Shown: positions 1 to 64,000 of the stretch, in pieces
How positions within the stretch are numbered: the stretch's first letter is position 1
How the letters are laid out: each line of letters begins with the position of its first letter
The notes under the pieces: model-generated
What the model was told of the DNA's origin: nothing
What the model saw: the letters and a program-made list of their open reading frames with translations, nothing else
Database searches by the model: none
Origin: a virus
Reading direction: 5' to 3' (one strand)
Length of the DNA: 64,000 bases
Virus record (IMG/VR): IMGVR_UViG_3300030002_000003
Location: 29,236-93,235 of that record
Position numbers and translations under genes: made by a program

Positions 1-1439
1 TACCTGGAGGGTATAGCACTCCTGCTGATATTATAGCAAGAGCTGAAAAAATGCAAACAATTAACGATAAAATACTAATGCCAAAAGAAGGACAAAGAAA
101 ACTTGCTGGATTAGATAAGAAAACTGCTGAGTTAAATAGACTTAATATATCGAAGCAAGCTCAATTGCTTAACATGAATACCATGCTTAATCAACAACTA
201 CAGGGAGGAATTCCAGCAAATTCACAATTACCTAGATATGACGATGGAGTTACTTCATCTAAGAAACAAAAAGTATCTACCGATGTAATGCAAGGCGGAA
301 GTACAGTTGGTATTCCTAAAGTAGATGTAACTGGTGTTCCAGAGGGAGATTATATTGATATACAAGTTCCAGTAGCTAAGGGTCAAACTATAGCTAGACA
401 AGGAGTGTCTTTTGCAAATAAAGCCGCTCTTGATAAATGGGGACTAAATGTTGACTTTGGTGTTAAAAATGGAGCAGTTGATGAGGTAATGGCTGGGAAT
501 TGGACTGGACAAATGAATAAACTAGATCCTAATTACAAAACTGGAGGGAGTTCTGGGTATACGGACGGAATTAAGAACCTTAGGATTTATAAGGATCAGG
601 CAGCTAAATATGCTGTAGCTGGATCACCTGCGGCAACTACTGCTCAGTCTCAAATAGACCCATCTTATAGTCTATCTAACTATGGACTTAATGGAGGAAA
701 GCAAGCTCCGTCGACTATGACTGGATTTGGTACTAAACCAACAGTTAATAATATAGTTAGCCCTACATCGTCTCCTAGCATAGATGTATCAGGAGTAGGA
801 TACGGGAATGTATTTTCTAGTCTATCTGCAATGGCACCTGCATTGAACAATATGTTCTCGGGTCCAGCTGATGTTGCTAAGCCAGTATACGAGCAATATC
901 TAAATACTAACAATAGATACAATATGGCTCCAGCAATGAAAGATGCTGAAGAGCAACGCAGAATAGCTGCATATAATAATAGATCTATAAATACAAGTAC
1001 TGGAGCAGGCATGGCATTCAGATCAGCAACTCCATCTATAGATATATTGTCTGATATACAAGATAGAGCAAATACCGCTAATATTGGTTATAAGAATCAA
1101 TACAATGCAGTCGCCAATGAAAATATTAGAGCTAATACTAACGAACAAAGAAGAGTAGATGACCTTAATGCTAGAAATCAAGCCTCTGCTAGAAATATCA
1201 AGCGAACTGGATTGTCTCAAATGGCAGAAGGAATTCAAACTAATCAACTTATGTCTAATCAACGTAAGGATGATATGTTTAAATCATTAATATTCTCTAG
1301 ATATAATACTGCAATGTCTGACGCAGATAAAGCCTCATTAGATGCTTCTATAGCAAAGATGTATGGTGGTCAAGATAATATAAATATTGGCAAATTTTTT
1401 AAAAAGAAAACAGGTATTAGAAAACCTACAAATAAATAA
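1..1439 (+). CDS. Virion cargo/ejection protein, 5'-truncated
   Basis: Frame is open from position 3 to the stop at 1439; G/S/N/Q-rich with a helical C-terminus; heads the cluster of giant virion genes as in crAss-like phages. Confidence 0.65.
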   Translation, partial: PGGYSTPADIIARAEKMQTINDKILMPKEGQRKLAGLDKKTAELNRLNISKQAQLLNMNTMLNQQLQGGIPANSQLPRYDDGVTSSKKQKVSTDVMQGGSTVGIPKVDVTGVPEGDYIDIQVPVAKGQTIARQGVSFANKAALDKWGLNVDFGVKNGAVDEVMAGNWTGQMNKLDPNYKTGGSSGYTDGIKNLRIYKDQAAKYAVAGSPAATTAQSQIDPSYSLSNYGLNGGKQAPSTMTGFGTKPTVNNIVSPTSSPSIDVSGVGYGNVFSSLSAMAPALNNMFSGPADVAKPVYEQYLNTNNRYNMAPAMKDAEEQRRIAAYNNRSINTSTGAGMAFRSATPSIDILSDIQDRANTANIGYKNQYNAVANENIRANTNEQRRVDDLNARNQASARNIKRTGLSQMAEGIQTNQLMSNQRKDDMFKSLIFSRYNTAMSDADKASLDASIAKMYGGQDNINIGKFFKKKTGIRKPTNK

Positions 1440-1441
1440 AA

Positions 1442-3340
1442 ATGGGAATAAATTTATACGATAATCCAGCACAAGCTAAGTTCATAAATACGTATGTTCC
1501 TATTCAGTTTGAGAACTTATATAGAGTTGCCGATAAAGCACAGAAGAATCTAGACGAGAATGAGAAGTTAATGGATGACACTACTCTTAACTACTCTAGC
1601 TTAAACACCATGTCTGATGCAGATAAGGCTAAATGGGACTCTGATATCTATGGACCTATAAAGAACTTTGTTGATACTAAGTTTAATAGCGACCAAGCAA
1701 TGAAAGATCCTACGCTACAGTCTGAATATAAGGCTATGGTAAGGAGATTAAAGAATAATCCAACTACATCTGCTTTGATGACCTCTGCTGTTAATATGAG
1801 AGAAGTGGCTAAGAAGTCTGACCCTAGATGGGGTGAATATGAAAAGAATAAACTTAGGGCTCATGATACATCTGCTCAAGGTGTATTTGATGGAAGTAAT
1901 ATTCAATACGAAGGATGGGATAAAGTAGAGGAAGAGATATTTAAAGATCTTCCAAAGGATGGTACTCATCAAAAAGCATTATCTACTGGTAATTGGGAAG
2001 TTAGCGGTACTACTGATACTGACTTAAAAAATGTTCTAGCAAATACAAAAGACTATTTAGCTACTCATCCATTTATAAACGCAGCCGTAGAAAAAGATTT
2101 ACAGGATGGAAACATACCTAAATCTTATTACAGTACTGACTCCAAAGGAAATGTACTTGTAGATCCTTCTACTGGACAACCATCCGTAGATAAATTTAAA
2201 TATGCAGAAGACAAGATATATGCTTTAGCTAAAGCTAGGGAACACTTAGACTATAAGTATATAGGAGATAAGATTAGAGCTAATAGGCCTACATACTCAG
2301 GCGCAGAAAGTCCTCAGCAGTATTCTATAGTTCAAGAGGAGAATAACCTATTAGGAGGACAAGTGCAATCTAATTTAAGAACCGCATATCTAGAAGCTAT
2401 TGGAAAACAGGTAATTAGAAAAGATGGTCAACTTCAGGCTAACACTAGGGGCCCATTAGGATCTATAGGGGCAAGTTATTGGACTGCTAATTCAAATGCG
2501 TCTAGACTTGAAGGCGATGTCGCTAAGGCTAAAATAACTCTATCTAGAACAGAAGATCCAGCCGCCAGAGCAAACATAATGAATGTGTTAGCAGGAAAGG
2601 AAAAGGCGTTGTCTAATGCACGCGAGTCCGTTTCTAGGCTGCAAGGAGATTTCGATAATCAGATAGCAGCAGACGTTAGTTTACATAAATATCCAACAGC
2701 AATTGGAGGAAGACAGCTTAAACCAGTACTTACTAAAGATCAGGTAGCTGAGGCCTATAAAACTAAAATGACTCCAGCGTTTATATCTCAATGGTATAAT
2801 ACTAGTATAGGAACTCCATTCCAATTAAAGAATCAAAGAGGCGTAGTAGCCAATACATACACAGTTCCAGGTTCTGAGAAGCTAACATTTGTAGATAGAC
2901 ATAAAAAGCTACCACTAACAACTACTGGTGCTCATACAGATAAATCTGTACACGCCATGAATACTCTTATGAGTTCTGGCAGACTAAGTAATAAAATATC
3001 ATTCGCTCCTACTTCTACTGCAATTAAGTATTCTGACAATATAGAAAACTATGGGTCTGCATACATAGATAAAGGATCTGCGCTTCAATCAGGACTTACT
3101 CCTTATGATATTTCTACACTAAAGAAGAGTGGTATGATTTCAGAACAAACAGTAGAGGTTAGTCCTGCTACAGGAACTGGAGCTACTGCAAAACCAGCAA
3201 AAACGGTTACATACTTAGTTATTCCAACTACGTATAATATACCAGCAGAATCTACATCTCCTGGATATGAAGCTGCAAGAGTAGACCAAAAGAATCCAAA
3301 TTTCATAGCTAATCCAGCTCATTACGGATTAAACAAATAA
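1442..3340 (+). CDS. Putative ejection/cargo protein (632 aa)
   Basis: Long ORF with N-terminus MGINLYDNPAQAKFINTYVPI, directly upstream of the virion RNAP gene and tightly coupled to its neighbours. Confidence 0.65.
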   Translation: MGINLYDNPAQAKFINTYVPIQFENLYRVADKAQKNLDENEKLMDDTTLNYSSLNTMSDADKAKWDSDIYGPIKNFVDTKFNSDQAMKDPTLQSEYKAMVRRLKNNPTTSALMTSAVNMREVAKKSDPRWGEYEKNKLRAHDTSAQGVFDGSNIQYEGWDKVEEEIFKDLPKDGTHQKALSTGNWEVSGTTDTDLKNVLANTKDYLATHPFINAAVEKDLQDGNIPKSYYSTDSKGNVLVDPSTGQPSVDKFKYAEDKIYALAKAREHLDYKYIGDKIRANRPTYSGAESPQQYSIVQEENNLLGGQVQSNLRTAYLEAIGKQVIRKDGQLQANTRGPLGSIGASYWTANSNASRLEGDVAKAKITLSRTEDPAARANIMNVLAGKEKALSNARESVSRLQGDFDNQIAADVSLHKYPTAIGGRQLKPVLTKDQVAEAYKTKMTPAFISQWYNTSIGTPFQLKNQRGVVANTYTVPGSEKLTFVDRHKKLPLTTTGAHTDKSVHAMNTLMSSGRLSNKISFAPTSTAIKYSDNIENYGSAYIDKGSALQSGLTPYDISTLKKSGMISEQTVEVSPATGTGATAKPAKTVTYLVIPTTYNIPAESTSPGYEAARVDQKNPNFIANPAHYGLNK

Positions 3341-3354
3341 TATAGCAATTTCTG

Positions 3355-6300
3355 ATGAAGAGACCAAAAATAGATAAAAGAATTATAACTCCAGGTGCAA
3401 TGGCAGACTATGCTAAGAGGGAAGCCTCTTGGTCTGGTATGCTTATGAGCGCAGGTGATTTGAGCGTCGGCAATTACAAAAAGGTTGCTCCAGAGGCTCC
3501 TGAGGTAGATACCGAGGCTCAAGACAAAGAGATTGCTAGAAAAGTTGATGTAGCTGTTGCTGAAAAACTAAAAGCAGCCGAGGCTGGGAAAGTAGATACG
3601 AATCTTATTCCTAAAGAGGATAAAGCTACTGAAGCTCCAACTAATCCTTTAGAACAGAAGCAATGGGAAGTTAATCAGAATAACTGGTTTGAAGCATACA
3701 AAAATAAGTTAGGCCCAAAATCATATCCATTGACTACTGGTCCATCTGAGACTCCTTTGTTTGACTCAATGAAGGAAGGGGCTAAAAATACCATAAACTT
3801 TGTAAATACTGGCCTTAATCAGATATTTGACTTTCCTGCAACCTTGTCTGATATTGGCTCACATGCAGTTAAATTCGCCGCTAAATCTGCAAATGAGATA
3901 GATCAATTTGGGAAGGCTAATTATTTCTCTGACTCATGGAAAGCTACTGCAAATGGATTTGATGATTCACATATAAGTAAAGCCGCTGGAGAGCAAGTTG
4001 AAGTATTAGGTCAGGCTAGAGACGGAATAGAAACTATGTCTGATGTAATTAAGACTGACCCTACTATGCAAGAAGCCCTTCTAGCTTATAATGAGTGGAG
4101 TAAAAGACCAGATAAGATGGATGATGGAAATGGAATGCCAGTTTGGGATCAAGTTCAATCAGATCTTAGGCCTGCATTCGATAAACATTATAGTACTATC
4201 AAGAAATATATAGAGGCTAGAGATAAGTTTAGTCCTAATATGTTTAACACCGGTGAATCATTTGAAAAGACTGCTCATAAGGCTGGCTTATTAGATGGTA
4301 TTGGTAACTTTGTAGATCAATTAGGAAATTCTATTACTGGCGTAGATGAAAATAATTCATTAGCAGGGAATGTTAGTAGATCTGGAAGTGGCGCATCTAA
4401 TGCAGAAGCGTATCCAAAAGGATTCACTCCATATATGCAACCTGATGGCAAACCCGTTCCTAACTACGCGCTTCCATCAACAGAAGAGCTTTTTGGTAAA
4501 GGTCCTGGATATGACATGCGTGCTACAAATGGGTATCTGAATGCTATGAATAAAATAAATCTTCAGGATATGAAAACTGAAGAAGACGTTGCATGGCACA
4601 TGAGACAAAAGAAAGCTCGTGGAGACGCTTCTAATGCATTCCTTGTTAAGCAAAATCAGAACGATAATATACTGTTTTCTATGCCTTCTCAGGTAGGTAT
4701 ATCTTCAGGCGATGTAACTACTCAATTTGCTTCTACAGGCCTGTCAATGGCTTTAGGTGCAGCCTCAGGGGTATCTAAGAACCCATTTATAAAGGGTGCT
4801 ATTACCGCTGTTAATTTTGGTTCCAATTTAGCCTTAAATGCATACCAACGTAAGCATGAAAACTGGATGGAGCTTGATGATAATCATAGAACTAAGGTTA
4901 ATGAGTATCTAGCTAAGAATGGCGGTGGCGACAGCAATATGCTGTATAACCAATCGGACGATAAGATATTAAAACCATTATTAACTGATGGTGCTGGTGG
5001 GGACGAGGTAAATAAAGCTAGACAGGAGTTAAAAGAAAACGGAGCATTATCTACAGAGACTAGAGCTATTATAGAAAGAGGTATATTATCTAGACGTATC
5101 AAGACATCTGATAAAGTAACTAATGATGCATTAGCTAATGGTGACGTGAAATTGAAAGAATACATGAAGCAGAATGATGCTTTCATGTGGACTGATGTTG
5201 CAGAGTCTATGATTATGTCTATCCCATTTGGAAGTGGAGCTACTAAGGCAATAGAGCTCGCTGCTAAACCAGAAGCATCTGCGGCTGCTAAATTTGCTGC
5301 AAAAACTATAGAAATGGCTGAAGGCAAGTACACTAAAACTATTGGAAAGATAATGCAACATGGAGCTATGATAGTTCCAAAGATAGCTGCAGCTCATACT
5401 GTAGATGCCTTAGGTGAAGCTTTTGAAGAATCAGGTCAATACGTAAATGGTCAGAACTATATAAAGAATCATATGAATGAATATGATTCATATATTGGGT
5501 CATTGATAGAAGGTACTAATTCTGGTATATCTGGTATCAAAATGATACTTGGAGAGAATGTAGACAAAAATTACTATGATAAAGATCAACTAGAGATGAA
5601 TGCTAAGGCTGGATTCTATATGGGACTTATTATGCCTCTTCCGTTTACTGCATTTCATACCGCTACGGAAATAAGGGAAAATTCTAGAGAGAATAGAGCA
5701 AAGTCTTATATAGATGGAGGTATTGGGGCTCAAATAGACTCTGAATCAAGAATTACTAAAGCTAATTTCTATGTAAACGCAGCTACAAAGGGGATGGGCG
5801 ATGCTGTTGAAAATCATATAGAGAATCTTTCAGCTAATAACAAAGACCCATATAAAAAGAGACAATTCCAAGACGAAGCTAAATTCGCTAAAGAGGTTCT
5901 TTCTGTTGCAGATAGCCCACAGGTAACTAAGTTTGCTAAAAATAATGGAAAATATGGATCAGAAGATCATAAATTACTCACCTCTTTAATAGTTGACCAT
6001 AGTGCGGCATATGAGGATGCTGTAAAAAAGGTTGATGAATCTAATTCTATACTTGATAAATCTAGTAAGACTGACTTTGAATCTGACTTTACATTCCAAT
6101 CTGCATTTAATCAAATAAATAGTAGGAGAGAGGATGGGAGTGAGGCTATTATACCAAAAAATGTTCAACAGGAGTTGCATTCTCTAATGGCGGAAAAGCA
6201 GGCAACGGAGGTTTTAATTAACTTTAAAGAACTTAGTGACGCTCATGACATAGATAGAAAAGATAAAACTGTAAACTCTCCACAGAATAAGCAATTTAAG

Positions 6301-9300
6301 TCTGATTTAAAATCAAGACTTATGTCTATAAATAATAGAATAAATTCATTTGCTGATGTGATGAGTATACCTAAGGAAGAGTTCAATGATCTTCCAATGG
6401 CTAAGTCATCTAATGAGAGTAAAACTGCTCTATCAACAGGAATAGCTGCTCAGGAAGGATCTAGATACGATTCTGACGTTGTTAATGCTTTATCTGGCTA
6501 TGAATCTAAAAGAAATTCAAACGGAGAGCAGTCATTCAAAAAGATGAGTGATGCTAAACATACTGCTACAGTTTTAGATTATTTAGATAAATATAGAGCT
6601 GCTAGACAGTCAGAGGACGAGACTGAAGACAATTTGCAGTCTCGGGAGGCTGAGAAGGCCTCTAAGGACGATTCTAAGACAGTTTTAGAGGAAAATGGTA
6701 TTCCGCATCCAGGAACTCATGAAGAACCCGCTACGGAGCTAGAAATGGCACCAGCAGAGGAGCCGTTAACTACGGTAACTTCATCGGTTGAGCCAACAGA
6801 AGAGACTAAGCCTGTATCTACTGAGGCACCGCAGGTTCAAGAAGAACCAATTAAAGAGGTATTACCAGAAGAAGATGTAGAGACTAGTTCAAAGGAAACT
6901 CCAGAATCATCTGATGTAACTCCAGAGCCTGCTCCAGAAGTACAAGAAGAACCACTAGCTCCGACCGAACCAAAAGGAGAACAGTCTGTAGAGGCTGAAG
7001 AAAAAGCTACTAAAGAAACAATATCTACTGAAAAGCAAGCAGGTAGAAATACCTTTGCGTATGCCAGTAGAATGTTTTATGGCGTTACGGCTAATGCAGT
7101 TGCACCTAAAAGTATAAATGGACAAAGAGTCAAATCACACGAAGAATTAGGTAAATTACTCGCTACTAATGATTTCTTGGTTGACACCGAGATTGAATTT
7201 ACTATGCAGGATAAGAATCCTAATATAGGTGGGTTTATACCCGGTCATAGAACTACTTATGATCAAGCGGCTATTATTGCTGTCATAAATAAGAAGAGCG
7301 GCCCAATGAAGGGTTACTATGTAGCTATGGTTACAGACCCGTCTGCTAATACTGCTACAGTAAGGAGTATGCAAGAAATTATTGCATTGTCTAACTTTAG
7401 ACGAGGAATAATAGAATCTATAGCATCTAATGAGACGCTTCCTTCTGATAAAAAAGTAAAGGTTGTAGCTTCTGTAGTAAAGGTAAATGATGGAGAAATC
7501 AAAACTCTTCTAGTAGATGGTCAGTCCGTTATACACGAACAGCGTAATATAGCTGACGTTCCTGGATTTGGGCTACCAATGAAAGACGGTAAGGTGGTAT
7601 GGAGTGAAGTGTCTAGCGAAACCATTGGATTGCACCTTGGAAAAGGAGATCGTGGAGATAGAGCCATTATGGATGCAGATCAACATGTCGTTTCATATGT
7701 TAAAGATGAGAGTAACTCAGGTAATGCGTTCATAAGCGTAACTACTCCAGTAAGAAAAGATAAGAGAGAAATTAAGGTTAATCAAAAACAAATTAAACGT
7801 GAGACTCAAGAGGTAATTGATTTAATATATGACTTAGTTATAAATAAAGCTGCATCTGATGCAGAACGTATATATACCAGTCACAAAGGAAAGCAATTAG
7901 ATACTGGTGTATCTGCATTCTCATTGTTAGATAAATTAATTAACTTCGGCGAAAAGACTATAGTTCAAGAATCTAGAACTGAAGAGGAGCGTAAATATTT
8001 ACTTCCAAAACAATTCTATATTAGCTCTGACTCGGCTGCTAGGTTTATTGTATATGGAGAAGACTCTATGACTTTAGATCAAGCTAAAACTGAATCTGGA
8101 GCTAAGATTATAAAAGACTTCATAGTTGGTGGAATGCACTGGAACTTAGAGAAGAATCACCTATCTATAGAGGGTACCCCAGTAAGAGTTAATCAACTAT
8201 TTCCTCAATTAGACTATCTGTTTAATGAAACTAATCTTGGAATAGATAAAGTTGAGTTTGCAAAAGGATTTACAATAACTAAAGAAGACGTCAATAGTTT
8301 AACATGGGCTGCATGGATGCTAAAGAACGGTAAGATTACAACTGATGCTATTGATGGTATTTTTGGCAATCCGTATCTTCACGTGGAGTCATATGATGTA
8401 GTTCCAAAGAATAGTATTAGTACTCCAGTGTCGTCAGATGGTGGTTTAAGGGGCCTAGGAGCCTCTGAGAGCGTCGTAAATAACTCAATTAATGATTCTG
8501 TTCAACCAGATAAATCGTTCGTTACAGAGCCTACAGTAGAGCGTGAGATATCACCAGATTCTTATGACGAGCTTCCTTCGTTTGACGATCTGATGAATTT
8601 TGATCTAGAGGGAGCTCCAAAAGAAGTTAATGGTCCAGTAACCAAAGAGATGAACTCTGATATAGAGTCCGCTTGGTTGATGGACAAGTTAGGATTAAAC
8701 GAGGACGAAATCGATATTAGAGACGAAATTATCAAATTAGCTCATGATAGACGCGCTATGGGGCTTATGGCAGAGTCATCTATAGTATTATGGAATAAGG
8801 GCGAAGCAGGTACTGCGTATCACGAAGCATTCCACAGGGTATCGTTATTGCTATTAAATCAATCTGAAAGAAACAGAATATACAGTTTGGCCAGAAACTC
8901 AAACTCTGAGTTAACTAACGCTACTGAAAAACAAATAGAAGAGCACTTAGCTGAATTATTTAGAGAGCAGATGCTATCTCCTACTCACGTATCTGACGTA
9001 CTAGGAATTAGAAAGTTCTTTAGAAAAATCGCTAATACAACAAGAAGGTTCTTGGGTATGACTCCTAGAACCATAAACAGATTATTTAAAGATATCCAAC
9101 TTGGCGCTTACTCTGACGTAAAAGTAGATAGATCTAGCTTAAATAGATTCAAAGAGGCTTATACTGAAGGTGCTGAATATGGAATCAAAGAACTTAAGCT
9201 TAGAAATATAGGCACTTACTCTGAATTGTTCGCAATTAGAGATTCTTTAGTATATGCAATGTTCCAATTGAATAACGTTGCTGCTATCGGTGATATAAGC

Positions 9301-12300
9301 GACCTAGATATGGGTACACTTAAGTCCTGGATAAAGAAAGTTTCGGCTGATAAATCAAACGAATCGAGGTCTGCGTTATTTACTGAAATAGATGAAAGAT
9401 TTGAAGACATATTTAAGCCAAAGATAAATCAATTCTTGGCCGCAATGGACATCAAAGAAGTAGATGAAGACAACAGAACAGAAAGCGATTCTAATCAAAT
9501 AGCTGATGAGGCCGCTGATCACTCTAAAGCCTCTTATGAAATATCTAAGGCTGATAATACTAGGGCGTCTGTTAAGATGTTTATAGCTACTATGCCTAAC
9601 TCTGAGATGATAGATGGCAAACCTACTGTATCGTTAGAACCTTTAACTGGAATACCTACATTCGTACCATTTGTTCCTTCATGGAATAAGATGATTAGCG
9701 AATTAAGCGACATGAGTACAGTTCCTATGATGATAGAGAAGATAGACCGCTTATCAAAAGTAGATCCTTTCTATAAACTATTACTAGGCAGACTTAATAA
9801 GGTAGATGCTAAGACCGGTAAGATGATGTTAACCGATCAATTTATTACTCAGTTCTGGGGATCGTTGTTCAGTATGCGTCACCAATTTATAAACATTGGA
9901 TATAGGGAAATAGCTGAGTCTAAGGATGATATAAGAAATCTATTCGTAATTAGAGATAGTGATGTTGAAAGAGCTACTAGAGAATTACCTACTCTGTGGG
10001 GACAATCTTTTGCTGAGAATCCATCGTTGTTTCCAACCGATGAAAATGGAGATAAGTCGTTTAATAAAGAGTACGCTCAATCTATAAAAGATAGATACTT
10101 AACTGGACTATTGTCTCAGACTAAACCGTCTAAAGATAAAACTAAACAGATTGATCTTAACGTAGAGGAAAATAGAAATGCCGTACTCGATGAAATAGTA
10201 GACCTATATAATATGGTAGGTATTGCTATTGATAGAGATACATTAAACTACATGCTTCAAGGTAAAAAAGGAACTGCATCAGAAATGGTTGCAGAACTTA
10301 CAAAATACCTAACAGATACTAAATCTGGCAGTATGAGCATCTTGTTCAATAATGTAATGTCGTCATTAATAAAAAATAATGGAGAACTACTTAAATCTGC
10401 CAAGAATAGAAAGTCCGAAATACGTAGAGAGGTTAAAGAGATATTCCTGAATGAGAAGTTTGCAGAAAGACTTGCAGTAGCTCAATCTAAATCTCACAAA
10501 TCATATGTAGAGGCAACTGTTATTGGTGCTGATGGAGCTAAGCTTTATCAAGTATCTCAAAACAATATTATATCTGATACAGTTAGAGAGTTAAATACTA
10601 ATCCGGAATTAGTTAATAATTTAATTAATACTACATATGTAGGTGGATTTGTTAACGCTAATGGAGTTAGTACTGGATCTAGAGTCTTAAGACAATTAAA
10701 GGATGGTACCTCCAAAGGAATAGATTTAAAGACATTTGTTAAACTTACTGAAGAGGGAGCTAGAGACAAAGGACGCGACTACTTATCTATATCTGATGCT
10801 GAGGATTATGTTATGAAAATGTCTGCTTTAGCAAACGATTACATGACTATTCCTACTATGGCGGATAAGAAGACGTATATGTTCGTTTCTGGAGTAGAGT
10901 TAATTCACCAGCCCATAGTATACTCTAGATTTATCAAGCAAGGAGCTGATGGTAAAAACGTTGCTGATATTACTATAGATTTCCCTTCTGAAGCTAAAAA
11001 TCAGTTATCTCAATATATGAGAGCTGAGTTTATGTCGATCAAGAATGCATGGCAAGAATTTAAAACTGGCCAGGATCTTATAAAGGTATACCACTATAAA
11101 TCAAATAGAGACGGCTCTATATCTCATGGAAATGGACTTAGGTTTAGATACTTTGGAAATATATCTGCTGCTGTATTACTTGGAGCCGATGTTATAAATA
11201 AAGATATAAGTTTAAACTCATACTTAGATATAGCTGAAGATACTGGAAATAAGCAAGCGTTTGACGATGTACTTGACAATATAGAAAGATTGATGCTGAA
11301 TGATTACGAAGTTATGAACTCTGTAATAAATGCATCATTAATGAGTGCACTAAAGAAGGAGGTTGCATATGCTGGATCTATAGGGGTTATTGAATACAAT
11401 GGTACTATTGGATCTATAAAAAATAAGCTACTTGATAGAGGCTCCATATCTAGAAAATCCGCAGAAATGGATTCATTGCTTAGTAGCTATGACCCAGTAT
11501 CTGGAAACAAGATCTCTAACTATGGAGAACAAGCTGCTATCTTAGACGCTTTGTCGGAAAACTTAGTAAATGAAATTATATCTGTAATCGAATTTGAGAA
11601 GCTATTTTCTAAAGATCCTGCATTCTACAAAGATACCGATGCTAAGATTAAGCGTCTATCATCTATGCTATCTACTGGTACTAACCTTAGAACTGAATGG
11701 CCAATTGGTCATAACCTTCAAGGCGTAACTACATTTACTTCTGCTGAGGCAGCTGATAATATAGTAGGCAGTAGGGAATACGACAAGGTATTGAATAGAT
11801 TCAAGGCTAATGAGATAAATGAACTTATAGTTGCTCATGGAAAATTATATGTATACGATCTACATGACTTAATTGAAAATCATTCATTACCTGCTGAATC
11901 TAGAGACCAGGCTAAAGAAGATAGGCTTCAAATGCTTCAAAAGTCATTTAAAGAGGAATTTATTGCTGGATCTAAGATAGCTGAAAAGAATTCTGCTGGA
12001 TATGGATTGAATGGAATAGATGAAACTGATGCTACTGTATATATAACTCCTAAGATGTGGAGAAATATGCAAGAAATGCTTGGTGATTGGAACCCTGATA
12101 TGCAAGAGGCTTTTGATTTACTAGAGTCTAAAGAGCAATCATGGGTTAATAATGATGAACAGTATAACAAAGTTGCTAAATTAGCTATGGCTCCGATGAA
12201 GATGATCTACTTTGGTAGTAAGGTTGATTCAGAGAGAGGTTTGGATATTCCAAAGCTTGACAAGATGGCAATGTTCCCATTGTTTAAATTCATGGCTAAT

Positions 12301-15300
12301 GGAGATTTATCTCATCTATATGATACTATGAATAGCAAAACGAAGCCAATCGACATGGTTGCTTTCCAAACTGCTGTTAAAGTAGGTAATATAGAAGCGT
12401 CTAAAATATATACCGATGCATCTAATACGGAGATGGCCGATTTGTCAAATATGGTTACTGATACCCAAGAGTATAAATACTTAAGAAAACAGTTAGTTAC
12501 TGACGCTCACCATCAATCAGAGATGTCTTTGGGTACTCAACCTGCAAAGGCTGCTATGTCTAATATTATTGGAGATAGAGTTTATCAGAATATAATACTC
12601 GACGGGAAGAAAGGTGCTACTGGCAATAGAATCCTTGAGGCGTGGAGAGCTACAAACGTTGCTCTATCTGATAGAGGTGTTGTAGACATGGAAAAAGAAT
12701 TAGGGTTCGTAAAGAATGCTGATACTGGAGTATATGAGTTTAACGAACAGAAGCTTATAGATTTATTCTCTGCCGATGCTGAGAGATCTAAAATGCCTGA
12801 TGATGTTGTAGCAAAACTTAAATCCAATACCAAAGAAAATCCTGTATCGTTACAAGCGTTGCAAGACTGGAAATGGATTCAAAGTAGAGTCACTTCTATG
12901 ATTGGAAAGAATGTTATTGATATAAAGACTCCTGGTGGAATGTTTATTCAAATGACTGCATTCGGGCTTAGAGACGACGGAACTTCTAAGGCAAAAGGTA
13001 TTGGTCAATCAAACTATAAAGGAAGCTACAAGATTAATAATGGAAATAGATTAAGATTCTTGAATGATGATGGATCTATGGATGCAGTGGTTTCTATAAA
13101 CTTATTCAAAGATGTTATTCCCGCTGATATCAAAAAACTTAGCTTTACGAAGCAAGTTGATTGGTTAATATCTAACGGAATAATTGGAAATGATTCAGCT
13201 CCATCTTCTATTGGGTATCGTGTACCAACTCAAGGACTATCATCAATGTCAGCACTTAAGATCGTAGATGTCTTACCTGCAAATATAGAAGATACTATAA
13301 TTCTTCCTACTGAGTTCACCAAACTTACCGGCTCTGACTTTGATATTGATAAGCTTTATATAGCTAGATATAATTTCAAAACTGATTCAGAAGGCGCTAT
13401 TAGAAAAGTAGAGTTCGACGATTCTAGAATTGGGAAGAATGGAGAAGATGCTTATCACTCAAATAGTACTACTGCTTTACAGAATAGACTATTAGATCTA
13501 TTTATGGGCATATTAACAGATCCATCTAATGCTCATGAAACAAGGATGCCATTGGATACTGTTACTGACGAGTTAAAAGGCAAAGGTGGTATATTAGAAG
13601 ATATAGACAAGTTATCAAATGCATCTAGATCTACATATCCATTTGAACATGTAACTCCTGCTTATCAATCTAGAAAGAAAGCTGAGTATGCTGGAGGTAA
13701 AGGTGGTATTGGGCCAATGGCATTAGCAAATGCTCACCATGTTCTTACCCAGGTAGCTAAATTAGAGTTCTTCGATAGAGGCCCTATTAAGAAATTCGGG
13801 ATGAAGGATCTAGGACTTGTGTACGGTAAAGATGGTAAACGTATTCTTGACTGGCTATCTGCCATGATCAATGCATTCGTAGATATTGCTAAAGATCCAT
13901 ATATCATACGTTTGAATATGAATCCATTTACTTACAGTACTGCTGAGTTATTGCTTAGAACTGGACTAGGAAAAGATACTTTCTATTACTTGTCTCAACC
14001 AATCCTTAAGGACGTCGCTGCTGCAGTATTATTGACAAAAGGTAGATATGGTTCAATTAAAACTTTAAGTGCCTATGAGAGGGAGCAAATAGCCATTAAT
14101 GAGGTTAAGCAAACCTATATCAACGCTGCTGTTGATGCTGCTAGAAAGGAAGGTGGTCCTGTTAATGAAAAGATAGCTAAATTGAATGCAATTGAAACTA
14201 ATTTAGATGATTTTGGTAGAAAGATTCTGGCTAATGAGCATATATTTGGTCATGACTTTTTAGTTTCCCAGATATCTGGTGATAGAAATTCATTCGACTG
14301 GAACTATAATCAGATAATGATGATGGAAACATTCGAGGAATTAGCTCCATTCTCTAAAGCATTGGCCGAGCTAGTTAAGTACTCTCAAGTAGATGGTAAG
14401 AAGTGGGGCAACACCCTTATTTCAATGTCTATGTATAATGACAACGTTAATGAGCTTATTGCTAAGGGAAAATCTGGGGTGTTTAGGAATCTACCTGAAT
14501 TCTATTCTAAAACGTTCCTTGGAGCTAAATTGAAGAATGCTATTACAATGTCAAATTCTATTGGCAATTCAATGTTCTTTAGAACTACTCCAATAATGTA
14601 TAACTTCCTTAAAAAGGCTGGAGCATTAACAGGATCTAGAAAACTACTTAGCTCTGAGACTGTAGAGTCTATTGCAGATGCTACTGATTCACTTATTAAG
14701 TCAGAGTTCTTTATCAATAGGGCTAATAAACAGGGAGTTGAAATAAAAGACTTATTCTATGGAGCAGATTCAATGGCTAGACGCCTATATAAAATAAAGG
14801 ATAAAATAGCCAAGGCTGACAAAAATTCATTGTATTTAAGCTTAAAGAATAACGTATTTATCAATCACCTTAAACCAGATATAGCTACAGTTAGGTATAT
14901 TGAAACTAAGGATGAAGCTGGAAATGTTATCTCAAATAGAGACGAGTACAATCAAAGACCTGATCATATTCTTACAGACAGTGCCAACAATTCTGACCCA
15001 AATTACGTTACTATGTTAAAAGAGTATTGGGCAGAGCTATTGGACAGCCCTATAGAGGACGTTAATAAATTTGCTAATGACTTTATATTATATCAATTCT
15101 TCTCTAATGGAGAGAATGGTGCAATAAACCAAGTAAAATTAGGAGAGGACGTTAGAACTGATATAGGATTAGAGAAATTTATTAAAGATAGAATGAAAAA
15201 TATTGCTAATGGTGAATTACCATTTGAATATAATGAAGCTATCAGAAGTATATTTGTTAATAGATGGTATGATGACGACCTAGTTCCTTATGTTAAGCTA

Positions 15301-16923
15301 ACTGAGAACCAAGGGTTAGATATGCAGGCTACTCAAATAACTGGAACTAGGGTAAATAAAATATATAATGCACCTCAAGTTCCTTCACCAGCAATCACTT
15401 CCAACGGTAAGGCTAGACCACTCTTCTTTGTAGATGATCTTGCTAGACCAGTAGGTATAATGAGAGGTGGTGGTAATATGTTTAGTCCATTTGTTAAAGT
15501 ATCTTACGATAATGGTACTTCTGTACCTGATGTAACCCTATTTGAATTAGTAGGCGTAGTTAGAAAAGGAGATGAAGGATTTGGGACTACTAAGCCAGTA
15601 TATGCAGCTATAAATAAATCCAGTGAGAAAGTCGCTGGTAAATCAGTAGTTGAATTTGGCCTAGAGAAATCAATAATACCTGCCAATAAGGTGATGGCTT
15701 ACGGTTCTATAAATAAGTCCGTGTTCGAAAGTAAAGATACTTTACTTCCTCATATACCAAATTTGTTTAATAGATATAATGAAGCGTATCAAAATGCAAG
15801 ATTATCTATAGAGCAAATGGATAGAACTTATAATTTATTTAGCACATTTCGGCCAATTACATCATTTGAATCATTTGAGAAACGTGATGCAGCGGCTAAA
15901 GAAGTTACCGATACTGTAGGTGATTTGTACGATAAAGTAATAAACTATGCTAACATAGCTAAGTCTACTGGTGATTTTGATGCCTACCAAATGTTATCTG
16001 ATATACAATCTGATGATAATGGTTATTCTGAATCACAAATAGCAGCAGCTCTGTATTTATATGCAGACACTCTAAAGTCGCTATTTAATGAGAATGCATC
16101 AGAAACAGAGTTTAAGGCCGTAGATAGCATATATGATAAATTAGGCGCTAAGACCGAAAGCAAAAATGTAAGAATAGTTAAATGGGCTGATCTAAAAGAT
16201 GCTACAGAACCGTATATACGAGTTGGAGGACATGTAGTAAATGTAATATCAACAAGAATAAAAAACTCTGATGAACATTTTGGAAATCCATTTAGTCCTG
16301 ACGCTAGAATACTTGCTAATAATAAAGATTTAATAAAAGCCGACAGTACTAAAGACGCGGTTGAGAAGTATATTGACTGGATTATTTACGGAGGCGGTGC
16401 GTTTCTAGAAGAAGGCACTGGGCATCCAACAGAGCTTAGTGAAAGGGTTGATGAACTTAAATCAAGAAGAGGCTGGATTTTGTCTAAGCTGAAGACAGGC
16501 GAATTTAAAGATAAACCAATCTTATATTACACAGAACTTGGAGAGCCATCTCATGCAACTGCATTAGATTACTTAATCAATAGATATTCATTTAAAGATG
16601 ATTTAATCAACTCTGAAGAATCTAATGATCAAATCACTAATTCCAATGAGATAGTGTCTAAAAACGCACTTAAAGCTCGTGTAGAGGAATACACCAACAA
16701 ACATATGGATGAGAATAAGGCGTATTCTGAATATTTTAACGACTACAAGGAAATTCCAATATCTGAAGGATGGACTGAAGATAAAATAGCATTATCTGAA
16801 AATTCAATAGAAGCTATAAATGGCGGACTTGAATCTATAGGATTACCTAGAATATCTCAAGAGGATTATAACAATATGTCACAAGAAGAATTAGATAAAC
16901 TAAAAGCCTGTTATGGCATATAA
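3355..16923 (+). CDS. Giant virion-packaged DNA-dependent RNA polymerase (4522 aa)
   Basis: GSDFDIDKL catalytic DxDxD motif (DFDID at 13336-13350) preceded by YRVPTQG; zincin-like HEAFH at 8821-8835; Pro/Glu-rich linker at about 6600-7030; C-terminal GNPF...SHATAL segment. Confidence 0.9.
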   Translation: MKRPKIDKRIITPGAMADYAKREASWSGMLMSAGDLSVGNYKKVAPEAPEVDTEAQDKEIARKVDVAVAEKLKAAEAGKVDTNLIPKEDKATEAPTNPLEQKQWEVNQNNWFEAYKNKLGPKSYPLTTGPSETPLFDSMKEGAKNTINFVNTGLNQIFDFPATLSDIGSHAVKFAAKSANEIDQFGKANYFSDSWKATANGFDDSHISKAAGEQVEVLGQARDGIETMSDVIKTDPTMQEALLAYNEWSKRPDKMDDGNGMPVWDQVQSDLRPAFDKHYSTIKKYIEARDKFSPNMFNTGESFEKTAHKAGLLDGIGNFVDQLGNSITGVDENNSLAGNVSRSGSGASNAEAYPKGFTPYMQPDGKPVPNYALPSTEELFGKGPGYDMRATNGYLNAMNKINLQDMKTEEDVAWHMRQKKARGDASNAFLVKQNQNDNILFSMPSQVGISSGDVTTQFASTGLSMALGAASGVSKNPFIKGAITAVNFGSNLALNAYQRKHENWMELDDNHRTKVNEYLAKNGGGDSNMLYNQSDDKILKPLLTDGAGGDEVNKARQELKENGALSTETRAIIERGILSRRIKTSDKVTNDALANGDVKLKEYMKQNDAFMWTDVAESMIMSIPFGSGATKAIELAAKPEASAAAKFAAKTIEMAEGKYTKTIGKIMQHGAMIVPKIAAAHTVDALGEAFEESGQYVNGQNYIKNHMNEYDSYIGSLIEGTNSGISGIKMILGENVDKNYYDKDQLEMNAKAGFYMGLIMPLPFTAFHTATEIRENSRENRAKSYIDGGIGAQIDSESRITKANFYVNAATKGMGDAVENHIENLSANNKDPYKKRQFQDEAKFAKEVLSVADSPQVTKFAKNNGKYGSEDHKLLTSLIVDHSAAYEDAVKKVDESNSILDKSSKTDFESDFTFQSAFNQINSRREDGSEAIIPKNVQQELHSLMAEKQATEVLINFKELSDAHDIDRKDKTVNSPQNKQFKSDLKSRLMSINNRINSFADVMSIPKEEFNDLPMAKSSNESKTALSTGIAAQEGSRYDSDVVNALSGYESKRNSNGEQSFKKMSDAKHTATVLDYLDKYRAARQSEDETEDNLQSREAEKASKDDSKTVLEENGIPHPGTHEEPATELEMAPAEEPLTTVTSSVEPTEETKPVSTEAPQVQEEPIKEVLPEEDVETSSKETPESSDVTPEPAPEVQEEPLAPTEPKGEQSVEAEEKATKETISTEKQAGRNTFAYASRMFYGVTANAVAPKSINGQRVKSHEELGKLLATNDFLVDTEIEFTMQDKNPNIGGFIPGHRTTYDQAAIIAVINKKSGPMKGYYVAMVTDPSANTATVRSMQEIIALSNFRRGIIESIASNETLPSDKKVKVVASVVKVNDGEIKTLLVDGQSVIHEQRNIADVPGFGLPMKDGKVVWSEVSSETIGLHLGKGDRGDRAIMDADQHVVSYVKDESNSGNAFISVTTPVRKDKREIKVNQKQIKRETQEVIDLIYDLVINKAASDAERIYTSHKGKQLDTGVSAFSLLDKLINFGEKTIVQESRTEEERKYLLPKQFYISSDSAARFIVYGEDSMTLDQAKTESGAKIIKDFIVGGMHWNLEKNHLSIEGTPVRVNQLFPQLDYLFNETNLGIDKVEFAKGFTITKEDVNSLTWAAWMLKNGKITTDAIDGIFGNPYLHVESYDVVPKNSISTPVSSDGGLRGLGASESVVNNSINDSVQPDKSFVTEPTVEREISPDSYDELPSFDDLMNFDLEGAPKEVNGPVTKEMNSDIESAWLMDKLGLNEDEIDIRDEIIKLAHDRRAMGLMAESSIVLWNKGEAGTAYHEAFHRVSLLLLNQSERNRIYSLARNSNSELTNATEKQIEEHLAELFREQMLSPTHVSDVLGIRKFFRKIANTTRRFLGMTPRTINRLFKDIQLGAYSDVKVDRSSLNRFKEAYTEGAEYGIKELKLRNIGTYSELFAIRDSLVYAMFQLNNVAAIGDISDLDMGTLKSWIKKVSADKSNESRSALFTEIDERFEDIFKPKINQFLAAMDIKEVDEDNRTESDSNQIADEAADHSKASYEISKADNTRASVKMFIATMPNSEMIDGKPTVSLEPLTGIPTFVPFVPSWNKMISELSDMSTVPMMIEKIDRLSKVDPFYKLLLGRLNKVDAKTGKMMLTDQFITQFWGSLFSMRHQFINIGYREIAESKDDIRNLFVIRDSDVERATRELPTLWGQSFAENPSLFPTDENGDKSFNKEYAQSIKDRYLTGLLSQTKPSKDKTKQIDLNVEENRNAVLDEIVDLYNMVGIAIDRDTLNYMLQGKKGTASEMVAELTKYLTDTKSGSMSILFNNVMSSLIKNNGELLKSAKNRKSEIRREVKEIFLNEKFAERLAVAQSKSHKSYVEATVIGADGAKLYQVSQNNIISDTVRELNTNPELVNNLINTTYVGGFVNANGVSTGSRVLRQLKDGTSKGIDLKTFVKLTEEGARDKGRDYLSISDAEDYVMKMSALANDYMTIPTMADKKTYMFVSGVELIHQPIVYSRFIKQGADGKNVADITIDFPSEAKNQLSQYMRAEFMSIKNAWQEFKTGQDLIKVYHYKSNRDGSISHGNGLRFRYFGNISAAVLLGADVINKDISLNSYLDIAEDTGNKQAFDDVLDNIERLMLNDYEVMNSVINASLMSALKKEVAYAGSIGVIEYNGTIGSIKNKLLDRGSISRKSAEMDSLLSSYDPVSGNKISNYGEQAAILDALSENLVNEIISVIEFEKLFSKDPAFYKDTDAKIKRLSSMLSTGTNLRTEWPIGHNLQGVTTFTSAEAADNIVGSREYDKVLNRFKANEINELIVAHGKLYVYDLHDLIENHSLPAESRDQAKEDRLQMLQKSFKEEFIAGSKIAEKNSAGYGLNGIDETDATVYITPKMWRNMQEMLGDWNPDMQEAFDLLESKEQSWVNNDEQYNKVAKLAMAPMKMIYFGSKVDSERGLDIPKLDKMAMFPLFKFMANGDLSHLYDTMNSKTKPIDMVAFQTAVKVGNIEASKIYTDASNTEMADLSNMVTDTQEYKYLRKQLVTDAHHQSEMSLGTQPAKAAMSNIIGDRVYQNIILDGKKGATGNRILEAWRATNVALSDRGVVDMEKELGFVKNADTGVYEFNEQKLIDLFSADAERSKMPDDVVAKLKSNTKENPVSLQALQDWKWIQSRVTSMIGKNVIDIKTPGGMFIQMTAFGLRDDGTSKAKGIGQSNYKGSYKINNGNRLRFLNDDGSMDAVVSINLFKDVIPADIKKLSFTKQVDWLISNGIIGNDSAPSSIGYRVPTQGLSSMSALKIVDVLPANIEDTIILPTEFTKLTGSDFDIDKLYIARYNFKTDSEGAIRKVEFDDSRIGKNGEDAYHSNSTTALQNRLLDLFMGILTDPSNAHETRMPLDTVTDELKGKGGILEDIDKLSNASRSTYPFEHVTPAYQSRKKAEYAGGKGGIGPMALANAHHVLTQVAKLEFFDRGPIKKFGMKDLGLVYGKDGKRILDWLSAMINAFVDIAKDPYIIRLNMNPFTYSTAELLLRTGLGKDTFYYLSQPILKDVAAAVLLTKGRYGSIKTLSAYEREQIAINEVKQTYINAAVDAARKEGGPVNEKIAKLNAIETNLDDFGRKILANEHIFGHDFLVSQISGDRNSFDWNYNQIMMMETFEELAPFSKALAELVKYSQVDGKKWGNTLISMSMYNDNVNELIAKGKSGVFRNLPEFYSKTFLGAKLKNAITMSNSIGNSMFFRTTPIMYNFLKKAGALTGSRKLLSSETVESIADATDSLIKSEFFINRANKQGVEIKDLFYGADSMARRLYKIKDKIAKADKNSLYLSLKNNVFINHLKPDIATVRYIETKDEAGNVISNRDEYNQRPDHILTDSANNSDPNYVTMLKEYWAELLDSPIEDVNKFANDFILYQFFSNGENGAINQVKLGEDVRTDIGLEKFIKDRMKNIANGELPFEYNEAIRSIFVNRWYDDDLVPYVKLTENQGLDMQATQITGTRVNKIYNAPQVPSPAITSNGKARPLFFVDDLARPVGIMRGGGNMFSPFVKVSYDNGTSVPDVTLFELVGVVRKGDEGFGTTKPVYAAINKSSEKVAGKSVVEFGLEKSIIPANKVMAYGSINKSVFESKDTLLPHIPNLFNRYNEAYQNARLSIEQMDRTYNLFSTFRPITSFESFEKRDAAAKEVTDTVGDLYDKVINYANIAKSTGDFDAYQMLSDIQSDDNGYSESQIAAALYLYADTLKSLFNENASETEFKAVDSIYDKLGAKTESKNVRIVKWADLKDATEPYIRVGGHVVNVISTRIKNSDEHFGNPFSPDARILANNKDLIKADSTKDAVEKYIDWIIYGGGAFLEEGTGHPTELSERVDELKSRRGWILSKLKTGEFKDKPILYYTELGEPSHATALDYLINRYSFKDDLINSEESNDQITNSNEIVSKNALKARVEEYTNKHMDENKAYSEYFNDYKEIPISEGWTEDKIALSENSIEAINGGLESIGLPRISQEDYNNMSQEELDKLKACYGI

Positions 16924-16928
16924 TAAAT

Positions 16929-19900
16929 ATGAAACACTGTATTAATCTTAAAAGTCCTGATTTTCAGGCATTAGCAAAAGGATCTAACATGCATCCAGCT
17001 GTATTAGCAGCAAAAATGGGTATATGGCAAGATGAAAATAATACGAGTGAATGGCCTACTCTAGATCAACTAACGTCGGAATCTTCCGAATTAGTAAAGG
17101 ATGGAGTAGATTTTGTATTTAGCCAAAATCCAGAGCTGTTAAATATTGGAAGTAAGCAGCTATATTCTCAATACGTAAATAATATATTTCCAGAAAGTGA
17201 AGTTAAATATATTGCTTATCATGGAACTAATAGTGAATTTGATAAATTTAGTTTAGAATTTGAGGGATCTAATGAAAAAGGTGGTAGAGGAAAAGGATTG
17301 AACTTTTCAAAAGATTTGTCTGATAGCGACATGTATGGAGACATTAAGATGCCAGTCGTATTGAATGCTGTAAATAGAGTTCAAAAAGATTCAGAGGCAA
17401 AAGATATTGATTTATCATACATTGATGATGTAGATGAAATTGTTTTATATAATCCAGATCAAATTCACATACTTGGATCTAAATCCGATATCGATGGATT
17501 TCGAAATTTTATAGAAGAGAATAAGCAAGAAACTGATACTATAAAATTCCAACGCTCAAATGTAGAAGTTCTTCCATTGGCTGGAAATGAAGCTCTGTAT
17601 AAAGACAAAAACCTAGTCAATGATAAAGGAGAAATCAAGTTCTTTGACAATTATGCAGCCGGCAAAAAAGCAGAAGCTTCATTTAATAGAAGCACTGATT
17701 ATCAATTCATACTCAAACCGTCTCAATCTAGAACCAAAGAAGGATGGAGATTATTTATAGTTAAACCTATTGTTGAAAGAGATGGTCAAGCTAGAATACA
17801 GTTTCAATCGCCAAATGATGCTGCAGAATCGTTAAATAACGCTGCTAGTGCGTTCGCTAAGTCTAATACAGACGCTATAATCAACGAGAATGCCCCTAGG
17901 AGCTTCACTACGGCCTCTAAATCTCTTTTTAATGCAATTGATCGTCTCAGAATAAAAGCGTCTAAGATCAGCGGATATCAATCCAAGGCTATCGTCTATT
18001 CTATAGCAAAGAATATATCAGATAGGACTGGCATTGAGTTTTCTGTTATATCTCAAGAAGAAGCTGCTGCTATGCATGCAAATTGGGGAGGATCTCCAGG
18101 AATGTATGACTCAGCAAATAAGAAGGCATATTTAGTAGAGGGTCTATTTGACGCATCTACTGCTGTACATGAGATATTCGGTCACCCATTTCTAGACTCA
18201 TTAAAAGAGACTGATGAGGGCAGACAAATCCTATCCGATTTACTGTCTGAGGCTAAACTCAATAGCCTGGTTATAGAGAGTGCAACGAGTAGATATGGCG
18301 AAGACGTTAGTGATGATGAAATAACACTTGCAGCGCTAGATTTATTTATACAAGAGAAAGTAGCTAGCAATAGTGGCCTATATAATGCCATTAAAGCCTA
18401 TTTTAAGGCGTTTACAGACCTCATTAAAGGGGTTATAGGTAAATCATCCAACGACATAGTTTCAATCAAACCTGGCACATCTATTGAAGCCATAGGTAAT
18501 TGGGCTTGGAATGGAGAAGGACGACTTAAATTAATGGACTCGTATCCTGATGGAATTGTTCCAGGGATAGAGGCTGCAATATTTCCATTCAATGCAGACA
18601 ATCACGATGCTACAGATTATGGAATAGGCCTTAATAATGAATTAATAGGTCACATATTAGTTAGTGATGATGGTCGCATCTCTAGCACTATAGGGCAGGC
18701 GGGCGTAGAGCTTGATAAAGAGTATGTTGGAAAGGGATACGGCCTTTCATCATATTTAGCTGTTGCTAAGGAACTTGCCAGTTCAGGAAAAACATTAAAA
18801 TCCGAGGGTCTTGGAAAATCCAATATAAATGAAGCAGCTAGACGAGTTTGGGCTTCATTGATCAAAAAAGGATATGCGGTGGATAGAGGCGATTATTTTG
18901 AAATAGTAAATCTTGAATCTGAATTTAGATCCATGTTGAATGTAGCTGACTCAATAGCCAATACAAATACAGAGACGGAGTTCAATCTTATGCTTGATAA
19001 TGGAGATGTCGAAGGATTTGTAAATTCTATTGCATTAAATGAACATAACTCAGAATTAGTTAAAGCTTGGATATTTGAAAATGATCCAGCTACCTTATGG
19101 GATTTGGCTCATGGAATGAAATCAGACTTAGTTGGGTTCAATGAGCATATATCCAAGAGTAGTGATATACTATTTCAAAGACCTACGGTAGAAGCTAGAA
19201 TTGAACATGCAAAGGATTTAGCTAAACAGAGAGAGTCTATTATGACTGGATTGCAGTCAAGACTTAGCTCCTTGAAGCGTGATAAGACTGCTACTATTAC
19301 AGAAATAGAGGCTTTAGATGACTTACTATTAGATATAAATAAACTATCCAATTCATCTGCGGTAGTTAGATTCCTCGAATACGCAAATAATGAAGGGTTT
19401 GACGTAAATAGAAGACTTGATGCTATGATGGGTCAGTCTAATAAGGCAGAGGAGATTGATGCTGCTAATGTAGTGTCAATTGGAGAGAACTTCTTATCTA
19501 TGTTTAGAACCAATCTAAAGAAGATAAATGAGTTATTAGTCGATGAAGCTAATTTCATAACAAACTCTATGACTCCAAGAGAAATAGATGATTTGAATAG
19601 ATTAGTCAATGGTACTAATAACGACTTCGATAAGATGGCCGCTAAGTATGATACTATCGTCAAGTATGTATATAGACAAGAGCTAGCTAAGATAGCAAAT
19701 CAAGTTGGTGACTCATCTATGCAGAGTGTTATAGATAATGCATATGAGTCAGATCAAGACGTATCTGTAATGTCATTATTTATTGGCAGCCCCGCTAAGT
19801 CCAGACTAGTTCAAATTAGAGCTCTAGATAGAAAGATACTCGATGCTAAGAATGCAGCAAATTTAGAATTAAGCAGAAGCGGTTATGTTGCTAAATTAGT

Positions 19901-22900
19901 AGCATTAAATAATAAGATAAATAAGTTAAGTCCTGTAAAATCATTCACTCAGTTCTATGAAAAAAACAAGGATGGAAAGTTTACTGGATATATAACTCAC
20001 TTTCTTAAATATGGAGAGTTTAATGCTAATTACGAAGCTAAAATAGAGGAACTTGCTAAAAAGTATAATCTTCCTGGAAAGATGGATAGGCCTACTAATG
20101 ATGCAGAATATATAGCCTACAATAAAGAGCTTAATAAGTTCTTAAATGAACATGTAGCTAGAAAGTTTGTTCCCGAATATTACGACGCTAGAGCTAAGTT
20201 ATCTATAGATACAAATGAATCATTAGATCAAGTAAATAATGCTATAAGTAGAATATCTAGAGATTATTTGGATGCTGATGGACACTTAGATACTTCTAGG
20301 ATGTCAAAATCTGAAAAGTATGCTCTGTGGGACGCTAGAAAGACTAAGGAATATTTATCCAGCGATAGATACGCTAATGGAGATATAAAACTAGAATCTG
20401 ACCTTAAGATAGCAAACGAAATAAAAGCTTTCAATGAATCTATAAGCGGTAACCTAAAATACAAAGCAAATGTAGAAGCGTTCGAGAATGCCAAAAAGAA
20501 TGTTAAATTGAATTTATCTCCTGAGAAGTACTTGCAGTGGATAGAGGATAATACAAAGGTTGAGTATGATGAGAAATTCTATGAGCAATTGGCTAAAATA
20601 GAAAAGGCTGACCAAGCTCCTGAATGGCAAGACCTATATGATAAAAAACAGGCTATCTTAAAACGTTTTAAAAACAAAGATACAATGGGTATCAATGTTG
20701 ATATGATGGAAGAGACTAGACAAGGTGGACGATCAGTTAGATCTATTATAGACGAGATAAATGAAACCTTATCCAATAATAAGAATGAAAATGTAGCTAC
20801 AGATGGAGTTAAATTCTCTAGCTTGGCCAGAATGATAACTACTAGGGAGTATAAGCAGAAATTAGCAGATATGTCTAGTATATCGCCAACTGATACAGCT
20901 GGATGGGCCGCAATGGAGCAATGGTATAAGGATAACCATACCCAAGATAGAATGGGTCACGAGGTTCCTAAATCATACTGGATGATGATAGAGCCGAAAG
21001 ATACTACCCTTATTAAGAAAGGAGTTCCTAATTCAACCTGGACTGTTTTAGATGACGAGTCTAAATTTGTCAATAAAGAGTATGATGATGATTTAGCTAA
21101 GAACGGAATGCAGCCATCTAAGAAGTTATACGACAATTCAAAAGTATATAACAAATTAGTTAGTGATCCAACTAGAAAAGAGTTTCATGATACCTTAGTT
21201 TCTATGATGACTGAGGCTAATTCATTTTACTCTTATATAAATAGGCCAAACAACTTAAAGATGCCTCAAATAGCTGAGCATTCATTACTATCTGCGTTTA
21301 GACGTACTGATAGCGGAAAGAGTTTACTTGAGAGAATAAAATCTATTGGCCAACCTAGAGTTGATGATATCCAGTTTGGTGAAAAACCGAAAGAATATAG
21401 ACCCGATGGTAGTCCAATTAAATACATCCCTACTTCATATAGATCTACATTAGGGAATACAAACTCTATATCAAAGGATATGATTCACATGTATGCTATC
21501 TATTATCAAGAAGCCGCTAACTTTAAACACTTATCTGAAGCTTTGCCAGCAATAAAGATACTTCAGGCAGGTATGGATAATACTGTTATATCAAATAAGG
21601 AATCATTAGCTAATGCAGATAAGCTTGAAAGAGATAATGCTGGAGCTAGATGGAGAAGTCTATCTGATGACGTTAGATCTGCTATCGGCCTTAAAAAGAG
21701 TACTGATAGAGTAATGAAAAAAGCTGGGGAAACTCATCTATCATCTAGAGCTAAAGGAATTATAGAAAGAGAAGTGTATGGAGTAGAGTCTACTAAGATG
21801 ATGGTAGGTATACCTCTAACTGGAATAAAATTTGATATAGGGAAACTAGTAAAAGGTGTATTTCTTCCTTGGTTTAGGGCTGTCAATTTAGGTTTTAATA
21901 CTATGGCAATTGCAGCTAATTATACTCAATCGGAACATGCTTTAATGGTAGAATCTACTATTGGCTCTTTAATCAATAAAACAAATTTGCTTAGAGCTAA
22001 TTGGGAAATAGGGAAAAGAATGCCATATCTATTGGCTACACTGACTTCAGATAGGCATACTGATAAGACTTCTACACTGATGAGATTCTTTCAAACTTCA
22101 AATTCGGAAGTTGAATCAGTAAAGGATATTAACGGAGTAAAAGCTTTAAGTTTTATTAAGGAGCACTGGCTATATGGACCATACTCTGCTGGTGACTTCA
22201 TGGTTAAATCTAAGATGTTAACTGCAATGCTAATGGGATACAAATACCATAATGGAGAATTTGTAAGCTTAGAATCATTTATCAATAAGAATTACCCTGG
22301 AAAGATTAATAGGAAGGAAGCTATTCAACTACACGATGCATTAAAAGTAAATTTATATGATGTTCTATCTTCAACAGATAAAGGAGAGTTAGTCATAAAG
22401 GATGAATACAAAGACGCTTTTAACTATAAGCTAATATCTTCCATTACGCTACAATCAATGGACATGGGTAATAGATTAGATGGTATGCTTGCTCCTTCTG
22501 ATAAGAATGCTATAAATGTTAACGCATTTGCAAGTGCTTTGATGATGCACCGTGGATGGTTAGTAAATGCATTCCAAGAAAGACTTGGAGGTCAGATGTA
22601 TAGCTACAGAAAGGAAAGAATGGAAGTTGGCCAATACAGAACTGGATTTACAGATTCTGCTAAAATTCTATTCGGCTATCTATCTGGAAGGTTTCAAAAA
22701 ACTAATCAAATGATGAACGAAATGGGTCAAGCTGAATATGCAAATGCCGTTAGAACTACTGGTGAAATTGCATCAATGTTTATATTTGCAATGGCTACTG
22801 TTATTCTAGGAAATATGCATGACGAGGAACCTGACGATATGGCATTAGAATTAGCTTATACATTTATGATGAGAGCTCTTTACGAACAAAATGCTATGTA

Positions 22901-23264
22901 TTCTCCTGCTGACTTAAGCAGTATTTTACAAAGTCCTACAGCAGCTCAGAATCAATTAAATGAGATGTCCGATATATACGGCATGTTAATAGATGGAGAC
23001 TATATGAAACCGGTTAGAAGTGGTAAATATAAGGATATGCCTAAAATTGAAAAGTCAATAATAAAGCTTATTCCAGGGTATAAAGGATACTACGAGAATA
23101 TAGAAAAAGCTGACTATAAAACTAAGCGTGACTATATGTTAAAAGCAGAAGGTCCAGCATATGGTATAGTTAACAGAATAAATAAAATGACCCCATTGTT
23201 CGGAGCAAAGCCAGAGATTCCAGTTCAAACTCAGTCGTCGGTAAGTTCAAACTCCTCATACTAG
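16929..23264 (+). CDS. Large polyvalent ejection protein (2111 aa) with ART-like, zincin-like and GNAT-like domains
   Basis: AYHGT...GKGLNFS...EIVLYNPDQI; HEIFGH; EYVGKGYG...AARRVW; long helical remainder; follows the RNAP gene. Confidence 0.75.
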   Translation: MKHCINLKSPDFQALAKGSNMHPAVLAAKMGIWQDENNTSEWPTLDQLTSESSELVKDGVDFVFSQNPELLNIGSKQLYSQYVNNIFPESEVKYIAYHGTNSEFDKFSLEFEGSNEKGGRGKGLNFSKDLSDSDMYGDIKMPVVLNAVNRVQKDSEAKDIDLSYIDDVDEIVLYNPDQIHILGSKSDIDGFRNFIEENKQETDTIKFQRSNVEVLPLAGNEALYKDKNLVNDKGEIKFFDNYAAGKKAEASFNRSTDYQFILKPSQSRTKEGWRLFIVKPIVERDGQARIQFQSPNDAAESLNNAASAFAKSNTDAIINENAPRSFTTASKSLFNAIDRLRIKASKISGYQSKAIVYSIAKNISDRTGIEFSVISQEEAAAMHANWGGSPGMYDSANKKAYLVEGLFDASTAVHEIFGHPFLDSLKETDEGRQILSDLLSEAKLNSLVIESATSRYGEDVSDDEITLAALDLFIQEKVASNSGLYNAIKAYFKAFTDLIKGVIGKSSNDIVSIKPGTSIEAIGNWAWNGEGRLKLMDSYPDGIVPGIEAAIFPFNADNHDATDYGIGLNNELIGHILVSDDGRISSTIGQAGVELDKEYVGKGYGLSSYLAVAKELASSGKTLKSEGLGKSNINEAARRVWASLIKKGYAVDRGDYFEIVNLESEFRSMLNVADSIANTNTETEFNLMLDNGDVEGFVNSIALNEHNSELVKAWIFENDPATLWDLAHGMKSDLVGFNEHISKSSDILFQRPTVEARIEHAKDLAKQRESIMTGLQSRLSSLKRDKTATITEIEALDDLLLDINKLSNSSAVVRFLEYANNEGFDVNRRLDAMMGQSNKAEEIDAANVVSIGENFLSMFRTNLKKINELLVDEANFITNSMTPREIDDLNRLVNGTNNDFDKMAAKYDTIVKYVYRQELAKIANQVGDSSMQSVIDNAYESDQDVSVMSLFIGSPAKSRLVQIRALDRKILDAKNAANLELSRSGYVAKLVALNNKINKLSPVKSFTQFYEKNKDGKFTGYITHFLKYGEFNANYEAKIEELAKKYNLPGKMDRPTNDAEYIAYNKELNKFLNEHVARKFVPEYYDARAKLSIDTNESLDQVNNAISRISRDYLDADGHLDTSRMSKSEKYALWDARKTKEYLSSDRYANGDIKLESDLKIANEIKAFNESISGNLKYKANVEAFENAKKNVKLNLSPEKYLQWIEDNTKVEYDEKFYEQLAKIEKADQAPEWQDLYDKKQAILKRFKNKDTMGINVDMMEETRQGGRSVRSIIDEINETLSNNKNENVATDGVKFSSLARMITTREYKQKLADMSSISPTDTAGWAAMEQWYKDNHTQDRMGHEVPKSYWMMIEPKDTTLIKKGVPNSTWTVLDDESKFVNKEYDDDLAKNGMQPSKKLYDNSKVYNKLVSDPTRKEFHDTLVSMMTEANSFYSYINRPNNLKMPQIAEHSLLSAFRRTDSGKSLLERIKSIGQPRVDDIQFGEKPKEYRPDGSPIKYIPTSYRSTLGNTNSISKDMIHMYAIYYQEAANFKHLSEALPAIKILQAGMDNTVISNKESLANADKLERDNAGARWRSLSDDVRSAIGLKKSTDRVMKKAGETHLSSRAKGIIEREVYGVESTKMMVGIPLTGIKFDIGKLVKGVFLPWFRAVNLGFNTMAIAANYTQSEHALMVESTIGSLINKTNLLRANWEIGKRMPYLLATLTSDRHTDKTSTLMRFFQTSNSEVESVKDINGVKALSFIKEHWLYGPYSAGDFMVKSKMLTAMLMGYKYHNGEFVSLESFINKNYPGKINRKEAIQLHDALKVNLYDVLSSTDKGELVIKDEYKDAFNYKLISSITLQSMDMGNRLDGMLAPSDKNAINVNAFASALMMHRGWLVNAFQERLGGQMYSYRKERMEVGQYRTGFTDSAKILFGYLSGRFQKTNQMMNEMGQAEYANAVRTTGEIASMFIFAMATVILGNMHDEEPDDMALELAYTFMMRALYEQNAMYSPADLSSILQSPTAAQNQLNEMSDIYGMLIDGDYMKPVRSGKYKDMPKIEKSIIKLIPGYKGYYENIEKADYKTKRDYMLKAEGPAYGIVNRINKMTPLFGAKPEIPVQTQSSVSSNSSY

Positions 23265-23327
23265 AAACCGTCGCTATATGTGAAAGTAAACTAGTCAAGC
23301 AAAGAAAAAAATCATAGAAAGCGTACC

Positions 23328-23891
23328 CTATTCAGCATCTGTCTGAGTAGGGTATTTTTCTAGGTACTCTTTTGCTATTGTTACTCCGTGTGACTCTATA
23401 TAGTCCTTTTCGTCGATAATGTCATTTGATATATCTAGTATTCTGTTATCGTTTGAATGTATATTCATTGATAAGTATCCATTTGACTGTGCTGACCAAA
23501 AACTTGTCATTTTTGACTTTAGCTTTCCATCAATCTTATTACATCTTCCTTGTTTTATCAATTCGAATGATTTTCTGTATTCTATAGGTACTTTTAATGC
23601 ATATATTGTATAGAACTTATTTTTAATTCTATAATTATACATAGAGGTAAAATTATCATTTTTTTCTATAAATGATAAATCAAACTCTTTTCTAATTCCT
23701 GAATCAAATACTAAAAATATATGCTCATCTAGCCATGGTTTATTTATATCACTTGAGAATCCATTTATAAATGAAGTCTCTTGTTTTGTAAAATTTCCTG
23801 GTCCTAGATATGATTGCCATTTCTCACTTTCTTTTGAAACTAGCGGCAGTAAAAATAGTAAAGAGTTATTTATTCTTTCACGTGTTATCAT
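23328..23891 (-). CDS. Hypothetical protein
   Basis: Last gene of the minus block; likely start MITRER overlaps the upstream stop. Confidence 0.7.
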   Translation of the reverse strand: MITRERINNSLLFLLPLVSKESEKWQSYLGPGNFTKQETSFINGFSSDINKPWLDEHIFLVFDSGIRKEFDLSFIEKNDNFTSMYNYRIKNKFYTIYALKVPIEYRKSFELIKQGRCNKIDGKLKSKMTSFWSAQSNGYLSMNIHSNDNRILDISNDIIDEKDYIESHGVTIAKEYLEKYPTQTDAE

Positions 23892-24879
23892 AAAGTAATA
23901 GCTCTGCGCCATCACCTTCATAATACTCTTTACTGTAATCCCATAAATTATTGCTAAAATGCCAATCCATTTGTGTTATTATTTGAGTTAGTTTGTCTAT
24001 GTTTGTTATAATTGTGTCGTCATCTATTTCAAATACCTTGCATGTTGCTCCATCATTTTGTATTGCTACAATATATGTTGAGTGTTTATATTCCTCGATA
24101 TCTAATTTAAGTTCATTTTTAAAATACCAATATATTGCCATCCAGTAATAGGCCATTTGAGTACCATAACTATACTCTTTAAAAGAGTCTTTGAATTTAC
24201 TAACACTTACTGTAGTTTTTAAATCTATTAGTGTTACCTTCTTTGAGTCATGATCAATTATCAATCTATCTATTAATGATTTGCATGGTATTATAGAACC
24301 CTTTCTGACTTCTATTTCCCAATTTATATGAAATTCGTTATGAGTTATTACTCCTGGCGAATTGTCATTTTTGAAAAGTAATTCATTTGCTTTCTTGTGC
24401 AATTGAAGTTTCTCTTTTGTTAGTTTTAAGGCCGATAATTTAGCCCATGATATTGTCTCTTCCTCTGCGTTGCTTGACTTTAGCCATTTAATATAAGGCT
24501 TAAGTTTTAAGGCCATTTCTAGCGCTTTTGCGGCAGTTTCATCTTCGTTCTTACTAGTTGTTACATAATTAGCTTTAAGTGCCTCTGTGGCCTTTAAAAT
24601 GACCGTAGTGGCCTTGCTATTGACATAATCTTCACAGAACTTCTTCTGTTGTGCAGAAGTTGGTATTGAGAAGTCTAGTATTTTGTATTTCTTCTTAAAT
24701 TCAGCATGTTGTAATAGATACATATGAACCATTGTTCCATTCTTCATGGCTACTGATGGCTTGTCTGGTATCTTTCCGTCCATAATATCTTTTGCAAATC
24801 TTGGCGATTCTTCAAACGCTTTGATTAAACTATGATTTACTCTGGATCTGTCTGAATAATACTCTATGTCGATTTTCAT
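23878..24879 (-). CDS. PD-(D/E)XK exonuclease (RecB/exonuclease VIII-like)
   Basis: GTMVH, CKSLIDRL, LIDLKTT and YGTQMAYY motifs. Confidence 0.85.
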   Translation of the reverse strand: MKIDIEYYSDRSRVNHSLIKAFEESPRFAKDIMDGKIPDKPSVAMKNGTMVHMYLLQHAEFKKKYKILDFSIPTSAQQKKFCEDYVNSKATTVILKATEALKANYVTTSKNEDETAAKALEMALKLKPYIKWLKSSNAEEETISWAKLSALKLTKEKLQLHKKANELLFKNDNSPGVITHNEFHINWEIEVRKGSIIPCKSLIDRLIIDHDSKKVTLIDLKTTVSVSKFKDSFKEYSYGTQMAYYWMAIYWYFKNELKLDIEEYKHSTYIVAIQNDGATCKVFEIDDDTIITNIDKLTQIITQMDWHFSNNLWDYSKEYYEGDGAELLLYDNT

Positions 24880-24898
24880 CTATTTTGCATTAAATATG

Positions 24899-24950
24899 AA
24901 AAAAAATAGCCAATTCATTGCCTCACGGTTTTGAATTGGCTATTTTTATT
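24899..24950. terminator. Intrinsic terminator, potentially bidirectional
   Basis: AAAAATAGCCAATTCA (24902-24917) pairs with TGAATTGGCTATTTTT (24932-24947), flanked by A and T tracts. Confidence 0.7.
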
Positions 24951-25191
24951 TTGAATAAATTATTAACTAATGGTGCTTTTACTCTCATACCTTGTTGCTT
25001 TCGATCCAACATGGATTTTCTAGCTCAATATTACCCTCGAACCTCTATATAGCTTCTTTGCTCAGCTTGTTTCCTTACTCACTTTCGAGATTAATTTAAT
25101 CTCTATTGTTTTCTCTACTTTGCGGTAGCACTCTCCCTAATAATTTACTCGAGCTACCCTTAAATCATTCCTCGCTCAAGAAATAATATTT

Positions 25192-26400
25192 TTATTTTTT
25201 AAAGTACGATCCTAATTCATCGCTCCATTCAGAATCTATTTCGTATATCCATACGTCATTTATCCTGTCATAAGCGAAAACTATTCCTGCATCTTCTATT
25301 AAACAGTTTTTGTATACCCCTGCGTCTTCTATGTATGCGTTATGTTGTTTTGCTGAGCAATAGAACATTCCATCATACGTTGCAAAAATCAGTGTATCTT
25401 TTTCTCCACATATTGGACACTCTTCATCATCAAGAAATACTACATCTCCTCCAATTGGTTTAAACATTCTTGAATTTCCTATTTCTATTAATTTCGTTAA
25501 GTTTGTTTCTGCCATCTCAACTATTAGATTTGCTGCATCCATTGAGAAGAAGTTTCTTGTAATTGAATTAGTAAATGCTTTTTTAGCTTTCTTGGCTGTC
25601 GACCTTACTGTGTATGTAGGAACGACATGTTCATGTGCAAACTTAGTATTTCCATGAGTCGTAAACATTTCTGACACGAATCTATAACATTTATCTAAGT
25701 CTTCCATGTCAATGGTTTCTGTGGAAGTATGAGGATTCCAATATCCTGCCGACATATTACATGCCGAAACCGGAAGGCCTCTTCTTTTTAACGTACCAAC
25801 ATCAGTAGACGTTCCTATCGCTTTTGAATATCCATATTTCAATCCTATTTCTAGCATTGTGTCTGTAAATTCTTGGCTTGCTACTGATATTCCATTTGTA
25901 TGTGTGATAAAATCAGAGTTTCCCTTTCTGTCGCATTGCACGACAAAATTACAATCATTGAAAAATGAAATATTTGAGGCATTTGATCCCTTACATCCAC
26001 TTTCCTCAAATCTGAAAAATACTGATTTTACGTTATCAAAATCCTGTAATGCTTTTATACATGTATAGATTCCTGATCGATCGTCCCCACCAATACCCGT
26101 TTGAACTACTTTAGCTCCCACATATTCATTTGAAGCCATTGCAAACAATGTATTTCCATGAACATATACCTTTCTATTCTTTTTAATCGAATGAACTGTA
26201 TCTGTGTGAGCTACTATGCATTTGAAGCCATTTTCTCCTTTTCCTTTTGTTGCGTATATGTTTCCATATGCATCTTTCTGGATTAGGATATTTTTATCTA
26301 TAGAAGTTATTATGTTAATAATAAATTCATTGATTTCTTCGTCTGCATCGAAAGATGATTGCACTGAGACTAATTTTACTAATAATTTTGAATCTATCAT
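25192..26400 (-). CDS. M28/M20-family zinc peptidase-like protein
   Basis: HTDTVH, GIGGDD, EESG, DRKG and a late H (NPHTS) give the metal ligands; C-terminal CxxC segment. Confidence 0.8.
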   Translation of the reverse strand: MIDSKLLVKLVSVQSSFDADEEINEFIINIITSIDKNILIQKDAYGNIYATKGKGENGFKCIVAHTDTVHSIKKNRKVYVHGNTLFAMASNEYVGAKVVQTGIGGDDRSGIYTCIKALQDFDNVKSVFFRFEESGCKGSNASNISFFNDCNFVVQCDRKGNSDFITHTNGISVASQEFTDTMLEIGLKYGYSKAIGTSTDVGTLKRRGLPVSACNMSAGYWNPHTSTETIDMEDLDKCYRFVSEMFTTHGNTKFAHEHVVPTYTVRSTAKKAKKAFTNSITRNFFSMDAANLIVEMAETNLTKLIEIGNSRMFKPIGGDVVFLDDEECPICGEKDTLIFATYDGMFYCSAKQHNAYIEDAGVYKNCLIEDAGIVFAYDRINDVWIYEIDSEWSDELGSYFKK

Positions 26401-29006
26401 GCTATCATTTTTAATAATCTTTCGTATTCTTGTTCGGCCTTTGTGTTTGAAATGTCAATACAGTTAACTGGAATATTTAATGGCCAAGCTTTCAATTCTC
26501 CATAATTGGCGAATCTTTGGGTTGACATAAATTTCATTCTTTTTATTTCTCCATCAACTTCTACTGCTTTTATTTTTCCGTATCCAAATTCTCCACTCCA
26601 ATTTCTTGACGCGTCTGAAATTGATAAAGATTGATCTAAATTAATTGGATTGTCTTTTAAGCTTTCTGAGCTTTTCATCAATTTTGTTAATTCTTTTACA
26701 AATTCCTTCTTCTCTTCTAATATTTTATAATTAGAACTGTCGCATTTTAGGATTGCCACATGTTTTAAACACTCTTTTGTTATTTCCAATTGAGAGTCTG
26801 TTGGATTTGCTGGTATCGCCAATGTTATTGGTTCTACATTGATCATTTTTATTGTTTTTGGATCGAAATATAAATTTTCTGTATCTTTTAGTGAATAATA
26901 ATTACCAAATTCTACAAAATCGTTTTCCTCTCTTGCATTTTTAAATAAGAACGAGTTTCCTTGTTCTATCTTTTTTTCTTTTTGCAATGGAACTGCTTTT
27001 ATATCTACTTTTAATCCTTCGTAGTATTTCGATTGCCTTTTTGTTGTTGCATCTATAATTATTGTGCATGCTCCCGCTCCCTGGAAATGACTATTTTTTC
27101 GTTCTATCTTAGTAGTGGCCTCTGGTTTAAAATGTCTTATATTTGAACACGTTAATATATTTGCTATATAAGTTTTTTGTGCCTGATTATCTCCTAATGT
27201 ATAAACATTCCCTTGGTTTTCTGCTAGAATTTCTCCATCTGAAGCTATTGTTATATGATTTGCACATATATAATTTTCCCCAAACTTAAAAGCGCTATCT
27301 TTTATTATTTTTCTGCATACTTGGCATATCTCTTCATCTCCTTTTGTTAGGTCTTTTTTAATTACGAGTGGTATTCTATTGAAGCTTTTTGATGTATAAT
27401 AAAGAACATCTTTCTTCATTATAGTTTCCATTGTTTTTGAATCCTCTGGGCGACCAATAAATAATTTGTTGTTTTTTACATATAAGCTTGTGCTCATTGT
27501 ATCAAAATATGGCGGATTTTGGTTTGTAGATTTTACTCCATTGAATTCAATTAGAAAATTAGATAATAACTTCCCTGATTTCATTATAGATTTAGATACT
27601 CCTGACGAGTTTATAAAGAAGAAATTTTCGTTCTCGTTTACAAACGTAATCATTTTCTCTGCTGATGCATCACAATTCGTGAACATTCTATCTACGTAGT
27701 GTTTTTCGGTTGATTTTTCATACCATACTACAGCTCTTCCCATTAGATATTTACCATCTCCTGTTGTTAGTGCTAGCATTTTTATGAAGTGATCGTTTTC
27801 TGCATAGAACTTAATTCTGTTCTTTACAGAAGCCCCTCTCATACATGAGTTGAATAATGTTCCTTCTTTCTCTCCTGATTTCGCGTACTGTAGTTCTGGA
27901 TTATCTAACGCAGCCGTTCCTTTGTAGGAAGATACATTATATAATGCCACGATCTCATCACCTGATACCAGTTTAACTGAAGCTTTTGATTTTGAATTTA
28001 CTCTGTCTTCCTCTATTCTTATCAACGCTGATAAGTCTTCGAAGAATTTATTTGTTTCCGAAAAGTCTTTAACCACTTTCTCAATTTCTGAATCAGATAA
28101 TTGTGCAATTTCTGACTTTATTCGCGTATTTCTTATTGAAACGAATCCACTTACTGGATTAACTGATTCTATTTTTTCAATCTTTGTGTTTAACTCTACT
28201 GAAATTCTATCTCTATCAACCATATCAAATGTTTTAGATATAGATTGGTTTAACGATACTTCGTATAAATCAAAAGCTGACGATATTATGATTGCTTCGT
28301 TTAAGATTGATTTTTCAGTTTTTGGAGTGTAAAATGGATGTGCCGTTCTTAGGACATTTTCCATGTTCTTCGCACTTTGCCAAAATTTATATCCTTTTCC
28401 GCTTGTGTCTTTTGTGAACAATTTTTGTAATGCCTCTCCCATATAATAGAAGGAGTATAGGAACGTATCTCTGTCGAAATCTTTTTGTTCATCTACAGAT
28501 TCTAATGCACTCATTATCGTTCCTGATCTGTCAACGCATCCAGCAATTACTGCTAGTTTTCGTTTTGCTATATTTTTCTCCATTTGAGATCTATTTAGCG
28601 CAGTAAAAACCAATTTTCCTGCATCTTCTGAGTATTCACTTTTGAAGAAATTGAAGTTTCCTTCTTTTACGTATTCCGCCTTTACTCTCGTATTGGCTAT
28701 GACGCGTTTCTTTAATTTGCAATTTTCTGCCTTTCCTACTAGGGCGCTGATTGATTTAGATTTTACGATTTCAATTGATTTGCTTTCGCTGTCTTTTGTT
28801 TTATAAAATCTATCCAAATCTTCATTTCCTATAGTTCCGACACTTATTAATTTCTCAATTAGGTCGAAATATCTCGCAAGTATTGGGCTAGCTGCTCTGG
28901 CTTTGTTGAATATATTCCATGTCCATACATCTTTTTCTTCAAAGATTCTGTAATTGAATTCATTCTGAGCTTTTTTGTCTATCTGTCTTTGATCTTCTGT
29001 GATCAT
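26397..29006 (-). CDS. Hypothetical phage protein (869 aa) with SCM...GRAxxW...DR...PYxDT motif set
   Basis: NSCMRG, FYAEN, GRAVVW, YVDRMF, PPYFDT and a CxxC...CxxH knuckle; 4-nt overlaps with both neighbours. Confidence 0.7.
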   Translation of the reverse strand: MITEDQRQIDKKAQNEFNYRIFEEKDVWTWNIFNKARAASPILARYFDLIEKLISVGTIGNEDLDRFYKTKDSESKSIEIVKSKSISALVGKAENCKLKKRVIANTRVKAEYVKEGNFNFFKSEYSEDAGKLVFTALNRSQMEKNIAKRKLAVIAGCVDRSGTIMSALESVDEQKDFDRDTFLYSFYYMGEALQKLFTKDTSGKGYKFWQSAKNMENVLRTAHPFYTPKTEKSILNEAIIISSAFDLYEVSLNQSISKTFDMVDRDRISVELNTKIEKIESVNPVSGFVSIRNTRIKSEIAQLSDSEIEKVVKDFSETNKFFEDLSALIRIEEDRVNSKSKASVKLVSGDEIVALYNVSSYKGTAALDNPELQYAKSGEKEGTLFNSCMRGASVKNRIKFYAENDHFIKMLALTTGDGKYLMGRAVVWYEKSTEKHYVDRMFTNCDASAEKMITFVNENENFFFINSSGVSKSIMKSGKLLSNFLIEFNGVKSTNQNPPYFDTMSTSLYVKNNKLFIGRPEDSKTMETIMKKDVLYYTSKSFNRIPLVIKKDLTKGDEEICQVCRKIIKDSAFKFGENYICANHITIASDGEILAENQGNVYTLGDNQAQKTYIANILTCSNIRHFKPEATTKIERKNSHFQGAGACTIIIDATTKRQSKYYEGLKVDIKAVPLQKEKKIEQGNSFLFKNAREENDFVEFGNYYSLKDTENLYFDPKTIKMINVEPITLAIPANPTDSQLEITKECLKHVAILKCDSSNYKILEEKKEFVKELTKLMKSSESLKDNPINLDQSLSISDASRNWSGEFGYGKIKAVEVDGEIKRMKFMSTQRFANYGELKAWPLNIPVNCIDISNTKAEQEYERLLKMIA

Positions 29007-29884
29007 AGGGGTGTGGTGTATTTGATAGTTCCGTCAATTTCTACTCCTCTAAAGGATACTTTACTTACTTTTTTGTCTTCTATAAGTTTCAGTAGTAGTT
29101 TGTTCGACGACTTCTTTTTGTTAGTATATGATAATTCTATCTTTGTTGCATTGTATTCAACATCGATGGTATTTAAAATCTGAGTTTTCGCATTATCAGG
29201 ATAAGCCATAGACTCTCTTGATGTATACTCTACTATTTCTTCTGTAAAGATTTCATATGGATCTACATAAAAACATTGACAAGTATTTAACTTGCTTGCT
29301 CCTTCTACATATCTTCCATCACTTGGATAGAACGCTGTCATTGCTCTATTTTTTGCTCCAGCTAATACGAAATCTATTATTTCCTTTTTGTTAGCATCTG
29401 TAGCTATCATTGTTTTCTGCATGCTTACTGGAACGTCTGGATTCGTTATTGCGATTCCTGCTAACATTCCCTTTGTCATTAAAAATCTGTGTTTAAACAT
29501 AGTATCCTTTGATATTAACATAAAAATGTCTTCTACGATTATTTCACAGTTTGGCATATTTACTGCTGATACTGTTGCCCGTGCTAATTTTGTTTCGAAA
29601 TCGAAATCCAGTTCATCATCTACTCCTATCAATACATCCTTATCTACTATCTTTCCAAATGCTATACATTTGCAATCTAGTAGTCTGTCAGTAAGTGGAG
29701 CGAATGTTTCTTGAAATTCTTCATTTCTATATGCTATTCCGTTTAAGTTACATACCTTTCCATTCATTAATATGCATGGAATTCCAGGCTTAACTTCAGA
29801 AATATGAAACTCCGTGTTCTTTGGAAGCATATCTATTGTGTTTATGCCAGTCTGTACCGGCGGATTCATTTTTTTGAAATTCAT
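29003..29884 (-). CDS. ATP-dependent DNA ligase-like protein with degenerate catalytic motifs
   Basis: Colinear resemblance to phage ligases, but motif I reads SEVKPGIPC, motif III AFGKI, and motif IV EG is absent. Confidence 0.55.
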   Translation of the reverse strand: MNFKKMNPPVQTGINTIDMLPKNTEFHISEVKPGIPCILMNGKVCNLNGIAYRNEEFQETFAPLTDRLLDCKCIAFGKIVDKDVLIGVDDELDFDFETKLARATVSAVNMPNCEIIVEDIFMLISKDTMFKHRFLMTKGMLAGIAITNPDVPVSMQKTMIATDANKKEIIDFVLAGAKNRAMTAFYPSDGRYVEGASKLNTCQCFYVDPYEIFTEEIVEYTSRESMAYPDNAKTQILNTIDVEYNATKIELSYTNKKKSSNKLLLKLIEDKKVSKVSFRGVEIDGTIKYTTPL

Positions 29885-29903
29885 GTTTTCTTGTTTTTAA
29901 TTG

Positions 29904-29975
29904 TCGGCTAAGCGAGATTTGAACTCGCATACTATCTATTTCTAGATCTCCATGTACCAATGTGGGCATTAGCCT
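29904..29975 (-). ncRNA. tRNA-like RNA with a GAAA tetraloop in place of the anticodon loop
   Basis: (A)GGCTAA-TG-CCCA CATTGGTACA TGGA-G-ATCTA GAAA TAGAT-AGTAT-GCGAG TTCAAAT CTCGC-TTAGCC(G)A. Confidence 0.75.
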
Positions 29976-29983
29976 TCCGTTAT

Positions 29984-30952
29984 TTAATTAATCATTTGTT
30001 CAAAGATATTTGCTGCTTTCGCATATCCTACCTTTTTCACTAAATCACTAATATCTTTTGTTTTGTACTTCTTATTGATAAAAACGAAGTCTAGATTATA
30101 CTCTTTTGCTAGTTTTCTAGTAAATTGCATTCCAGTTTTGTCTCTATCATAAAATATTACAATTCTTTTGAATCTCCCTTTTATAGTGTCTATTGCGATT
30201 GTAGATATGATTGCGCTTTCGCTCGGTGGAGCTATTGCCTCATACCCCATTTCATGCAGTGTCATAACATCCTTTAAACTTTTGGTGATTATTAATAGAT
30301 CGCCATTTTCTGACAATTGTTCATACCCCTGAATATCTAAATTGCTTAAGTTTCCTCGCCATTTGTCAAATTTCTTTGCTAATGGCCTGTATATCTTAAA
30401 TTTGTTAAACACTTTATAACTGTAAATTGGATTGTCTGATTCGTATTTGCCTTTAACTTCTCCATTTACTAGAAATCTAGATAGAGCATTTACATTGTAC
30501 TCTTCTAAAGTTTCTTTAGATATACCAAACTGTTTCCAGAATAGTAAATCTTTTTCACTAAATGGTCTTCTAACTACTTTTATCTCAGTTGGCCTACTTG
30601 CGAATGTTCGTCTAGTTACCCGTATCTGAATTTGGTCTAGATTCATTTCCTTTTGGATTTCCTCTAAAGTTTCTTTGTATGTTGTGTAACCTCTTAGTTT
30701 CTTTACAAACTTAAATACGCTTCCGCATTCTCCATTTGCAAGATCTTTATATAGTAAAGTTCCGTCTCTATTGCTCACAAATATTCCAAATGAGGGACTT
30801 GGATCTTCCCTCAATGGACTATTATATGATTTCCCAATTTTAAAATCTCCAATGTACCGTTTAAAAATATCGTATTCCGATACCTTGTCCAATATATCCG
30901 AAAATTCTAATCGCTTGGGCTGCGTTTCTAATATAATGTCTGTGTTAAACAT
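29984..30952 (-). CDS. DNA primase (DnaG/TOPRIM, crAss type)
   Basis: N-terminal SPLREDPSPSF; TOPRIM ITKSLKDVM and FYDRDKTG; C-terminal KDISD. Confidence 0.85.
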   Translation of the reverse strand: MFNTDIILETQPKRLEFSDILDKVSEYDIFKRYIGDFKIGKSYNSPLREDPSPSFGIFVSNRDGTLLYKDLANGECGSVFKFVKKLRGYTTYKETLEEIQKEMNLDQIQIRVTRRTFASRPTEIKVVRRPFSEKDLLFWKQFGISKETLEEYNVNALSRFLVNGEVKGKYESDNPIYSYKVFNKFKIYRPLAKKFDKWRGNLSNLDIQGYEQLSENGDLLIITKSLKDVMTLHEMGYEAIAPPSESAIISTIAIDTIKGRFKRIVIFYDRDKTGMQFTRKLAKEYNLDFVFINKKYKTKDISDLVKKVGYAKAANIFEQMIN

Positions 30953-30964
30953 TTCAATTACTTA

Positions 30965-31552
30965 TTAGAATGGACTGTTTGAAGTTGCTCCAAATGTAGC
31001 GGCTGCTGATTTGGTAGTTTGTTCTACGTCCCCCATTTCTGGTCTAACGAAAACGTCAATCTTTAAGTCTTTCACTTTTGATTCGCTAGCTGGGATTTCC
31101 ATGCTTTCGATAAATGTGTATTTGGCGTATTTTGGGAGTGATGTGTATCCCGTATTGCCATATACGACTTTTAGTCTAACTTTCTTTGATTTGTCTGTTG
31201 CATCTAGCATTCCTTTTACCCATTTACCAAATTGGTCAAATGATTCGGCGCTAAAGCTGCTTAATTGTTCTTTTGTATACCAAACTTGTAAGATCTGAAG
31301 TATTCTTCTAACTTGGTTATTGGCTTTCGCTTCTAATTCCTCGGTAGACTGATCAGCTCTTTTTGTTGGTTCATATTCAGTGTGAGTTAACTGTGCTCCG
31401 TTCTTATCGAACGCGAATTCTAGAAATAAATTTCCGTTTGCACTTCTTTCCTGTCTAACTCCTACTAGGCTTACATCTTCATGTATACCTCCTTCTAAGT
31501 ATGAAACATCTTTAGTTTCTATCTTAAAAGCACTATCTGTACTAAATATCAT
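30965..31552 (-). CDS. Putative ssDNA-binding protein
   Basis: Lies between primase and AAA ATPase; beta-rich N-terminus and a flexible tail ending SPF. Confidence 0.5.
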   Translation of the reverse strand: MIFSTDSAFKIETKDVSYLEGGIHEDVSLVGVRQERSANGNLFLEFAFDKNGAQLTHTEYEPTKRADQSTEELEAKANNQVRRILQILQVWYTKEQLSSFSAESFDQFGKWVKGMLDATDKSKKVRLKVVYGNTGYTSLPKYAKYTFIESMEIPASESKVKDLKIDVFVRPEMGDVEQTTKSAAATFGATSNSPF

Positions 31553-31563
31553 CTTCTTCTCTG

Positions 31564-32307
31564 TTAATCGTTATCTGGTAAAAATACCCTGTCCCAAAAG
31601 GTTGTGATTCTGTTGTCCTCGTCGGATTCAGCGATCACTATTTCTTGTCCCCTTATGTGAGGCTGTCTGGCCTCTACTATAAAGTCTCCTCCTCCATTGA
31701 AATTCAAAATCGTTTGATTCTTCATTCTATAAAGAAATCCTATTGCGTCAGCATCAGCTGCTACTAGCCTTGCTGTTTTACCTGATAAGTCTATAGACAT
31801 TTCGCTTAATTCTTTTCCGTCCTTATTGATCATTGCGTCCTTAACGTGGCAAATCAATATTAATGTAGGGGATAGTGTTTTAAACATGTCTATAACCTTA
31901 AAGAAGGCCTCTCTTACGAAAAGCCATCCAGCTCCATTTGGAAGTTTTCTAACGTCATCGTTGTAGTTCTTTCCTTGTGGAGTTTCTTGGTAAAGTTTTA
32001 AAGCAAGCGGCATAATCATTTCTTCCAACTTAGTTCCATTGTCAATGGTTACATAGTTATAGATATATTTGCCAGCTGCTTTATTTGCTGTTGCAATTGA
32101 TGCGGCTGTTTCAGAAAGTTCTGTTATATTTGCAGCCTTCACTACCATTGCTGATAAGAAATCTGTCCCGTTTTCGAGGTCAATTATAAGGTTATTTTCT
32201 AAAGCAGCCGCGATTGTAGTCTTTCCTGACTTAGGTTTCCCAAAGTACACGAAAAATTTTGGATTTGATATTTTCGGAGTGCTTTTTATCGTTGGTAGTG
32301 TAATCAT
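31564..32307 (-). CDS. AAA_24/Sak4-like P-loop ATPase
   Basis: Walker A GKPKSGKT, IIDLENG, VTIDNG and LICHVKD. Confidence 0.85.
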   Translation of the reverse strand: MITLPTIKSTPKISNPKFFVYFGKPKSGKTTIAAALENNLIIDLENGTDFLSAMVVKAANITELSETAASIATANKAAGKYIYNYVTIDNGTKLEEMIMPLALKLYQETPQGKNYNDDVRKLPNGAGWLFVREAFFKVIDMFKTLSPTLILICHVKDAMINKDGKELSEMSIDLSGKTARLVAADADAIGFLYRMKNQTILNFNGGGDFIVEARQPHIRGQEIVIAESDEDNRITTFWDRVFLPDND

Positions 32308-32421
32308 ATATTTTTATGTATATTCTGACGCTACTGTGATTTGTATTTTGATAAGATTTGATAAGTGGTGATATGATTTGTTAATTATTCACGGCTCTGT
32401 CATTTGTATTTCATCCGAAGA

Positions 32422-32961
32422 TTAGTACAAGTTTTTGATTGTGATCACCAGCGTTTTGATTGTTTCCAATTGAGCTGATGTGTAAACATTACTGTTCGCT
32501 TTGGTGCGAGGGATAATGTTCAAACCAATTTTGAAGAAGTTATCGAAAACTTCTACCTTTTGGCCTCCTGTGTAGAATGATGAACCGGTTTCACGAGTTA
32601 CATATTTTGGTGCAGGTTTGCGAGCTGCTGCGAATGCGGCAAGTTCTGATTCGATTTTATTCCAATCTTTTAACAGATTGTATACTGGATTGTAACCTTT
32701 GCCACATGCGTAGTTAGGATCTTTTACCCAGTTAATATCGTGGTTTTTCGCGGTTCCGAAAGTCAACAATTCTGTTGGTCCGGCATATTCAATTCCTCGT
32801 AGCTCACGACCCGATTTCAATGTGAAAGGGGCATCCATACCGGCAATGGTTAACCATGGGTATTTTGTGGTGATGTTTTTTACAAACTGTGATTTGTAAT
32901 AACCGTTTTTGTCTTGAGCGATCGTTGGCAATTGTACTGCGAAAGTTGATTTATTTGTCAT
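32422..32961 (-). CDS. Hypothetical protein
   Basis: 179-aa ORF within the replication operon. Confidence 0.7.
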   Translation of the reverse strand: MTNKSTFAVQLPTIAQDKNGYYKSQFVKNITTKYPWLTIAGMDAPFTLKSGRELRGIEYAGPTELLTFGTAKNHDINWVKDPNYACGKGYNPVYNLLKDWNKIESELAAFAAARKPAPKYVTRETGSSFYTGGQKVEVFDNFFKIGLNIIPRTKANSNVYTSAQLETIKTLVITIKNLY

Positions 32962-32972
32962 CCTGGTAATTT

Positions 32973-33959
32973 TTAAATTTTAATTTCTAATTGTGTCTCT
33001 GGCGCTTTTTGTTCTTCTTCTTCAGATTCTTTTAAGTTATTATATTTTAAGTCGTTTATGAACTTAAGTATTTTAACTTCCCCCTCTCTATTCTTTATTA
33101 TGTGTAGGTATATGCAGTCTCTTACAGGGAGGTTTTGAAATCCATAAGATAGGATTCCTAGTATTTCGGGGCGGTGTATTACTATTACGTAATCTGAACC
33201 TTGAAATACTGCATCACTTGACGATAAGTCTGAGCGTTGTGGGTAATGCAATGAACTATTGTTTATCCTCTCTGGACTTTCAATGTTTCTGTTCATTTGC
33301 GATATCTGAATAATGGAGGTTTTGCCAATTTTCTTAGCCTCCATAAGTGTTTTCTCTAAATCTACTATTATTTCTCTTTCTCCACCAGTACCACTACCTT
33401 TAATTAGTAATGTATGGTCTATTATAACAACTAGCCATTTTCCTTTGGCTAGCGTCTCCTGAAAGAAACTAATAGTATTTGCAATCTCTTGTACATTCCC
33501 TGGTGTGTCTACATAGTAAATCGGATAGTTTACTATCTCCTTTGCTTCTGATTCTACACTGGCAATGTCCGCTTCTGATATAGGGCCTGATTCGGCCGCA
33601 CTATATAATTCAGTAGTGGTTTTTTTGAGTTTGTAGGATAATTTTCTACCAACTTGCTTACTCGCTAACATCTCAAATGAAAACGATAATACGATTGTTG
33701 ATTCATCCTGATTTAGATCTATTAGATCAGTTTCTAACGAATTCACAAATGAACTTTTACCACTGCCAGAAATTCCGGCAATTGTATATATTGCATTTGG
33801 CTCTATACCCCCCATTGTTAGTCGGTTTAGTTTAGGCCATCTCGTTACTAACGATTTTGCTTTATTTGTTCTTCTGTCTTTGATATATCTAACAATTTCT
33901 CCTGTTGCTGATGATATATGCCTGTAAGTTAATATCTTTTTATTCGACTTTAGCTCCAT
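32973..33959 (-). CDS. dnaB: DnaB-like (SF4) replicative helicase
   Basis: Walker A GISGSGKS, SFEM, IIDHTLL, ISQMNR, DYVIVIHRP and IIKNREG. Confidence 0.88.
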   Translation of the reverse strand: MELKSNKKILTYRHISSATGEIVRYIKDRRTNKAKSLVTRWPKLNRLTMGGIEPNAIYTIAGISGSGKSSFVNSLETDLIDLNQDESTIVLSFSFEMLASKQVGRKLSYKLKKTTTELYSAAESGPISEADIASVESEAKEIVNYPIYYVDTPGNVQEIANTISFFQETLAKGKWLVVIIDHTLLIKGSGTGGEREIIVDLEKTLMEAKKIGKTSIIQISQMNRNIESPERINNSSLHYPQRSDLSSSDAVFQGSDYVIVIHRPEILGILSYGFQNLPVRDCIYLHIIKNREGEVKILKFINDLKYNNLKESEEEEQKAPETQLEIKI

Positions 33960-34506
33960 ACATTTCATCTGCATTTCTAATCACACTTACATCGTTCATG
34001 GCATCAGCATAGAGTAACCACTCTTCTGATAATAACCATTTTGACATCCTCTTCATGTATTGCAATGAATTTCCTGCTTTTCGAGTTTTAACCTCGAAAT
34101 TGAGACACTCAAGCATTGATTCATGCTTACTTAAACTTTTTCCTACTATCTTTTGATAGTATTTTCTGCACCTTGAAATATCACCACGTAGGTAATCCTT
34201 CTGTCCATCTGGTCGAGTCGTTGAAGTTGGATAAGCTTCATAGAATTCATCGAAAAAGTCTCTTTGCTTATACTTCATTTTGAAGTTTTCAGTAAGATGC
34301 AGATTCTTTGTTATTCCATCAGTGTAAGTTGATTCTGTTGTTAGTATATTTTGTTCTTTTAAATTATTAATATCTGTATCATCAATGCGGATAACATTAA
34401 TCAATGATTTGATATCAATTTTGTCTATTAATAATTTAATTAGTACAAACTGATTCATAGTAATTTTAAGGCGTTTAGCCTCGTCCAAATCTATTTCTAT
34501 CAGCAT
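33940..34506 (-). CDS. Putative replication initiator/helicase loader
   Basis: FDEFYEAYP and KWLLSEEW segments typical of phage initiator C-terminal domains; overlaps the helicase start. Confidence 0.5.
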   Translation of the reverse strand: MLIEIDLDEAKRLKITMNQFVLIKLLIDKIDIKSLINVIRIDDTDINNLKEQNILTTESTYTDGITKNLHLTENFKMKYKQRDFFDEFYEAYPTSTTRPDGQKDYLRGDISRCRKYYQKIVGKSLSKHESMLECLNFEVKTRKAGNSLQYMKRMSKWLLSEEWLLYADAMNDVSVIRNADEMYGAKVE

Positions 34507-34811
34507 TCTATTTTTTACTTTAAAGTTAAAAAGGGAATATTTGATAAAATTTGATATGATTTGTGTTTGTAGGAGTGGTATCGACTTCCGGAATCGGCTA
34601 GTATAAAACTCCCTAAAAATAATTCTAGCATTCTTTTATAGACGCAATAATGCAAATTTTGTCTATATTTTTATTGGTAGATTAGTAATGCATGAGTAAT
34701 TTATGTCGGACTCGATTGCTTGCCGTATTTATTACTAATCTATTGTTAAAGCGAGGGGATTGGACCCTCTTATCAATTTGTCATATTGATATTCTCCGTT
34801 GCCTTATTTGT

Positions 34812-35648
34812 TTAAATTCCATTCCATAATGGTGGCGTTATAGTTACTCCTTGATTTCCGAAGTAATGCCTAGTTTCTCCTACATTTCCTAGCCGTGATC
34901 CAATGTAACTCGTACTTCTCAGCTCATTTAATTGTGCGTATATGCTTCGGTTTACTGGGTCGTTAAAAATTGCGCTTGTTTCTGTTGGTTGCGATGATAC
35001 TGGCTCTTCATTAGGAATACTTACTCTTACCGTTTCAGAATCTTCTTTCGTAGATATAACGTAAGTCGCCTTGGTTGGCTCTTGTGCCAATTCTACTAAA
35101 TTGTCTAATTTTTCCATTGCAATCTCATCCAATGTTTTTTGTACGAACTCTTCAGCGCCTAACTTTTCCTGAATTTCAATTGCAATATCTTCGTAAGCTT
35201 CATTAGTCAGTTCGATGGTTTCTATTCCATCTATTGATTTTTCTCCCTTTCCTCCGATATAGATTGTTTTTTCGCTTGACATTCCTTTTAAGTAGTCCCT
35301 AAAGATTTCCTCATCTCTCATGTCGAAGTTATTTATAATCTTGGTTACTTCTATGTCTGTTTTTTGAAACGCTTTTCTTTTGAATAAGTAGCTTACTAAA
35401 CATCCCTTTCCTATTGCCGCTTCTATCGCATCCGTCAGTTTATTGCTGAGATCTGCATTAATTTTGACAATATCGTCACCAGGTATCTTTATGTATTTTA
35501 CTGCTCCAATAGTGGCACCTTCTGCTAAATCTCGTATAGGTTTAGCATAGTCTAAAAAGACTGGCATTACCTTAGATGTTTCGTAGGTCGCGTTAACTAT
35601 CTTTTCCTTTAAGCTGTTAGTTAAAGTATTTGATAATATTATGATCAT
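34812..35648 (-). CDS. Hypothetical protein
   Basis: 278-aa ORF on the operon strand. Confidence 0.7.
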   Translation of the reverse strand: MIIILSNTLTNSLKEKIVNATYETSKVMPVFLDYAKPIRDLAEGATIGAVKYIKIPGDDIVKINADLSNKLTDAIEAAIGKGCLVSYLFKRKAFQKTDIEVTKIINNFDMRDEEIFRDYLKGMSSEKTIYIGGKGEKSIDGIETIELTNEAYEDIAIEIQEKLGAEEFVQKTLDEIAMEKLDNLVELAQEPTKATYVISTKEDSETVRVSIPNEEPVSSQPTETSAIFNDPVNRSIYAQLNELRSTSYIGSRLGNVGETRHYFGNQGVTITPPLWNGI

Positions 35649-35651
35649 TTG

Positions 35652-36122
35652 TTATTCGATTTGAAATTTAACTTTTTCGTTATAAGTGTCCAATTCCTTT
35701 TGGGCAAGTGCTTTTTGCTCGTTTAAGATTACGAGTTCTTTTTCAATGAATTGGCGAGTGAAAGTTACGGATTCTCCGTCTTCTTTCTTTGTTGGAATTC
35801 GCTCAATTTTCGTAATTCGTTCTTTCAGCTGTTGCAGCGTGAAGATTGTCGGATATACACAATTCGTTGGAATCTGACTTGGTTCTGTAAGACCCATGTT
35901 GATTGCCTGAATGTATACTTTCGTTTTAATCAAATTTGCTTCGAATTTTTTAATTTCGGCATATACTGCGGCTAGATCAAATAATGGTTTAGAACCATTT
36001 TTGAATACATTGTATTGATTGATACGAGCCCAGTTTTGTTTGATCCCTTCGATAAGAGATTCGCGTTTTTCGATTAAGATCTGAGAAGTTGATTTTGTTG
36101 CTGGTAATGTTGTTTTTGTCAT
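35652..36122 (-). CDS. Hypothetical coiled-coil protein
   Basis: Likely start MTKTT at 36122; helical composition. Confidence 0.7.
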   Translation of the reverse strand: MTKTTLPATKSTSQILIEKRESLIEGIKQNWARINQYNVFKNGSKPLFDLAAVYAEIKKFEANLIKTKVYIQAINMGLTEPSQIPTNCVYPTIFTLQQLKERITKIERIPTKKEDGESVTFTRQFIEKELVILNEQKALAQKELDTYNEKVKFQIE

Positions 36123-36213
36123 ATTGATTATATATTTTAGATTGATACATGTTTTATCTAACCCAAATACATTTCTCCCTGTGTTGACTATTGAGTGATC
36201 ATTCCCAATAGTC

Positions 36214-36250
36214 AAAAAAATCAGTCTCTACGTTTGCAGAGACTGATTTT
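36214..36250 (-). terminator. Intrinsic terminator
   Basis: AAAATCAGTCTCT/AGAGACTGATTTT stem with a T7 tract on the minus strand; a second 10-bp hairpin abuts it at 36184-36215. Confidence 0.7.
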
Positions 36251-36396
36251 GTATTTTTAAAGTCCAAATTTTATTATAGTTATAGTTTTGTAGAGAGACA
36301 TTAAAGTTGGTGCTATTCCATACAGTGTTACCCAAGGTCAAGCTCTTTAAGTTTTTAAGGTGTTGCCCATCTTTCTTTATTCTATTTCTACTTTTA

Positions 36397-36927
36397 TTAA
36401 TCTTCTTCTATTACTATTACTTGGTCAGCTTGATTAAACATAGCTGCAATGTTATTCGCGGTACTACGTTTGTTGAAGCTTGATTTTGTAAACGAGACTA
36501 CATTTTGTATAGTTGGTTTACGAAAAGATTCTCGGAGTTCGACTGTAATTTCTTGTCCGATTGGTTGTTTGCGCTGCTGCGACAGCATTATTGGTTCCTC
36601 CATCGTTATGTGCGCTTGGTACAAAAGACGGATAATTTCAGTTCTATCACATTCTCCTAAGAGTTCGTCCATTGCTGCACGAGTGAGTTGTTGCACGAAA
36701 AGGAAAACTTCCTTTTTATTACAGATACCATCAATAATGGTTTTTACCGCAGATAGAAAATCTACTCTGTTGTCCGGTATTTTCCAAAGCCATCTTACGA
36801 TAACTCCATGTTTATTGTATGATACTTCGCCACGTCCATCAATTATGAATGTATTTGGCGGATTCATGTACTGGTTGACGAGTTCAGAAAATCGAACTAC
36901 ATCAACGTAAGATAATCCTTTTTTCAT
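36397..36927 (-). CDS. Hypothetical protein
   Basis: 176-aa ORF. Confidence 0.7.
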   Translation of the reverse strand: MKKGLSYVDVVRFSELVNQYMNPPNTFIIDGRGEVSYNKHGVIVRWLWKIPDNRVDFLSAVKTIIDGICNKKEVFLFVQQLTRAAMDELLGECDRTEIIRLLYQAHITMEEPIMLSQQRKQPIGQEITVELRESFRKPTIQNVVSFTKSSFNKRSTANNIAAMFNQADQVIVIEED

Positions 36928-36947
36928 ATTGACTATGAATTAAAAGG

Positions 36948-37427
36948 TTAATCTTCTAAACGATACAGCTCGCGTTTTGCGTTGTTTGCGTCAATCACAT
37001 TTTCCAACGCTTCCATTTGGTCTGCGATGTCTTTTTGGATTGCTGCTAAGCGGTTGTATTCGCCTTGGTTTGCTGCATTTACGATATCGGTAACTACGTC
37101 GTAGTCAGCGAAAAATGCCTCTTTGTCTTTTTCAGACACTCCCGGATTGTAACGTCCAGATTCAGAGATAAACTCCTGATTGGCAGGTATGGTCATTCCT
37201 TTTTCGCCACCACCGTTTACGATGATAGTGTCAGAATTACCGATGCCTTTGATTGATTTTACTTCGTTTACCACAATTGTTTTGGTGGTATACAGTTTTG
37301 CTTTTGTTTCGATTCTGGCCTCTGGGCCTTTTGATTTGTGAGTGGCATCAAGATCAGCTACTTCGATTGTGTGAATTGTAGCATCAAGATGCAAGATCCG
37401 CTTTGCGGGATTGATATTTTTGTTCAT
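36948..37427 (-). CDS. Hypothetical protein
   Basis: 159-aa ORF with an A-rich leader. Confidence 0.7.
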   Translation of the reverse strand: MNKNINPAKRILHLDATIHTIEVADLDATHKSKGPEARIETKAKLYTTKTIVVNEVKSIKGIGNSDTIIVNGGGEKGMTIPANQEFISESGRYNPGVSEKDKEAFFADYDVVTDIVNAANQGEYNRLAAIQKDIADQMEALENVIDANNAKRELYRLED

Positions 37428-37439
37428 TTTTTTTAATTT

Positions 37440-39265
37440 GGTTTTTTAATATTGATTATTTATTCGGGATTTGATTCCCATTGATTGTTTGCATATGTTA
37501 GCGCGTAGCTTAATGATAGAGTCTGTCCAACAAGGCCCTCCTGATCAATTAACAATGTTTGCTTTGAAAAAAAACACCTAATTTACGATTAGATTATGGG
37601 TTTTGCGCCCACTTCAGTTATTAGTTCGATATTTGCCCGTTTAAGGCTGTTTTGCGGCGTTCTAAGCCATTGTAATATTGAAATTGATAAATTGCATAGC
37701 TTTGAATGAAATGCTCTTATATCGCTTTAAAATGCTTTTACTAAGTAGTATGTTAATTATGGGCTGCTCCATCAATTAAATCACTTTATACCATGTTACT
37801 GTCTATTTAGTAATAGATCTATAAACAGATTGGCCTGTGTACAGTATATATTGTGACCGTTTGCCTACCATTTGTCCGTTGTTTTTACTTTTCTGTTTGA
37901 AAACAAAAACAGTGAAAAAGAACCCATAATGTGCGCGAATCTCGTATTAGCTCCTCATATAAATGAATATTGGTGTTCTAAAATCCCTAGTAAGCCCTCG
38001 AATGCTTAGCGCTATTTAATCTTTTGATTGATATTTCTTTGTATTTCCTCTATTTAGTGACGATTTTTTATCTCCCAGGCAAGGGACTACTTCGAGATTA
38101 TTAATTTATCTCGTTTCGCTTTGTGTACAGTTTGGACCTGCTTGCTTTCGGTATTATTCGTTAGACGACCAGCATGTTAAATACTTAGGTTCCTAAACTT
38201 TAAGGCATTCTTAATCTATTTCCTGACCCGTGTCGGTCTTTCTATAAATCGTTGACATGATCTTTTAAGTAACTTCATGTTTCTACTTTGTGTTGGTGCT
38301 TGGCTGCTGCCTCCATTCAATATTCCTCCCCTGAGGATACTTACTAATACACAGTAATACTATGGGTGAATTACTTTCCCTAATTCGCAGCTTTTGATTC
38401 CTAGCGGTAGAATCTGTTGAAATGTATTATCCCATTTCAGGACTTCCGATCTCTGTTGTGTCATCGGGTAACACTCTAGTTCTTTAATTGCGCAATACAT
38501 TATACCTTGTAACGCAGGTTGTTAATTTCCATCTTTTTCTTCTGTCATAAATTAACTAAACTCGACAGGGGCTCTCACTCCTTATTCCTAAAGGAAACTA
38601 TTGAACTGGCCAATACTTGAAGGCTTGAGATATAGTTATGGTGCTGCTTATGTATTTTTCACATACATATCTTGCTAACTATTTTTACTCCTGGTCTTAT
38701 GCTTTCTGGACGGCCTATCTTGGAGTGATACTCAATTTGAGCTGAGTTTTTGAATGGTATATAATTTGTGCCCTCCCACGGTTTCCTTATATCCTTTGTT
38801 TGTGATTCATTTTTTTCCACCATCACTAGTGGCCTGCTTGGTAAAGCATACTATCGGCTTTCGCCTTAATTGTTCTCTAGATTCCAAAGTCATAAAGCCA
38901 ATTCTACTTCCGCGATACACTGCGCAAGCTTAAAGCATGTGTGGATTTTCTCAAAAGCTATTCCGTGCTGTTCAGCCCTTTACGCGTTGTTTCATGGCGG
39001 GGCTGAGTCGTCTACCATCGGGGGTTTCATCGTTTTGGACATTTTATATAGCGGCAGTCCCCAGTCGCATTTTAATTGCATATCTCTACCAAAGTGGCAT
39101 GACAATCTCGTTAGTGATTAATATTATGATAACTTTATGATAGCTACTACCTTTTATATAGCGCCCTGCACTCTATCGACCGAGTAACGCTTCAGCTTTC
39201 TATTGATTCCCCTTTTGCTGATATTTGGTCTCCATTTCCTCTCACACCTGTTTTGTGCGGATTTT
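37440..39265 (-). ncRNA. Candidate large structured non-coding RNA(s), about 1.8 kb
   Basis: No minus-strand ORF of 60 aa or more; many hairpins and a 10-bp long-range complement. Confidence 0.45.
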
Positions 39266-39267
39266 GT

Positions 39268-39606
39268 TTATAGAATCTCTCCTGTTTCAATATTCAAAAA
39301 AGCAGATCCGTCACCAGCTTTGGAAATATCCAATAGAGGCTCCTTTAAATCTACTTGTGCAAGATACTCAACGATGATATGTTTTTCTTTGCTAAATCCT
39401 GGTATTTGTTTGAATTCGACCGATACTTCCACTTTTAGTCTTTTGATTTTTCCATCAATTCGATTCAAAGCCTCTTCTAGTGGATCTGTTAGATAAGTAT
39501 CGCCATGTAATTTTACATATAGCGTATCTGCCACCTGTTGTCTCGCTTGGTATAAGCGGTGAATAGTCGCACTTTTCATGCGAATTTTGTCGATTGTCGT
39601 TTTCAT
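39268..39606 (-). CDS. Hypothetical protein
   Basis: 112-aa ORF coupled to the upstream gene. Confidence 0.65.
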   Translation of the reverse strand: MKTTIDKIRMKSATIHRLYQARQQVADTLYVKLHGDTYLTDPLEEALNRIDGKIKRLKVEVSVEFKQIPGFSKEKHIIVEYLAQVDLKEPLLDISKAGDGSAFLNIETGEIL

Positions 39607-39607
39607 T

Positions 39608-40021
39608 TTACCCGGTTATTTTACTCCAATTTGCATCTAATTGTGTATCTACTGGTGCTACCTGTAAATATGCAATAGGGATATCAAGAGCCTCGAGCTC
39701 TTCGAATCCACTTAGTCGTTGTTCCGGAGTTTGTTTATTGATTGGTTTTGAAAAGGTTATTTCATGATCATCGACTCGCAGTACGTCTTCTACGACATAT
39801 AGAGTTGGTAGTTCCCCACCATCATATGCCCCACAAAACGTATCTTGATTCGATTCTCCTAGAATATAAGGAATTGGCTCTTGCCGCCTTTCAGTGGCAC
39901 CAACATCTGTATCAGTCGTCGTATAGGCGGTTGATACTCCTTCTGCTTTAAGTGTTCGTCCGAGAGCGATACCGCATCCGAATAACAACATAAATAGCAG
40001 AATGCTAAAAATTGGTTTCAT
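39608..40021 (-). CDS. Exported or membrane-anchored hypothetical protein
   Basis: N-terminal hydrophobic stretch MKPIFSILLFMLLFGCGIALG. Confidence 0.65.
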   Translation of the reverse strand: MKPIFSILLFMLLFGCGIALGRTLKAEGVSTAYTTTDTDVGATERRQEPIPYILGESNQDTFCGAYDGGELPTLYVVEDVLRVDDHEITFSKPINKQTPEQRLSGFEELEALDIPIAYLQVAPVDTQLDANWSKITG

Positions 40022-40075
40022 AATGTAATTTTATTTTTGATAAATGTTAATTACTCTGTTGAATTCCTTACTGCA

Positions 40076-41038
40076 TTACTTTGCAGGGTAACCTTTTTCA
40101 ACGTAAGGTTTTCGTCCTTGGCCTCGTTCAATTAATGTACGAGTTTCTGGTGACATTACTGTCACGATTCGGCCAATTGTCCGTTGTACTTTTTTCAAGT
40201 CGGCTTCTTTCAAGACGTCTGTTGCATTAAATCCAAGCAGTTGTTTAACCGCAAAGATGCAATCCTCATCTTGTTTGTACAATTGAGATACTAAACCGTC
40301 ATTCCTTTTCCCTAAGATTCGTTCCAGGTCGCTTCGAACATAGGCCTCTGTCTTTGGATCTGCAATTGTTCTTTTGAGTGAATCTTCAACGATTCGAGAA
40401 ATTTCGGTATCTCCCCATTCCGGTACGTGCTTAGCCACTGATTTGAAGGCAAAGATCGGTCCCTTCATTCTGCATTGCGCAGAGATGTGTTTATCCCATG
40501 TAGGCATAATTGGGCTGTCAGTAATCATGTCTCGAATTTCGGTCCATGCATCAGCTGGCATAAGGTTTTGTCTACCTGCATGTTCGATGTAGATTTTAAC
40601 TGCATCTGGCATACGTTCAGTGAATTTTCGAGATAACATCTCCTGAATAACTTCCATGTAATTCTCGCTCGTTGCGACTGGAATGTCACCTTTGCGAATT
40701 ACAAGCTTCTTAGTCTTGTTTGGTTGTTCTTCAGTTGTGTATGCGATCTCAATTTGAGTGTCGTTCGTCACATTGCGTGCTTCTGGCAACGCTAGCTTCA
40801 AAATGTCAGTATTGAAGTCTCGGCCTGTAAGGGCTTTGAATTCTGGGGCCACTGCTAACAATGTGGCAAATGCTGCCTCATCGATAACCATATCGATAAC
40901 ATCTTTGTTTTCGATTAATTTATTCTTTTTACTGGTGTTTGTTTCCGCCGCTATGCGGATTTCCAGTTGATCGCGATACTTCATGACGTCCTTAATGTCC
41001 ATCATGAATGATGGCCGGTCGTCAACGTGTTTATTCAT
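40076..41038 (-). CDS. Hypothetical protein
   Basis: 320-aa ORF. Confidence 0.75.
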   Translation of the reverse strand: MNKHVDDRPSFMMDIKDVMKYRDQLEIRIAAETNTSKKNKLIENKDVIDMVIDEAAFATLLAVAPEFKALTGRDFNTDILKLALPEARNVTNDTQIEIAYTTEEQPNKTKKLVIRKGDIPVATSENYMEVIQEMLSRKFTERMPDAVKIYIEHAGRQNLMPADAWTEIRDMITDSPIMPTWDKHISAQCRMKGPIFAFKSVAKHVPEWGDTEISRIVEDSLKRTIADPKTEAYVRSDLERILGKRNDGLVSQLYKQDEDCIFAVKQLLGFNATDVLKEADLKKVQRTIGRIVTVMSPETRTLIERGQGRKPYVEKGYPAK

Positions 41039-41123
41039 TTTTTCCTCCTTTGTTTTTGATTTTGATAATTAAAAATAAGTTTGCTTTTGCTGATTCACAG
41101 CTTATGCTGATTCAATTGTTTTG

Positions 41124-41507
41124 CTAACTTGTGTTTAATATCATATCGCTGCGTGGAGGCCGCCGAGTGCATACAGTGTATGCTGCTTTAGTGGTTGTTG
41201 ACTGAGGTGCTGGTACTACCATTTGCCGTTCCATTGTTGTGTTATTCATTGTAGTATTCATCGCAGGCCGTTCTAAGGCTGTTGCGTATACTTCAAATGA
41301 ATTCAATGGTAAGCAAAATAATTCAGGTGCTACTGCTGGAACATTATTGATTGCCAAAGATTTGCTTACGATTGCATGGTCTTTGTTTTGTGCTATCAAC
41401 GTTGTTTGTTCTGGCATAAACACTCCAAATAGTACACCCAAAAGCATCACGAAAACCGATTTAGCCAAGAAATCCATTCCCGCTAAAAACAATTGATTTG
41501 TCTTCAT
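41124..41507 (-). CDS. Membrane protein overlapping the sigma gene end
   Basis: Single N-terminal hydrophobic helix (SVFVMLLGVLFGVFM); sits where anti-sigma genes usually lie, but there is no sequence support for that role. Confidence 0.55.
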   Translation of the reverse strand: MKTNQLFLAGMDFLAKSVFVMLLGVLFGVFMPEQTTLIAQNKDHAIVSKSLAINNVPAVAPELFCLPLNSFEVYATALERPAMNTTMNNTTMERQMVVPAPQSTTTKAAYTVCTRRPPRSDMILNTS

Positions 41508-42060
41508 TTTTTTTACTTTTTTGGTTAATATTTGAAATTATTTTCTCTTTGTATCTGTGAAGATAGTGTTTTATTGTCCCGATACTAAGGCCCAATCTAT
41601 CTGCAATTTCTTGATATGTTAATTCTTCGGTAAATCTCATTTGGATTATCTCCTTTTGTCGACTTCCCATTTTACTGATAGTTTTTGCTAGCATTTCAGA
41701 TTCCTCTTTCTTTATCATTTCCTTTTCAGGATTTGAATAATCAGTATGGACAAATTCTTGCTCTAGTTCATCGTCTATATATAGATCTCCTTGACTCTTT
41801 TTTCCGCTACGAATAAAGTCTATTGAATGGTGATTTGCTATAGTTTTGAGCCACATCTCAAATGAAATGTCTTTTGTGAATTTATCTATGCTTTTAAATG
41901 CCTTTAGGAACGTTTCTGACGTTAGATCGTCTGCTACGTCCTTATTCTTCACTATGTTATATACATTGCAGTAGACTGCTCTATAATGCGTATTATACAG
42001 CATTGTGAATGCCTTCTGTGAGCCAGCCTTGGCTAATTCAATTGCCTCTTTACTTGTCAT
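41461..42060 (-). CDS. ECF-type (sigma-70 group 4) sigma factor
   Basis: Region 2 AFTMLY...ADDLTSETFLKAF...FEMWLKTIANHHSIDFIR; region 4 HTH LTYQEIADRLGLSIGTIKHYLHR. Confidence 0.92.
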   Translation of the reverse strand: MTSKEAIELAKAGSQKAFTMLYNTHYRAVYCNVYNIVKNKDVADDLTSETFLKAFKSIDKFTKDISFEMWLKTIANHHSIDFIRSGKKSQGDLYIDDELEQEFVHTDYSNPEKEMIKKEESEMLAKTISKMGSRQKEIIQMRFTEELTYQEIADRLGLSIGTIKHYLHRYKEKIISNINQKSKKNEDKSIVFSGNGFLG

Positions 42061-42159
42061 ATATATAAAAATTAAAAACTACAACCCCTCGTAGCAATTC
42101 ATATCTTTTAGGGGACTCCGACTCTGTAACGACTTTGTCTGCGAGTGATATTTTATTAG

Positions 42160-42282
42160 CGCCCCATCCGAGAGTCGAACTCCGATATGGTGTCAGGCCT
42201 TTTCCATCGAACCAACTTTCATAACTTCTTATTATATTCCTGCCGGTTTATAATCTTTCATTACTTCCGCCCATCTTGGGGC
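42160..42282 (-). ncRNA. tRNA-like RNA (acceptor stem and T arm) with an expanded interior
   Basis: GCCCCA...TGGGGC-G-CTA acceptor; TCGGAG TTCGACT CTCGGA T arm; no anticodon arm visible. Confidence 0.5.
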
Positions 42283-42786
42283 TTATTAGTGGTTATCAAG
42301 CATTTCTGCTCAAATAACCTAATAGAAATACAAGATTCTAACTTGTCACGCCTACAGCGATTCTATTGTTTAGCACCCTCTTGTCTTATCGTTGTAATAC
42401 CGATTCAAGAGTAGGGTCTGGCTGAGAACTCATTTGTATTGTGTTAAAACGTTAAGTTTATTCTTTTTCAAATAAATGTACTGTTTAACCTTACAGCTTT
42501 CTTAAGTCTGCAATACATACAGGATTACTCCACCACTAGCGCTAGCCATGTGATTCTCGTTAATTCGAAGTTTATGTCATCTAATTTATTGATCGCTATC
42601 AATGTTTAGAGCGATATTTTGTAGGGATAAAGCGTTTCACTGCTAAGTCATATCCCTTTACTGTGTGTTAGTACCACCATTACACAGCCTTCTGGTAATA
42701 TTAGCTATTGAGTAGCTAAAGTGGTTTTTCCTTTTCATCATAACTTTAATTACTTTTTATTTAGAATTGGTTTATTTAATATTAAA

Positions 42787-42925
42787 AATAATAACAAGGT
42801 CTTACTGAAGGATTTAGGAGATTAAGCACCCTGGTGCAAAAGCATATTTAAGAAGCATTCTTTATCTATGTCTATCCTATCCGGCTCTTCCGCTTTATTG
42901 TCAGTCAATGACGCTTGTTATTATT
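42787..42925 (-). ncRNA. Rod-shaped RNA candidate (6S-like)
   Basis: 12-bp closing stem AATAATAACAAG/CTTGTTATTATT, further internal pairings and a large asymmetric bubble; starts 2 nt after tRNA-Arg. Confidence 0.35.
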
Positions 42926-42927
42926 AG

Positions 42928-43001
42928 TGATTCCTAAAGGATTCAAACCTTTAACCGCTGCCTTAGAAAGACAATGCTCTATTCGGTTGAGCTAAGGAAC
43001 C
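42928..43001 (-). tRNA. tRNA-Arg(UCU)
   Basis: GGTTCCT-TA-GCTC AACCGAATA GAGC-A-TTGTC TT TCT AA GGCAG-CGGTT-AAAGG TTTGAAT CCTTT-AGGAATC-A; CCA not encoded. Confidence 0.9.
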
Positions 43002-43040
43002 ATTACCTGCGTTGAAGAGTCGCAGCCCTCTCGTTTCGGT

Positions 43041-43364
43041 TTAGGCGGCTTTTTCTTCTTTCTCAACAATATAAGCTTGATTTGACTTTGCGTTCGCTGA
43101 TCTCAACTTTGCCAAATCTCTGTTGAGTTTTTTGTTTTTTCCTACTTTCGTTGCTGATAATTTAGCTTTCGCTATAATTGCCTTTTTAGTTGCTTTCAAT
43201 AAAGCTACTGTTTCTTTGTCGATTGGGCGTATTCCTGCCTTTTTTACTCCTTTTTTTGCTGCTCGTTGAGCATGAGTTGAACTAACCTGATGTTTATCGT
43301 TAGCTATCATTGTTACAATGTTTGCTACTCTTCTCATTGCCCTTTTGCATTTCACTTTTCCCAT
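43041..43364 (-). CDS. Small Lys/Ala-rich basic protein
   Basis: Highly basic 107-aa ORF, possibly nucleic-acid binding; ends in AA. Confidence 0.65.
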   Translation of the reverse strand: MGKVKCKRAMRRVANIVTMIANDKHQVSSTHAQRAAKKGVKKAGIRPIDKETVALLKATKKAIIAKAKLSATKVGKNKKLNRDLAKLRSANAKSNQAYIVEKEEKAA

Positions 43365-43378
43365 TTTGATAATTGGTT

Positions 43379-43942
43379 TTATTTTTGTTTAATTAATAGT
43401 TCAATTTCTGCTCTTTGCTTCTCTCTTTTCTCAACTATTTGGTCCCATGATATTGGTATACCGTCTAATTGATCCCAACTAACACATGTGTAGTTTAAGT
43501 CTGGATATTCTGTTGCAATATATCCACCTGGTTGATATCTCCAAGCTTTTATGGTCTCTAAGTGAGTATGCGCATGAATATTAAATGCAAACCTATGTAC
43601 TTCCTGCGTATGCATTGGAAAGTGAGTTACCATTGCTCCATGATATTTCATTGCTCCAACAATAGATTCTACGTATTTAAGTAGTTCTGCTGAATGTTGT
43701 TTTAAATCATGATTTCCGCTTATGGATACCTTTCTCCCTAGTATTCTATCTAATAGATAATAATACTTTGAATTTTCCATAGTTGTGTCTCCTACTAGAT
43801 ATAATAATGAACGTTTATGTAATACTGAATTAAGTCTCCTTATTACTTCTTCGTTATATACATTTATATCATCAAATCCGCGTAATTTTGCAATTGCTGG
43901 ATGTCCTAAGTGTAAGTCTCCAATGAATCCTACGTCAATCAT
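43379..43942 (-). CDS. Calcineurin-like metallophosphoesterase
   Basis: DLHLGH, VGD, GNHD, THFP and HAHTH motifs. Confidence 0.88.
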   Translation of the reverse strand: MIDVGFIGDLHLGHPAIAKLRGFDDINVYNEEVIRRLNSVLHKRSLLYLVGDTTMENSKYYYLLDRILGRKVSISGNHDLKQHSAELLKYVESIVGAMKYHGAMVTHFPMHTQEVHRFAFNIHAHTHLETIKAWRYQPGGYIATEYPDLNYTCVSWDQLDGIPISWDQIVEKREKQRAEIELLIKQK

Positions 43943-44063
43943 TCCTGAAGAACCTCCATTTCACTTTTGCTTTTTGTTTCCAATTGTGGAATATTATGTA
44001 ATTTGGATCGTCTAGTATTGCTGTGGATGATTGTATCTTCCTTTCTATTACTTTCTTTGGCAT
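43935..44063 (-). CDS. Small hypothetical protein (42 aa)
   Basis: MPKKVIERK...RND fills the gap and is coupled to both neighbours. Confidence 0.5.
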   Translation of the reverse strand: MPKKVIERKIQSSTAILDDPNYIIFHNWKQKAKVKWRFFRND

Positions 44064-44064
44064 A

Positions 44065-44580
44065 CTAAAAAGGTAGATCAGATTCTTGACTAATGCACAA
44101 CTCTTGCCATTCACATTGCTTCATATCAATCAAATCAGAGCCTCTATCAATCATCAGATCAAATATCATTCGCTTTTCTTTTGGTTTTATTCCATTCAGC
44201 ATATTGCTTGCTATTTTTGAGTATACTTTTAGATTTGCCGTTGATATTTTATTTGGCCTAACTTCAATTAATTTTCCTATAAACCAATTATATGCCAGAA
44301 TATGCTTGGAATCATATGCTAATGTTTTCATCCATAGCGTAATATATTCAAGATTTTCCATTGGCTTTATATCTCCATTGAATCTATAAATATTTTTATT
44401 TCCGCTTAATGATATAGCTTGTTTGCCGCCCATTGAATTTATCCAATATTTTGAAACTGGTTGATTTGTTTCAAGTATTAGTGCATTTGCATACTCGTTG
44501 AATGACTTGAATAGGAATTCTATCTTTTTACCAAAGGCTGCTAATGTTATTATTGACCCTTTTTCTATTTTTTCATACAC
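44065..44580 (-). CDS. Hypothetical protein
   Basis: 171-aa ORF with a GTG start and DLPF C-terminus. Confidence 0.65.
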   Translation of the reverse strand: MYEKIEKGSIITLAAFGKKIEFLFKSFNEYANALILETNQPVSKYWINSMGGKQAISLSGNKNIYRFNGDIKPMENLEYITLWMKTLAYDSKHILAYNWFIGKLIEVRPNKISTANLKVYSKIASNMLNGIKPKEKRMIFDLMIDRGSDLIDMKQCEWQELCISQESDLPF

Positions 44581-44612
44581 GATTAAATTGATTTTAATTG
44601 TTAATGTTATTT

Positions 44613-44875
44613 TAAAACCCTACCAGGGCTAATTGAATAGACGTGCGGCTCTCGCTCACGACCTGGTAGGTACGTTCTAAATTATGCAGACATTAAGCCT
44701 ACGTAATTGTTGATTTGGATTGTGTTGTTGCCAGTTAATTAGCGTGTGCAGTCCTATCTGGTTCATCTTATGCCGCTGTCAAATCCAGGCAGCCCCTTAT
44801 GGTTTTTTATAAGGAGTGGAGCTGGAGGGGATCGAACCCTCGTCCAAACGGCGAATCCGCAGCCTACGGGCCGTA
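44613..44875 (-). ncRNA. ssrA: Circularly permuted (two-piece) tmRNA gene
   Basis: Acceptor piece GCCGTTTGGAC GAGGG TTCGATC CCCTC CAGCTCC A (ends 44817) precedes a 20-nt spacer and the coding piece starting GGGGCTGCCTGGATTTGACAGCGGC (44796); G3-U70 pair; tag frame 44732-44682 reads GNNTIQINNYVGLMSA*. Outer ends are approximate. Confidence 0.88.
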
Positions 44876-45358
44876 CTATTTTACTATTTCTATGTAGAAA
44901 TTAGCATTAATGTCTGTTGTTAGGAATCTATGCACTTGCAATGACGGTAATAATCTTACCTCCATTATTTTGTGCTCTAGTGAAAAACCTGTCAATTCAA
45001 CACGTTTCCCCCATAGACTCTGTCTGCTTTCCATTGTTGGTCCGATTAGCATATCGTAAAGTTCCTTTTCAACACTTCCTCCTCGTCTTTTAGACAAATG
45101 AATATGTACTGACTTTACTCTGTTTAGCCTCTTTTCCAACAATATTAAGTTGATTCTTAATAATCTTTCTTGTTGAGATAATCCTCTAAGAGAGACTCTG
45201 GTACCTGGATTGCATGAATCCCAGTTTGCATCTACGAAGCTACTTATCGTTTCTTCTTGTAAATGCAGCATTAGCGGCCTTATAGCGGCTATTGCGTCTT
45301 GTTTGTTATCTGCTTCACCGATCAAAGTGATGGCGATCTGTTTTTGATCTTTTGTCAT
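44876..45358 (-). CDS. Hypothetical protein
   Basis: 160-aa ORF whose stop abuts the tmRNA acceptor piece. Confidence 0.65.
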   Translation of the reverse strand: MTKDQKQIAITLIGEADNKQDAIAAIRPLMLHLQEETISSFVDANWDSCNPGTRVSLRGLSQQERLLRINLILLEKRLNRVKSVHIHLSKRRGGSVEKELYDMLIGPTMESRQSLWGKRVELTGFSLEHKIMEVRLLPSLQVHRFLTTDINANFYIEIVK

Positions 45359-45390
45359 TTTTATTATTGATTAATAAATTGATTTAACGT

Positions 45391-45440
45391 AAAAAAGGGA
45401 TAGATGTCGCACGAATATCACGCTTTATATCTATCCCCTT
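45391..45440 (-). terminator. Intrinsic terminator
   Basis: GGGATAGATAT...ACATCTATCCC stem followed by T6 on the minus strand. Confidence 0.65.
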
Positions 45441-45481
45441 TAGGCTGCCTGGTTAGGCGGCTCCACCAACTGGCGAGTCGG

Positions 45482-45595
45482 TTATATTCTTTGTTTAGAT
45501 TTGTTATACGGCTCCATTTTGCGTTTTGAACGCTCAATCACTTCTCCATTCATTTTGGCTTCTACTTTCCGTTGATCTTTTAATGTTTTACTCAT
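45482..45595 (-). CDS. Small basic protein (37 aa)
   Basis: MSKTLKDQRKVEAKMNGEVIERSKRKMEPYNKSKQRI with an A-rich leader; below the ORF-track cutoff. Confidence 0.6.
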   Translation of the reverse strand: MSKTLKDQRKVEAKMNGEVIERSKRKMEPYNKSKQRI

Positions 45596-45692
45596 TTGAT
45601 ATGAATTTAAAATTGTTAGACGTTTTGTTTTAAAAGAGTTAGCCTATATCCACTCTTAAAGGTATCTGATATATCCCTATCAGTTGAGCTAG

Positions 45693-45774
45693 TGCCGTTT
45701 TTGGGATTCGAACCCGTCAATCCATTGCTGGTTTCCAGAGCCTTAATAGGGCTATCATCCTATTAAGTAACGGC
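45693..45774 (-). ncRNA. tRNA-like RNA with aberrant D and anticodon arms
   Basis: GCCGTT/AACGGC-A-CTA acceptor; GGG TTCGAAT CCC T arm; 9-bp CTTAATAGG/CCTATTAAG hairpin. Confidence 0.55.
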
Positions 45775-45891
45775 TTATATTTAAAATGGTACTAACAGCT
45801 AGTTCGTTTCCTACTTAAGCTGCGTTCCCATTTATGGCTAGTAATTTTGAATGGCAAAATAATAATTAACTAGCCGTTATATTGTTAAAAG

Positions 45892-45962
45892 TAGCCCCGC
45901 GTGGAATCAAACCACATTTACCGCGCTGAAAGTGCGATGTCCTATCAGTAGACGACAGGGCC
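45892..45962 (-). tRNA. tRNA-Glu(UUC)
   Basis: GGCCCTG-TC-GTC TACTGATAG GAC-A-TCGCA CT TTC AG CGCGG-TAAA-TGTGG TTTGATT CCACG-CGGGGCT-A; one A31-C39 mismatch. Confidence 0.82.
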
Positions 45963-46095
45963 ATTTGACTATAAATAGTCATTGTTTAATTCAGGCAATA
46001 ATAATCCTCTCGTTGTAGACTGGTCAGATTATAATAACTATGATAACATATCAGTCCATTATTAGTTCTCCTCTTGAGAGTGACAGCCGTTTTTA

Positions 46096-46398
46096 TTATT
46101 TATTACCTGTAAATTTTTTTGAGATTTCATACCAGTACGGGTATCCATCTTTAGTTTCCTCCCAGCTAAATGATTTTACGATAAATTCGTTCCAATCTTT
46201 TTGCTTGTTGAGTATTGCTGCCGAGTCAATGTTTCTATGAGTATTTCTATCTACCCCTTTTAGGTGTAGCTTTAATTCTCTTGGCAGTAATAATTTCCGC
46301 GAAACATAACTTTTCATTTCTTTTACGAACTTTGATTTGATTCTCAGCCTTTTAAGCTTAAGCTCAAACTCTGGTTTAAATTGTATTTCAATTCCCAT
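46096..46398 (-). CDS. Small protein, FxW...GxxYW paralogue family
   Basis: KPEFELKLKRL...SFSWEETKDGYPYW. Confidence 0.7.
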   Translation of the reverse strand: MGIEIQFKPEFELKLKRLRIKSKFVKEMKSYVSRKLLLPRELKLHLKGVDRNTHRNIDSAAILNKQKDWNEFIVKSFSWEETKDGYPYWYEISKKFTGNK

Positions 46399-46424
46399 TT
46401 TGATAATGATTTAATTGTTAATAA

Positions 46425-47715
46425 TAGGTCCCAGCAACTCAATCAAGAGTTGGTCAGCGTTCATGCCTTGACTTCTGCTGGGCAGTAATCTGTTTAACTA
46501 GTATTTTTGGTATTGATCTTTGGTGTTCCTGACCTAAGTCCTTGTTATCCACGTGATTCAAATATCCTAACTATGCGAGATTACTAATGTGCCCGGCTGT
46601 CTATAAAACCTTACCCGTCTAAAACGGTAATGGGAGTTATAACGGTAATGGCAGTGTCCTTCGGATACCATTGCGTGCATTTCACTTACAAATACTACTT
46701 CGTGGCCCTCTGGCTCACTCCACTTCTAAACCTCTATCCATATCTGTAATAGTCTTCGGGTTAATTCTTTCTATCTGCCGTCGCCTTAAGATAGCTATAA
46801 TCTTCTTTCCAGCATTTCACTGAGCTTAGATTAGCGTTGTTTTCTCGGTTTTTATCTGAATTACACAGCATCCAATACTATCGTATTACCGAAAAGGGTT
46901 TACGCATTAATTCAATAATGTTACGTAACATAGATTCTTAATCAATCATCAGCTTACTGCACTTCATTTAGCTGCAACCATTCTATTCATTTCTCTTATT
47001 TGCATTCAATGCTTCTAAGTAGTTGAATAGGTTTTGGTGCCTTCACGCATATGCACCGCGCCTCAAAATTATTACGACTCCATTTCTGGTCCACGTATTT
47101 GAGTGCGAATTTCGTTAATCTTTTCTAATCAACTAATTATTATATAATATCCGTCTACATAACCCAAGTTCGATAATTGACTTATTCCCTACGCTGTAGG
47201 TTCAACTCCTTTCTCTCCCTGTTCACTGGTTCGGTTTGCATCATACTTCCATAGATATTATAAATAACTAGTAATTAACATGAGAATTTCTTCTAAATCC
47301 TTATCAATCGATAATATATAATACTTACTCTTCGTCTCACGACGTCTGGCTGAAGTATAGTACCAGAATATATGTAAAACGTTTGCCCATCCATGTTCTG
47401 TTTTAAGTATTTTATCTTTTACTTACATTGGTTAAGACCACTCTCCGCCTTGCTAGCTCAGCTTACTGTTTTTATTCAGCATCTGCCTCGACATTTTTCT
47501 ATGGGTTTCTCGATTTGCATGCAGCTAGGTGTACATGCCTATTTTCATGATCCATGAATCACTTCTCCGATAACTTATTTTGGTCTGTGTAAAAAATACC
47601 TCTTAATCAGTCTGCCCTTTGGAAGCAGATGCGACATGTTAACAAAAGACACTAACTCACGCTTTCTCCTACTTGTGGTCTGGATACTAAACAATATGGT
47701 TAAATGCCTTTTTTA
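46425..47715 (-). ncRNA. Candidate large structured non-coding RNA(s), about 1.3 kb
   Basis: No ORF of 60 aa or more on either strand; many hairpins. Confidence 0.45.
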
Positions 47716-47720
47716 TTTTA

Positions 47721-48155
47721 TTATTTATGCTTTTCAATTTGATACACAAAGAACCACGTAATTCCTATTAATAGGAATATATTGAAGCTTGGTGTAAAGT
47801 AGATAAAGAATAGTATTATTGATATCCATGTAGTATTACAATATGGGCATAATCCTAATGGCTTAGCTAATTTTGCAATTAGCTTAATATACCATTTGGC
47901 CGTTATTTCAACGTCGTACCATCCGGCTCCACATGAGTATTTTTCTATTGTTTTCACTACTTCCGACTTATCTACCATTTTTAGTAGCCATATTGCCCAC
48001 CAGTTGAATATCTGCCCTGGTCCCATGAATGCTTGAAAGCATTGTCCAAGCCATGCTACTGCCAATCCAAATAGGAAAAGCAGTAGCATGGCTGAAATGT
48101 CAATCGACTGTAGCATATATGTATGAGGTGGCGTTGCTGAAACGATTTTCGGCAT
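47721..48155 (-). CDS. Membrane protein with CPYC motif (DUF1360-like)
   Basis: Hydrophobic helices and LGLCPYCNTTWIS; the true start may be 48116. Confidence 0.65.
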   Translation of the reverse strand: MPKIVSATPPHTYMLQSIDISAMLLLFLFGLAVAWLGQCFQAFMGPGQIFNWWAIWLLKMVDKSEVVKTIEKYSCGAGWYDVEITAKWYIKLIAKLAKPLGLCPYCNTTWISIILFFIYFTPSFNIFLLIGITWFFVYQIEKHK

Positions 48156-48504
48156 ATTTTGCTTCTGCTTCAGTAAGGCTTCTTATGGCATTGTCTGATA
48201 CCCAGACCGTGCAGCCTGAATTGCAGAAACGGATATTGTTTTTCCTGAAGCCTTTTCCATTTGTTTCCAGTAGCTTTGCAATTGTTTTTGGATAAACGTA
48301 AGAACATCCGCAATCGGATACTTTTTCGTTCAACACAACAATATCGTCTTTTGCCATCTTTTTTGGTTCCGGCACGATTACTGCTAATTCTTTTTCTTTT
48401 GCTTCGATCTTTTCGATCATTTGAGCTAATGTCAATTTCATTGGTAATTCAATACCGATTAATTGTCCTTTTTCTACTAATTGCTTTTTTGTTACTTTTT
48501 TCAT
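48100..48504 (-). CDS. Hypothetical protein
   Basis: 134-aa ORF. Confidence 0.65.
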   Translation of the reverse strand: MKKVTKKQLVEKGQLIGIELPMKLTLAQMIEKIEAKEKELAVIVPEPKKMAKDDIVVLNEKVSDCGCSYVYPKTIAKLLETNGKGFRKNNIRFCNSGCTVWVSDNAIRSLTEAEAKYAENRFSNATSYIYATVD

Positions 48505-48542
48505 TTTTCCTTATTGATTAAAGAGTTTTTGAATTATTTGTT

Positions 48543-48782
48543 TTAACTTGTTCTAAATGGCAAATGCCATCTTTTTTTGGGTTTTTCTTTGTTCTCTAAA
48601 CCCTTTCCAGGACTTTCGATTGGGCGCTCGTCAGCATAATAATGCACATTTGCTGTGAATTCATTTTTGCCGTCGTCTTCAATTATGAAATCTATTCTAC
48701 TTGGTAATTGTCTTGTGGCATAACACCAACCGCATATCTCGTATAATAAGATTATCAATGCTCTATTTTTAAACTGTTTCAC
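48543..48782 (-). CDS. Hypothetical protein
   Basis: 79-aa ORF with a GTG start overlapping the upstream stop. Confidence 0.55.
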   Translation of the reverse strand: MKQFKNRALIILLYEICGWCYATRQLPSRIDFIIEDDGKNEFTANVHYYADERPIESPGKGLENKEKPKKRWHLPFRTS

Positions 48783-48922
48783 GATTGAGTCGTTTCAGGT
48801 TCAAAATATACTTTTTCTGGTACTGGTTTATATATTAATAAATAATATAATAATCCAATGAACAATACTGCTATTGTTGCCCAGATCAATGCTGCTTTTA
48901 AGTAAAACTTTTTGTAGTCCAT
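48779..48922 (-). CDS. Small single-pass membrane protein (47 aa)
   Basis: MDYKKFYLKAALIWATIAVLFIGLLYYLLIYK...; coupled on both sides. Confidence 0.6.
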   Translation of the reverse strand: MDYKKFYLKAALIWATIAVLFIGLLYYLLIYKPVPEKVYFEPETTQS

Positions 48923-49494
48923 TATCGGTTGCATCTACAGTTATTAATTACTGGTATGTCGTAGCTTATTTTAAACTGCATATACATGTCATTGTGTTTA
49001 CTGGTTATTGGGTAATATCCATCCATATAGTTGGTGTTAGTATAAAATATACCAAATTCCAAGTTTACTAATGTATGATAACCAATACCTACGTATTCAG
49101 AGAGGAATAGATTATGACTTGCTAGCTTATCAAATTGATTAGGCTTTAGTCTGAATTCAGAGGCTACTATGTTTCCATTGTAATGAATGCCTACTACTCC
49201 ATATAATCTTCCTGTGTTCATTATGTTTAAGCCCGTGCTTAACATAGCAGTACTATATGAGTACTGTCTTTCGCGTCTTCTTGGATTATCAATACCAGCC
49301 ATCATTGTGAATGATAGTGTTGGTTGAAGTATGAAATAACCTGTATTATGGTTAAACATAGCTATTATTGAAGCTCCAGTTTCATTTCCGGTATCAGTCT
49401 TAGGTGCTACAATAGCTCCACCAAATGATAAATAGCCCTGTGCGTTACAAATGAATGATATGCACAATACTAATAATGTTAGATATCTTTTCAT
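48922..49494 (-). CDS. Secreted outer-membrane beta-barrel-like protein
   Basis: Signal peptide ending CNA-Q; alternating aromatic/Gly strands; final strand YMQFKISYDI. Confidence 0.6.
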   Translation of the reverse strand: MKRYLTLLVLCISFICNAQGYLSFGGAIVAPKTDTGNETGASIIAMFNHNTGYFILQPTLSFTMMAGIDNPRRRERQYSYSTAMLSTGLNIMNTGRLYGVVGIHYNGNIVASEFRLKPNQFDKLASHNLFLSEYVGIGYHTLVNLEFGIFYTNTNYMDGYYPITSKHNDMYMQFKISYDIPVINNCRCNR

Positions 49495-49746
49495 TTATAA
49501 TTGTTGATATATTTTATCCCAATACTCGTAGCCCTCACTTGTTGCGGCCCATCTAAATGCATGCGTTAACATCGTTGACGAGTTTTTTGCATTTTCTGCT
49601 AATTCTCTTTTATGTTCCTTATCTTTTCCTTTTAGCCCCATCCATTTTGGATTTTTACTGTTCTCTACGAATTTGGTTAGACATTTAAGTTTTTTGAGTT
49701 TCTCTTTGAATTCTGGTTTAATTCGTATTGCTTTCCTTTTTGACAT
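49495..49746 (-). CDS. Small protein, FxW...GxxYW paralogue family
   Basis: KPEFKEKLKKL...AFRWAATSEGYEYW. Confidence 0.7.
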   Translation of the reverse strand: MSKRKAIRIKPEFKEKLKKLKCLTKFVENSKNPKWMGLKGKDKEHKRELAENAKNSSTMLTHAFRWAATSEGYEYWDKIYQQL

Positions 49747-50023
49747 ATTTAATTGATTTAAAATACTTGTAAATTGAAAATAATATTGCCAATCCTAATA
49801 GGATTATAGTTCCGTTACCAATAGGTACCGTATTGCATCCGCAATGCTTCCAATAGCCGTAGTCCCAGCCTTTGCCACATACATAACAGTGTGTTAATAC
49901 TGGATTGCATTGTGTTGTTGCCTGAGTATTTGTTGGATTGTATTCTTCAATTGTAGTAATTGTTGATACTTGTTCTGGTTGTGATTGTAGTTCACTGAAT
50001 GGTATATATTCTTTATCTGTCAT
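49718..50023 (-). CDS. Small protein with a C-terminal VPIGNG-TM-basic tail
   Basis: VPIGNGTIILLGLAILFSIYKYFK preceded by CxxC/CxC. Confidence 0.6.
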   Translation of the reverse strand: MTDKEYIPFSELQSQPEQVSTITTIEEYNPTNTQATTQCNPVLTHCYVCGKGWDYGYWKHCGCNTVPIGNGTIILLGLAILFSIYKYFKSIKYVKKESNTN

Positions 50024-50026
50024 GAC

Positions 50027-50272
50027 TTACGGTTTTAGCCAGTTGTTTTGTATAATCCAGCAATGTTCTATCGTTTGAACCACTTTACCTTTTCTTCCCC
50101 ACGCATGCTCTATTGTTGCCTTGTCTTCCATTTGCTTCCAGTCATTCTCCATTTCTTGCGGTATGTCAATTTTTTTATTTCCTATCCATTCTGAGTCTTT
50201 TGATTTAATTCTTCCTATTTTGACTAAGTAGTCAAATGGAAGTAATTGTATTGTTTTCTTTTTCTTTGCCAT
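50027..50272 (-). CDS. Hypothetical protein
   Basis: 81-aa ORF. Confidence 0.6.
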   Translation of the reverse strand: MAKKKKTIQLLPFDYLVKIGRIKSKDSEWIGNKKIDIPQEMENDWKQMEDKATIEHAWGRKGKVVQTIEHCWIIQNNWLKP

Positions 50273-50432
50273 CTTTTGAATGTTATTGATTAATATTCTT
50301 AAATGATTACGTAATTACTAGTCGATAGCTCCAGACTATCGTACACTGTATGCAACATTCTTCTTATGAAAAACTTGAATATCAACTGGTAATGTTTTGA
50401 TTGTATTTATATAGTCGTTAGACTAATATAAC

Positions 50433-50867
50433 CTAATTTCGGCATTTTGTTGCTAATGATTGCCAATGTCTGAATCCAGTATTTCCATTTAATGGATCTT
50501 TTGCGTTTTGCCATAAGAACGCCCTTTTTATTACTAAGCCTGTTGATTTATCTTTTAAAATCAATTCCAGTCTTGTGTCTAAAGCTCCTTGATGTTTCAT
50601 TTCAGCTAATAATGCATGTTTAATACCAAGTCTTAGTAGCTCTTTCTCTACTTCTGGTTGGAATTTGACACATACTGATTTAACCGGCTTAATTGTTATT
50701 ATCTTTTCGTAGGTTGGACATAAATGACCATGATGAGCTCCCCATCCACGATTACAATTCATGCAGAGTTCTCCTGTTCCTGGATGTGGCCCATTGTTCT
50801 CTCTTTGATCTGGATACATTTTAAACAATGTAGCTCCCCTTGGTACTGTAATTACTTGTTTTGCCAT
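50433..50867 (-). CDS. Cys/His-motif protein fused to a FxW...W family domain
   Basis: CMNC...HHGHLC, then KFQPEVEKELLRL...AFLWQNA...GFRHW. Confidence 0.65.
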   Translation of the reverse strand: MAKQVITVPRGATLFKMYPDQRENNGPHPGTGELCMNCNRGWGAHHGHLCPTYEKIITIKPVKSVCVKFQPEVEKELLRLGIKHALLAEMKHQGALDTRLELILKDKSTGLVIKRAFLWQNAKDPLNGNTGFRHWQSLATKCRN

Positions 50868-51146
50868 ATAAATTGATTTTAAGGCGTTAATATATAGAAT
50901 TGATACAATGTATCGCTTGAAAGTATAAAGTGGCTTAGAATGGCTTAAAATAGCTATTAGGGCTATATTATACTCATTCTTTCTAAAGTGTGGTATGTGT
51001 GGGTAGTGTGATAATGGTCAATAAGAGATAGTCTAACAAATTCATCCACATTTCATCATAATTTGCATTGAAAATTCTCAATCTTTTTCAATTTTCTCCC
51101 TAATATTACCCACACTATATGTAAAAGTTTAAATAATCATCCCAGC

Positions 51147-51190
51147 AAAGGAATTGAGTAGCTAGCCGAAGCCAACTACTCAATCTTTTG
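51147..51190. terminator. Hairpin/terminator
   Basis: ATTGAGTAG/CTACTCAAT stem immediately after the stop of 51199-51702. Confidence 0.55.
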
Positions 51191-51198
51191 CACTAATC

Positions 51199-51702
51199 TT
51201 ACGGATTCAGAGCGTCAACTACCACTGCTGGTGCTACTACGGATTCTGTTACAGGAGGATTTGGTGCTGTGTACGTACTTGGCTCGTTGTTCACGGGAAC
51301 AATGTACATCATTTGGTCAACAATGCGTTCTGCAATTGCACGACCTGATTCCAATGGCAGTTTTGTCTCATAGTCAGTTTTCACTAACACGCGCATAGAG
51401 GTATGAATACCATCGCGAACCGTACCATCATCTGTCTTTGTTTTGTGAGGCTTCAATCCCTCAATGATTTGATACTCGGCTGAATATTCCAAAGGGAATT
51501 TAACCGAACCTGTACCTTCAATTACTGAGCGATAAAACTCAATTTCAAGTGGTTCAAGGAAGAATAATACTGTATGAGCTTGCGCACCACGTGGAATTGG
51601 CTCCCACATTTTCACTACTGCTTCTACATACTCTTCGCCAGCATTCTGTTTTGCATCTGCCTTAATCTTTTTGATTTGTGCAGAAATAATGTTAAATTTC
51701 AT
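51199..51702 (-). CDS. Hypothetical protein
   Basis: 167-aa ORF. Confidence 0.7.
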   Translation of the reverse strand: MKFNIISAQIKKIKADAKQNAGEEYVEAVVKMWEPIPRGAQAHTVLFFLEPLEIEFYRSVIEGTGSVKFPLEYSAEYQIIEGLKPHKTKTDDGTVRDGIHTSMRVLVKTDYETKLPLESGRAIAERIVDQMMYIVPVNNEPSTYTAPNPPVTESVVAPAVVVDALNP

Positions 51703-52011
51703 AAAGCGTTTATTATTTTAAGGGTAAATAATTGATTTCTTGCCATTCTATTGCAACTCTTCTTAACGGGAGCCTGACGCTTCATAAAAAAAGTCTATAA
51801 TCTCGCTCTACTGGTCGGCTATATGCTGCTCTATGGAGCTTTATTAGTCACATCTATGCAATATATCATCTACCAATAGATAGTAGCTTAGAGGCCATTT
51901 AAACTACATCTACACGCAATATAGAGTGCATGCACGAGAGAGGTACGATACTCGAGTGCATTGTTAGTAAAACAATAACCCTACTTGGCATGTAGCCTTT
52001 CGGGTTAGTCG

Positions 52012-52299
52012 TCAATACTCTTTGACTATTACATGAGACTGTATTGCCACTGAGTCAACAATTACATCTTCATATAACTGATTCTCAATTTCAAATATCT
52101 GGTCCTTAGCATCATCTAGTGATACAGCACTGATTTGTAGATGCTTATTCTCATCCTGTTCTACCATTTCACCTTTGTCGTTTTGTACATACGTATTGTA
52201 TATTACATAATAACGTTCAGTCTTAGTTATTTGATACAGCCCGAACAATACTGCAAATCCTAATACTATAGATAGTATTAATTCTTTCTTTTTAAACAT
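52012..52299 (-). CDS. Membrane-anchored hypothetical protein
   Basis: N-terminal TM helix LILSIVLGFAVLFGLY. Confidence 0.65.
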   Translation of the reverse strand: MFKKKELILSIVLGFAVLFGLYQITKTERYYVIYNTYVQNDKGEMVEQDENKHLQISAVSLDDAKDQIFEIENQLYEDVIVDSVAIQSHVIVKEY

Positions 52300-52386
52300 A
52301 TAGATTGATTTTAAATGATTAATTAGCTAAGCAGCAATAGCGTCTTTTACCAAATCAATGGCAATTGAGGCTACTGCTGCATAACA

Positions 52387-52719
52387 TTATCTTCTATCCT
52401 CTACTGCATCAGTTACGATAATTACCGTATCCATGGTATACTTAACATAGACAGAATCTGGAATGTCTTTAGTCAATGTTCTTTCTGCATCATACCTATC
52501 TTTGGCGTAGGTATAACTCTCTACAGTTAAAGAGTCAGCAAAGGTCATAGAACATCTCCATAAAGGCTTATGCTCAACCCTTGTAGGTATCACATGATTC
52601 ATTGCTTTAGCACGTTTGCCTGATTCGGACTGGCATGACGTAGCAACAAAGCAGAACAATAAGGCAAGTCCAGCAATAATAGCGAACTTAATAACATTAG
52701 AACGATTGAACAGTTTCAT
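52387..52719 (-). CDS. Putative lipoprotein
   Basis: Signal peptide with lipobox ATS-C followed by QSES. Confidence 0.65.
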   Translation of the reverse strand: MKLFNRSNVIKFAIIAGLALLFCFVATSCQSESGKRAKAMNHVIPTRVEHKPLWRCSMTFADSLTVESYTYAKDRYDAERTLTKDIPDSVYVKYTMDTVIIVTDAVEDRR

Positions 52720-53323
52720 ATAGATTGATTTTAAATGAATATTAATGGATAAAGCCTTTTGAGTCCATGCTTGGGGACTAGGTATACGAACCCTATTGAC
52801 ACGTCTTACGTTATACAGACGATATATTATGAGTCTATTACACAGCAGTCATATGCATTCGGCCTAAGCTCCATTCATTAAATGATACACGCGTAATAGA
52901 CTATTGTATGTTCTATTCTTGCAAATGGGAGCGTGATTGGCATTGCCTCTACTGCTACATAATATAAAGGTTGGCCTATATACAATGTAGGAAGGTATCG
53001 TGGCTGCGTTCCAGTTATATCCATGTCTAAATGGATACCTAGGCTCTAGCTCTGCATAACGTACTTGTAGCCACAACGAAAAGAGGATAATATATCATCA
53101 CGACATTAACGAGGAATATGGGTCAATCTGATTCGATTCTGCCCGACTGGGTGGGGGTATTCCATCCCGATTCTGACTACCGGGGGCTTGACGGAGACAG
53201 GTTAGCTCATGCATATATACGACCCATTTTAAAAATTTACTAAAAAAATTTCCAAAAAACCCCCATAAACACTCACTTTCCTGAGATATTAGTTGTATTT
53301 TGCGTAAATATTTGCATTCTGAC

Positions 53324-53351
53324 TAAAACCTTTTCAATATATATACGTTAT
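53324..53351 (+). promoter_or_regulatory. ECF-type promoter P1 (TAAAAC-N16-CGTTAT)
   Basis: AAC at 53327-53329 and CGTT at 53346-53349; same geometry at three other sites. Confidence 0.65.
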
Positions 53352-53359
53352 ACACTATG

Positions 53360-53640
53360 ATACTGGGACATACCATATGACCAATCGCCCTCAAGTAACC
53401 AGTAGGGGTTAGACATCGGATTGTAGTTTCCTAAAGGAAATGAGTTTTCTCCGGTAGTATCGAAAGGGATCTAGTAAGAATTAAGTGCCGCGGGCTACTA
53501 TCAATAATATGATGTGTAGATAAGAAGGAGAGAATGCGACCAGCGGGTGGGTGTAGGCGAAAGCTGACGTACAGACTTAATGATGAGGGGTTTTGAAAAC
53601 CATGCCGAAAGATGGTCCGGCTTTTTCAAGGGGAAAACTA
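53360..53640 (+). ncRNA. Candidate structured RNA downstream of P1
   Basis: GATACT/AGTATC closing stem, CCCT/AGGG, TTTCC TAAA GGAAA, GGC GAAA GCT and TTGAAAA/TTTTCAA; no ORF. Confidence 0.45.
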
Positions 53641-53671
53641 TGTTTAATTATTAAGGTATTAGATAGTATAT

Positions 53672-54013
53672 ATGTTATTAAAATGTATTGACAATGAATC
53701 TTTATTTAACTCGAGGCTTAATAAAGCACCCGAACGTATGGATTTGTTTACTAAAAGAGGTATAAAACTATGTACTGGTATTAATAGGCTAGTGGAGTTA
53801 AATAAGCGTTTGTTCATAGAGACCCCTATAAAGAATGTGTATATGGAAAACATGCACAAGGATGGCACTAGGCTGACTCCTGAGGGCCTAGAAGTAGAGT
53901 CGAGGGATAGACAGATCAGGAATATTAAAGTGGTCTTAAAAGAGCTTAAAACAAGCCAGAGGATTATTGGCATGGTATACATTAGGCTAAATGGTTTGTA
54001 TATTATTGAGTAG
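53672..54013 (+). CDS. Hypothetical protein
   Basis: First plus-strand ORF after the divergence point. Confidence 0.55.
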   Translation: MLLKCIDNESLFNSRLNKAPERMDLFTKRGIKLCTGINRLVELNKRLFIETPIKNVYMENMHKDGTRLTPEGLEVESRDRQIRNIKVVLKELKTSQRIIGMVYIRLNGLYIIE

Positions 54014-54016
54014 TAA

Positions 54017-54045
54017 TGTAAACAAAGTTTAATATTATACGTTAT
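54017..54045 (+). promoter_or_regulatory. ECF-type promoter P2 (TGTAAAC-N16-CGTTAT)
   Basis: AAC at 54021-54023 and CGTT at 54040-54043; ATG at 54053. Confidence 0.65.
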
Positions 54046-54052
54046 AGTATAT

Positions 54053-54624
54053 ATGGTAGTCAAGTTTAATAAGAAGGATCAGAAGATTCCATTCAATAGA
54101 ATAGAAAGGGATGAGAAGTTAGATATTCAATTTGAAGGAGGTTTAAAGAAACTAAAAGAGAAGGCTGCTACCAAAAGGATATTAGAGCACACTAAGAGCT
54201 TTTAATGAGTAACACAGATAGGTGCCCTTGTCACGACATTTACAAGACCAATAAGACTATCAAAAAGAAACCAATACCTTTCGAGGAGTATCACAGAGAT
54301 AGGGTGACTAAGTTAAAGTTATTAAAGAATATATTATGTTAGGAAGAGAAATTGATAACGATGCATTAGATGGATACTCGACAATCGATAGCTGGCAAAA
54401 TGCTAACGGACGAGGCTTTTGGGGAAATCCAACGACAGGCTTTATAGATGACTGTAATGCAAATGATTAACGAGTATGCGTACTGTAGTGCGTGCAAGAA
54501 GATGCATTCTAAATATGATGATGATTGCATAGAATTAAAAAAGAATATTTCCAGAGAAGGATATAAGGCATGTGCCGAAAGCCTGACAATGGCATGTATA
54601 TTACACAGAAATAAAAATAAATAA
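54053..54624 (+). CDS. Chain of four small coupled ORFs (54053-54205, 54205-54342, 54336-54470, 54463-54624)
   Basis: Each start overlaps the previous ORF end; 50, 45, 44 and 53 aa. Confidence 0.55.
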
Positions 54625-54625
54625 T

Positions 54626-55090
54626 ATGATTGAGAATAACGTTGAAGAAGTAGTAGTAGAAGAAGTAGCCCAAGAGCAATCAGTCAATGATACTGTTATT
54701 GAGAACATGGACAATCGAACATTGGCTAATGTAGTAGCTGATAAATTAGAATATGATTTTGCAACGCTAATATTAGTTAAACCTATGCCAGTAGAGATGA
54801 CATTTAAGACATTAACTGTTCCTGAGGATTCAGGAGAGAAAAGTGAAGATGGTGAAGCTATTATGCAAATGACTATTAAAGAAGTAGAAACGGAATCTTT
54901 ATTTAGAAAAGGAGTGGTACTGTCAATACCCTTAAGCCTTCAGAAACTTAAAGAGAATGGAACATCAACTGGTATTGAATATAACATAGGAGATACTATT
55001 GTTTATCCAAGTAAACGCTCTATGGATTTTGATTTATTTAAAGATTCTGCATTAGTTGCTCCGTTCGAAGTAATCGCCAAACTTAAATAA
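54626..55090 (+). CDS. GroES-like co-chaperonin
   Basis: ILVKP...KGVVLSI...IGDTIVY...EVIAKL pattern. Confidence 0.65.
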   Translation: MIENNVEEVVVEEVAQEQSVNDTVIENMDNRTLANVVADKLEYDFATLILVKPMPVEMTFKTLTVPEDSGEKSEDGEAIMQMTIKEVETESLFRKGVVLSIPLSLQKLKENGTSTGIEYNIGDTIVYPSKRSMDFDLFKDSALVAPFEVIAKLK

Positions 55091-55091
55091 T

Positions 55092-55340
55092 ATGGAAAAC
55101 GAAAAAGAGATTTTAATACTTCCATCTTATTATCAGATAGGAGACGAGGTAGCGTATATCGCTTTCGATTATAACGAAAGGATTAATGATTCAACTGAAA
55201 AAAAGGAAATGTCAGGTGTAGTGACTAGAGTTATCTTTACAAAAGCAAAAGTGAGATATACTATTCTAGACGATGCTACTGGGTATACATTCGATGTAAT
55301 TTCAGATGATATTATTTATCCAGAGGAATTGGTAGCATAA
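55092..55340 (+). CDS. Hypothetical small beta-barrel protein
   Basis: YQIGDEVAY...GVVTRV pattern. Confidence 0.6.
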   Translation: MENEKEILILPSYYQIGDEVAYIAFDYNERINDSTEKKEMSGVVTRVIFTKAKVRYTILDDATGYTFDVISDDIIYPEELVA

Positions 55341-55813
55341 TGGACAAAAGTGTAATACATATATATAGTGACGGAGCTTGCTCTGGAAATCCTGGTCCAG
55401 GAGGCTACGCTGCTGTAATATATATGAAATCTGGTAATATATGTGTATGTGGGTCAAGCGAAGATACCACTAACAATAGGATGGAGCTCACAGGGTTCCT
55501 AAATGGAGTTGGAACTGCATTAATTAATAAATCAGAGGAGGAATATAAAATAGTCGTACATACAGACTCAAAGTATGTCGAGAATGCTATAAATTGCGGA
55601 TGGTTAAACAAGTGGGCCAAAAAGAACTATGACAAAGTAAAGAACGTTGATCTATGGGAGATGGTATTTAAGATACTTGACTCTAGGAATACAAATATTG
55701 AAGTGGTCTGGTGTAAAGGGCACTCTGGAGTAATTCAGAACGAACTAGCAGATAAGTTTGCTGTAGTAGCAATGAATGAACGATTAAAAGAAGGTACAAT
55801 TATAGAGATTTAG
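55340..55813 (+). CDS. rnhA: Ribonuclease HI
   Basis: YSDGACSGNPGPGG, TNNRMEL, TDSKYV, KNVDLW, KGHSG and NELAD. Confidence 0.95.
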   Translation: MDKSVIHIYSDGACSGNPGPGGYAAVIYMKSGNICVCGSSEDTTNNRMELTGFLNGVGTALINKSEEEYKIVVHTDSKYVENAINCGWLNKWAKKNYDKVKNVDLWEMVFKILDSRNTNIEVVWCKGHSGVIQNELADKFAVVAMNERLKEGTIIEI

Positions 55814-55831
55814 TTATTTGTTTGTATTTAG

Positions 55832-55867
55832 ATAGGCTTGCTGTTAATTCAGTAGGCCTATTTTTTT
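55832..55867 (+). terminator. Intrinsic terminator
   Basis: TAGGCTTGCTG/CAGTAGGCCTA stem followed by T7. Confidence 0.8.
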
Positions 55868-55887
55868 ATAAAATAATTACATTAGCC

Positions 55888-55915
55888 TACAACCTTTTCC
55901 AATTATTTACGTTTA
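55888..55915 (+). promoter_or_regulatory. ECF-type promoter P3 (TACAAC-N16-CGTTTA)
   Basis: AAC at 55891-55893 and CGTT at 55910-55913; directly after a terminator. Confidence 0.7.
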
Positions 55916-55961
55916 GTATAATATAGGAAGTCATCCTGTAAATAATATTACATAGAAAATT

Positions 55962-56471
55962 ATGAATAACATTAAAACAGTAAAAGTAATAAGTCAATTA
56001 ACTGGACTTGAGGTGGGAGATATTTTAACTAGAAAAGATAATCAATCTCCATTTGAGTTGTTAGTTGAAACATGTACTGAAACTTACTCAGCTAAAAGAT
56101 ATATTGTCCTTTCAGAAGAGTTATTGAATCACGACGAGTTCAAGGCTATTGAATGGTTTGTTGAAAAACCTCTTACCAATAGACAACGAATCGAAAAATT
56201 AGAAGGTCAATTGAAAGACGCTGAGGAAAAAATGGAACAAGGTCAGAAGAATTATACTGCGGTCCTAAACGAGAATGAAAAATTACTTGCATTGCTTACT
56301 AAGATAGACAAGCGAATTCAATACAAGCGAGATGAGTTTTCAAAGAAAGTTCAAGAGTTAGACAAAGAATTGGCTGATAAAATATTATGTGGAGAACGTA
56401 TCGAGTGGGCTGACGAAGCACTTACAGTATATGTTAATATGTTAGAATTACTTGATAAAATAGTAGAGTAA
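55962..56471 (+). CDS. Hypothetical coiled-coil protein
   Basis: 169-aa ORF. Confidence 0.7.
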   Translation: MNNIKTVKVISQLTGLEVGDILTRKDNQSPFELLVETCTETYSAKRYIVLSEELLNHDEFKAIEWFVEKPLTNRQRIEKLEGQLKDAEEKMEQGQKNYTAVLNENEKLLALLTKIDKRIQYKRDEFSKKVQELDKELADKILCGERIEWADEALTVYVNMLELLDKIVE

Positions 56472-56474
56472 TAT

Positions 56475-56861
56475 ATGAATAAATTCATAAAGACGGTTCC
56501 ACTAAGTAGCGTTAATTACGAATTCTTAAGAAGTCTAAATGGATTGCTTGGACTTACAGATAGGGAGATTGATCTTCTCTCTATCTTCCTTGACCTAGAA
56601 AATAGAGACTCAAAAGCAAAAGGACAGCGTAAATCAATAGATGGAACTGCTAATAGAAAAGAGATAATGCGTATAACTACAATTACAAAGGATAACCTTA
56701 GTAGATATATAAAGAGACTCAAGGCTAAGAGGATTATAGTCAGGGATTATAAAGAGGACATAAATGTACTGAACAAAGCAATACTTCCAGTTATAATAGG
56801 AAATAAAGTAGTTCAAATAACAATGATTTTAAAAGTAAAAGAAGATGAAATTCAAAACTAA
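56475..56861 (+). CDS. Winged-HTH DNA-binding protein
   Basis: LTDREIDLL...ITKDNLSRYIKRLKAKRII. Confidence 0.6.
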   Translation: MNKFIKTVPLSSVNYEFLRSLNGLLGLTDREIDLLSIFLDLENRDSKAKGQRKSIDGTANRKEIMRITTITKDNLSRYIKRLKAKRIIVRDYKEDINVLNKAILPVIIGNKVVQITMILKVKEDEIQN

Positions 56862-57093
56862 CGAGGGGCTAGAAAAAAGAAACAATAATTTTATGCATAG
56901 ATTATTTTATAGAACCCCAGAGTCTACATACGAACTGCATGGAGATTTAAAGAAATCAATAGGATATAATTTTGAGTATCCAGATGCATATACAAATAGA
57001 GATATAGAGATTTTTGAAACACCAGTACGTAGAATTACTGTATACACAAAACCTAGATGCTATCAAAGAACACTGATATATATAATCGATTAG
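56845..57093 (+). CDS. Hypothetical protein
   Basis: 82-aa overlapping ORF. Confidence 0.55.
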   Translation: MKFKTNEGLEKRNNNFMHRLFYRTPESTYELHGDLKKSIGYNFEYPDAYTNRDIEIFETPVRRITVYTKPRCYQRTLIYIID

Positions 57094-57317
57094 CAGAAAA
57101 GTATGGCATACATAAAGCTGTAATATCAATGATATGTAATCATCCGTTTATATTTGCTTCCAGAAGGATAGCTAATCCAGATGATGAAAAGTCATTTATG
57201 TGTGCATACTTATTTAAGATTAAATTAAAGAAAAGATTCCACAATAAAAAAAGAATGGTATATGACGAAAGAGAAACTAAAAAAAGTGACATTGAATCAT
57301 GCGATAAAAGCATTTGA
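57057..57317 (+). CDS. HU/IHF-like small DNA-binding protein
   Basis: IYNRLAEKYGIHKAVI...AYLFKIKLKKR resembles the HU fold. Confidence 0.45.
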   Translation: MLSKNTDIYNRLAEKYGIHKAVISMICNHPFIFASRRIANPDDEKSFMCAYLFKIKLKKRFHNKKRMVYDERETKKSDIESCDKSI

Positions 57318-57432
57318 TTACGCAGTCTGTAATGTAAATTGCAAAGGCAACGCAGCTAAGTCACATGAATGTATTACTAAGAAAGCGGAGTGTCAGACTA
57401 GAAAGAACTTTATTAAAAAGTTAGAAGTTTAA
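57262..57432 (+). CDS. Small Cys-rich protein (56 aa)
   Basis: MTKEKLKK...CNVNC...C...C...LEV; stop overlaps the next ATG. Confidence 0.5.
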   Translation: MTKEKLKKVTLNHAIKAFDYAVCNVNCKGNAAKSHECITKKAECQTRKNFIKKLEV

Positions 57433-57695
57433 TGGGTAAGGATATTTTAGCATATATAGATTTGGATGGATATCCAATTGAAACTATATATGATCAGAAT
57501 ATAATAGACATTCCAAAACCTAATCAAATAAGTGAGGATGGTAAATTTAGATTCGTTAGCAGCAGAAAACAATATTTTGGAATAGTATATATATGGAGAA
57601 TAATAGAACAGAAGGAGACAAAAATTACTACTCCTCAGTTGCAGATAAGCACAGAGACTGCAGTGACGGATACTGTTGCCACTTCGATTGCATAA
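57432..57695 (+). CDS. Hypothetical protein
   Basis: 87-aa ORF. Confidence 0.55.
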   Translation: MGKDILAYIDLDGYPIETIYDQNIIDIPKPNQISEDGKFRFVSSRKQYFGIVYIWRIIEQKETKITTPQLQISTETAVTDTVATSIA

Positions 57696-57734
57696 ACAAA
57701 TTGCCTAACGGTCAATGTTATTTAAAACCAGGAA

Positions 57735-58127
57735 ATGAAATTAATTAATAATCCGCCAGGAGTAAAGATAGACAGGCTAAATTTTAGCGAATCGGCCTAT
57801 ACAAAAGACGATAAACGATGGGACGCTGCAACTCTAGTAGAGTGGTGTAAAGAGAAAGGATATAAAGAGTTTGATCTGCCATTAGCCGGAATAGCTTTAA
57901 ATTACCTGCCATTTTGCGTAGAGACGTTTGAAGATTTTATATGGCAGATGGATAGATGTACTCACTCGGATTTAAAGTATCCAATTATACTAGACAATCT
58001 TGGAGTAATATGCGATGGATATCATAGAGTAGCAAAAGCTATACTAGAGAAGAAGTCATCAATAAAAGCAATTAGAATAGAAGAAATGCCTAACCCAAGC
58101 GGTTATAAAAAAGAAACAAAAGAATAA
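57735..58127 (+). CDS. ParB/sulfiredoxin N-terminal-like domain protein
   Basis: YPIILD...ICDGYHRVAKA. Confidence 0.7.
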   Translation: MKLINNPPGVKIDRLNFSESAYTKDDKRWDAATLVEWCKEKGYKEFDLPLAGIALNYLPFCVETFEDFIWQMDRCTHSDLKYPIILDNLGVICDGYHRVAKAILEKKSSIKAIRIEEMPNPSGYKKETKE

Positions 58128-58660
58128 TGATTGACATAAAGATTAAAAAATTAGACCCGAAAGCAGTAATACCATTTGCAGCTACAGAACATTCAGCAGG
58201 ATTAGATTTAACTGCAGTTAAGGTTGGCTTTAGCCACTCAGAGGATGGAGTTCCAGTATTGGTATATGATACGCAAATAGCAATGAAAATTCCAGAAGGA
58301 CATGTTGGGTTGTTGTTTCCTAGATCATCATTAGCGAATAAGTCTTTAAACATGACTAACTGTGTTGGGGTCGTAGATTGCGATTATGTTGGCAGTATTT
58401 TACTGAAATTTAAAGTAAATACAAATACTACGCCTGTCATTTACGTAGAGGGAGATAGGGTTGGACAGATAATTATAATGCCATACCCAAAAGTTAACTT
58501 TATAGAAGTGGATGAGTTGCCAGAAACCGAAAGAGGCGAAGGCGGTTATGGATCTACAGACAAAATTAAAGAGTCTGAAATCTTAAATGGAGAGATAGAA
58601 GAAACTAATGAAATTCCAGCTGATGCTGAAATACTAGAGAATGTTGAATTAATAAATTAA
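58127..58660 (+). CDS. dut: Trimeric dUTPase
   Basis: AGLDL, PRSS, GVVDCDYVG, RVGQ and RGEGGYGST. Confidence 0.95.
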   Translation: MIDIKIKKLDPKAVIPFAATEHSAGLDLTAVKVGFSHSEDGVPVLVYDTQIAMKIPEGHVGLLFPRSSLANKSLNMTNCVGVVDCDYVGSILLKFKVNTNTTPVIYVEGDRVGQIIIMPYPKVNFIEVDELPETERGEGGYGSTDKIKESEILNGEIEETNEIPADAEILENVELIN

Positions 58661-58671
58661 TAATAAATATC

Positions 58672-58722
58672 ATGGCTAAGAAACCTACTAAAAAACCAAT
58701 GGGTGGTGGCAAAAAATGCTAA
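58672..58722 (+). CDS. Basic micropeptide MAKKPTKKPMGGGKKC
   Basis: ATG 11 nt after the dut stop, behind an A-rich leader. Confidence 0.4.
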   Translation: MAKKPTKKPMGGGKKC

Positions 58723-58801
58723 CATGTATTACTGAATAATTATATACTGTGTGTTGGCCGTGACTATGTTTACGGCCGATATCACTAAAAAGAAAAAGTA
58801 A

Positions 58802-59344
58802 ATGAATTCAAAATTATTCGATATCCAAGCTGGAAAAGTTACCATACACGCAGACATGCTAGGTGTGCCTTCGTTTAAGGCAATATGGAACTCTACAGAA
58901 GATAAGGACTATGCTACTAACTTAATCTCTTACATAGTCTTAAAACACCATTATAGCTCACCATATGTAGAGAATATAGGTGATGAGAAGTATAGAGATG
59001 AGAAACTAAAGAAGGAATTATTTCCTGAAGGCTGGGTAGCATCAGAGGAAGTATTATATGCTGAAAGTACATTCTTAGAGTTTTCTAATACACTGCTAGT
59101 ACAATTACTTGATTCATGCAGACATTCTGTATATATCATAAGTACATACTTAAGAGACATGACAGTTAGCTCTATGGATATGAGAACAGTTAAAGAAGCT
59201 ATGGCAGCAATGTCTTCCCTTGATAAGGTAGTTAGGTCGTTAGACTCACTTACTAAACAAGTAAGAAGAGAGGATGTAGAAACTTCGAGAGTACAAGGTG
59301 GATCTGAAATAGGTCACTTTGAAATACCTAAATCTAGACAATGA
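58802..59344 (+). CDS. Hypothetical protein upstream of terminase
   Basis: 180-aa helical ORF; a small-terminase role is possible but unsupported. Confidence 0.7.
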   Translation: MNSKLFDIQAGKVTIHADMLGVPSFKAIWNSTEDKDYATNLISYIVLKHHYSSPYVENIGDEKYRDEKLKKELFPEGWVASEEVLYAESTFLEFSNTLLVQLLDSCRHSVYIISTYLRDMTVSSMDMRTVKEAMAAMSSLDKVVRSLDSLTKQVRREDVETSRVQGGSEIGHFEIPKSRQ

Positions 59345-59820
59345 TATCAAAGAACGTTAAAGTAAAGAATGCCAAGACTCATGAGTATGACGGGCAGAAA
59401 TTTAAGTCAGGGCTAGAGTTATTCTGCTACAAGCAACTAAAAGAGAATGGAATTGAGTTTACGTATCAGCCATCATCATACGTTCTTATAGCCAAGTTTA
59501 AGTCTCAGTTCAGATGCTATGAAGATACCGGAAAAATCACTAGAGACTCCAACAAGAAGATATTGTCATCTACAAAGAGGTTTGATTTAATAGAGAATGT
59601 TAGAGAAATAGCTTATACTCCAGACTTCCAAGCATTAGATGGTAGTTGGATTATAGAGACTAAAGGATTTGCTAATGATGCGTTTCCATTAAGGTGGAAG
59701 TTGTTCAAAGCAAAGTTAAATGAAATGAATTTCACTGGCATAGTAATGAAACCTGAAAGCCAGAAAGAAGTTCTACAATGCATTGATATTATAAAAGAAG
59801 AGTCATGTTGCCATTCATAG
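59341..59820 (+). CDS. PD-(D/E)XK endonuclease (T7 endonuclease I/DUF1064-like)
   Basis: YDGQKFKSGLE, YTPDF and IIETKG. Confidence 0.8.
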   Translation: MISKNVKVKNAKTHEYDGQKFKSGLELFCYKQLKENGIEFTYQPSSYVLIAKFKSQFRCYEDTGKITRDSNKKILSSTKRFDLIENVREIAYTPDFQALDGSWIIETKGFANDAFPLRWKLFKAKLNEMNFTGIVMKPESQKEVLQCIDIIKEESCCHS

Positions 59821-60194
59821 CGTTCCCAATTTGTCTGTGCTTGGCATCGATGTTTGCTTATATAGTATGGTCTCTAGACAATATAGCTTACAAGCGAGCA
59901 CACATAAAGGACCTAGAAGAATCGTATTCTAAGCTACTGTCTCAAAAGAAATCGTCTGAAGTTAGACTTGGTCAGATATCAGAGAACTTAGCTCCATTTC
60001 TAAAGGAATTTAAATACGATCCAAAGAAATGTCACTTTCTTGGAAACCCTATAGATTACGTTATATTTGAGGAAGATAAGATAGTATTTCTAGAAATCAA
60101 ATCAGGGGAGTCTACTCTAAGTAGCACTCAAAGGAATATACGAGACCTCATAAAAGACGGTAAAGTATATTTCGATCAAATGAGAATTAAATAA
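59805..60194 (+). CDS. Holliday-junction-resolvase-like endonuclease with N-terminal TM helix
   Basis: GQISENLAPF, FLGNPIDYVIF, FLEIKSG and QRNIRD. Confidence 0.75.
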   Translation: MLPFIAFPICLCLASMFAYIVWSLDNIAYKRAHIKDLEESYSKLLSQKKSSEVRLGQISENLAPFLKEFKYDPKKCHFLGNPIDYVIFEEDKIVFLEIKSGESTLSSTQRNIRDLIKDGKVYFDQMRIK

Positions 60195-60202
60195 ATAATA
60201 TC

Positions 60203-60361
60203 ATGTCAGACGTGTTCTTAGTACTATTAGGAATGGCAGCAGCTCAATTAATTATAACTCCATACGTGATATGGATGTCATATGAAATTGGGAAATTACA
60301 GAAAGAAGTTAAACGTTTAGTTGTACTCGAAGGAATACAACATAAAACAACAATTAAATAA
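60203..60361 (+). CDS. Small membrane protein (52 aa)
   Basis: MSDVFLVLLGMAAAQLIITPYVIWM... Confidence 0.5.
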   Translation: MSDVFLVLLGMAAAQLIITPYVIWMSYEIGKLQKEVKRLVVLEGIQHKTTIK

Positions 60362-60370
60362 ATACGTTTA
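60343..60370 (+). promoter_or_regulatory. ECF-type promoter P4 (TAAAAC-N16-CGTTTA)
   Basis: AAC at 60346-60348 and CGTT at 60365-60368; upstream of the terminase operon. Confidence 0.65.
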
Positions 60371-60436
60371 TAACTCAAACTAATTAATTAGTATATTAGT
60401 AAACCCTTTTTTAAACACTAAATATATAATAATAAG

Positions 60437-60568
60437 ATGGAAAATCAAATGACAATCAACTCTATATCATGCCTATCGGCATCAATAGATGCACTTAATA
60501 GGGCTGGAGAAGGAGCTGCAATTGCAGTGGTCGTTGCAAAACTCCTTGAGTTAATCAAAGAGTTATAG
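60437..60568 (+). CDS. Small hypothetical protein (43 aa)
   Basis: MENQMTINSISCLSASIDALNRAGEG...KEL. Confidence 0.5.
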   Translation: MENQMTINSISCLSASIDALNRAGEGAAIAVVVAKLLELIKEL

Positions 60569-60592
60569 ACATTTAAACACATAAATTAAATT

Positions 60593-60859
60593 ATGAATAA
60601 GAATAAAAAGAACCAGGTGCCTGCAGTTGAAAAGCTAGTATTGACTCCTACAAAACAAGAAGTTGTTACTCCAGTTATAGAAGAGGTTAAAGCAGTAGCT
60701 AAACCAAAATATAAACACAAACGCAAAATCAACATTACAAACACTCCAGTTGCAGTACAAGTTATTGCTGAGCCAGTAGTAATTAAAGTAGTATTAAAAC
60801 CTAATTGGTTCAAAGCATTGATCGCTAAAATCAAAGCCTTTTTTACTAAGAAAAAATAA
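60593..60859 (+). CDS. Lys/Val/Pro-rich small protein
   Basis: 88-aa ORF with an amphipathic C-terminal helix. Confidence 0.6.
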   Translation: MNKNKKNQVPAVEKLVLTPTKQEVVTPVIEEVKAVAKPKYKHKRKINITNTPVAVQVIAEPVVIKVVLKPNWFKALIAKIKAFFTKKK

Positions 60860-60877
60860 AAACTGTTTGTCATCCAA

Positions 60878-63800
60878 ATGATTAATTTTAATAAAAAGAT
60901 AATCAACCCAAACAAGTTTAGAACACCGTGCATGCATTTCCAGCAGCACGGTGTTTACTGTTTCTATCCACATGGTACTACAGAGTACTTGAATTTTTGG
61001 GAAAAGGAGTCAGACTATTGTATAAACGGGTTTACTTCAGCGGACGGAGATTGGATAAGTGGTTATAACTACTGGTATCTAAACTACTGTCCTATTCTGC
61101 GTTTAGTGGAGTTCGAGTATAAAGATAAGCATGGTAATATAAAGAAACGTAGAGAGAAGACTAGAGAGTTTCCAGACTTCTATGACTACGACTACTATTA
61201 CTTTTTAGGCGTAGATGAAGCTGAAGAAGAAGGTAAGCATATGGTCGTTTTAAAGGCCCGTGGTAAAGGCTTCTCATTCAAGGGTTCTGCAATGCTAGTT
61301 AGGAATTTCTATCACGTACCAGAGTCTAAATCATACGCTATAGCCTCTGAATCAGAGTACTTAGTAAGGGATGGTATATTATCTAAGGCTTGGGACCTAA
61401 TGGACTTTGTAGATGAACATACTGCATGGGCTAAGAAGAGACAAGCAGTTAATACTAAGATCCATAAGAGAGCGTCTATACTTACTACTGATGCTATGGG
61501 CAATAAGATAGAGGTAGGGTATAAATCAGAGATAATAGGAGTTACGCTTAAGAATGATGCCAACAAGGCTCGTGGTAAACGTGGTAAATTAATACTATTT
61601 GAAGAAGCCGGTTCATTTAAAGATATTCTACAAGCATGGCAAATTGCTAGACCTTCTGTAGAGGAAGATGGTATTGCCTTTGGATTGATGATTGCATTTG
61701 GTACTGGTGGTGATGAAGCTAGTAGATTCGATGGACTAAAAGAACTATTCTATAATCCATCTGGCTACAATGTAAAAGCATTCCCTAATATATGGGATGA
61801 TGGAGCATCTGGGAATACATGTGCATTCTTTGTTCCAGTATACGCGAATATGTCTGTACTTAGCCCTGACGGTAAACGTCTATTCATGGATAAGTATGGT
61901 AATACTATTCGTGATAAAGCAATAGATTATTCGCTAGAACAAAGACAAAGAGTAATAGATGGATCGTCTGACTCTAGAGCGATAGATAGATATATAGCAG
62001 AGAATCCTATAACGCCTCAGGAGGCTGTTTTAGAGCTCACAGGGAACATATTTCCCAAGAAAGAACTAATGATCCAGCTAGCATCTTTGCGTACGAATAA
62101 GAAGCTCCAGAACTTTAAACAGGTGGGTGATTTAAACTTTATCAATGGCGAGTTGATGTGGACGCCTAAAAAGAATGGAGATATAACCAAATATCCATTA
62201 GGAAAGGATGATGCGCATACGGGATCTATAGTAATATGGGAACACCCAGTTAAAGATGCGCCACATGCATTATATATAGCAGGCTGTCTTACTCCAGGAG
62301 AAAAAGTGTTGACGGAAGAGGGATTGATGAATGTAGAGGACGTAAGTCGATCTAGGCTAGTAGATATAGATGGTAATTATGTAAATCCTAAAGCGTTGTT
62401 GAGATACGAAAAAGAAGATGAAGATATATATAAGATAAGGGTATCTAATACGTATAGGGCGACTACATTTACTAAAGAGCACCCAATATACTCATCCAAA
62501 CACATATTAAATAAACAGAATATGGTTGACGAGAGTTTATTTAATTTCGAGTTTAATAAGGCATCAAGTATAAATGTTGGCGACTGGGTTAAGTACCCAA
62601 ATCTGTATTATAATGGCGATGATAAGGCGAATTCTGATGATGTAAACAATCTGAGGTGGCTCACTGGATTATGGCTTGGAGATGGCTGGACAAAAGGCAA
62701 TCGCATATACATAGCATTTGATATTGCCAATGTGGCTCAAATAGATAGACTCAAGGACTATGTAATAAATGGATTAAAGTCTACATTCAGCCAAAGGATA
62801 AGAAATAATTCTATTGAGTTCTCATTTTATCAAAAAACAGTAGCGTTCTATTTTAATTATTTCTATGGTAAATATGCTCATGGAAAAAAGATTACAGAGC
62901 TTTCTAAAAGATCTTTTAACAATGAAGAGAAGGCGAATTTAATTGCTGGCTATTTAGATTCTGATGGATGTGTTTGCATTGATAAAAGGGGCTATTATTC
63001 AATGGAGTTCGTTAGCTGTAATTTAGATTTGATAGAATCATTTCACGATCTAGCGTTCTCTATTGGACTTGTCGGTAATGTATCTAAATTAAGGAGTGCT
63101 GGAAAATACAATATAGATGGACGCTCTGGAGATCAAAAGGAAGCATATCATCTTAGATTTGGACATAACGACACTATCAAATTTGCAGAGATGCTTAACT
63201 TTGATAGTAGGACTAAATTATCTGTTATAGATAGGACTAATATAAAGACCACTAGGAATAGGCCAAAATCAGGATGTTTTCTTAGTTCAGATATGAAATA
63301 TATCTACTTTCAAATAAAAGATATTGATCATAGTAAATACACCGGTACTGTATATAATTTTGAAACAGATACCCACACATTCTGCTCCTATCATGTACCT
63401 ACACATAACTGTGACCCATATGACCACGATAAGGCTGGCACTAACTCATTAGGGTCTACATTCATATACAAGCGATTTCAGAACTTTGAATCGTATTATG
63501 ATATGCTAGTTGCTGAATATACTGGTAGACCTGATACTGCAGAAGACTATTACGAGAATGTTCGCAAGCTTCTAATGTACTATAATGCTAGGCTTCTATA
63601 TGAAAATGAGCGTAAAGGCATATTCCCTTACTTTACTCAAAAGCATTGTGATTACTTACTAGCAGATCAGCCAGATATTATAAATGATATTATTGGCAAG
63701 TCTACGGTTCAACGCAGGAAGGGTATTCACATGAATGTCCAGATCAAGGATTACGGAGAAGGGCTTATAAAAGAATGGCTAAATGAAGAGTTTGCTCCAG

Positions 63801-64000
63801 GAAAGAAGAACTTAACAAAGATAATGTCAGAAGCACTACTAGAAGAACTTATACAGTACAATACTAAAGGAAACTTCGATAGGGTAATAGCACTGATAAT
63901 GGTAATGATATACAGGCTTCAAATGCATAATACATATGTAAAGAAGCGTGATTCAGAATCCAAAAAGATTAACTTATTTGATAAGCCACTATTCTCTAAA
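60878..64000 (+). CDS. terL: Terminase large subunit, intein-containing, 3'-truncated
   Basis: ATG at 60878, open to the window end; Walker A LKARGKGFS, Walker B LILFEEAG, FGTGG, nuclease YIAG/CDPYD and GNFDRV. Confidence 0.93.
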   Translation, partial: MINFNKKIINPNKFRTPCMHFQQHGVYCFYPHGTTEYLNFWEKESDYCINGFTSADGDWISGYNYWYLNYCPILRLVEFEYKDKHGNIKKRREKTREFPDFYDYDYYYFLGVDEAEEEGKHMVVLKARGKGFSFKGSAMLVRNFYHVPESKSYAIASESEYLVRDGILSKAWDLMDFVDEHTAWAKKRQAVNTKIHKRASILTTDAMGNKIEVGYKSEIIGVTLKNDANKARGKRGKLILFEEAGSFKDILQAWQIARPSVEEDGIAFGLMIAFGTGGDEASRFDGLKELFYNPSGYNVKAFPNIWDDGASGNTCAFFVPVYANMSVLSPDGKRLFMDKYGNTIRDKAIDYSLEQRQRVIDGSSDSRAIDRYIAENPITPQEAVLELTGNIFPKKELMIQLASLRTNKKLQNFKQVGDLNFINGELMWTPKKNGDITKYPLGKDDAHTGSIVIWEHPVKDAPHALYIAGCLTPGEKVLTEEGLMNVEDVSRSRLVDIDGNYVNPKALLRYEKEDEDIYKIRVSNTYRATTFTKEHPIYSSKHILNKQNMVDESLFNFEFNKASSINVGDWVKYPNLYYNGDDKANSDDVNNLRWLTGLWLGDGWTKGNRIYIAFDIANVAQIDRLKDYVINGLKSTFSQRIRNNSIEFSFYQKTVAFYFNYFYGKYAHGKKITELSKRSFNNEEKANLIAGYLDSDGCVCIDKRGYYSMEFVSCNLDLIESFHDLAFSIGLVGNVSKLRSAGKYNIDGRSGDQKEAYHLRFGHNDTIKFAEMLNFDSRTKLSVIDRTNIKTTRNRPKSGCFLSSDMKYIYFQIKDIDHSKYTGTVYNFETDTHTFCSYHVPTHNCDPYDHDKAGTNSLGSTFIYKRFQNFESYYDMLVAEYTGRPDTAEDYYENVRKLLMYYNARLLYENERKGIFPYFTQKHCDYLLADQPDIINDIIGKSTVQRRKGIHMNVQIKDYGEGLIKEWLNEEFAPGKKNLTKIMSEALLEELIQYNTKGNFDRVIALIMVMIYRLQMHNTYVKKRDSESKKINLFDKPLFSK
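62285..63409 (+). mobile_element. Intein (375 aa) with LAGLIDADG homing endonuclease
   Basis: Starts CLTPGEKV; block B FTKEHP; WLTGLWLGDG and LIAGYLDSDG; ends VYNFET...PTHN with +1 Cys. Confidence 0.93.

Follow-up and report, generated by a model that had tools for sequence, protein, structure and literature searches.

A collinear island of RNA genes in the early/middle gene block of a divergent Suoliviridae phage

Results

The window analyzed here is a stretch of 64,000 nucleotides from the IMG/VR virus record IMGVR_UViG_3300030002_000003 (positions 29,236 to 93,235), and it derives from a divergent member of the Suoliviridae (delta crAss-like phages). Its sigma-factor gene, which has 233 relatives in IMG/VR, matches those of cr10_1 and cr118_1; in cr10_1, which belongs to the Suoliviridae, the places matching the window hold a tmRNA that is annotated and a 2.1-kb gap that is not. 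The part described here is best explained as the RNA-gene-rich portion of a leftward early/middle gene block. Every feature of the RNA island lies on the minus strand, where RNA units are interleaved with short open reading frames (Table 1). The proposal in an earlier note that several genuine RNA genes are collinear on one strand is upheld for the tmRNA, two tRNAs, the tRNA-like RNA TLS-C, and the long tract nc4.

Table 1. Features of the RNA island and the evidence for each
Feature	Coordinates	Strand	Evidence or remark
TLS-A, cloverleaf with a GAAA tetraloop replacing the anticodon loop	29904..29975	-	Fold z -1.8; strain-specific
nc4, ORF-free tract, 1840 nt	37428..39267	-	Structure and covariation
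Phage sigma-factor gene	41461..42060	-	PHROG 1740, E 8e-29; synteny anchor
TLS-B, tRNA-like insert in the sigma leader	42160..42282	-	Strain-specific
Conserved hairpin (AGGGATATGACTTAGCA..CGCTTTATCCCT)	42623..42657	-	Alignment A3; nhmmer
Rod-like fold adjoining tRNA-Arg	42787..42925	-	Fold z -2.4; lineage-specific
tRNA-Arg (TCT)	42927..43001	-	ARAGORN; Rfam 56.9 bits; A19-U56 elbow
Circularly permuted (two-piece) tmRNA gene	44591..44908	-	ARAGORN; Rfam RF04321; closing stem
Terminator-like hairpin, 11-bp stem and U run	45395..45440	-	MFE -18 kcal/mol; z -2.8
TLS-C, conserved tRNA-like RNA (82 nt)	45693..45774	-	Covariation; CM R2; fold z -2.7
tRNA-Glu (TTC)	45891..45962	-	ARAGORN; Rfam 38.6 bits; A19-U56 elbow; cloverleaf MFE
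nc1, ORF-free tract, 1322 nt	46399..47720	-	Candidate large structured RNA

The permuted tmRNA and both elbow-variant tRNAs that had been claimed for this locus are present. ARAGORN assigns the tmRNA the tag GNNTIQINNYVGLMSA*, and the gene scores 55.7 bits on RF04321 against a gathering score of 47. Its order runs from the acceptor 3' piece and T arm through the acceptor 5' piece and the tag ORF to the closing stem and U run. A permuted tmRNA was found by ARAGORN at the same place in 49 of 80 related loci, and RF04321 matches in L003 and L005 are subthreshold. In RefSeq cr10_1 the tmRNA is annotated as KNV33_gs01. Both tRNAs have a D loop with GA and a T loop with UUUGA, which places A19 opposite U56. 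tRNA-Arg(TCT) is kept upstream of the sigma gene across the subclade, and its 19-56 pair covaries among orthologous genes; the elbow is an ordinary compensated tertiary pair, A19-U56 alternating there with G19-C56. The tmRNA and the two tRNAs are ordinary family-wide equipment acting on host translation.

Two-piece tmRNAs are known from phages such as Melnitz (PMC9004378), and the tmRNA database holds 79 phage tmRNAs (PMC11915505). The window's gene shares with the known phage genes the permuted order, a tRNA-like domain above the Rfam threshold, placement in the early block, and a tag ORF that ends in hydrophobic residues plus A, although its tag is long by comparison. Two-piece tmRNA is known from lineages of alphaproteobacteria, betaproteobacteria, and cyanobacteria, whereas the carrier here is a crAss-like phage, and crAss-like phages have hosts among the Bacteroidota, whose tmRNA is one-piece.

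Four tracts (46399-47720, 45359-45891, 42061-42926, and 37428-39267; 4.56 kb) contain no ORF of at least 60 aa in any of six frames, whether read with code 11, with TAG=Q, or with code 4, so recoding of TAG or TGA leaves them closed; frame-specific peptide conservation was detected in none of them. The earlier note had described more than 3 kb of ORF-free, hairpin-rich sequence; the extent holds, and the hairpins are supported by covariation in 37428-39267 and, from three sequences only, in 46399-47720.

The tract nc4 is homologous along most of its length in L001 (nhmmer E 3e-74) and L003 (1e-50). A 347-nt island within it contains 44 pairs in 9 helices, 25 of them with double changes, and includes invariant G-U pairs. 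The paired share of cells in this island is 93.2%; shuffles give 76.7% (none of 500 as high) and slid partners 27-40%, the latter control overstating the contrast since the RNAalifold structures were fitted to the alignment. Across the whole tract, the alignment yields 62 pairs, of which 40 are compensatory, with 65 G-U cells against 5 A-C cells; the core with covariation support spans 37753-38518, a conserved AU-rich hairpin followed by U8 marks the 3' end at about 37565-37595, and 19 further stretches hold the nc4 motif. No Rfam family matched nc4. Judged from these substitutions, nc4 encodes a large minus-strand RNA, many of whose helices are kept by compensatory changes.

The counterpart of nc4 in relatives extends this picture to the family. 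Nearly all of the 80 loci have an ORF-free gap of 1.2-2.4 kb at the same offset, and in gut relatives the spot matching nc4 is a 2.1-kb gap conserved almost end to end. An alignment of 13 gut loci gives 293 consensus pairs, with 96.8% paired against 88.8 +/- 0.2, 112 double-change pairs against 57.7 +/- 4.3, and 316 G-U cells against 35 A-C cells. The gap DNA (70-82% identity, 56-93% coverage) is better conserved than the coding DNA of the neighboring protein genes (66-75%, 6-73%). A common hairpin motif has 14 sense and 0 antisense matches, cr10_1 included. Between the nc4 sequence and the gut-group RNA there is no detectable alignment, and a covariance model built on the strongest domain of nc4 retrieved nothing significant in distant loci. 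nc4 is this lineage's version of a structured RNA locus of ~2 kb that is family-wide and lies about 3 kb downstream of the sigma gene, homology to the gut-group RNA being drawn through position and one short motif. The Suoliviridae locus, unannotated in RefSeq for cr10_1, agrees with nc4 in family, strand logic, and position relative to the sigma gene and tmRNA, as well as in being ORF-free with dense covarying helices.

Comparison at the sequence level supports the view that the long ORF-free tracts are RNA genes and not junk. It is very improbable that they are cis-acting DNA (a replication origin, packaging, or regulatory region), debris of dead genes, or ORF-less introns. Such a reading could appeal to the replication genes around nc4, with helicase and primase genes downstream of it, to the many group I introns of delta crAss-like phages (PMC7886860), including nearby ones in L003 and L011, and to the tract nc3, an indel hot spot. 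It is opposed by compensatory changes that are strand-specific, with G-U strongly in excess over A-C, and by conservation above that of the flanking genes; moreover, Rfam searches of the tracts with E allowed up to 5 found neither group I nor group II introns, their flanks show no host gene split in two, and peptide remnants were not found.

Whether each long tract is one RNA is a separate question. Stretches of nc4 between conserved islands align poorly, so nc4 could be several RNAs, and it is conceivable, if rather unlikely, that the long tracts are strings of small structured RNAs and cis-regulatory leaders resembling the RAGATH and ribozyme arrays of gut relatives. Conserved islands separated by variable, indel-rich spacers would fit such strings, as would supported helices spanning no more than about 160 nt in the window's lineage, the arrays in which gut relatives carry separate Rfam motifs (100-210 nt) upstream of the tmRNA, and the mosaic of short modules that makes up an upstream gap in these relatives. 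However, the 2.1-kb gap of the gut group is conserved over nearly its whole length, its consensus has nested helices of 150-330 nt throughout, a search for terminator-like sites inside nc4 found none, and the single conserved hairpin-plus-U-run is located at the 3' end of nc4.

A second structured RNA is probable in nc1, with support from three sequences. Its homologues are in L003, L005, and L008 only, conserved blocks and helices lie at about 46600-47320, and RNAalifold on only 3 sequences gives 99 pairs, 24 of them with double changes; no Rfam match was found. The tract 45359-45891 is not wholly an RNA gene, as it also holds an ORF of ~38 codons whose start aligns with L003. The terminator-like hairpin that this tract also contains, with a U run read from the sequence, closes a unit of nc1, an ORF, tRNA-Glu, TLS-C, and a small ORF. 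In nc3, positions 142-310 were matched by nhmmer in L001, L004, L005, L008, and L100, and the conserved hairpin lies directly before the sigma gene in relatives.

Three anticodon-less tRNA mimics had been described, and all fold as described, with differing support. TLS-C combines a 6-bp acceptor with a 9-bp hairpin whose 7-nt loop, AUGAKAG, is conserved; a mini-hairpin that varies and a T arm containing UUCGAAU complete it. Alignments A2 and A8 give 18 pairs, 9 of them compensatory and 0 broken, and the covariance model R2 finds it in only six genomes of one subclade (the window, L001, L003, L005, L008, and L100), at 61-104 bits. TLS-C is a tRNA-shaped RNA under selection in that subclade.

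TLS-A and TLS-B, in contrast, occur in no relative. TLS-A, a clean cloverleaf, reaches 27.0 bits (E 0.033) with Rfam's tRNA model, short of the gathering score of 29; it was not found downstream of the primase gene in three related genomes, and the alignment of the ~92% identical strain stops at 29974. The fold of TLS-B (z -1.2) is no better than shuffles, 23 of 200 of which fold as well. It is missing from all relatives in alignment A3, and in the ~92% identical strain a contig runs directly from 42155 to 42286, a clean 130-nt indel that spans it. The rod-shaped RNA of the earlier note does fold, but nhmmer found no homologue in any relative searched, neither 6S nor any other Rfam family matched it, and a close strain has a 395-nt replacement nearby, at 42773-42785. 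TLS-A, TLS-B, and the rod are best explained as young strain-specific insertions or decaying tRNA genes, and not as working parts. The unusual 3' ends that had been noted are present as written, a C following the discriminator in every tRNA-like unit; since nearly all tRNA genes of related phages have this same C, it is no mark of the window's set.

Discussion

We consider the locus, with a probability of roughly 60%, to be a collinear island whose RNA genes evolve independently of one another, and not one co-adapted toolkit. That the parts are not one system follows from their uneven distribution: family-wide for the tmRNA and the giant RNA locus, restricted to six genomes for TLS-C, and in no relative for TLS-A, TLS-B, and the rod. 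Comparison across relatives shows conservation of the tmRNA, nc4, and TLS-C, with covariation in nc4 and TLS-C, and it does not sustain the earlier note's idea of a single RNA toolkit. That idea held that tRNA-shaped units punctuate the early transcript and free RNAs that serve ribosome rescue, transcription switching, or defense against anti-tRNA nucleases. We regard it as improbable, even though all parts share one strand with short ORFs between them, tRNA-like units adjoin other RNAs (tRNA-Arg and the rod; tRNA-Glu 113 nt from TLS-C), and a C follows every discriminator. In the same block, gut relatives carry the self-cleaving Hatchet ribozyme and RAGATH RNAs, so transcript cutting is a theme there. 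Against it, TLS-A, TLS-B, and the rod are strain-specific and lie in a hot spot of indels, TLS-C is confined to its six genomes, and the C is general among the family's tRNA genes. No link of the set to transcription switching or anti-tRNA defenses was found, and neither an RNA-repair gene nor an anti-nuclease gene came to light, the matches being a generic metallophosphoesterase and the sigma factor only.

For the island of independent genes, processing by tRNA enzymes is plausible. tRNAs need cutting from longer transcripts by tRNA-processing enzymes, as is established for this RNA family. In phage T4 the tRNA cluster and stable RNAs C and D are co-transcribed, and RNase P of the host excises them together with other tRNA-processing enzymes. 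Some T4 stable RNAs have tRNA-like ends, with sizes of about 120-140 nt; the T4 cluster resembles the island in its tRNA genes and small stable RNAs, without sequence relation to the window, and T4 is not known to have a giant RNA or a tmRNA. A permuted tmRNA must be excised from a longer transcript by tRNA-processing enzymes (PMC11915505). The RNAs here may be made as parts of long read-through transcripts. RNase P and RNase Z of the host, or exonucleases, would release them at each tRNA, tmRNA, or tRNA-like unit, and the terminator-like hairpins near 45400, 44610, and 37570 could also set RNAs free.

Once released, the large RNAs might work in trans as stably folded molecules, much like GOLLD (RF01998) and ROOL (RF03087), which are likewise large, intricately folded, protein-free phage RNA genes, often beside tRNA genes. 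Compared with ~800 nt for GOLLD and ~580 nt for ROOL, the nc4 tract exceeds them about two- to threefold in length, and the window has no match to either Rfam model. Both are large ornate RNAs of phages and prophages with cryo-EM structures (10.1101/2024.12.08.627333). A precedent for expression of long tracts is the crAss-like Cellulophaga phage phi14:2, in which RNA-seq shows two long intergenic regions transcribed above most genes, early and persistently (10.1101/2020.03.07.982082). These lncRNAs (g004-g005 and g005-g006) are likewise long, intergenic, and in the early arm, although phi14:2 belongs to another Crassvirales family and the account of them mentions neither structure nor covariation.

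Pieces of other Suoliviridae RNA islands are covered by Rfam (Hatchet RF02678, RAGATH-7, RAGATH-9, and RAGATH-20). The window's lineage has no Hatchet, RAGATH, or group I match, whether judged by gathering score or with E allowed up to 5-10, and instead carries tRNA-like units in place of these catalogued motifs. What is new is a ribozyme-free lineage and the conserved tRNA-like RNA.

The phage and its relatives

The window covers positions 29236-93235 of a virus record of 93,235 bp. Its plus strand carries ORFs of 4522 aa and 2111 aa, and its minus strand, from ~53 kb to 23 kb, is densely filled with short ORFs, together with a primase, a helicase, and a sigma-like gene. The sigma-like gene matches the "RNA polymerase sigma factor" of the uncultured crAss-like phages cr10_1, cr118_1, and others, and cr10_1 is classified in Crassvirales, family Suoliviridae. 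In wastewater and in the guts of animals, few phages are as common as Suoliviridae. A search of IMG/VR with the sigma protein gave 233 relatives, and 80 loci (numbered with an L prefix) were kept for comparison. Close relatives, here placed with the window in one subclade, are limited to L001 to L008, at 59-70% sigma-protein identity; the remaining loci, mostly from gut phages, lie at 40-48%, with those of the gut group at 41-48%. Megablast and blastn searches of public phage records returned matches limited to tRNA-Arg and the sigma gene. As the proteins flanking nc4, the largest of four ORF-free tracts (nc1 to nc4), have no BLASTP similarity to cr10_1 proteins, the sigma gene is the single anchor for synteny with that phage.

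A sigma-70 promoter scan is uninformative, since its 64 sites equal the expectation (64.9). The terminator scan overlooked AU-rich and long-loop hairpins, which were folded by hand instead. Wastewater and aquatic runs labelled "RNA-Seq" contributed small shares; their contigs are long and multigene, belong to a ~92% identical strain, and probably derive from DNA.

Features of the window, by position
Feature	Position	Strand	Remarks
TLS-A, tRNA-like unit	29904-29975	minus	
nc4, ORF-free tract	37428-39267	minus	No ORF of at least 60 aa in any frame
nc3, ORF-free tract	42061-42926	minus	No ORF of at least 60 aa
Leader directly upstream of sigma start	42062-42150	minus	TATCACTYGCAG .. AGTCGGAGTCCCCTAAAAGATA
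TLS-B, tRNA-like unit	42160-42282		
Hairpin	42623-42657	minus	AGGGATATGACTTAGCAGTGAAACGCTTTATCCCT
Rod-shaped fold	42787-42925		Next to tRNA-Arg
tRNA-Arg(TCT)	42927-43001	minus	ARAGORN and Rfam, 56.9 bits; cloverleaf above curated score, 7-nt anticodon loop
Metallophosphoesterase	43379-43942	minus	187 aa; between tmRNA and tRNA-Arg; PHROG 547, E 3e-38
Permuted tmRNA	44591-44908	minus	ARAGORN and Rfam RF04321 agree
nc2, ORF-free tract	45359-45891	minus	No ORF of at least 60 aa
Small ORF (approximate)	45478-45594	minus	~38 codons, starting ATGAGTAAAACATTAAAAG; between TLS-C and terminator-like hairpin
TLS-C, tRNA-like unit	45693-45774		
tRNA-Glu(TTC)	45891-45962	minus	ARAGORN and Rfam, 38.6 bits; cloverleaf above curated score, 7-nt anticodon loop
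nc1, ORF-free tract	46399-47720	minus	No ORF of at least 60 aa
ORF-free gap, ~0.6 kb	53077-53658		Where gene strand switches
ORF-free gap, ~0.6 kb	54064-54625		Where gene strand switches

A large structured RNA downstream of the sigma gene

The earlier note described more than 3 kb of hairpin-rich, ORF-free sequence, and its ORF-free part is borne out by the four tracts, which together span 4.56 kb and hold no ORF of at least 60 aa under code 11, with TAG as Q, or under code 4. Recoded genes are rejected, as translations with TAG as Q and TGA as W leave all four tracts closed. Hidden coding is likewise rejected: tblastn of all stop-to-stop peptides of at least 20 aa gave short matches only, and as these occupy the same places in more than one frame and on either strand, they reflect nucleotide conservation and not coding. 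Group I and group II introns have no Rfam match in the tracts, although L003 and L011 both yield group I introns in the same search. Across the whole window at gathering score, and across 29500-54700 at E values up to 5-10, Rfam recovered only the tmRNA, the two tRNAs, and a subthreshold TLS-A; the GOLLD and ROOL models had no match in the window at gathering score or in 29500-48500 at E up to 5.

Support for structured RNA is seen in nc4. Homologues in L001 and L003 match most of the tract (nhmmer E values of 3e-74 and 1e-50), with strongly conserved islands separated by variable spacers. An island motif, GTCACTARATAG-N55-85-TTYAGAAYACC, retrieved 13 IMG/VR and 6 JGI stretches, comprising nine distinct sequences with 46-62% identity to the window. 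For the 347-nt island at 37930-38276, RNAalifold predicts 44 pairs in nine helices, 25 of them double-changed; in an independent count, 93.2% of cells were paired versus 76.7% in shuffles (0 of 500 as high), and sliding the partners reduced pairing to 27-40%. Several G-U pairs are invariant, where the opposite strand would read A-C, and the whole-tract alignment supports helices from 38518 down to 37753 with 65 G-U versus 5 A-C cells. At the 3' end a conserved AU-rich hairpin is followed by U8. The nc1 tract, with conserved blocks and long-range helices of 10-11 bp, appears to be of the same character, the case being weaker with three sequences only. The nc2 tract is composite, consisting of TLS-C, a small ORF whose start aligns with L003, and a terminator-like hairpin.

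In nearly all 80 loci, a gap of 1.2-2.4 kb without ORFs begins ~3.4 kb beyond the start of the sigma gene. The nc4 tract fits this locus: it is ORF-free, falls in the 1.2-2.4 kb size range, lies on the sense strand ~3 kb downstream of sigma, and has covarying helices. Within the gut group nearly the whole gap is conserved (69-82% identity), more so than the flanking coding DNA, and it matches no Rfam family. An alignment of 13 gut-group loci yields 293 consensus pairs in 63 helices, with 96.8% of cells paired versus 88.8 ± 0.2 in shuffles, 112 double-change pairs versus 57.7 ± 4.3, and 316 G-U versus 35 A-C cells. The tie between nc4 and the gut-group RNA consists of position and one hairpin motif, TWAAGCYY..RAARTRGG, which occurs both in the subclade and in the group of cr10_1; its matches are 14 in sense orientation and none in antisense. 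Neither of two homology searches bridges the groups: nhmmer profiles of the nc4 islands match in the subclade only, and CM R1, a covariance model of an nc4 domain, found nothing significant in 26 distant loci (best E 0.94).

That so divergent a lineage has retained a large structured RNA in this position argues for its importance to the family, whatever its role. We found no description of large folded RNAs in Suoliviridae early regions in the databases and papers searched. The relevant passages of Yutin et al. (PMC7886860) report unexplained regions without recognizable proteins in crAss-like genomes and describe no RNA there. The nearest experimental precedent is phi14:2, for which the passages on its transcription report two long intergenic regions transcribed above most genes, early and persistently (10.1101/2020.03.07.982082).

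Two further conserved elements lie close to the sigma gene. The leader directly upstream of its start is conserved in the window, L001, L003, L004, and partly L002, and may be a promoter or 5'-UTR element. Conservation of the hairpin AGGGATATGACTTAGCAGTGAAACGCTTTATCCCT extends to L004, L005, and L008; there it lies at most ~50 nt from the sigma start, and the window has ~550 nt extra between the two. Separately, a 47-nt module, AAAAAACTCAATAACTTCCCAAGACATTGAGGGCACCAGTTTCTTA, occurs at L069:1342-1387 and in ~45 other loci, 92-100% identical across very diverged gut Suoliviridae, within an upstream ORF-free gap that is otherwise a mosaic; the window lacks the module.

A conserved tRNA-shaped RNA without a D arm

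The earlier note proposed three anticodon-less tRNA mimics (TLS-A, TLS-B, and TLS-C) and a rod-shaped RNA, and at its author's coordinates all four sequences fold roughly as it described. Conservation separates the mimics: TLS-C is kept in the subclade, and TLS-A and TLS-B are absent from the relatives compared.

TLS-C aligns with L001, L003, L005, and L008, and its acceptor stem shows compensatory changes (GTT/AAC, GCT/AGC, AGT/ACT, and AAC/GTT), with further ones in a 9-bp hairpin and the T stem. The RNAalifold consensus has 18 pairs, 9 double-changed and 0 broken. The 9-bp hairpin replaces the D and anticodon arms, leaving no D arm and no standard anticodon arm; its 7-nt loop, AUGAKAG, is nearly invariant, and the would-be anticodon varies (GAU or GAG). 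The Rfam tRNA model (RF00005) does not match TLS-C at E up to 5-10. Covariance models across Crassvirales had been suggested as a check, and that of TLS-C (CM R2) finds six subclade genomes at 61-104 bits, with nothing comparable in other loci. The 82-nt TLS-C is a new and conserved tRNA-shaped RNA that lacks a D arm, and its small size suits it to direct biochemistry.

TLS-A folds into a clean cloverleaf in which a 4-nt GAAA loop, instead of a 7-nt loop, closes the anticodon arm. It scores 27.0 bits on RF00005, below the gathering score of 29, and ARAGORN did not call it as a tRNA in the window. Three related genomes lack it behind their primase gene, it has no match in public phage records, and it marks the edge at which the alignment of the ~92% identical strain ends; a query with a ligase-like protein for relatives spanning the unit gave only two distant loci. 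A strict acceptor-plus-T-arm scan of the window returned, on the minus strand, TLS-A alone, with ~1 match per window expected by chance, and was too strict in that it missed both genuine tRNAs, which have U56. TLS-B folds no better than shuffled sequence and is absent from every relative in the alignment of the sigma-leader region, and in a wastewater contig of the ~92% identical strain position 42155 runs directly into 42286, with a precise loss of the unit.

The rod does not stand as a conserved part, having no homologue in any relative; it lies in a stretch that, in the close strain, carries two replacements (395 and 729 nt) and one 250-nt skip. Its identification as a 6S RNA is rejected, with no Rfam match at E up to 5 and no conserved rod in relatives. 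We read TLS-A, TLS-B, and the rod as recent insertions or decaying tRNA genes. Because two of the three mimics are strain specific, a tRNA-like fold alone is weak evidence of function, and these cases point to rapid turnover of lone tRNA-like folds.

tmRNA and tRNA genes

The permuted tmRNA reported earlier is confirmed by both methods, the tRNA-like domain (acceptor and T arm) in permuted order scoring 55.7 bits on RF04321 against a gathering score of 47 (model positions 1-213). The tag ORF called by ARAGORN, GNNTIQINNYVGLMSA*, has a resume codon, a stop, and a hydrophobic end. Read from the sequence, the acceptor stem is formed by the 5' piece GGGGCUG and the 3' piece CAGCUCC; it contains G3-U70, the alanine identity pair, and is followed by A73. 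In 49 of the 80 loci ARAGORN calls a permuted tmRNA ~2 kb upstream of sigma, with related tags ending in LVA, LAA, or AVA; tags of relatives include ..NNYVGIIAA*, ..DYTRLVA*, and ..QLAVA*. In L003 and L005 the RF04321 matches are below threshold, with longer inserts. The cr10_1 tmRNA is already annotated in RefSeq, phage-borne two-piece tmRNAs are documented (PMC9004378), and the tmRNA database holds 79 phage sequences (PMC11915505). The tmRNA and tRNAs of the window are ordinary for Suoliviridae.

The two elbow-variant tRNAs also have an ordinary explanation. The A19-U56 pair is real, but among nine tRNA-Arg orthologues (the window, L001, L003, L005, L008, L042, L050, L062, and L064) it covaries, with A19-U56 in four and G19-C56 in five; D-loop GA goes with T-loop UUUGA in the four, and GG with UUCGA in the five. 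The elbow is a compensated tertiary pair, and its covariation indicates that the tRNAs of the window are under selection. It gives no support to the elbow as evasion of a host factor. Nor do the N-CTA, CTT, CTC, or CAA 3' ends, taken earlier to suggest shared host processing, mark any special group, as nearly all tRNA genes of related phages have a C after the discriminator.

In the ~92% identical strain, 729 extra letters replace 10 nt around the tRNA-Arg anticodon loop (window 42959-42970), a pattern that would be compatible with an intron in this gene. The metallophosphoesterase between tmRNA and tRNA-Arg matches Pfam Metallophos just under threshold, and nothing links the protein to RNA repair.

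Ribozyme islands and the early transcript

Two gut-group loci, L011:2002-7611 and L057:4822-8426, carry RAGATH-7, the Hatchet self-cleaving ribozyme, RAGATH-9, and RAGATH-20 on the gene strand, upstream of the tmRNA, and the L011 island also has a group I intron. Given these motifs in the block of the gut relatives, an RNA-rich, self-processing early region can be regarded as a family trait. Whereas the gut Suoliviridae island holds ribozyme and RAGATH motifs, the window subclade has tRNA-shaped units in their place, and Rfam finds none of the four motifs in the window, L001, L003, L005, or L008. The window adds a divergent, ribozyme-free lineage that still has a large structured RNA, together with a conserved D-armless tRNA-like RNA. 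It is a useful outgroup, being free of catalogued ribozymes and offering distant sequences against which RNA structure can be tested.

That host enzymes acting on tRNA-shaped units punctuate the transcript is attractive as an idea, but an inference. It can be hypothesized that in this environmental lineage conserved tRNA-shaped RNAs such as TLS-C replace the Hatchet-type ribozymes of the gut relatives; recruited by these units, host RNase P and RNase Z would cleave a long early transcript and free one or two giant folded RNAs of 1.3-1.8 kb, a new class of phage RNA machine. We put the probability of this at roughly 0.15. The single co-adapted toolkit proposed earlier is not supported as such: the candidate cutting units are mostly not conserved and the parts differ in phyletic spread, and for these reasons we file the region as a real RNA-gene island and not as a demonstrated toolkit.

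Among the close relatives, a group I intron match of 78 bits lies at L003:16016-16233, downstream of the L003 homologue of nc4, and a 98-nt match to the tRNA model at L005:4575-4672 may be an interrupted tRNA.

What the first reader, a model, noticed from the sequence alone, without database searches (positions are those of the whole stretch)
37440..39265. 1.8-kb ORF-free, hairpin-dense tract: candidate giant ncRNA
Seen: no sense-strand ORF of 60 aa in an otherwise packed genome; stems TCAGCCC/GGGCTGA (38972-39006), GGC GAAA GCC (38856-38865), TATGTAT/ATACATA (38649-38669) and CGAGAT/ATCTCG (38093-38113); a 10-bp long-range pair between 37593-37602 and 37921-37930. Known: phages carry large structured RNAs such as GOLLD and ROOL, which are shorter than this tract. 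I cannot assign it to a family.
Basis: partly seen in the sequence, partly recalled or inferred. Interest (0 to 1): 0.7.

Follow-up and report, generated by a model that had tools for sequence, protein, structure and literature searches.

The report
Giant structured RNA, crAss-like phage
The 1.8-kb gene-free stretch of this peat crAss-like phage is a conserved, intricately base-paired non-coding RNA locus about 1.55 kb long, roughly twice the size of the largest known ornate phage RNAs, which matches no catalogued RNA family and has no known job.

Summary
The tract is real and non-coding. The sense (minus) strand has no ORF over 55 aa, no stop-codon recoding opens it, and substitutions show no codon periodicity, while the neighbouring gene does.

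Fourteen diverged relatives from peat and related metagenomes keep a 1.5-2.3 kb ORF-free tract at the same place. Homology runs from about 39113 to 37566.

Structure is supported by covariation, not folding energy (MFE z about 0). Three tested blocks hold 55 pairs, 88-99% paired against 26-48% when partners are slid, and 37 pairs show compensatory changes. At least one pseudoknot, a GNRA hairpin, multi-helix junctions and a 3' tandem hairpin are conserved. G-U pairs outnumber A-C 84 to 12, which places the RNA on the minus strand.

Rfam has no match. The phage is closest to Suoliviridae. Gut phage cr53_1 has an unannotated 2.1-kb gap at the syntenic spot, and it shares the tandem-hairpin module and two weak blocks.

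This scan has already reported the Suoliviridae giant RNA locus many times on other DNA. This window adds a divergent environmental lineage.

The only published precedent I found is the abundant long non-coding RNAs of crAss-like phage phi14:2. Expression, transcript ends and function are untested here.

The parts
37428..39267 (-). Whole tract between two minus-strand genes, with no sense-strand ORF of 60 aa or more
37566..39113 (-). Conserved RNA body, about 1548 nt. Homology with 13 diverged relatives spans this range.
   Evidence: nhmmer. In wastewater contigs the stretch 39114-39222 is replaced by 141 unrelated letters while both flanks align (table 5).
39114..39267 (-). Non-conserved leader after the upstream gene. 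The promoter presumably lies here or further upstream; none was identified.
39037..39068 (-). 5' pseudoknot. Hairpin 39068-39064/39055-39051 has loop bases 39060-39057 that pair with 39040-39037.
   Evidence: The second stem shows GC and AU alternation at col 94/113 (AU 5, GC 5). The first stem shows G-U, A-U and U-A variants.
38972..39018 (-). Second interleaved pair of helices. Inside it lies the strand 38997-38994, which pairs upstream with 39018-39015.
   Evidence: The outer helix has different sequences in the relatives that one search scored (for example AUUGGC/GCCAAU, GCUGG/CCAGC, UCACUA/UAGUGA, CCAUUUA/UAAAUGG).
38903..38943 (-). Conserved UUUAAGCUUC...GAAGUAGG helix, with a possible crossing helix (ACAC/GUGU, ACGC/GCGU, CUC/GAG)
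   Evidence: the crossing helix is weakly supported
38856..38865 (-). GNRA-tetraloop hairpin GGC-GAAA-GCC. It is nearly invariant, and three relatives replace it with a longer insert between the same stem halves.
38319..38341 (-). Mid-domain hairpin of 9 pairs, 8 of them with compensatory changes
38044..38208 (-). Core domain C1. A two-part closing helix (38205-38202/38050-38047 and 38198-38193/38057-38052) encloses variable hairpins, helix 38144-38141/38083-38080, a small hairpin and the invariant GUACACAAA strand.
   Evidence: Alignment A3: 24 pairs, 87.9% paired against 76.0% in shuffles and 28-48% when slid, 14 pairs with changes on both sides. Model R1 finds all 14 members and nothing else.
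37933..38013 (-). Core domain C2. Closing helix 38013-38009/37936-37933, inner hairpin 38006-37993, and helix 37986-37978/37950-37937.
   Evidence: 20 pairs, 91.4% paired against 72.1% in shuffles and 26-41% when slid, 15 pairs compensatory.
37620..37845 (-). 3' domain. It repeats the motif order of C1+C2 (ACUGUACACA, ACUAAAUAGA, UUAGAAC..., ...GAACUAAUA) and contains the strongly covarying hairpin 37778-37754.
   Evidence: (D9, D10). Three relatives lack part of this domain.
37577..37612 (-). 3' tandem hairpins. The first is 37612-37596. The second is 37593-37577, with a near-invariant CGUAA loop.
   Evidence: Alignment A8: 99.2% paired, 8 of 11 pairs compensatory. Model R2 finds the held-out member L025 (E 0.001) and gut phage cr53_1 (E 0.002).
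37566..37573 (-). U-run after the last hairpin, a possible transcript end. The U-run is present in only some relatives.
   Evidence: inferred

Best explanation
The tract is a gene, or tight gene cluster, for a very large multi-domain structured non-coding RNA. It is read from the minus strand, in the same direction as the neighbouring early and replication genes. The conserved body (about 39113 to 37566, roughly 1.55 kb) folds into a chain of conserved domains: a 5' domain with at least one pseudoknot and a GNRA hairpin, a middle domain, two core junction domains, a partly duplicated 3' domain, and a terminal tandem hairpin that may end the transcript. It is the environmental (peat-lineage) counterpart of the roughly 2-kb giant RNA locus that Suoliviridae crAss-like phages keep at the syntenic position. 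Inferred, not shown: like the abundant long non-coding RNAs of crAss-like phage phi14:2, it is made early, stays abundant, and acts in trans as a folded RNA (a scaffold or RNA-protein or RNA-only assembly in the manner of GOLLD/ROOL) rather than as a message or a DNA site.
For: Non-coding:
- The sense strand has no ORF over 55 aa, and no recoding opens one.
- Substitutions among four relatives show no 3-base periodicity (0.439 against a null of 0.445 +/- 0.005). The adjacent gene shows it strongly (0.581 against 0.379 +/- 0.009).
- The small ORFs hit no Pfam family and only insignificant PHROG matches (E 0.03-0.06).

Conserved:
- 14 sequences at least 5% diverged keep a 1.5-2.3 kb ORF-free tract between the same flanking genes.
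- The flanking protein is only 27-44% identical among the homologous copies, yet RNA islands reach 70-85% nucleotide identity.

Structured:
- Covariation counts on sequence-only alignments support all three tested blocks.
- Further covarying helices occur all along the tract.

Strand: 84 G-U cells against 12 A-C cells in the annotated pairs.

Family link:
- The nearest named phages are Suoliviridae.
- cr53_1 has an unannotated 2125-nt gap flanked by homologues of the same proteins.
- That gap is itself covarying.
- It is hit by R2 (E 0.002), with weaker hits at the same relative place in other gut loci.
- It is also hit by the peat profile, on the sense strand only (E 0.001 and 0.004).

Precedent for expression: the long intergenic regions of phi14:2 are transcribed above most genes from the earliest time point and do not decline (bioRxiv 10.1101/2020.03.07.982082, read).
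Against: - There are no expression data for this phage.
- Neither a promoter nor a clear terminator was identified. The U-run after the last hairpin is not conserved.
- Single-sequence folding energy is no better than shuffles.
- No helix spanning more than about 170 nt is supported, so one long molecule is not demonstrated.
- Modules come and go between relatives.
- The link to the gut locus rests on synteny, size and three short weak matches whose order is not fully collinear. R1 finds nothing in gut loci or in phi14:2.
- Only 14 sequences were used. The shuffle controls are not probabilities.
Confidence: 0.8

Rival explanations
1. The tract is not one giant RNA. It is a string of several independent or processed RNA modules of 100-400 nt each, transcribed together or separately and then cut apart.
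For: - All supported helices are local, at most about 170 nt in span.
- Domains are gained and lost between relatives: three lack part of the 3' domain, and L014 and L019 lack 5' parts.
- The motif order of the core is repeated in the 3' domain.
- Gut tracts carry the tandem-hairpin-type module twice.
- tRNA and tmRNA genes lie 3-8 kb away on the same strand.
Against: - The size and order of the domains are kept across lineages whose flanking proteins have diverged to about 30% identity.
- No internal promoter or terminator signals were found above chance.
- No tRNA-like or RNase P-type processing signals were detected.
Confidence: 0.35
2. The tract is a cis-acting element of replication or packaging: an origin, a primer or R-loop transcript, or a pac site. 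Its structures would act on DNA or on a nascent primer RNA.
For: It lies next to the replication module of helicase, primase and exonuclease. In phi14:2 and cr53_1 the analogous gaps also lie upstream of the polymerase or helicase genes.
Against: - There are no iterons or tandem repeats.
- There is no AT-rich dip and no GC-skew turning point. The cumulative skew maximum is at the strand switch near window 22.8 kb.
- The G-U against A-C asymmetry of 84 to 12 indicates selection on one RNA strand, not on duplex or cruciform DNA.
- Pseudoknots and a GNRA loop are RNA features.
Confidence: 0.08
3. The tract is a decayed or recoded protein gene, an intron-interrupted gene, or an array of micro-ORFs.
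For: Two plus-strand ORFs of 83 and 67 aa exist. Some crAss-like phages use alternative codes and carry introns (PMC7886860, abstract).
Against: - No recoding opens a frame.
- There is no codon periodicity.
- There are no protein-family hits.
- No ORF at the same position recurs in the relatives.
- Rfam finds no group I or II intron.
- Both flanking genes are complete, with their own starts and stops.
- There is no reverse transcriptase in the genome.
Confidence: 0.02

Closest known systems
Long non-coding RNAs of crAss-like Cellulophaga phage phi14:2 (g004-g005 and g005-g006 intergenic regions; Drobysheva et al., bioRxiv 10.1101/2020.03.07.982082)
   Same: Both are in crAss-like phages. The phi14:2 protein-free region is about 1.7 kb (NC_021806 2905-4601, old ORF calls removed). 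It lies among early genes upstream of the replication genes and is read in the same direction as its neighbours. The paper shows abundant, persistent transcripts of unknown function.
   Different: phi14:2 belongs to a different family (Steigviridae). Models R1 and R2 find no sequence or structure match. The text I read (the transcription section) defines no structure or family for these RNAs. Expression is shown there and not here.
Giant RNA locus of Suoliviridae gut crAss-like phages
   Same: The position is syntenic between homologous flanking genes. Size is similar, 1.8 against 2.1 kb. Both show covariation and have no Rfam match. They share the tandem hairpin with a CGUAA loop and two weak collinear blocks.
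   Different: Most of the sequence is not alignable. The core model R1 finds nothing in gut loci. The shared module sits at the 3' end here but about 700-830 nt into the gut tracts. The habitat is peat, wastewater and freshwater rather than gut.
GOLLD and ROOL RNAs (large ornate RNAs of phages, prophages and bacteria; PMC12286853)
   Same: All are large, multi-domain, pseudoknotted RNAs carried by phages. Their function is unknown. By my own recollection, not tested here, GOLLD and ROOL genes are often near tRNA genes; here tRNA and tmRNA genes lie 3-8 kb away.
   Different: Their Rfam models give no match at gathering or permissive thresholds. This tract is about twice as long. Oligomeric cage formation was not tested.
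Candidate structured RNAs predicted from IMG/VR intergenic regions (PMC10690425)
   Same: The data source and the covariation logic are the same. Pieces of this tract may be among those motifs.
   Different: Those candidates are 30-151 nt long, average 67, and are not joined into a kilobase-scale locus. I did not check their supplementary files for overlap.

Membership tests
GOLLD RNA (Rfam) | Match to the family covariance model | tested here: not met
   No hit in the window at gathering score, none in 37200-39500 at E up to 10, and none in four related loci.
ROOL RNA (Rfam) | Match to the family covariance model | tested here: not met
   Same searches.
Group I / group II introns | Ribozyme core matching the Rfam models, and interruption of a host gene into two exons | tested here: not met
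   There are no Rfam hits. Both flanking genes are complete and conserved as separate genes. There is no reverse transcriptase in the genome.
phi14:2-type long non-coding RNAs of crAss-like phages | Long protein-free region among early genes of a crAss-like phage, co-directional with its neighbours | tested here: met
phi14:2-type long non-coding RNAs of crAss-like phages | Abundant transcript from early infection that persists late | not testable with these tools
   No RNA run holds the tract, and the runs labelled RNA-Seq behaved as DNA.
phi14:2-type long non-coding RNAs of crAss-like phages | Sequence or structure homology to the phi14:2 regions | tested here: not met
   R1 and R2 with filters off on NC_021806 1-14000 gave a best E of 0.46 and 0.86, neither match lying wholly in the gap.
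Suoliviridae giant RNA locus (this scan's earlier findings) | Same genomic position between homologous flanking genes | tested here: met
   The 112-aa upstream protein matches cr53_1 gp37 (E 2e-7). The 187-aa downstream protein matches gp40 (E 4e-11). The 188-aa protein matches gp45 (E 4e-32), followed by the helicase.
Suoliviridae giant RNA locus (this scan's earlier findings) | Shared RNA sequence and structure | tested here: inconclusive
   R2 hits cr53_1 at E 0.002, with weak hits at the same relative place in L052, L075/77, L054-L070 and L071/72. nhmmer gives E 0.001 and 0.004 on the sense strand only. The core model R1 finds nothing, and module order differs.
Suoliviridae giant RNA locus (this scan's earlier findings) | Kilobase-scale ORF-free tract with covarying helices and no Rfam match | tested here: met
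   for this window; for the gut loci

The most novel reading that the evidence does not exclude
The whole conserved body is one RNA molecule of about 1.55 kb. That would make it the largest structured non-ribosomal RNA known from a phage or bacterium. It would build a defined three-dimensional machine or multimeric assembly that crAss-like phages of several families (peat lineage, gut Suoliviridae, perhaps phi14:2) need for host takeover, making it a new class of RNA with its own biochemical activity.
Probability: 0.3. Interest if true: 0.92.

Novelty: new variant of a known kind. Interest (0 to 1): 0.8.

Why it matters
[quoted passage not shown] A kilobase-scale RNA under strong structural selection is held at one genomic position in lineages whose neighbouring proteins have drifted to about 30% identity. 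That implies an important RNA-based function, one that neither Rfam nor the crAss-like phage papers I read describe. This window shows that the locus is not confined to gut phages. A peat, wastewater and freshwater lineage carries a very divergent version that still shares a tandem-hairpin module. This supplies the sequence diversity needed for covariation-based modelling and points to the most constrained parts. It also gives a concrete target for cryo-EM and for transcript mapping in cultured crAss-like phages.

Tried and rejected
- **Rfam.** Nothing at gathering or permissive thresholds in the tract or in related loci.
- **Stop-codon recoding.** No frame opens.
- **blastn against GenBank phages.** No match.
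- **Related loci through the two flanking ORFan proteins.** None found. The helicase worked instead.
- **Metagenome pattern scan.** 24 stretches matched, 9 real and 15 chance matches, about as many as I estimated chance alone would give.
- **Expression.** No RNA holder is listed for the tract. The four runs labelled RNA-Seq cover relatives of the phage across genes and tract alike, and the tool marks three of them as probably DNA, so they say nothing on transcription.
- **Promoter and terminator scan.** Promoter-like sites were no more frequent than in shuffles (11 against 9.3); terminator-like sites were somewhat more frequent (5 against 2.0 +/- 1.5) but all lie on the plus strand.
- **ECF-type AAC-N14-TACGTT sites.** None upstream of the tract on the minus strand.
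- **Folding energy.** z about 0 on both strands.
Not conserved.
- **Core model R1.** No hit in gut Suoliviridae loci or in phi14:2. R2 also found nothing in phi14:2.
- **Reverse transcriptase.** None in the genome, so not a retron, DGR or group II template.
- **GC skew.** No turning point at the tract.
- **Column-wise counts for two variable 5' helices.** These failed on the MAFFT alignment because the helices shift in register. Per-sequence helix search was used instead.
- **Second ORF-free tract 46399-47720.** No homologue among the fetched loci, which do not reach that far.

Full report
**Setting**

The window is part of a 93,235-bp IMG/VR virus record rated complete. The genes around the finding lie on the minus strand. 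They include a DnaB-type helicase, a primase, an exonuclease and an ECF-type sigma factor. Two tRNAs and a permuted tmRNA lie nearby.

The nearest named phages by helicase (65-59% identity) and primase (about 50%) are the 'cr' crAss-like phages from human faeces; the two whose taxonomy I checked, cr118_1 and cr53_1, are classed in Suoliviridae. The DNA occurs in peat metagenomes. The runs with partial matches that I laid (wastewater, freshwater, aquatic) held contigs about 85-95% alike.

**The observation**

Between the genes 36948-37427 and 39268-39606, the sense strand has no ORF longer than 55 aa. The plus strand has ORFs of 83 and 67 aa. Reading any one stop codon as sense does not open a gene-sized frame.

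However, the minimum free energy of 37566-38230 is no better than that of dinucleotide shuffles on either strand, with z of -0.01 and +0.50. 'Hairpin-dense' is therefore not in itself more than chance.

**Relatives**

The two flanking proteins are ORFans and brought in nothing. The helicase brought 80 loci. In every relative with enough flank there is a 1.5-2.3 kb ORF-free tract between the same small genes.

nhmmer shows homology over most of the tract, at positions 155-1705 of 1840. After removing near-duplicates there are 14 sequences at least 5% diverged. Most are only about 50% identical overall, with islands of 70-85%. The adjacent protein is 27-44% identical among the homologous copies.

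A motif pattern taken from the core found only this clade in IMG/VR. In JGI metagenomes it found 9 true copies plus 15 chance matches. In two wastewater assemblies the stretch 39114-39222 is replaced by unrelated sequence while both flanks align. This places the 5' limit of the conserved body near 39113.

**Not coding**

Among four relatives 70-83% identical, substitutions in the tract fall evenly on the three phases: 0.439 against a null of 0.445 +/- 0.005. In the adjacent gene they pile on one phase: 0.581 against 0.379 +/- 0.009. The small ORFs hit no Pfam family and only insignificant PHROG matches (E 0.03-0.06). The genome has no reverse transcriptase. Rfam finds no intron or any other family.

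**Structure**

The evidence is comparative, and I counted it on alignments made from sequence alone.

| Block | Window range | Pairs | Paired | Shuffled | Slid partners | Pairs compensatory |
|---|---|---|---|---|---|---|
| Core C1 | 38044-38208 | 24 in six helices | 87.9% | 76.0% | 28-48% | 14 |
| Core C2 | 37933-38013 | 20 | 91.4% | 72.1% | 26-41% | 15 |
| 3' tandem hairpins | 37577-37612 | 11 | 99.2% | 80.6% | 30-44% | 8 |

- In C1, the four-pair helix CAAG/CUUG becomes CGAG/CUCG, CAGG/CCUG or CACG/CGUG in single relatives.
- The second tandem hairpin has a near-invariant CGUAA loop.
- Further covarying helices occur along the whole tract. Examples are 38341-38319 and 37778-37754, each with 8 or more compensatory pairs.
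- In the 5' domain, a hairpin whose loop pairs downstream forms a pseudoknot (39068-39037). The second stem alternates A-U and G-C.
It encloses a strand that pairs upstream, which makes a second crossing arrangement.
- The GNRA hairpin at 38856-38865 is nearly invariant.
- In the annotated pairs, G-U cells outnumber A-C cells 84 to 12. The selected strand is therefore the minus strand.
Its 3' arm overlaps the 3' strand of the first terminal hairpin and the linker after it.

**Architecture**

No supported helix spans more than about 170 nt. Domains are lost in some relatives. The motif order of the core (GUACACA, ACUAAAUAG, UUAGAAC, GAACUAAUA) recurs in the 3' domain. I cannot tell one 1.55-kb molecule from a string of modules. 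A U-run follows the last hairpin here but not in all relatives. No promoter was identified.

**Wider family**

RefSeq cr53_1 (Suoliviridae) has an unannotated 2125-nt gap. Its upstream neighbour gp37, and gp40 and gp45 downstream, are homologues of the proteins flanking our tract. The 3' part of that gap is itself covarying in nine gut-type loci, with 60 predicted pairs of which 28 are compensatory.

The covariance model of our terminal tandem hairpin (R2) gave these results:
- It recovers a held-out family member at E 0.001.
- It hits the cr53_1 gap at E 0.002.
- It gives weaker hits at the same relative position, about 700-830 nt into the gap, in many other gut-type loci.

The peat profile also finds two short blocks in cr53_1, on the sense strand only, at E 0.001 and 0.004. 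The core model R1 finds nothing there, and module order differs. I therefore rate orthology as likely but not proven.

Notes of this scan show that the gut Suoliviridae locus has been reported many times on other DNA. They also led me to Drobysheva et al. I read that paper. It reports that two long intergenic regions of crAss-like phage phi14:2 are transcribed above most genes from the earliest time point and do not decline, with function unknown. In the phi14:2 record this is a roughly 1.7-kb region whose ORF calls were withdrawn. Neither model matches it.

**Reading**

Shown:
- A conserved, non-coding, strand-specific, heavily base-paired RNA locus.
- No known RNA family.
- Carried by a peat-lineage crAss-like phage.

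Inferred:
- It is the counterpart of the Suoliviridae giant RNA locus.
- It is expressed as a stable early RNA, as in phi14:2.
- It acts in trans as a folded scaffold or assembly, in the manner of GOLLD/ROOL.

The rival readings are an array of modules, a replication or packaging element, and a decayed gene. They are weighed in their own sections. Only the first remains serious.

Noticed in passing
window 46399-47720: A second long stretch (1322 nt) without any ORF of 60 aa on either strand lies on the far side of the tRNA/tmRNA cluster. It may be another large RNA locus. The fetched relatives do not reach it, so conservation is unknown.
   Followed up: partly
window 44682-44864 (tmRNA), 42927-43001 and 45891-45962 (tRNAs): The phage carries a permuted tmRNA (Rfam RF04321, 55.7 bits), plus tRNA-Arg(TCT) and tRNA-Glu(TTC), on the same strand as the giant RNA.
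   Followed up: no
window 41461-42060; plus-strand sites at 53327, 54021, 55891, 60346: An ECF-type sigma factor gene is present (Sigma70_r2 and r4). Four exact AAC-N14-TACGTT sites lie on the plus strand at the far end of the window. Sites with up to one mismatch are not enriched overall (18 against 12.5 expected).
   Followed up: partly
L117 (NC_055889.1, cr53_1) 1020-3144: The RefSeq record of this human-gut crAss-like phage leaves 2125 nt unannotated here. The 3' part shows 28 compensatory pairs among nine relatives.
   Followed up: partly
L116 (NC_055872.1, cr118_1) 9995-11318; L020 10001-11234: The helicase gene is annotated as two CDSs with a 355-nt gap in cr118_1. In L020/L023 it matches over about 230 extra bases, which suggests an insertion (intron or intein) in the helicase of some relatives.
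   Followed up: no
window 3355-16923 and 16929-23264: There are two giant plus-strand ORFs of 4522 and 2111 aa. The 2111-aa protein has no PHROG match at E 1e-5 or below; the 4522-aa one was not searched.
   Followed up: no
window 38049-38058 / 37802-37811 and 38122-38131 / 37836-37845: Two exact 10-nt direct repeats lie inside the tract. On the RNA strand they read ACUAAAUAGA and ACUGUACACA, the most conserved single-stranded motifs of the core. This indicates an internal domain duplication.
   Followed up: partly
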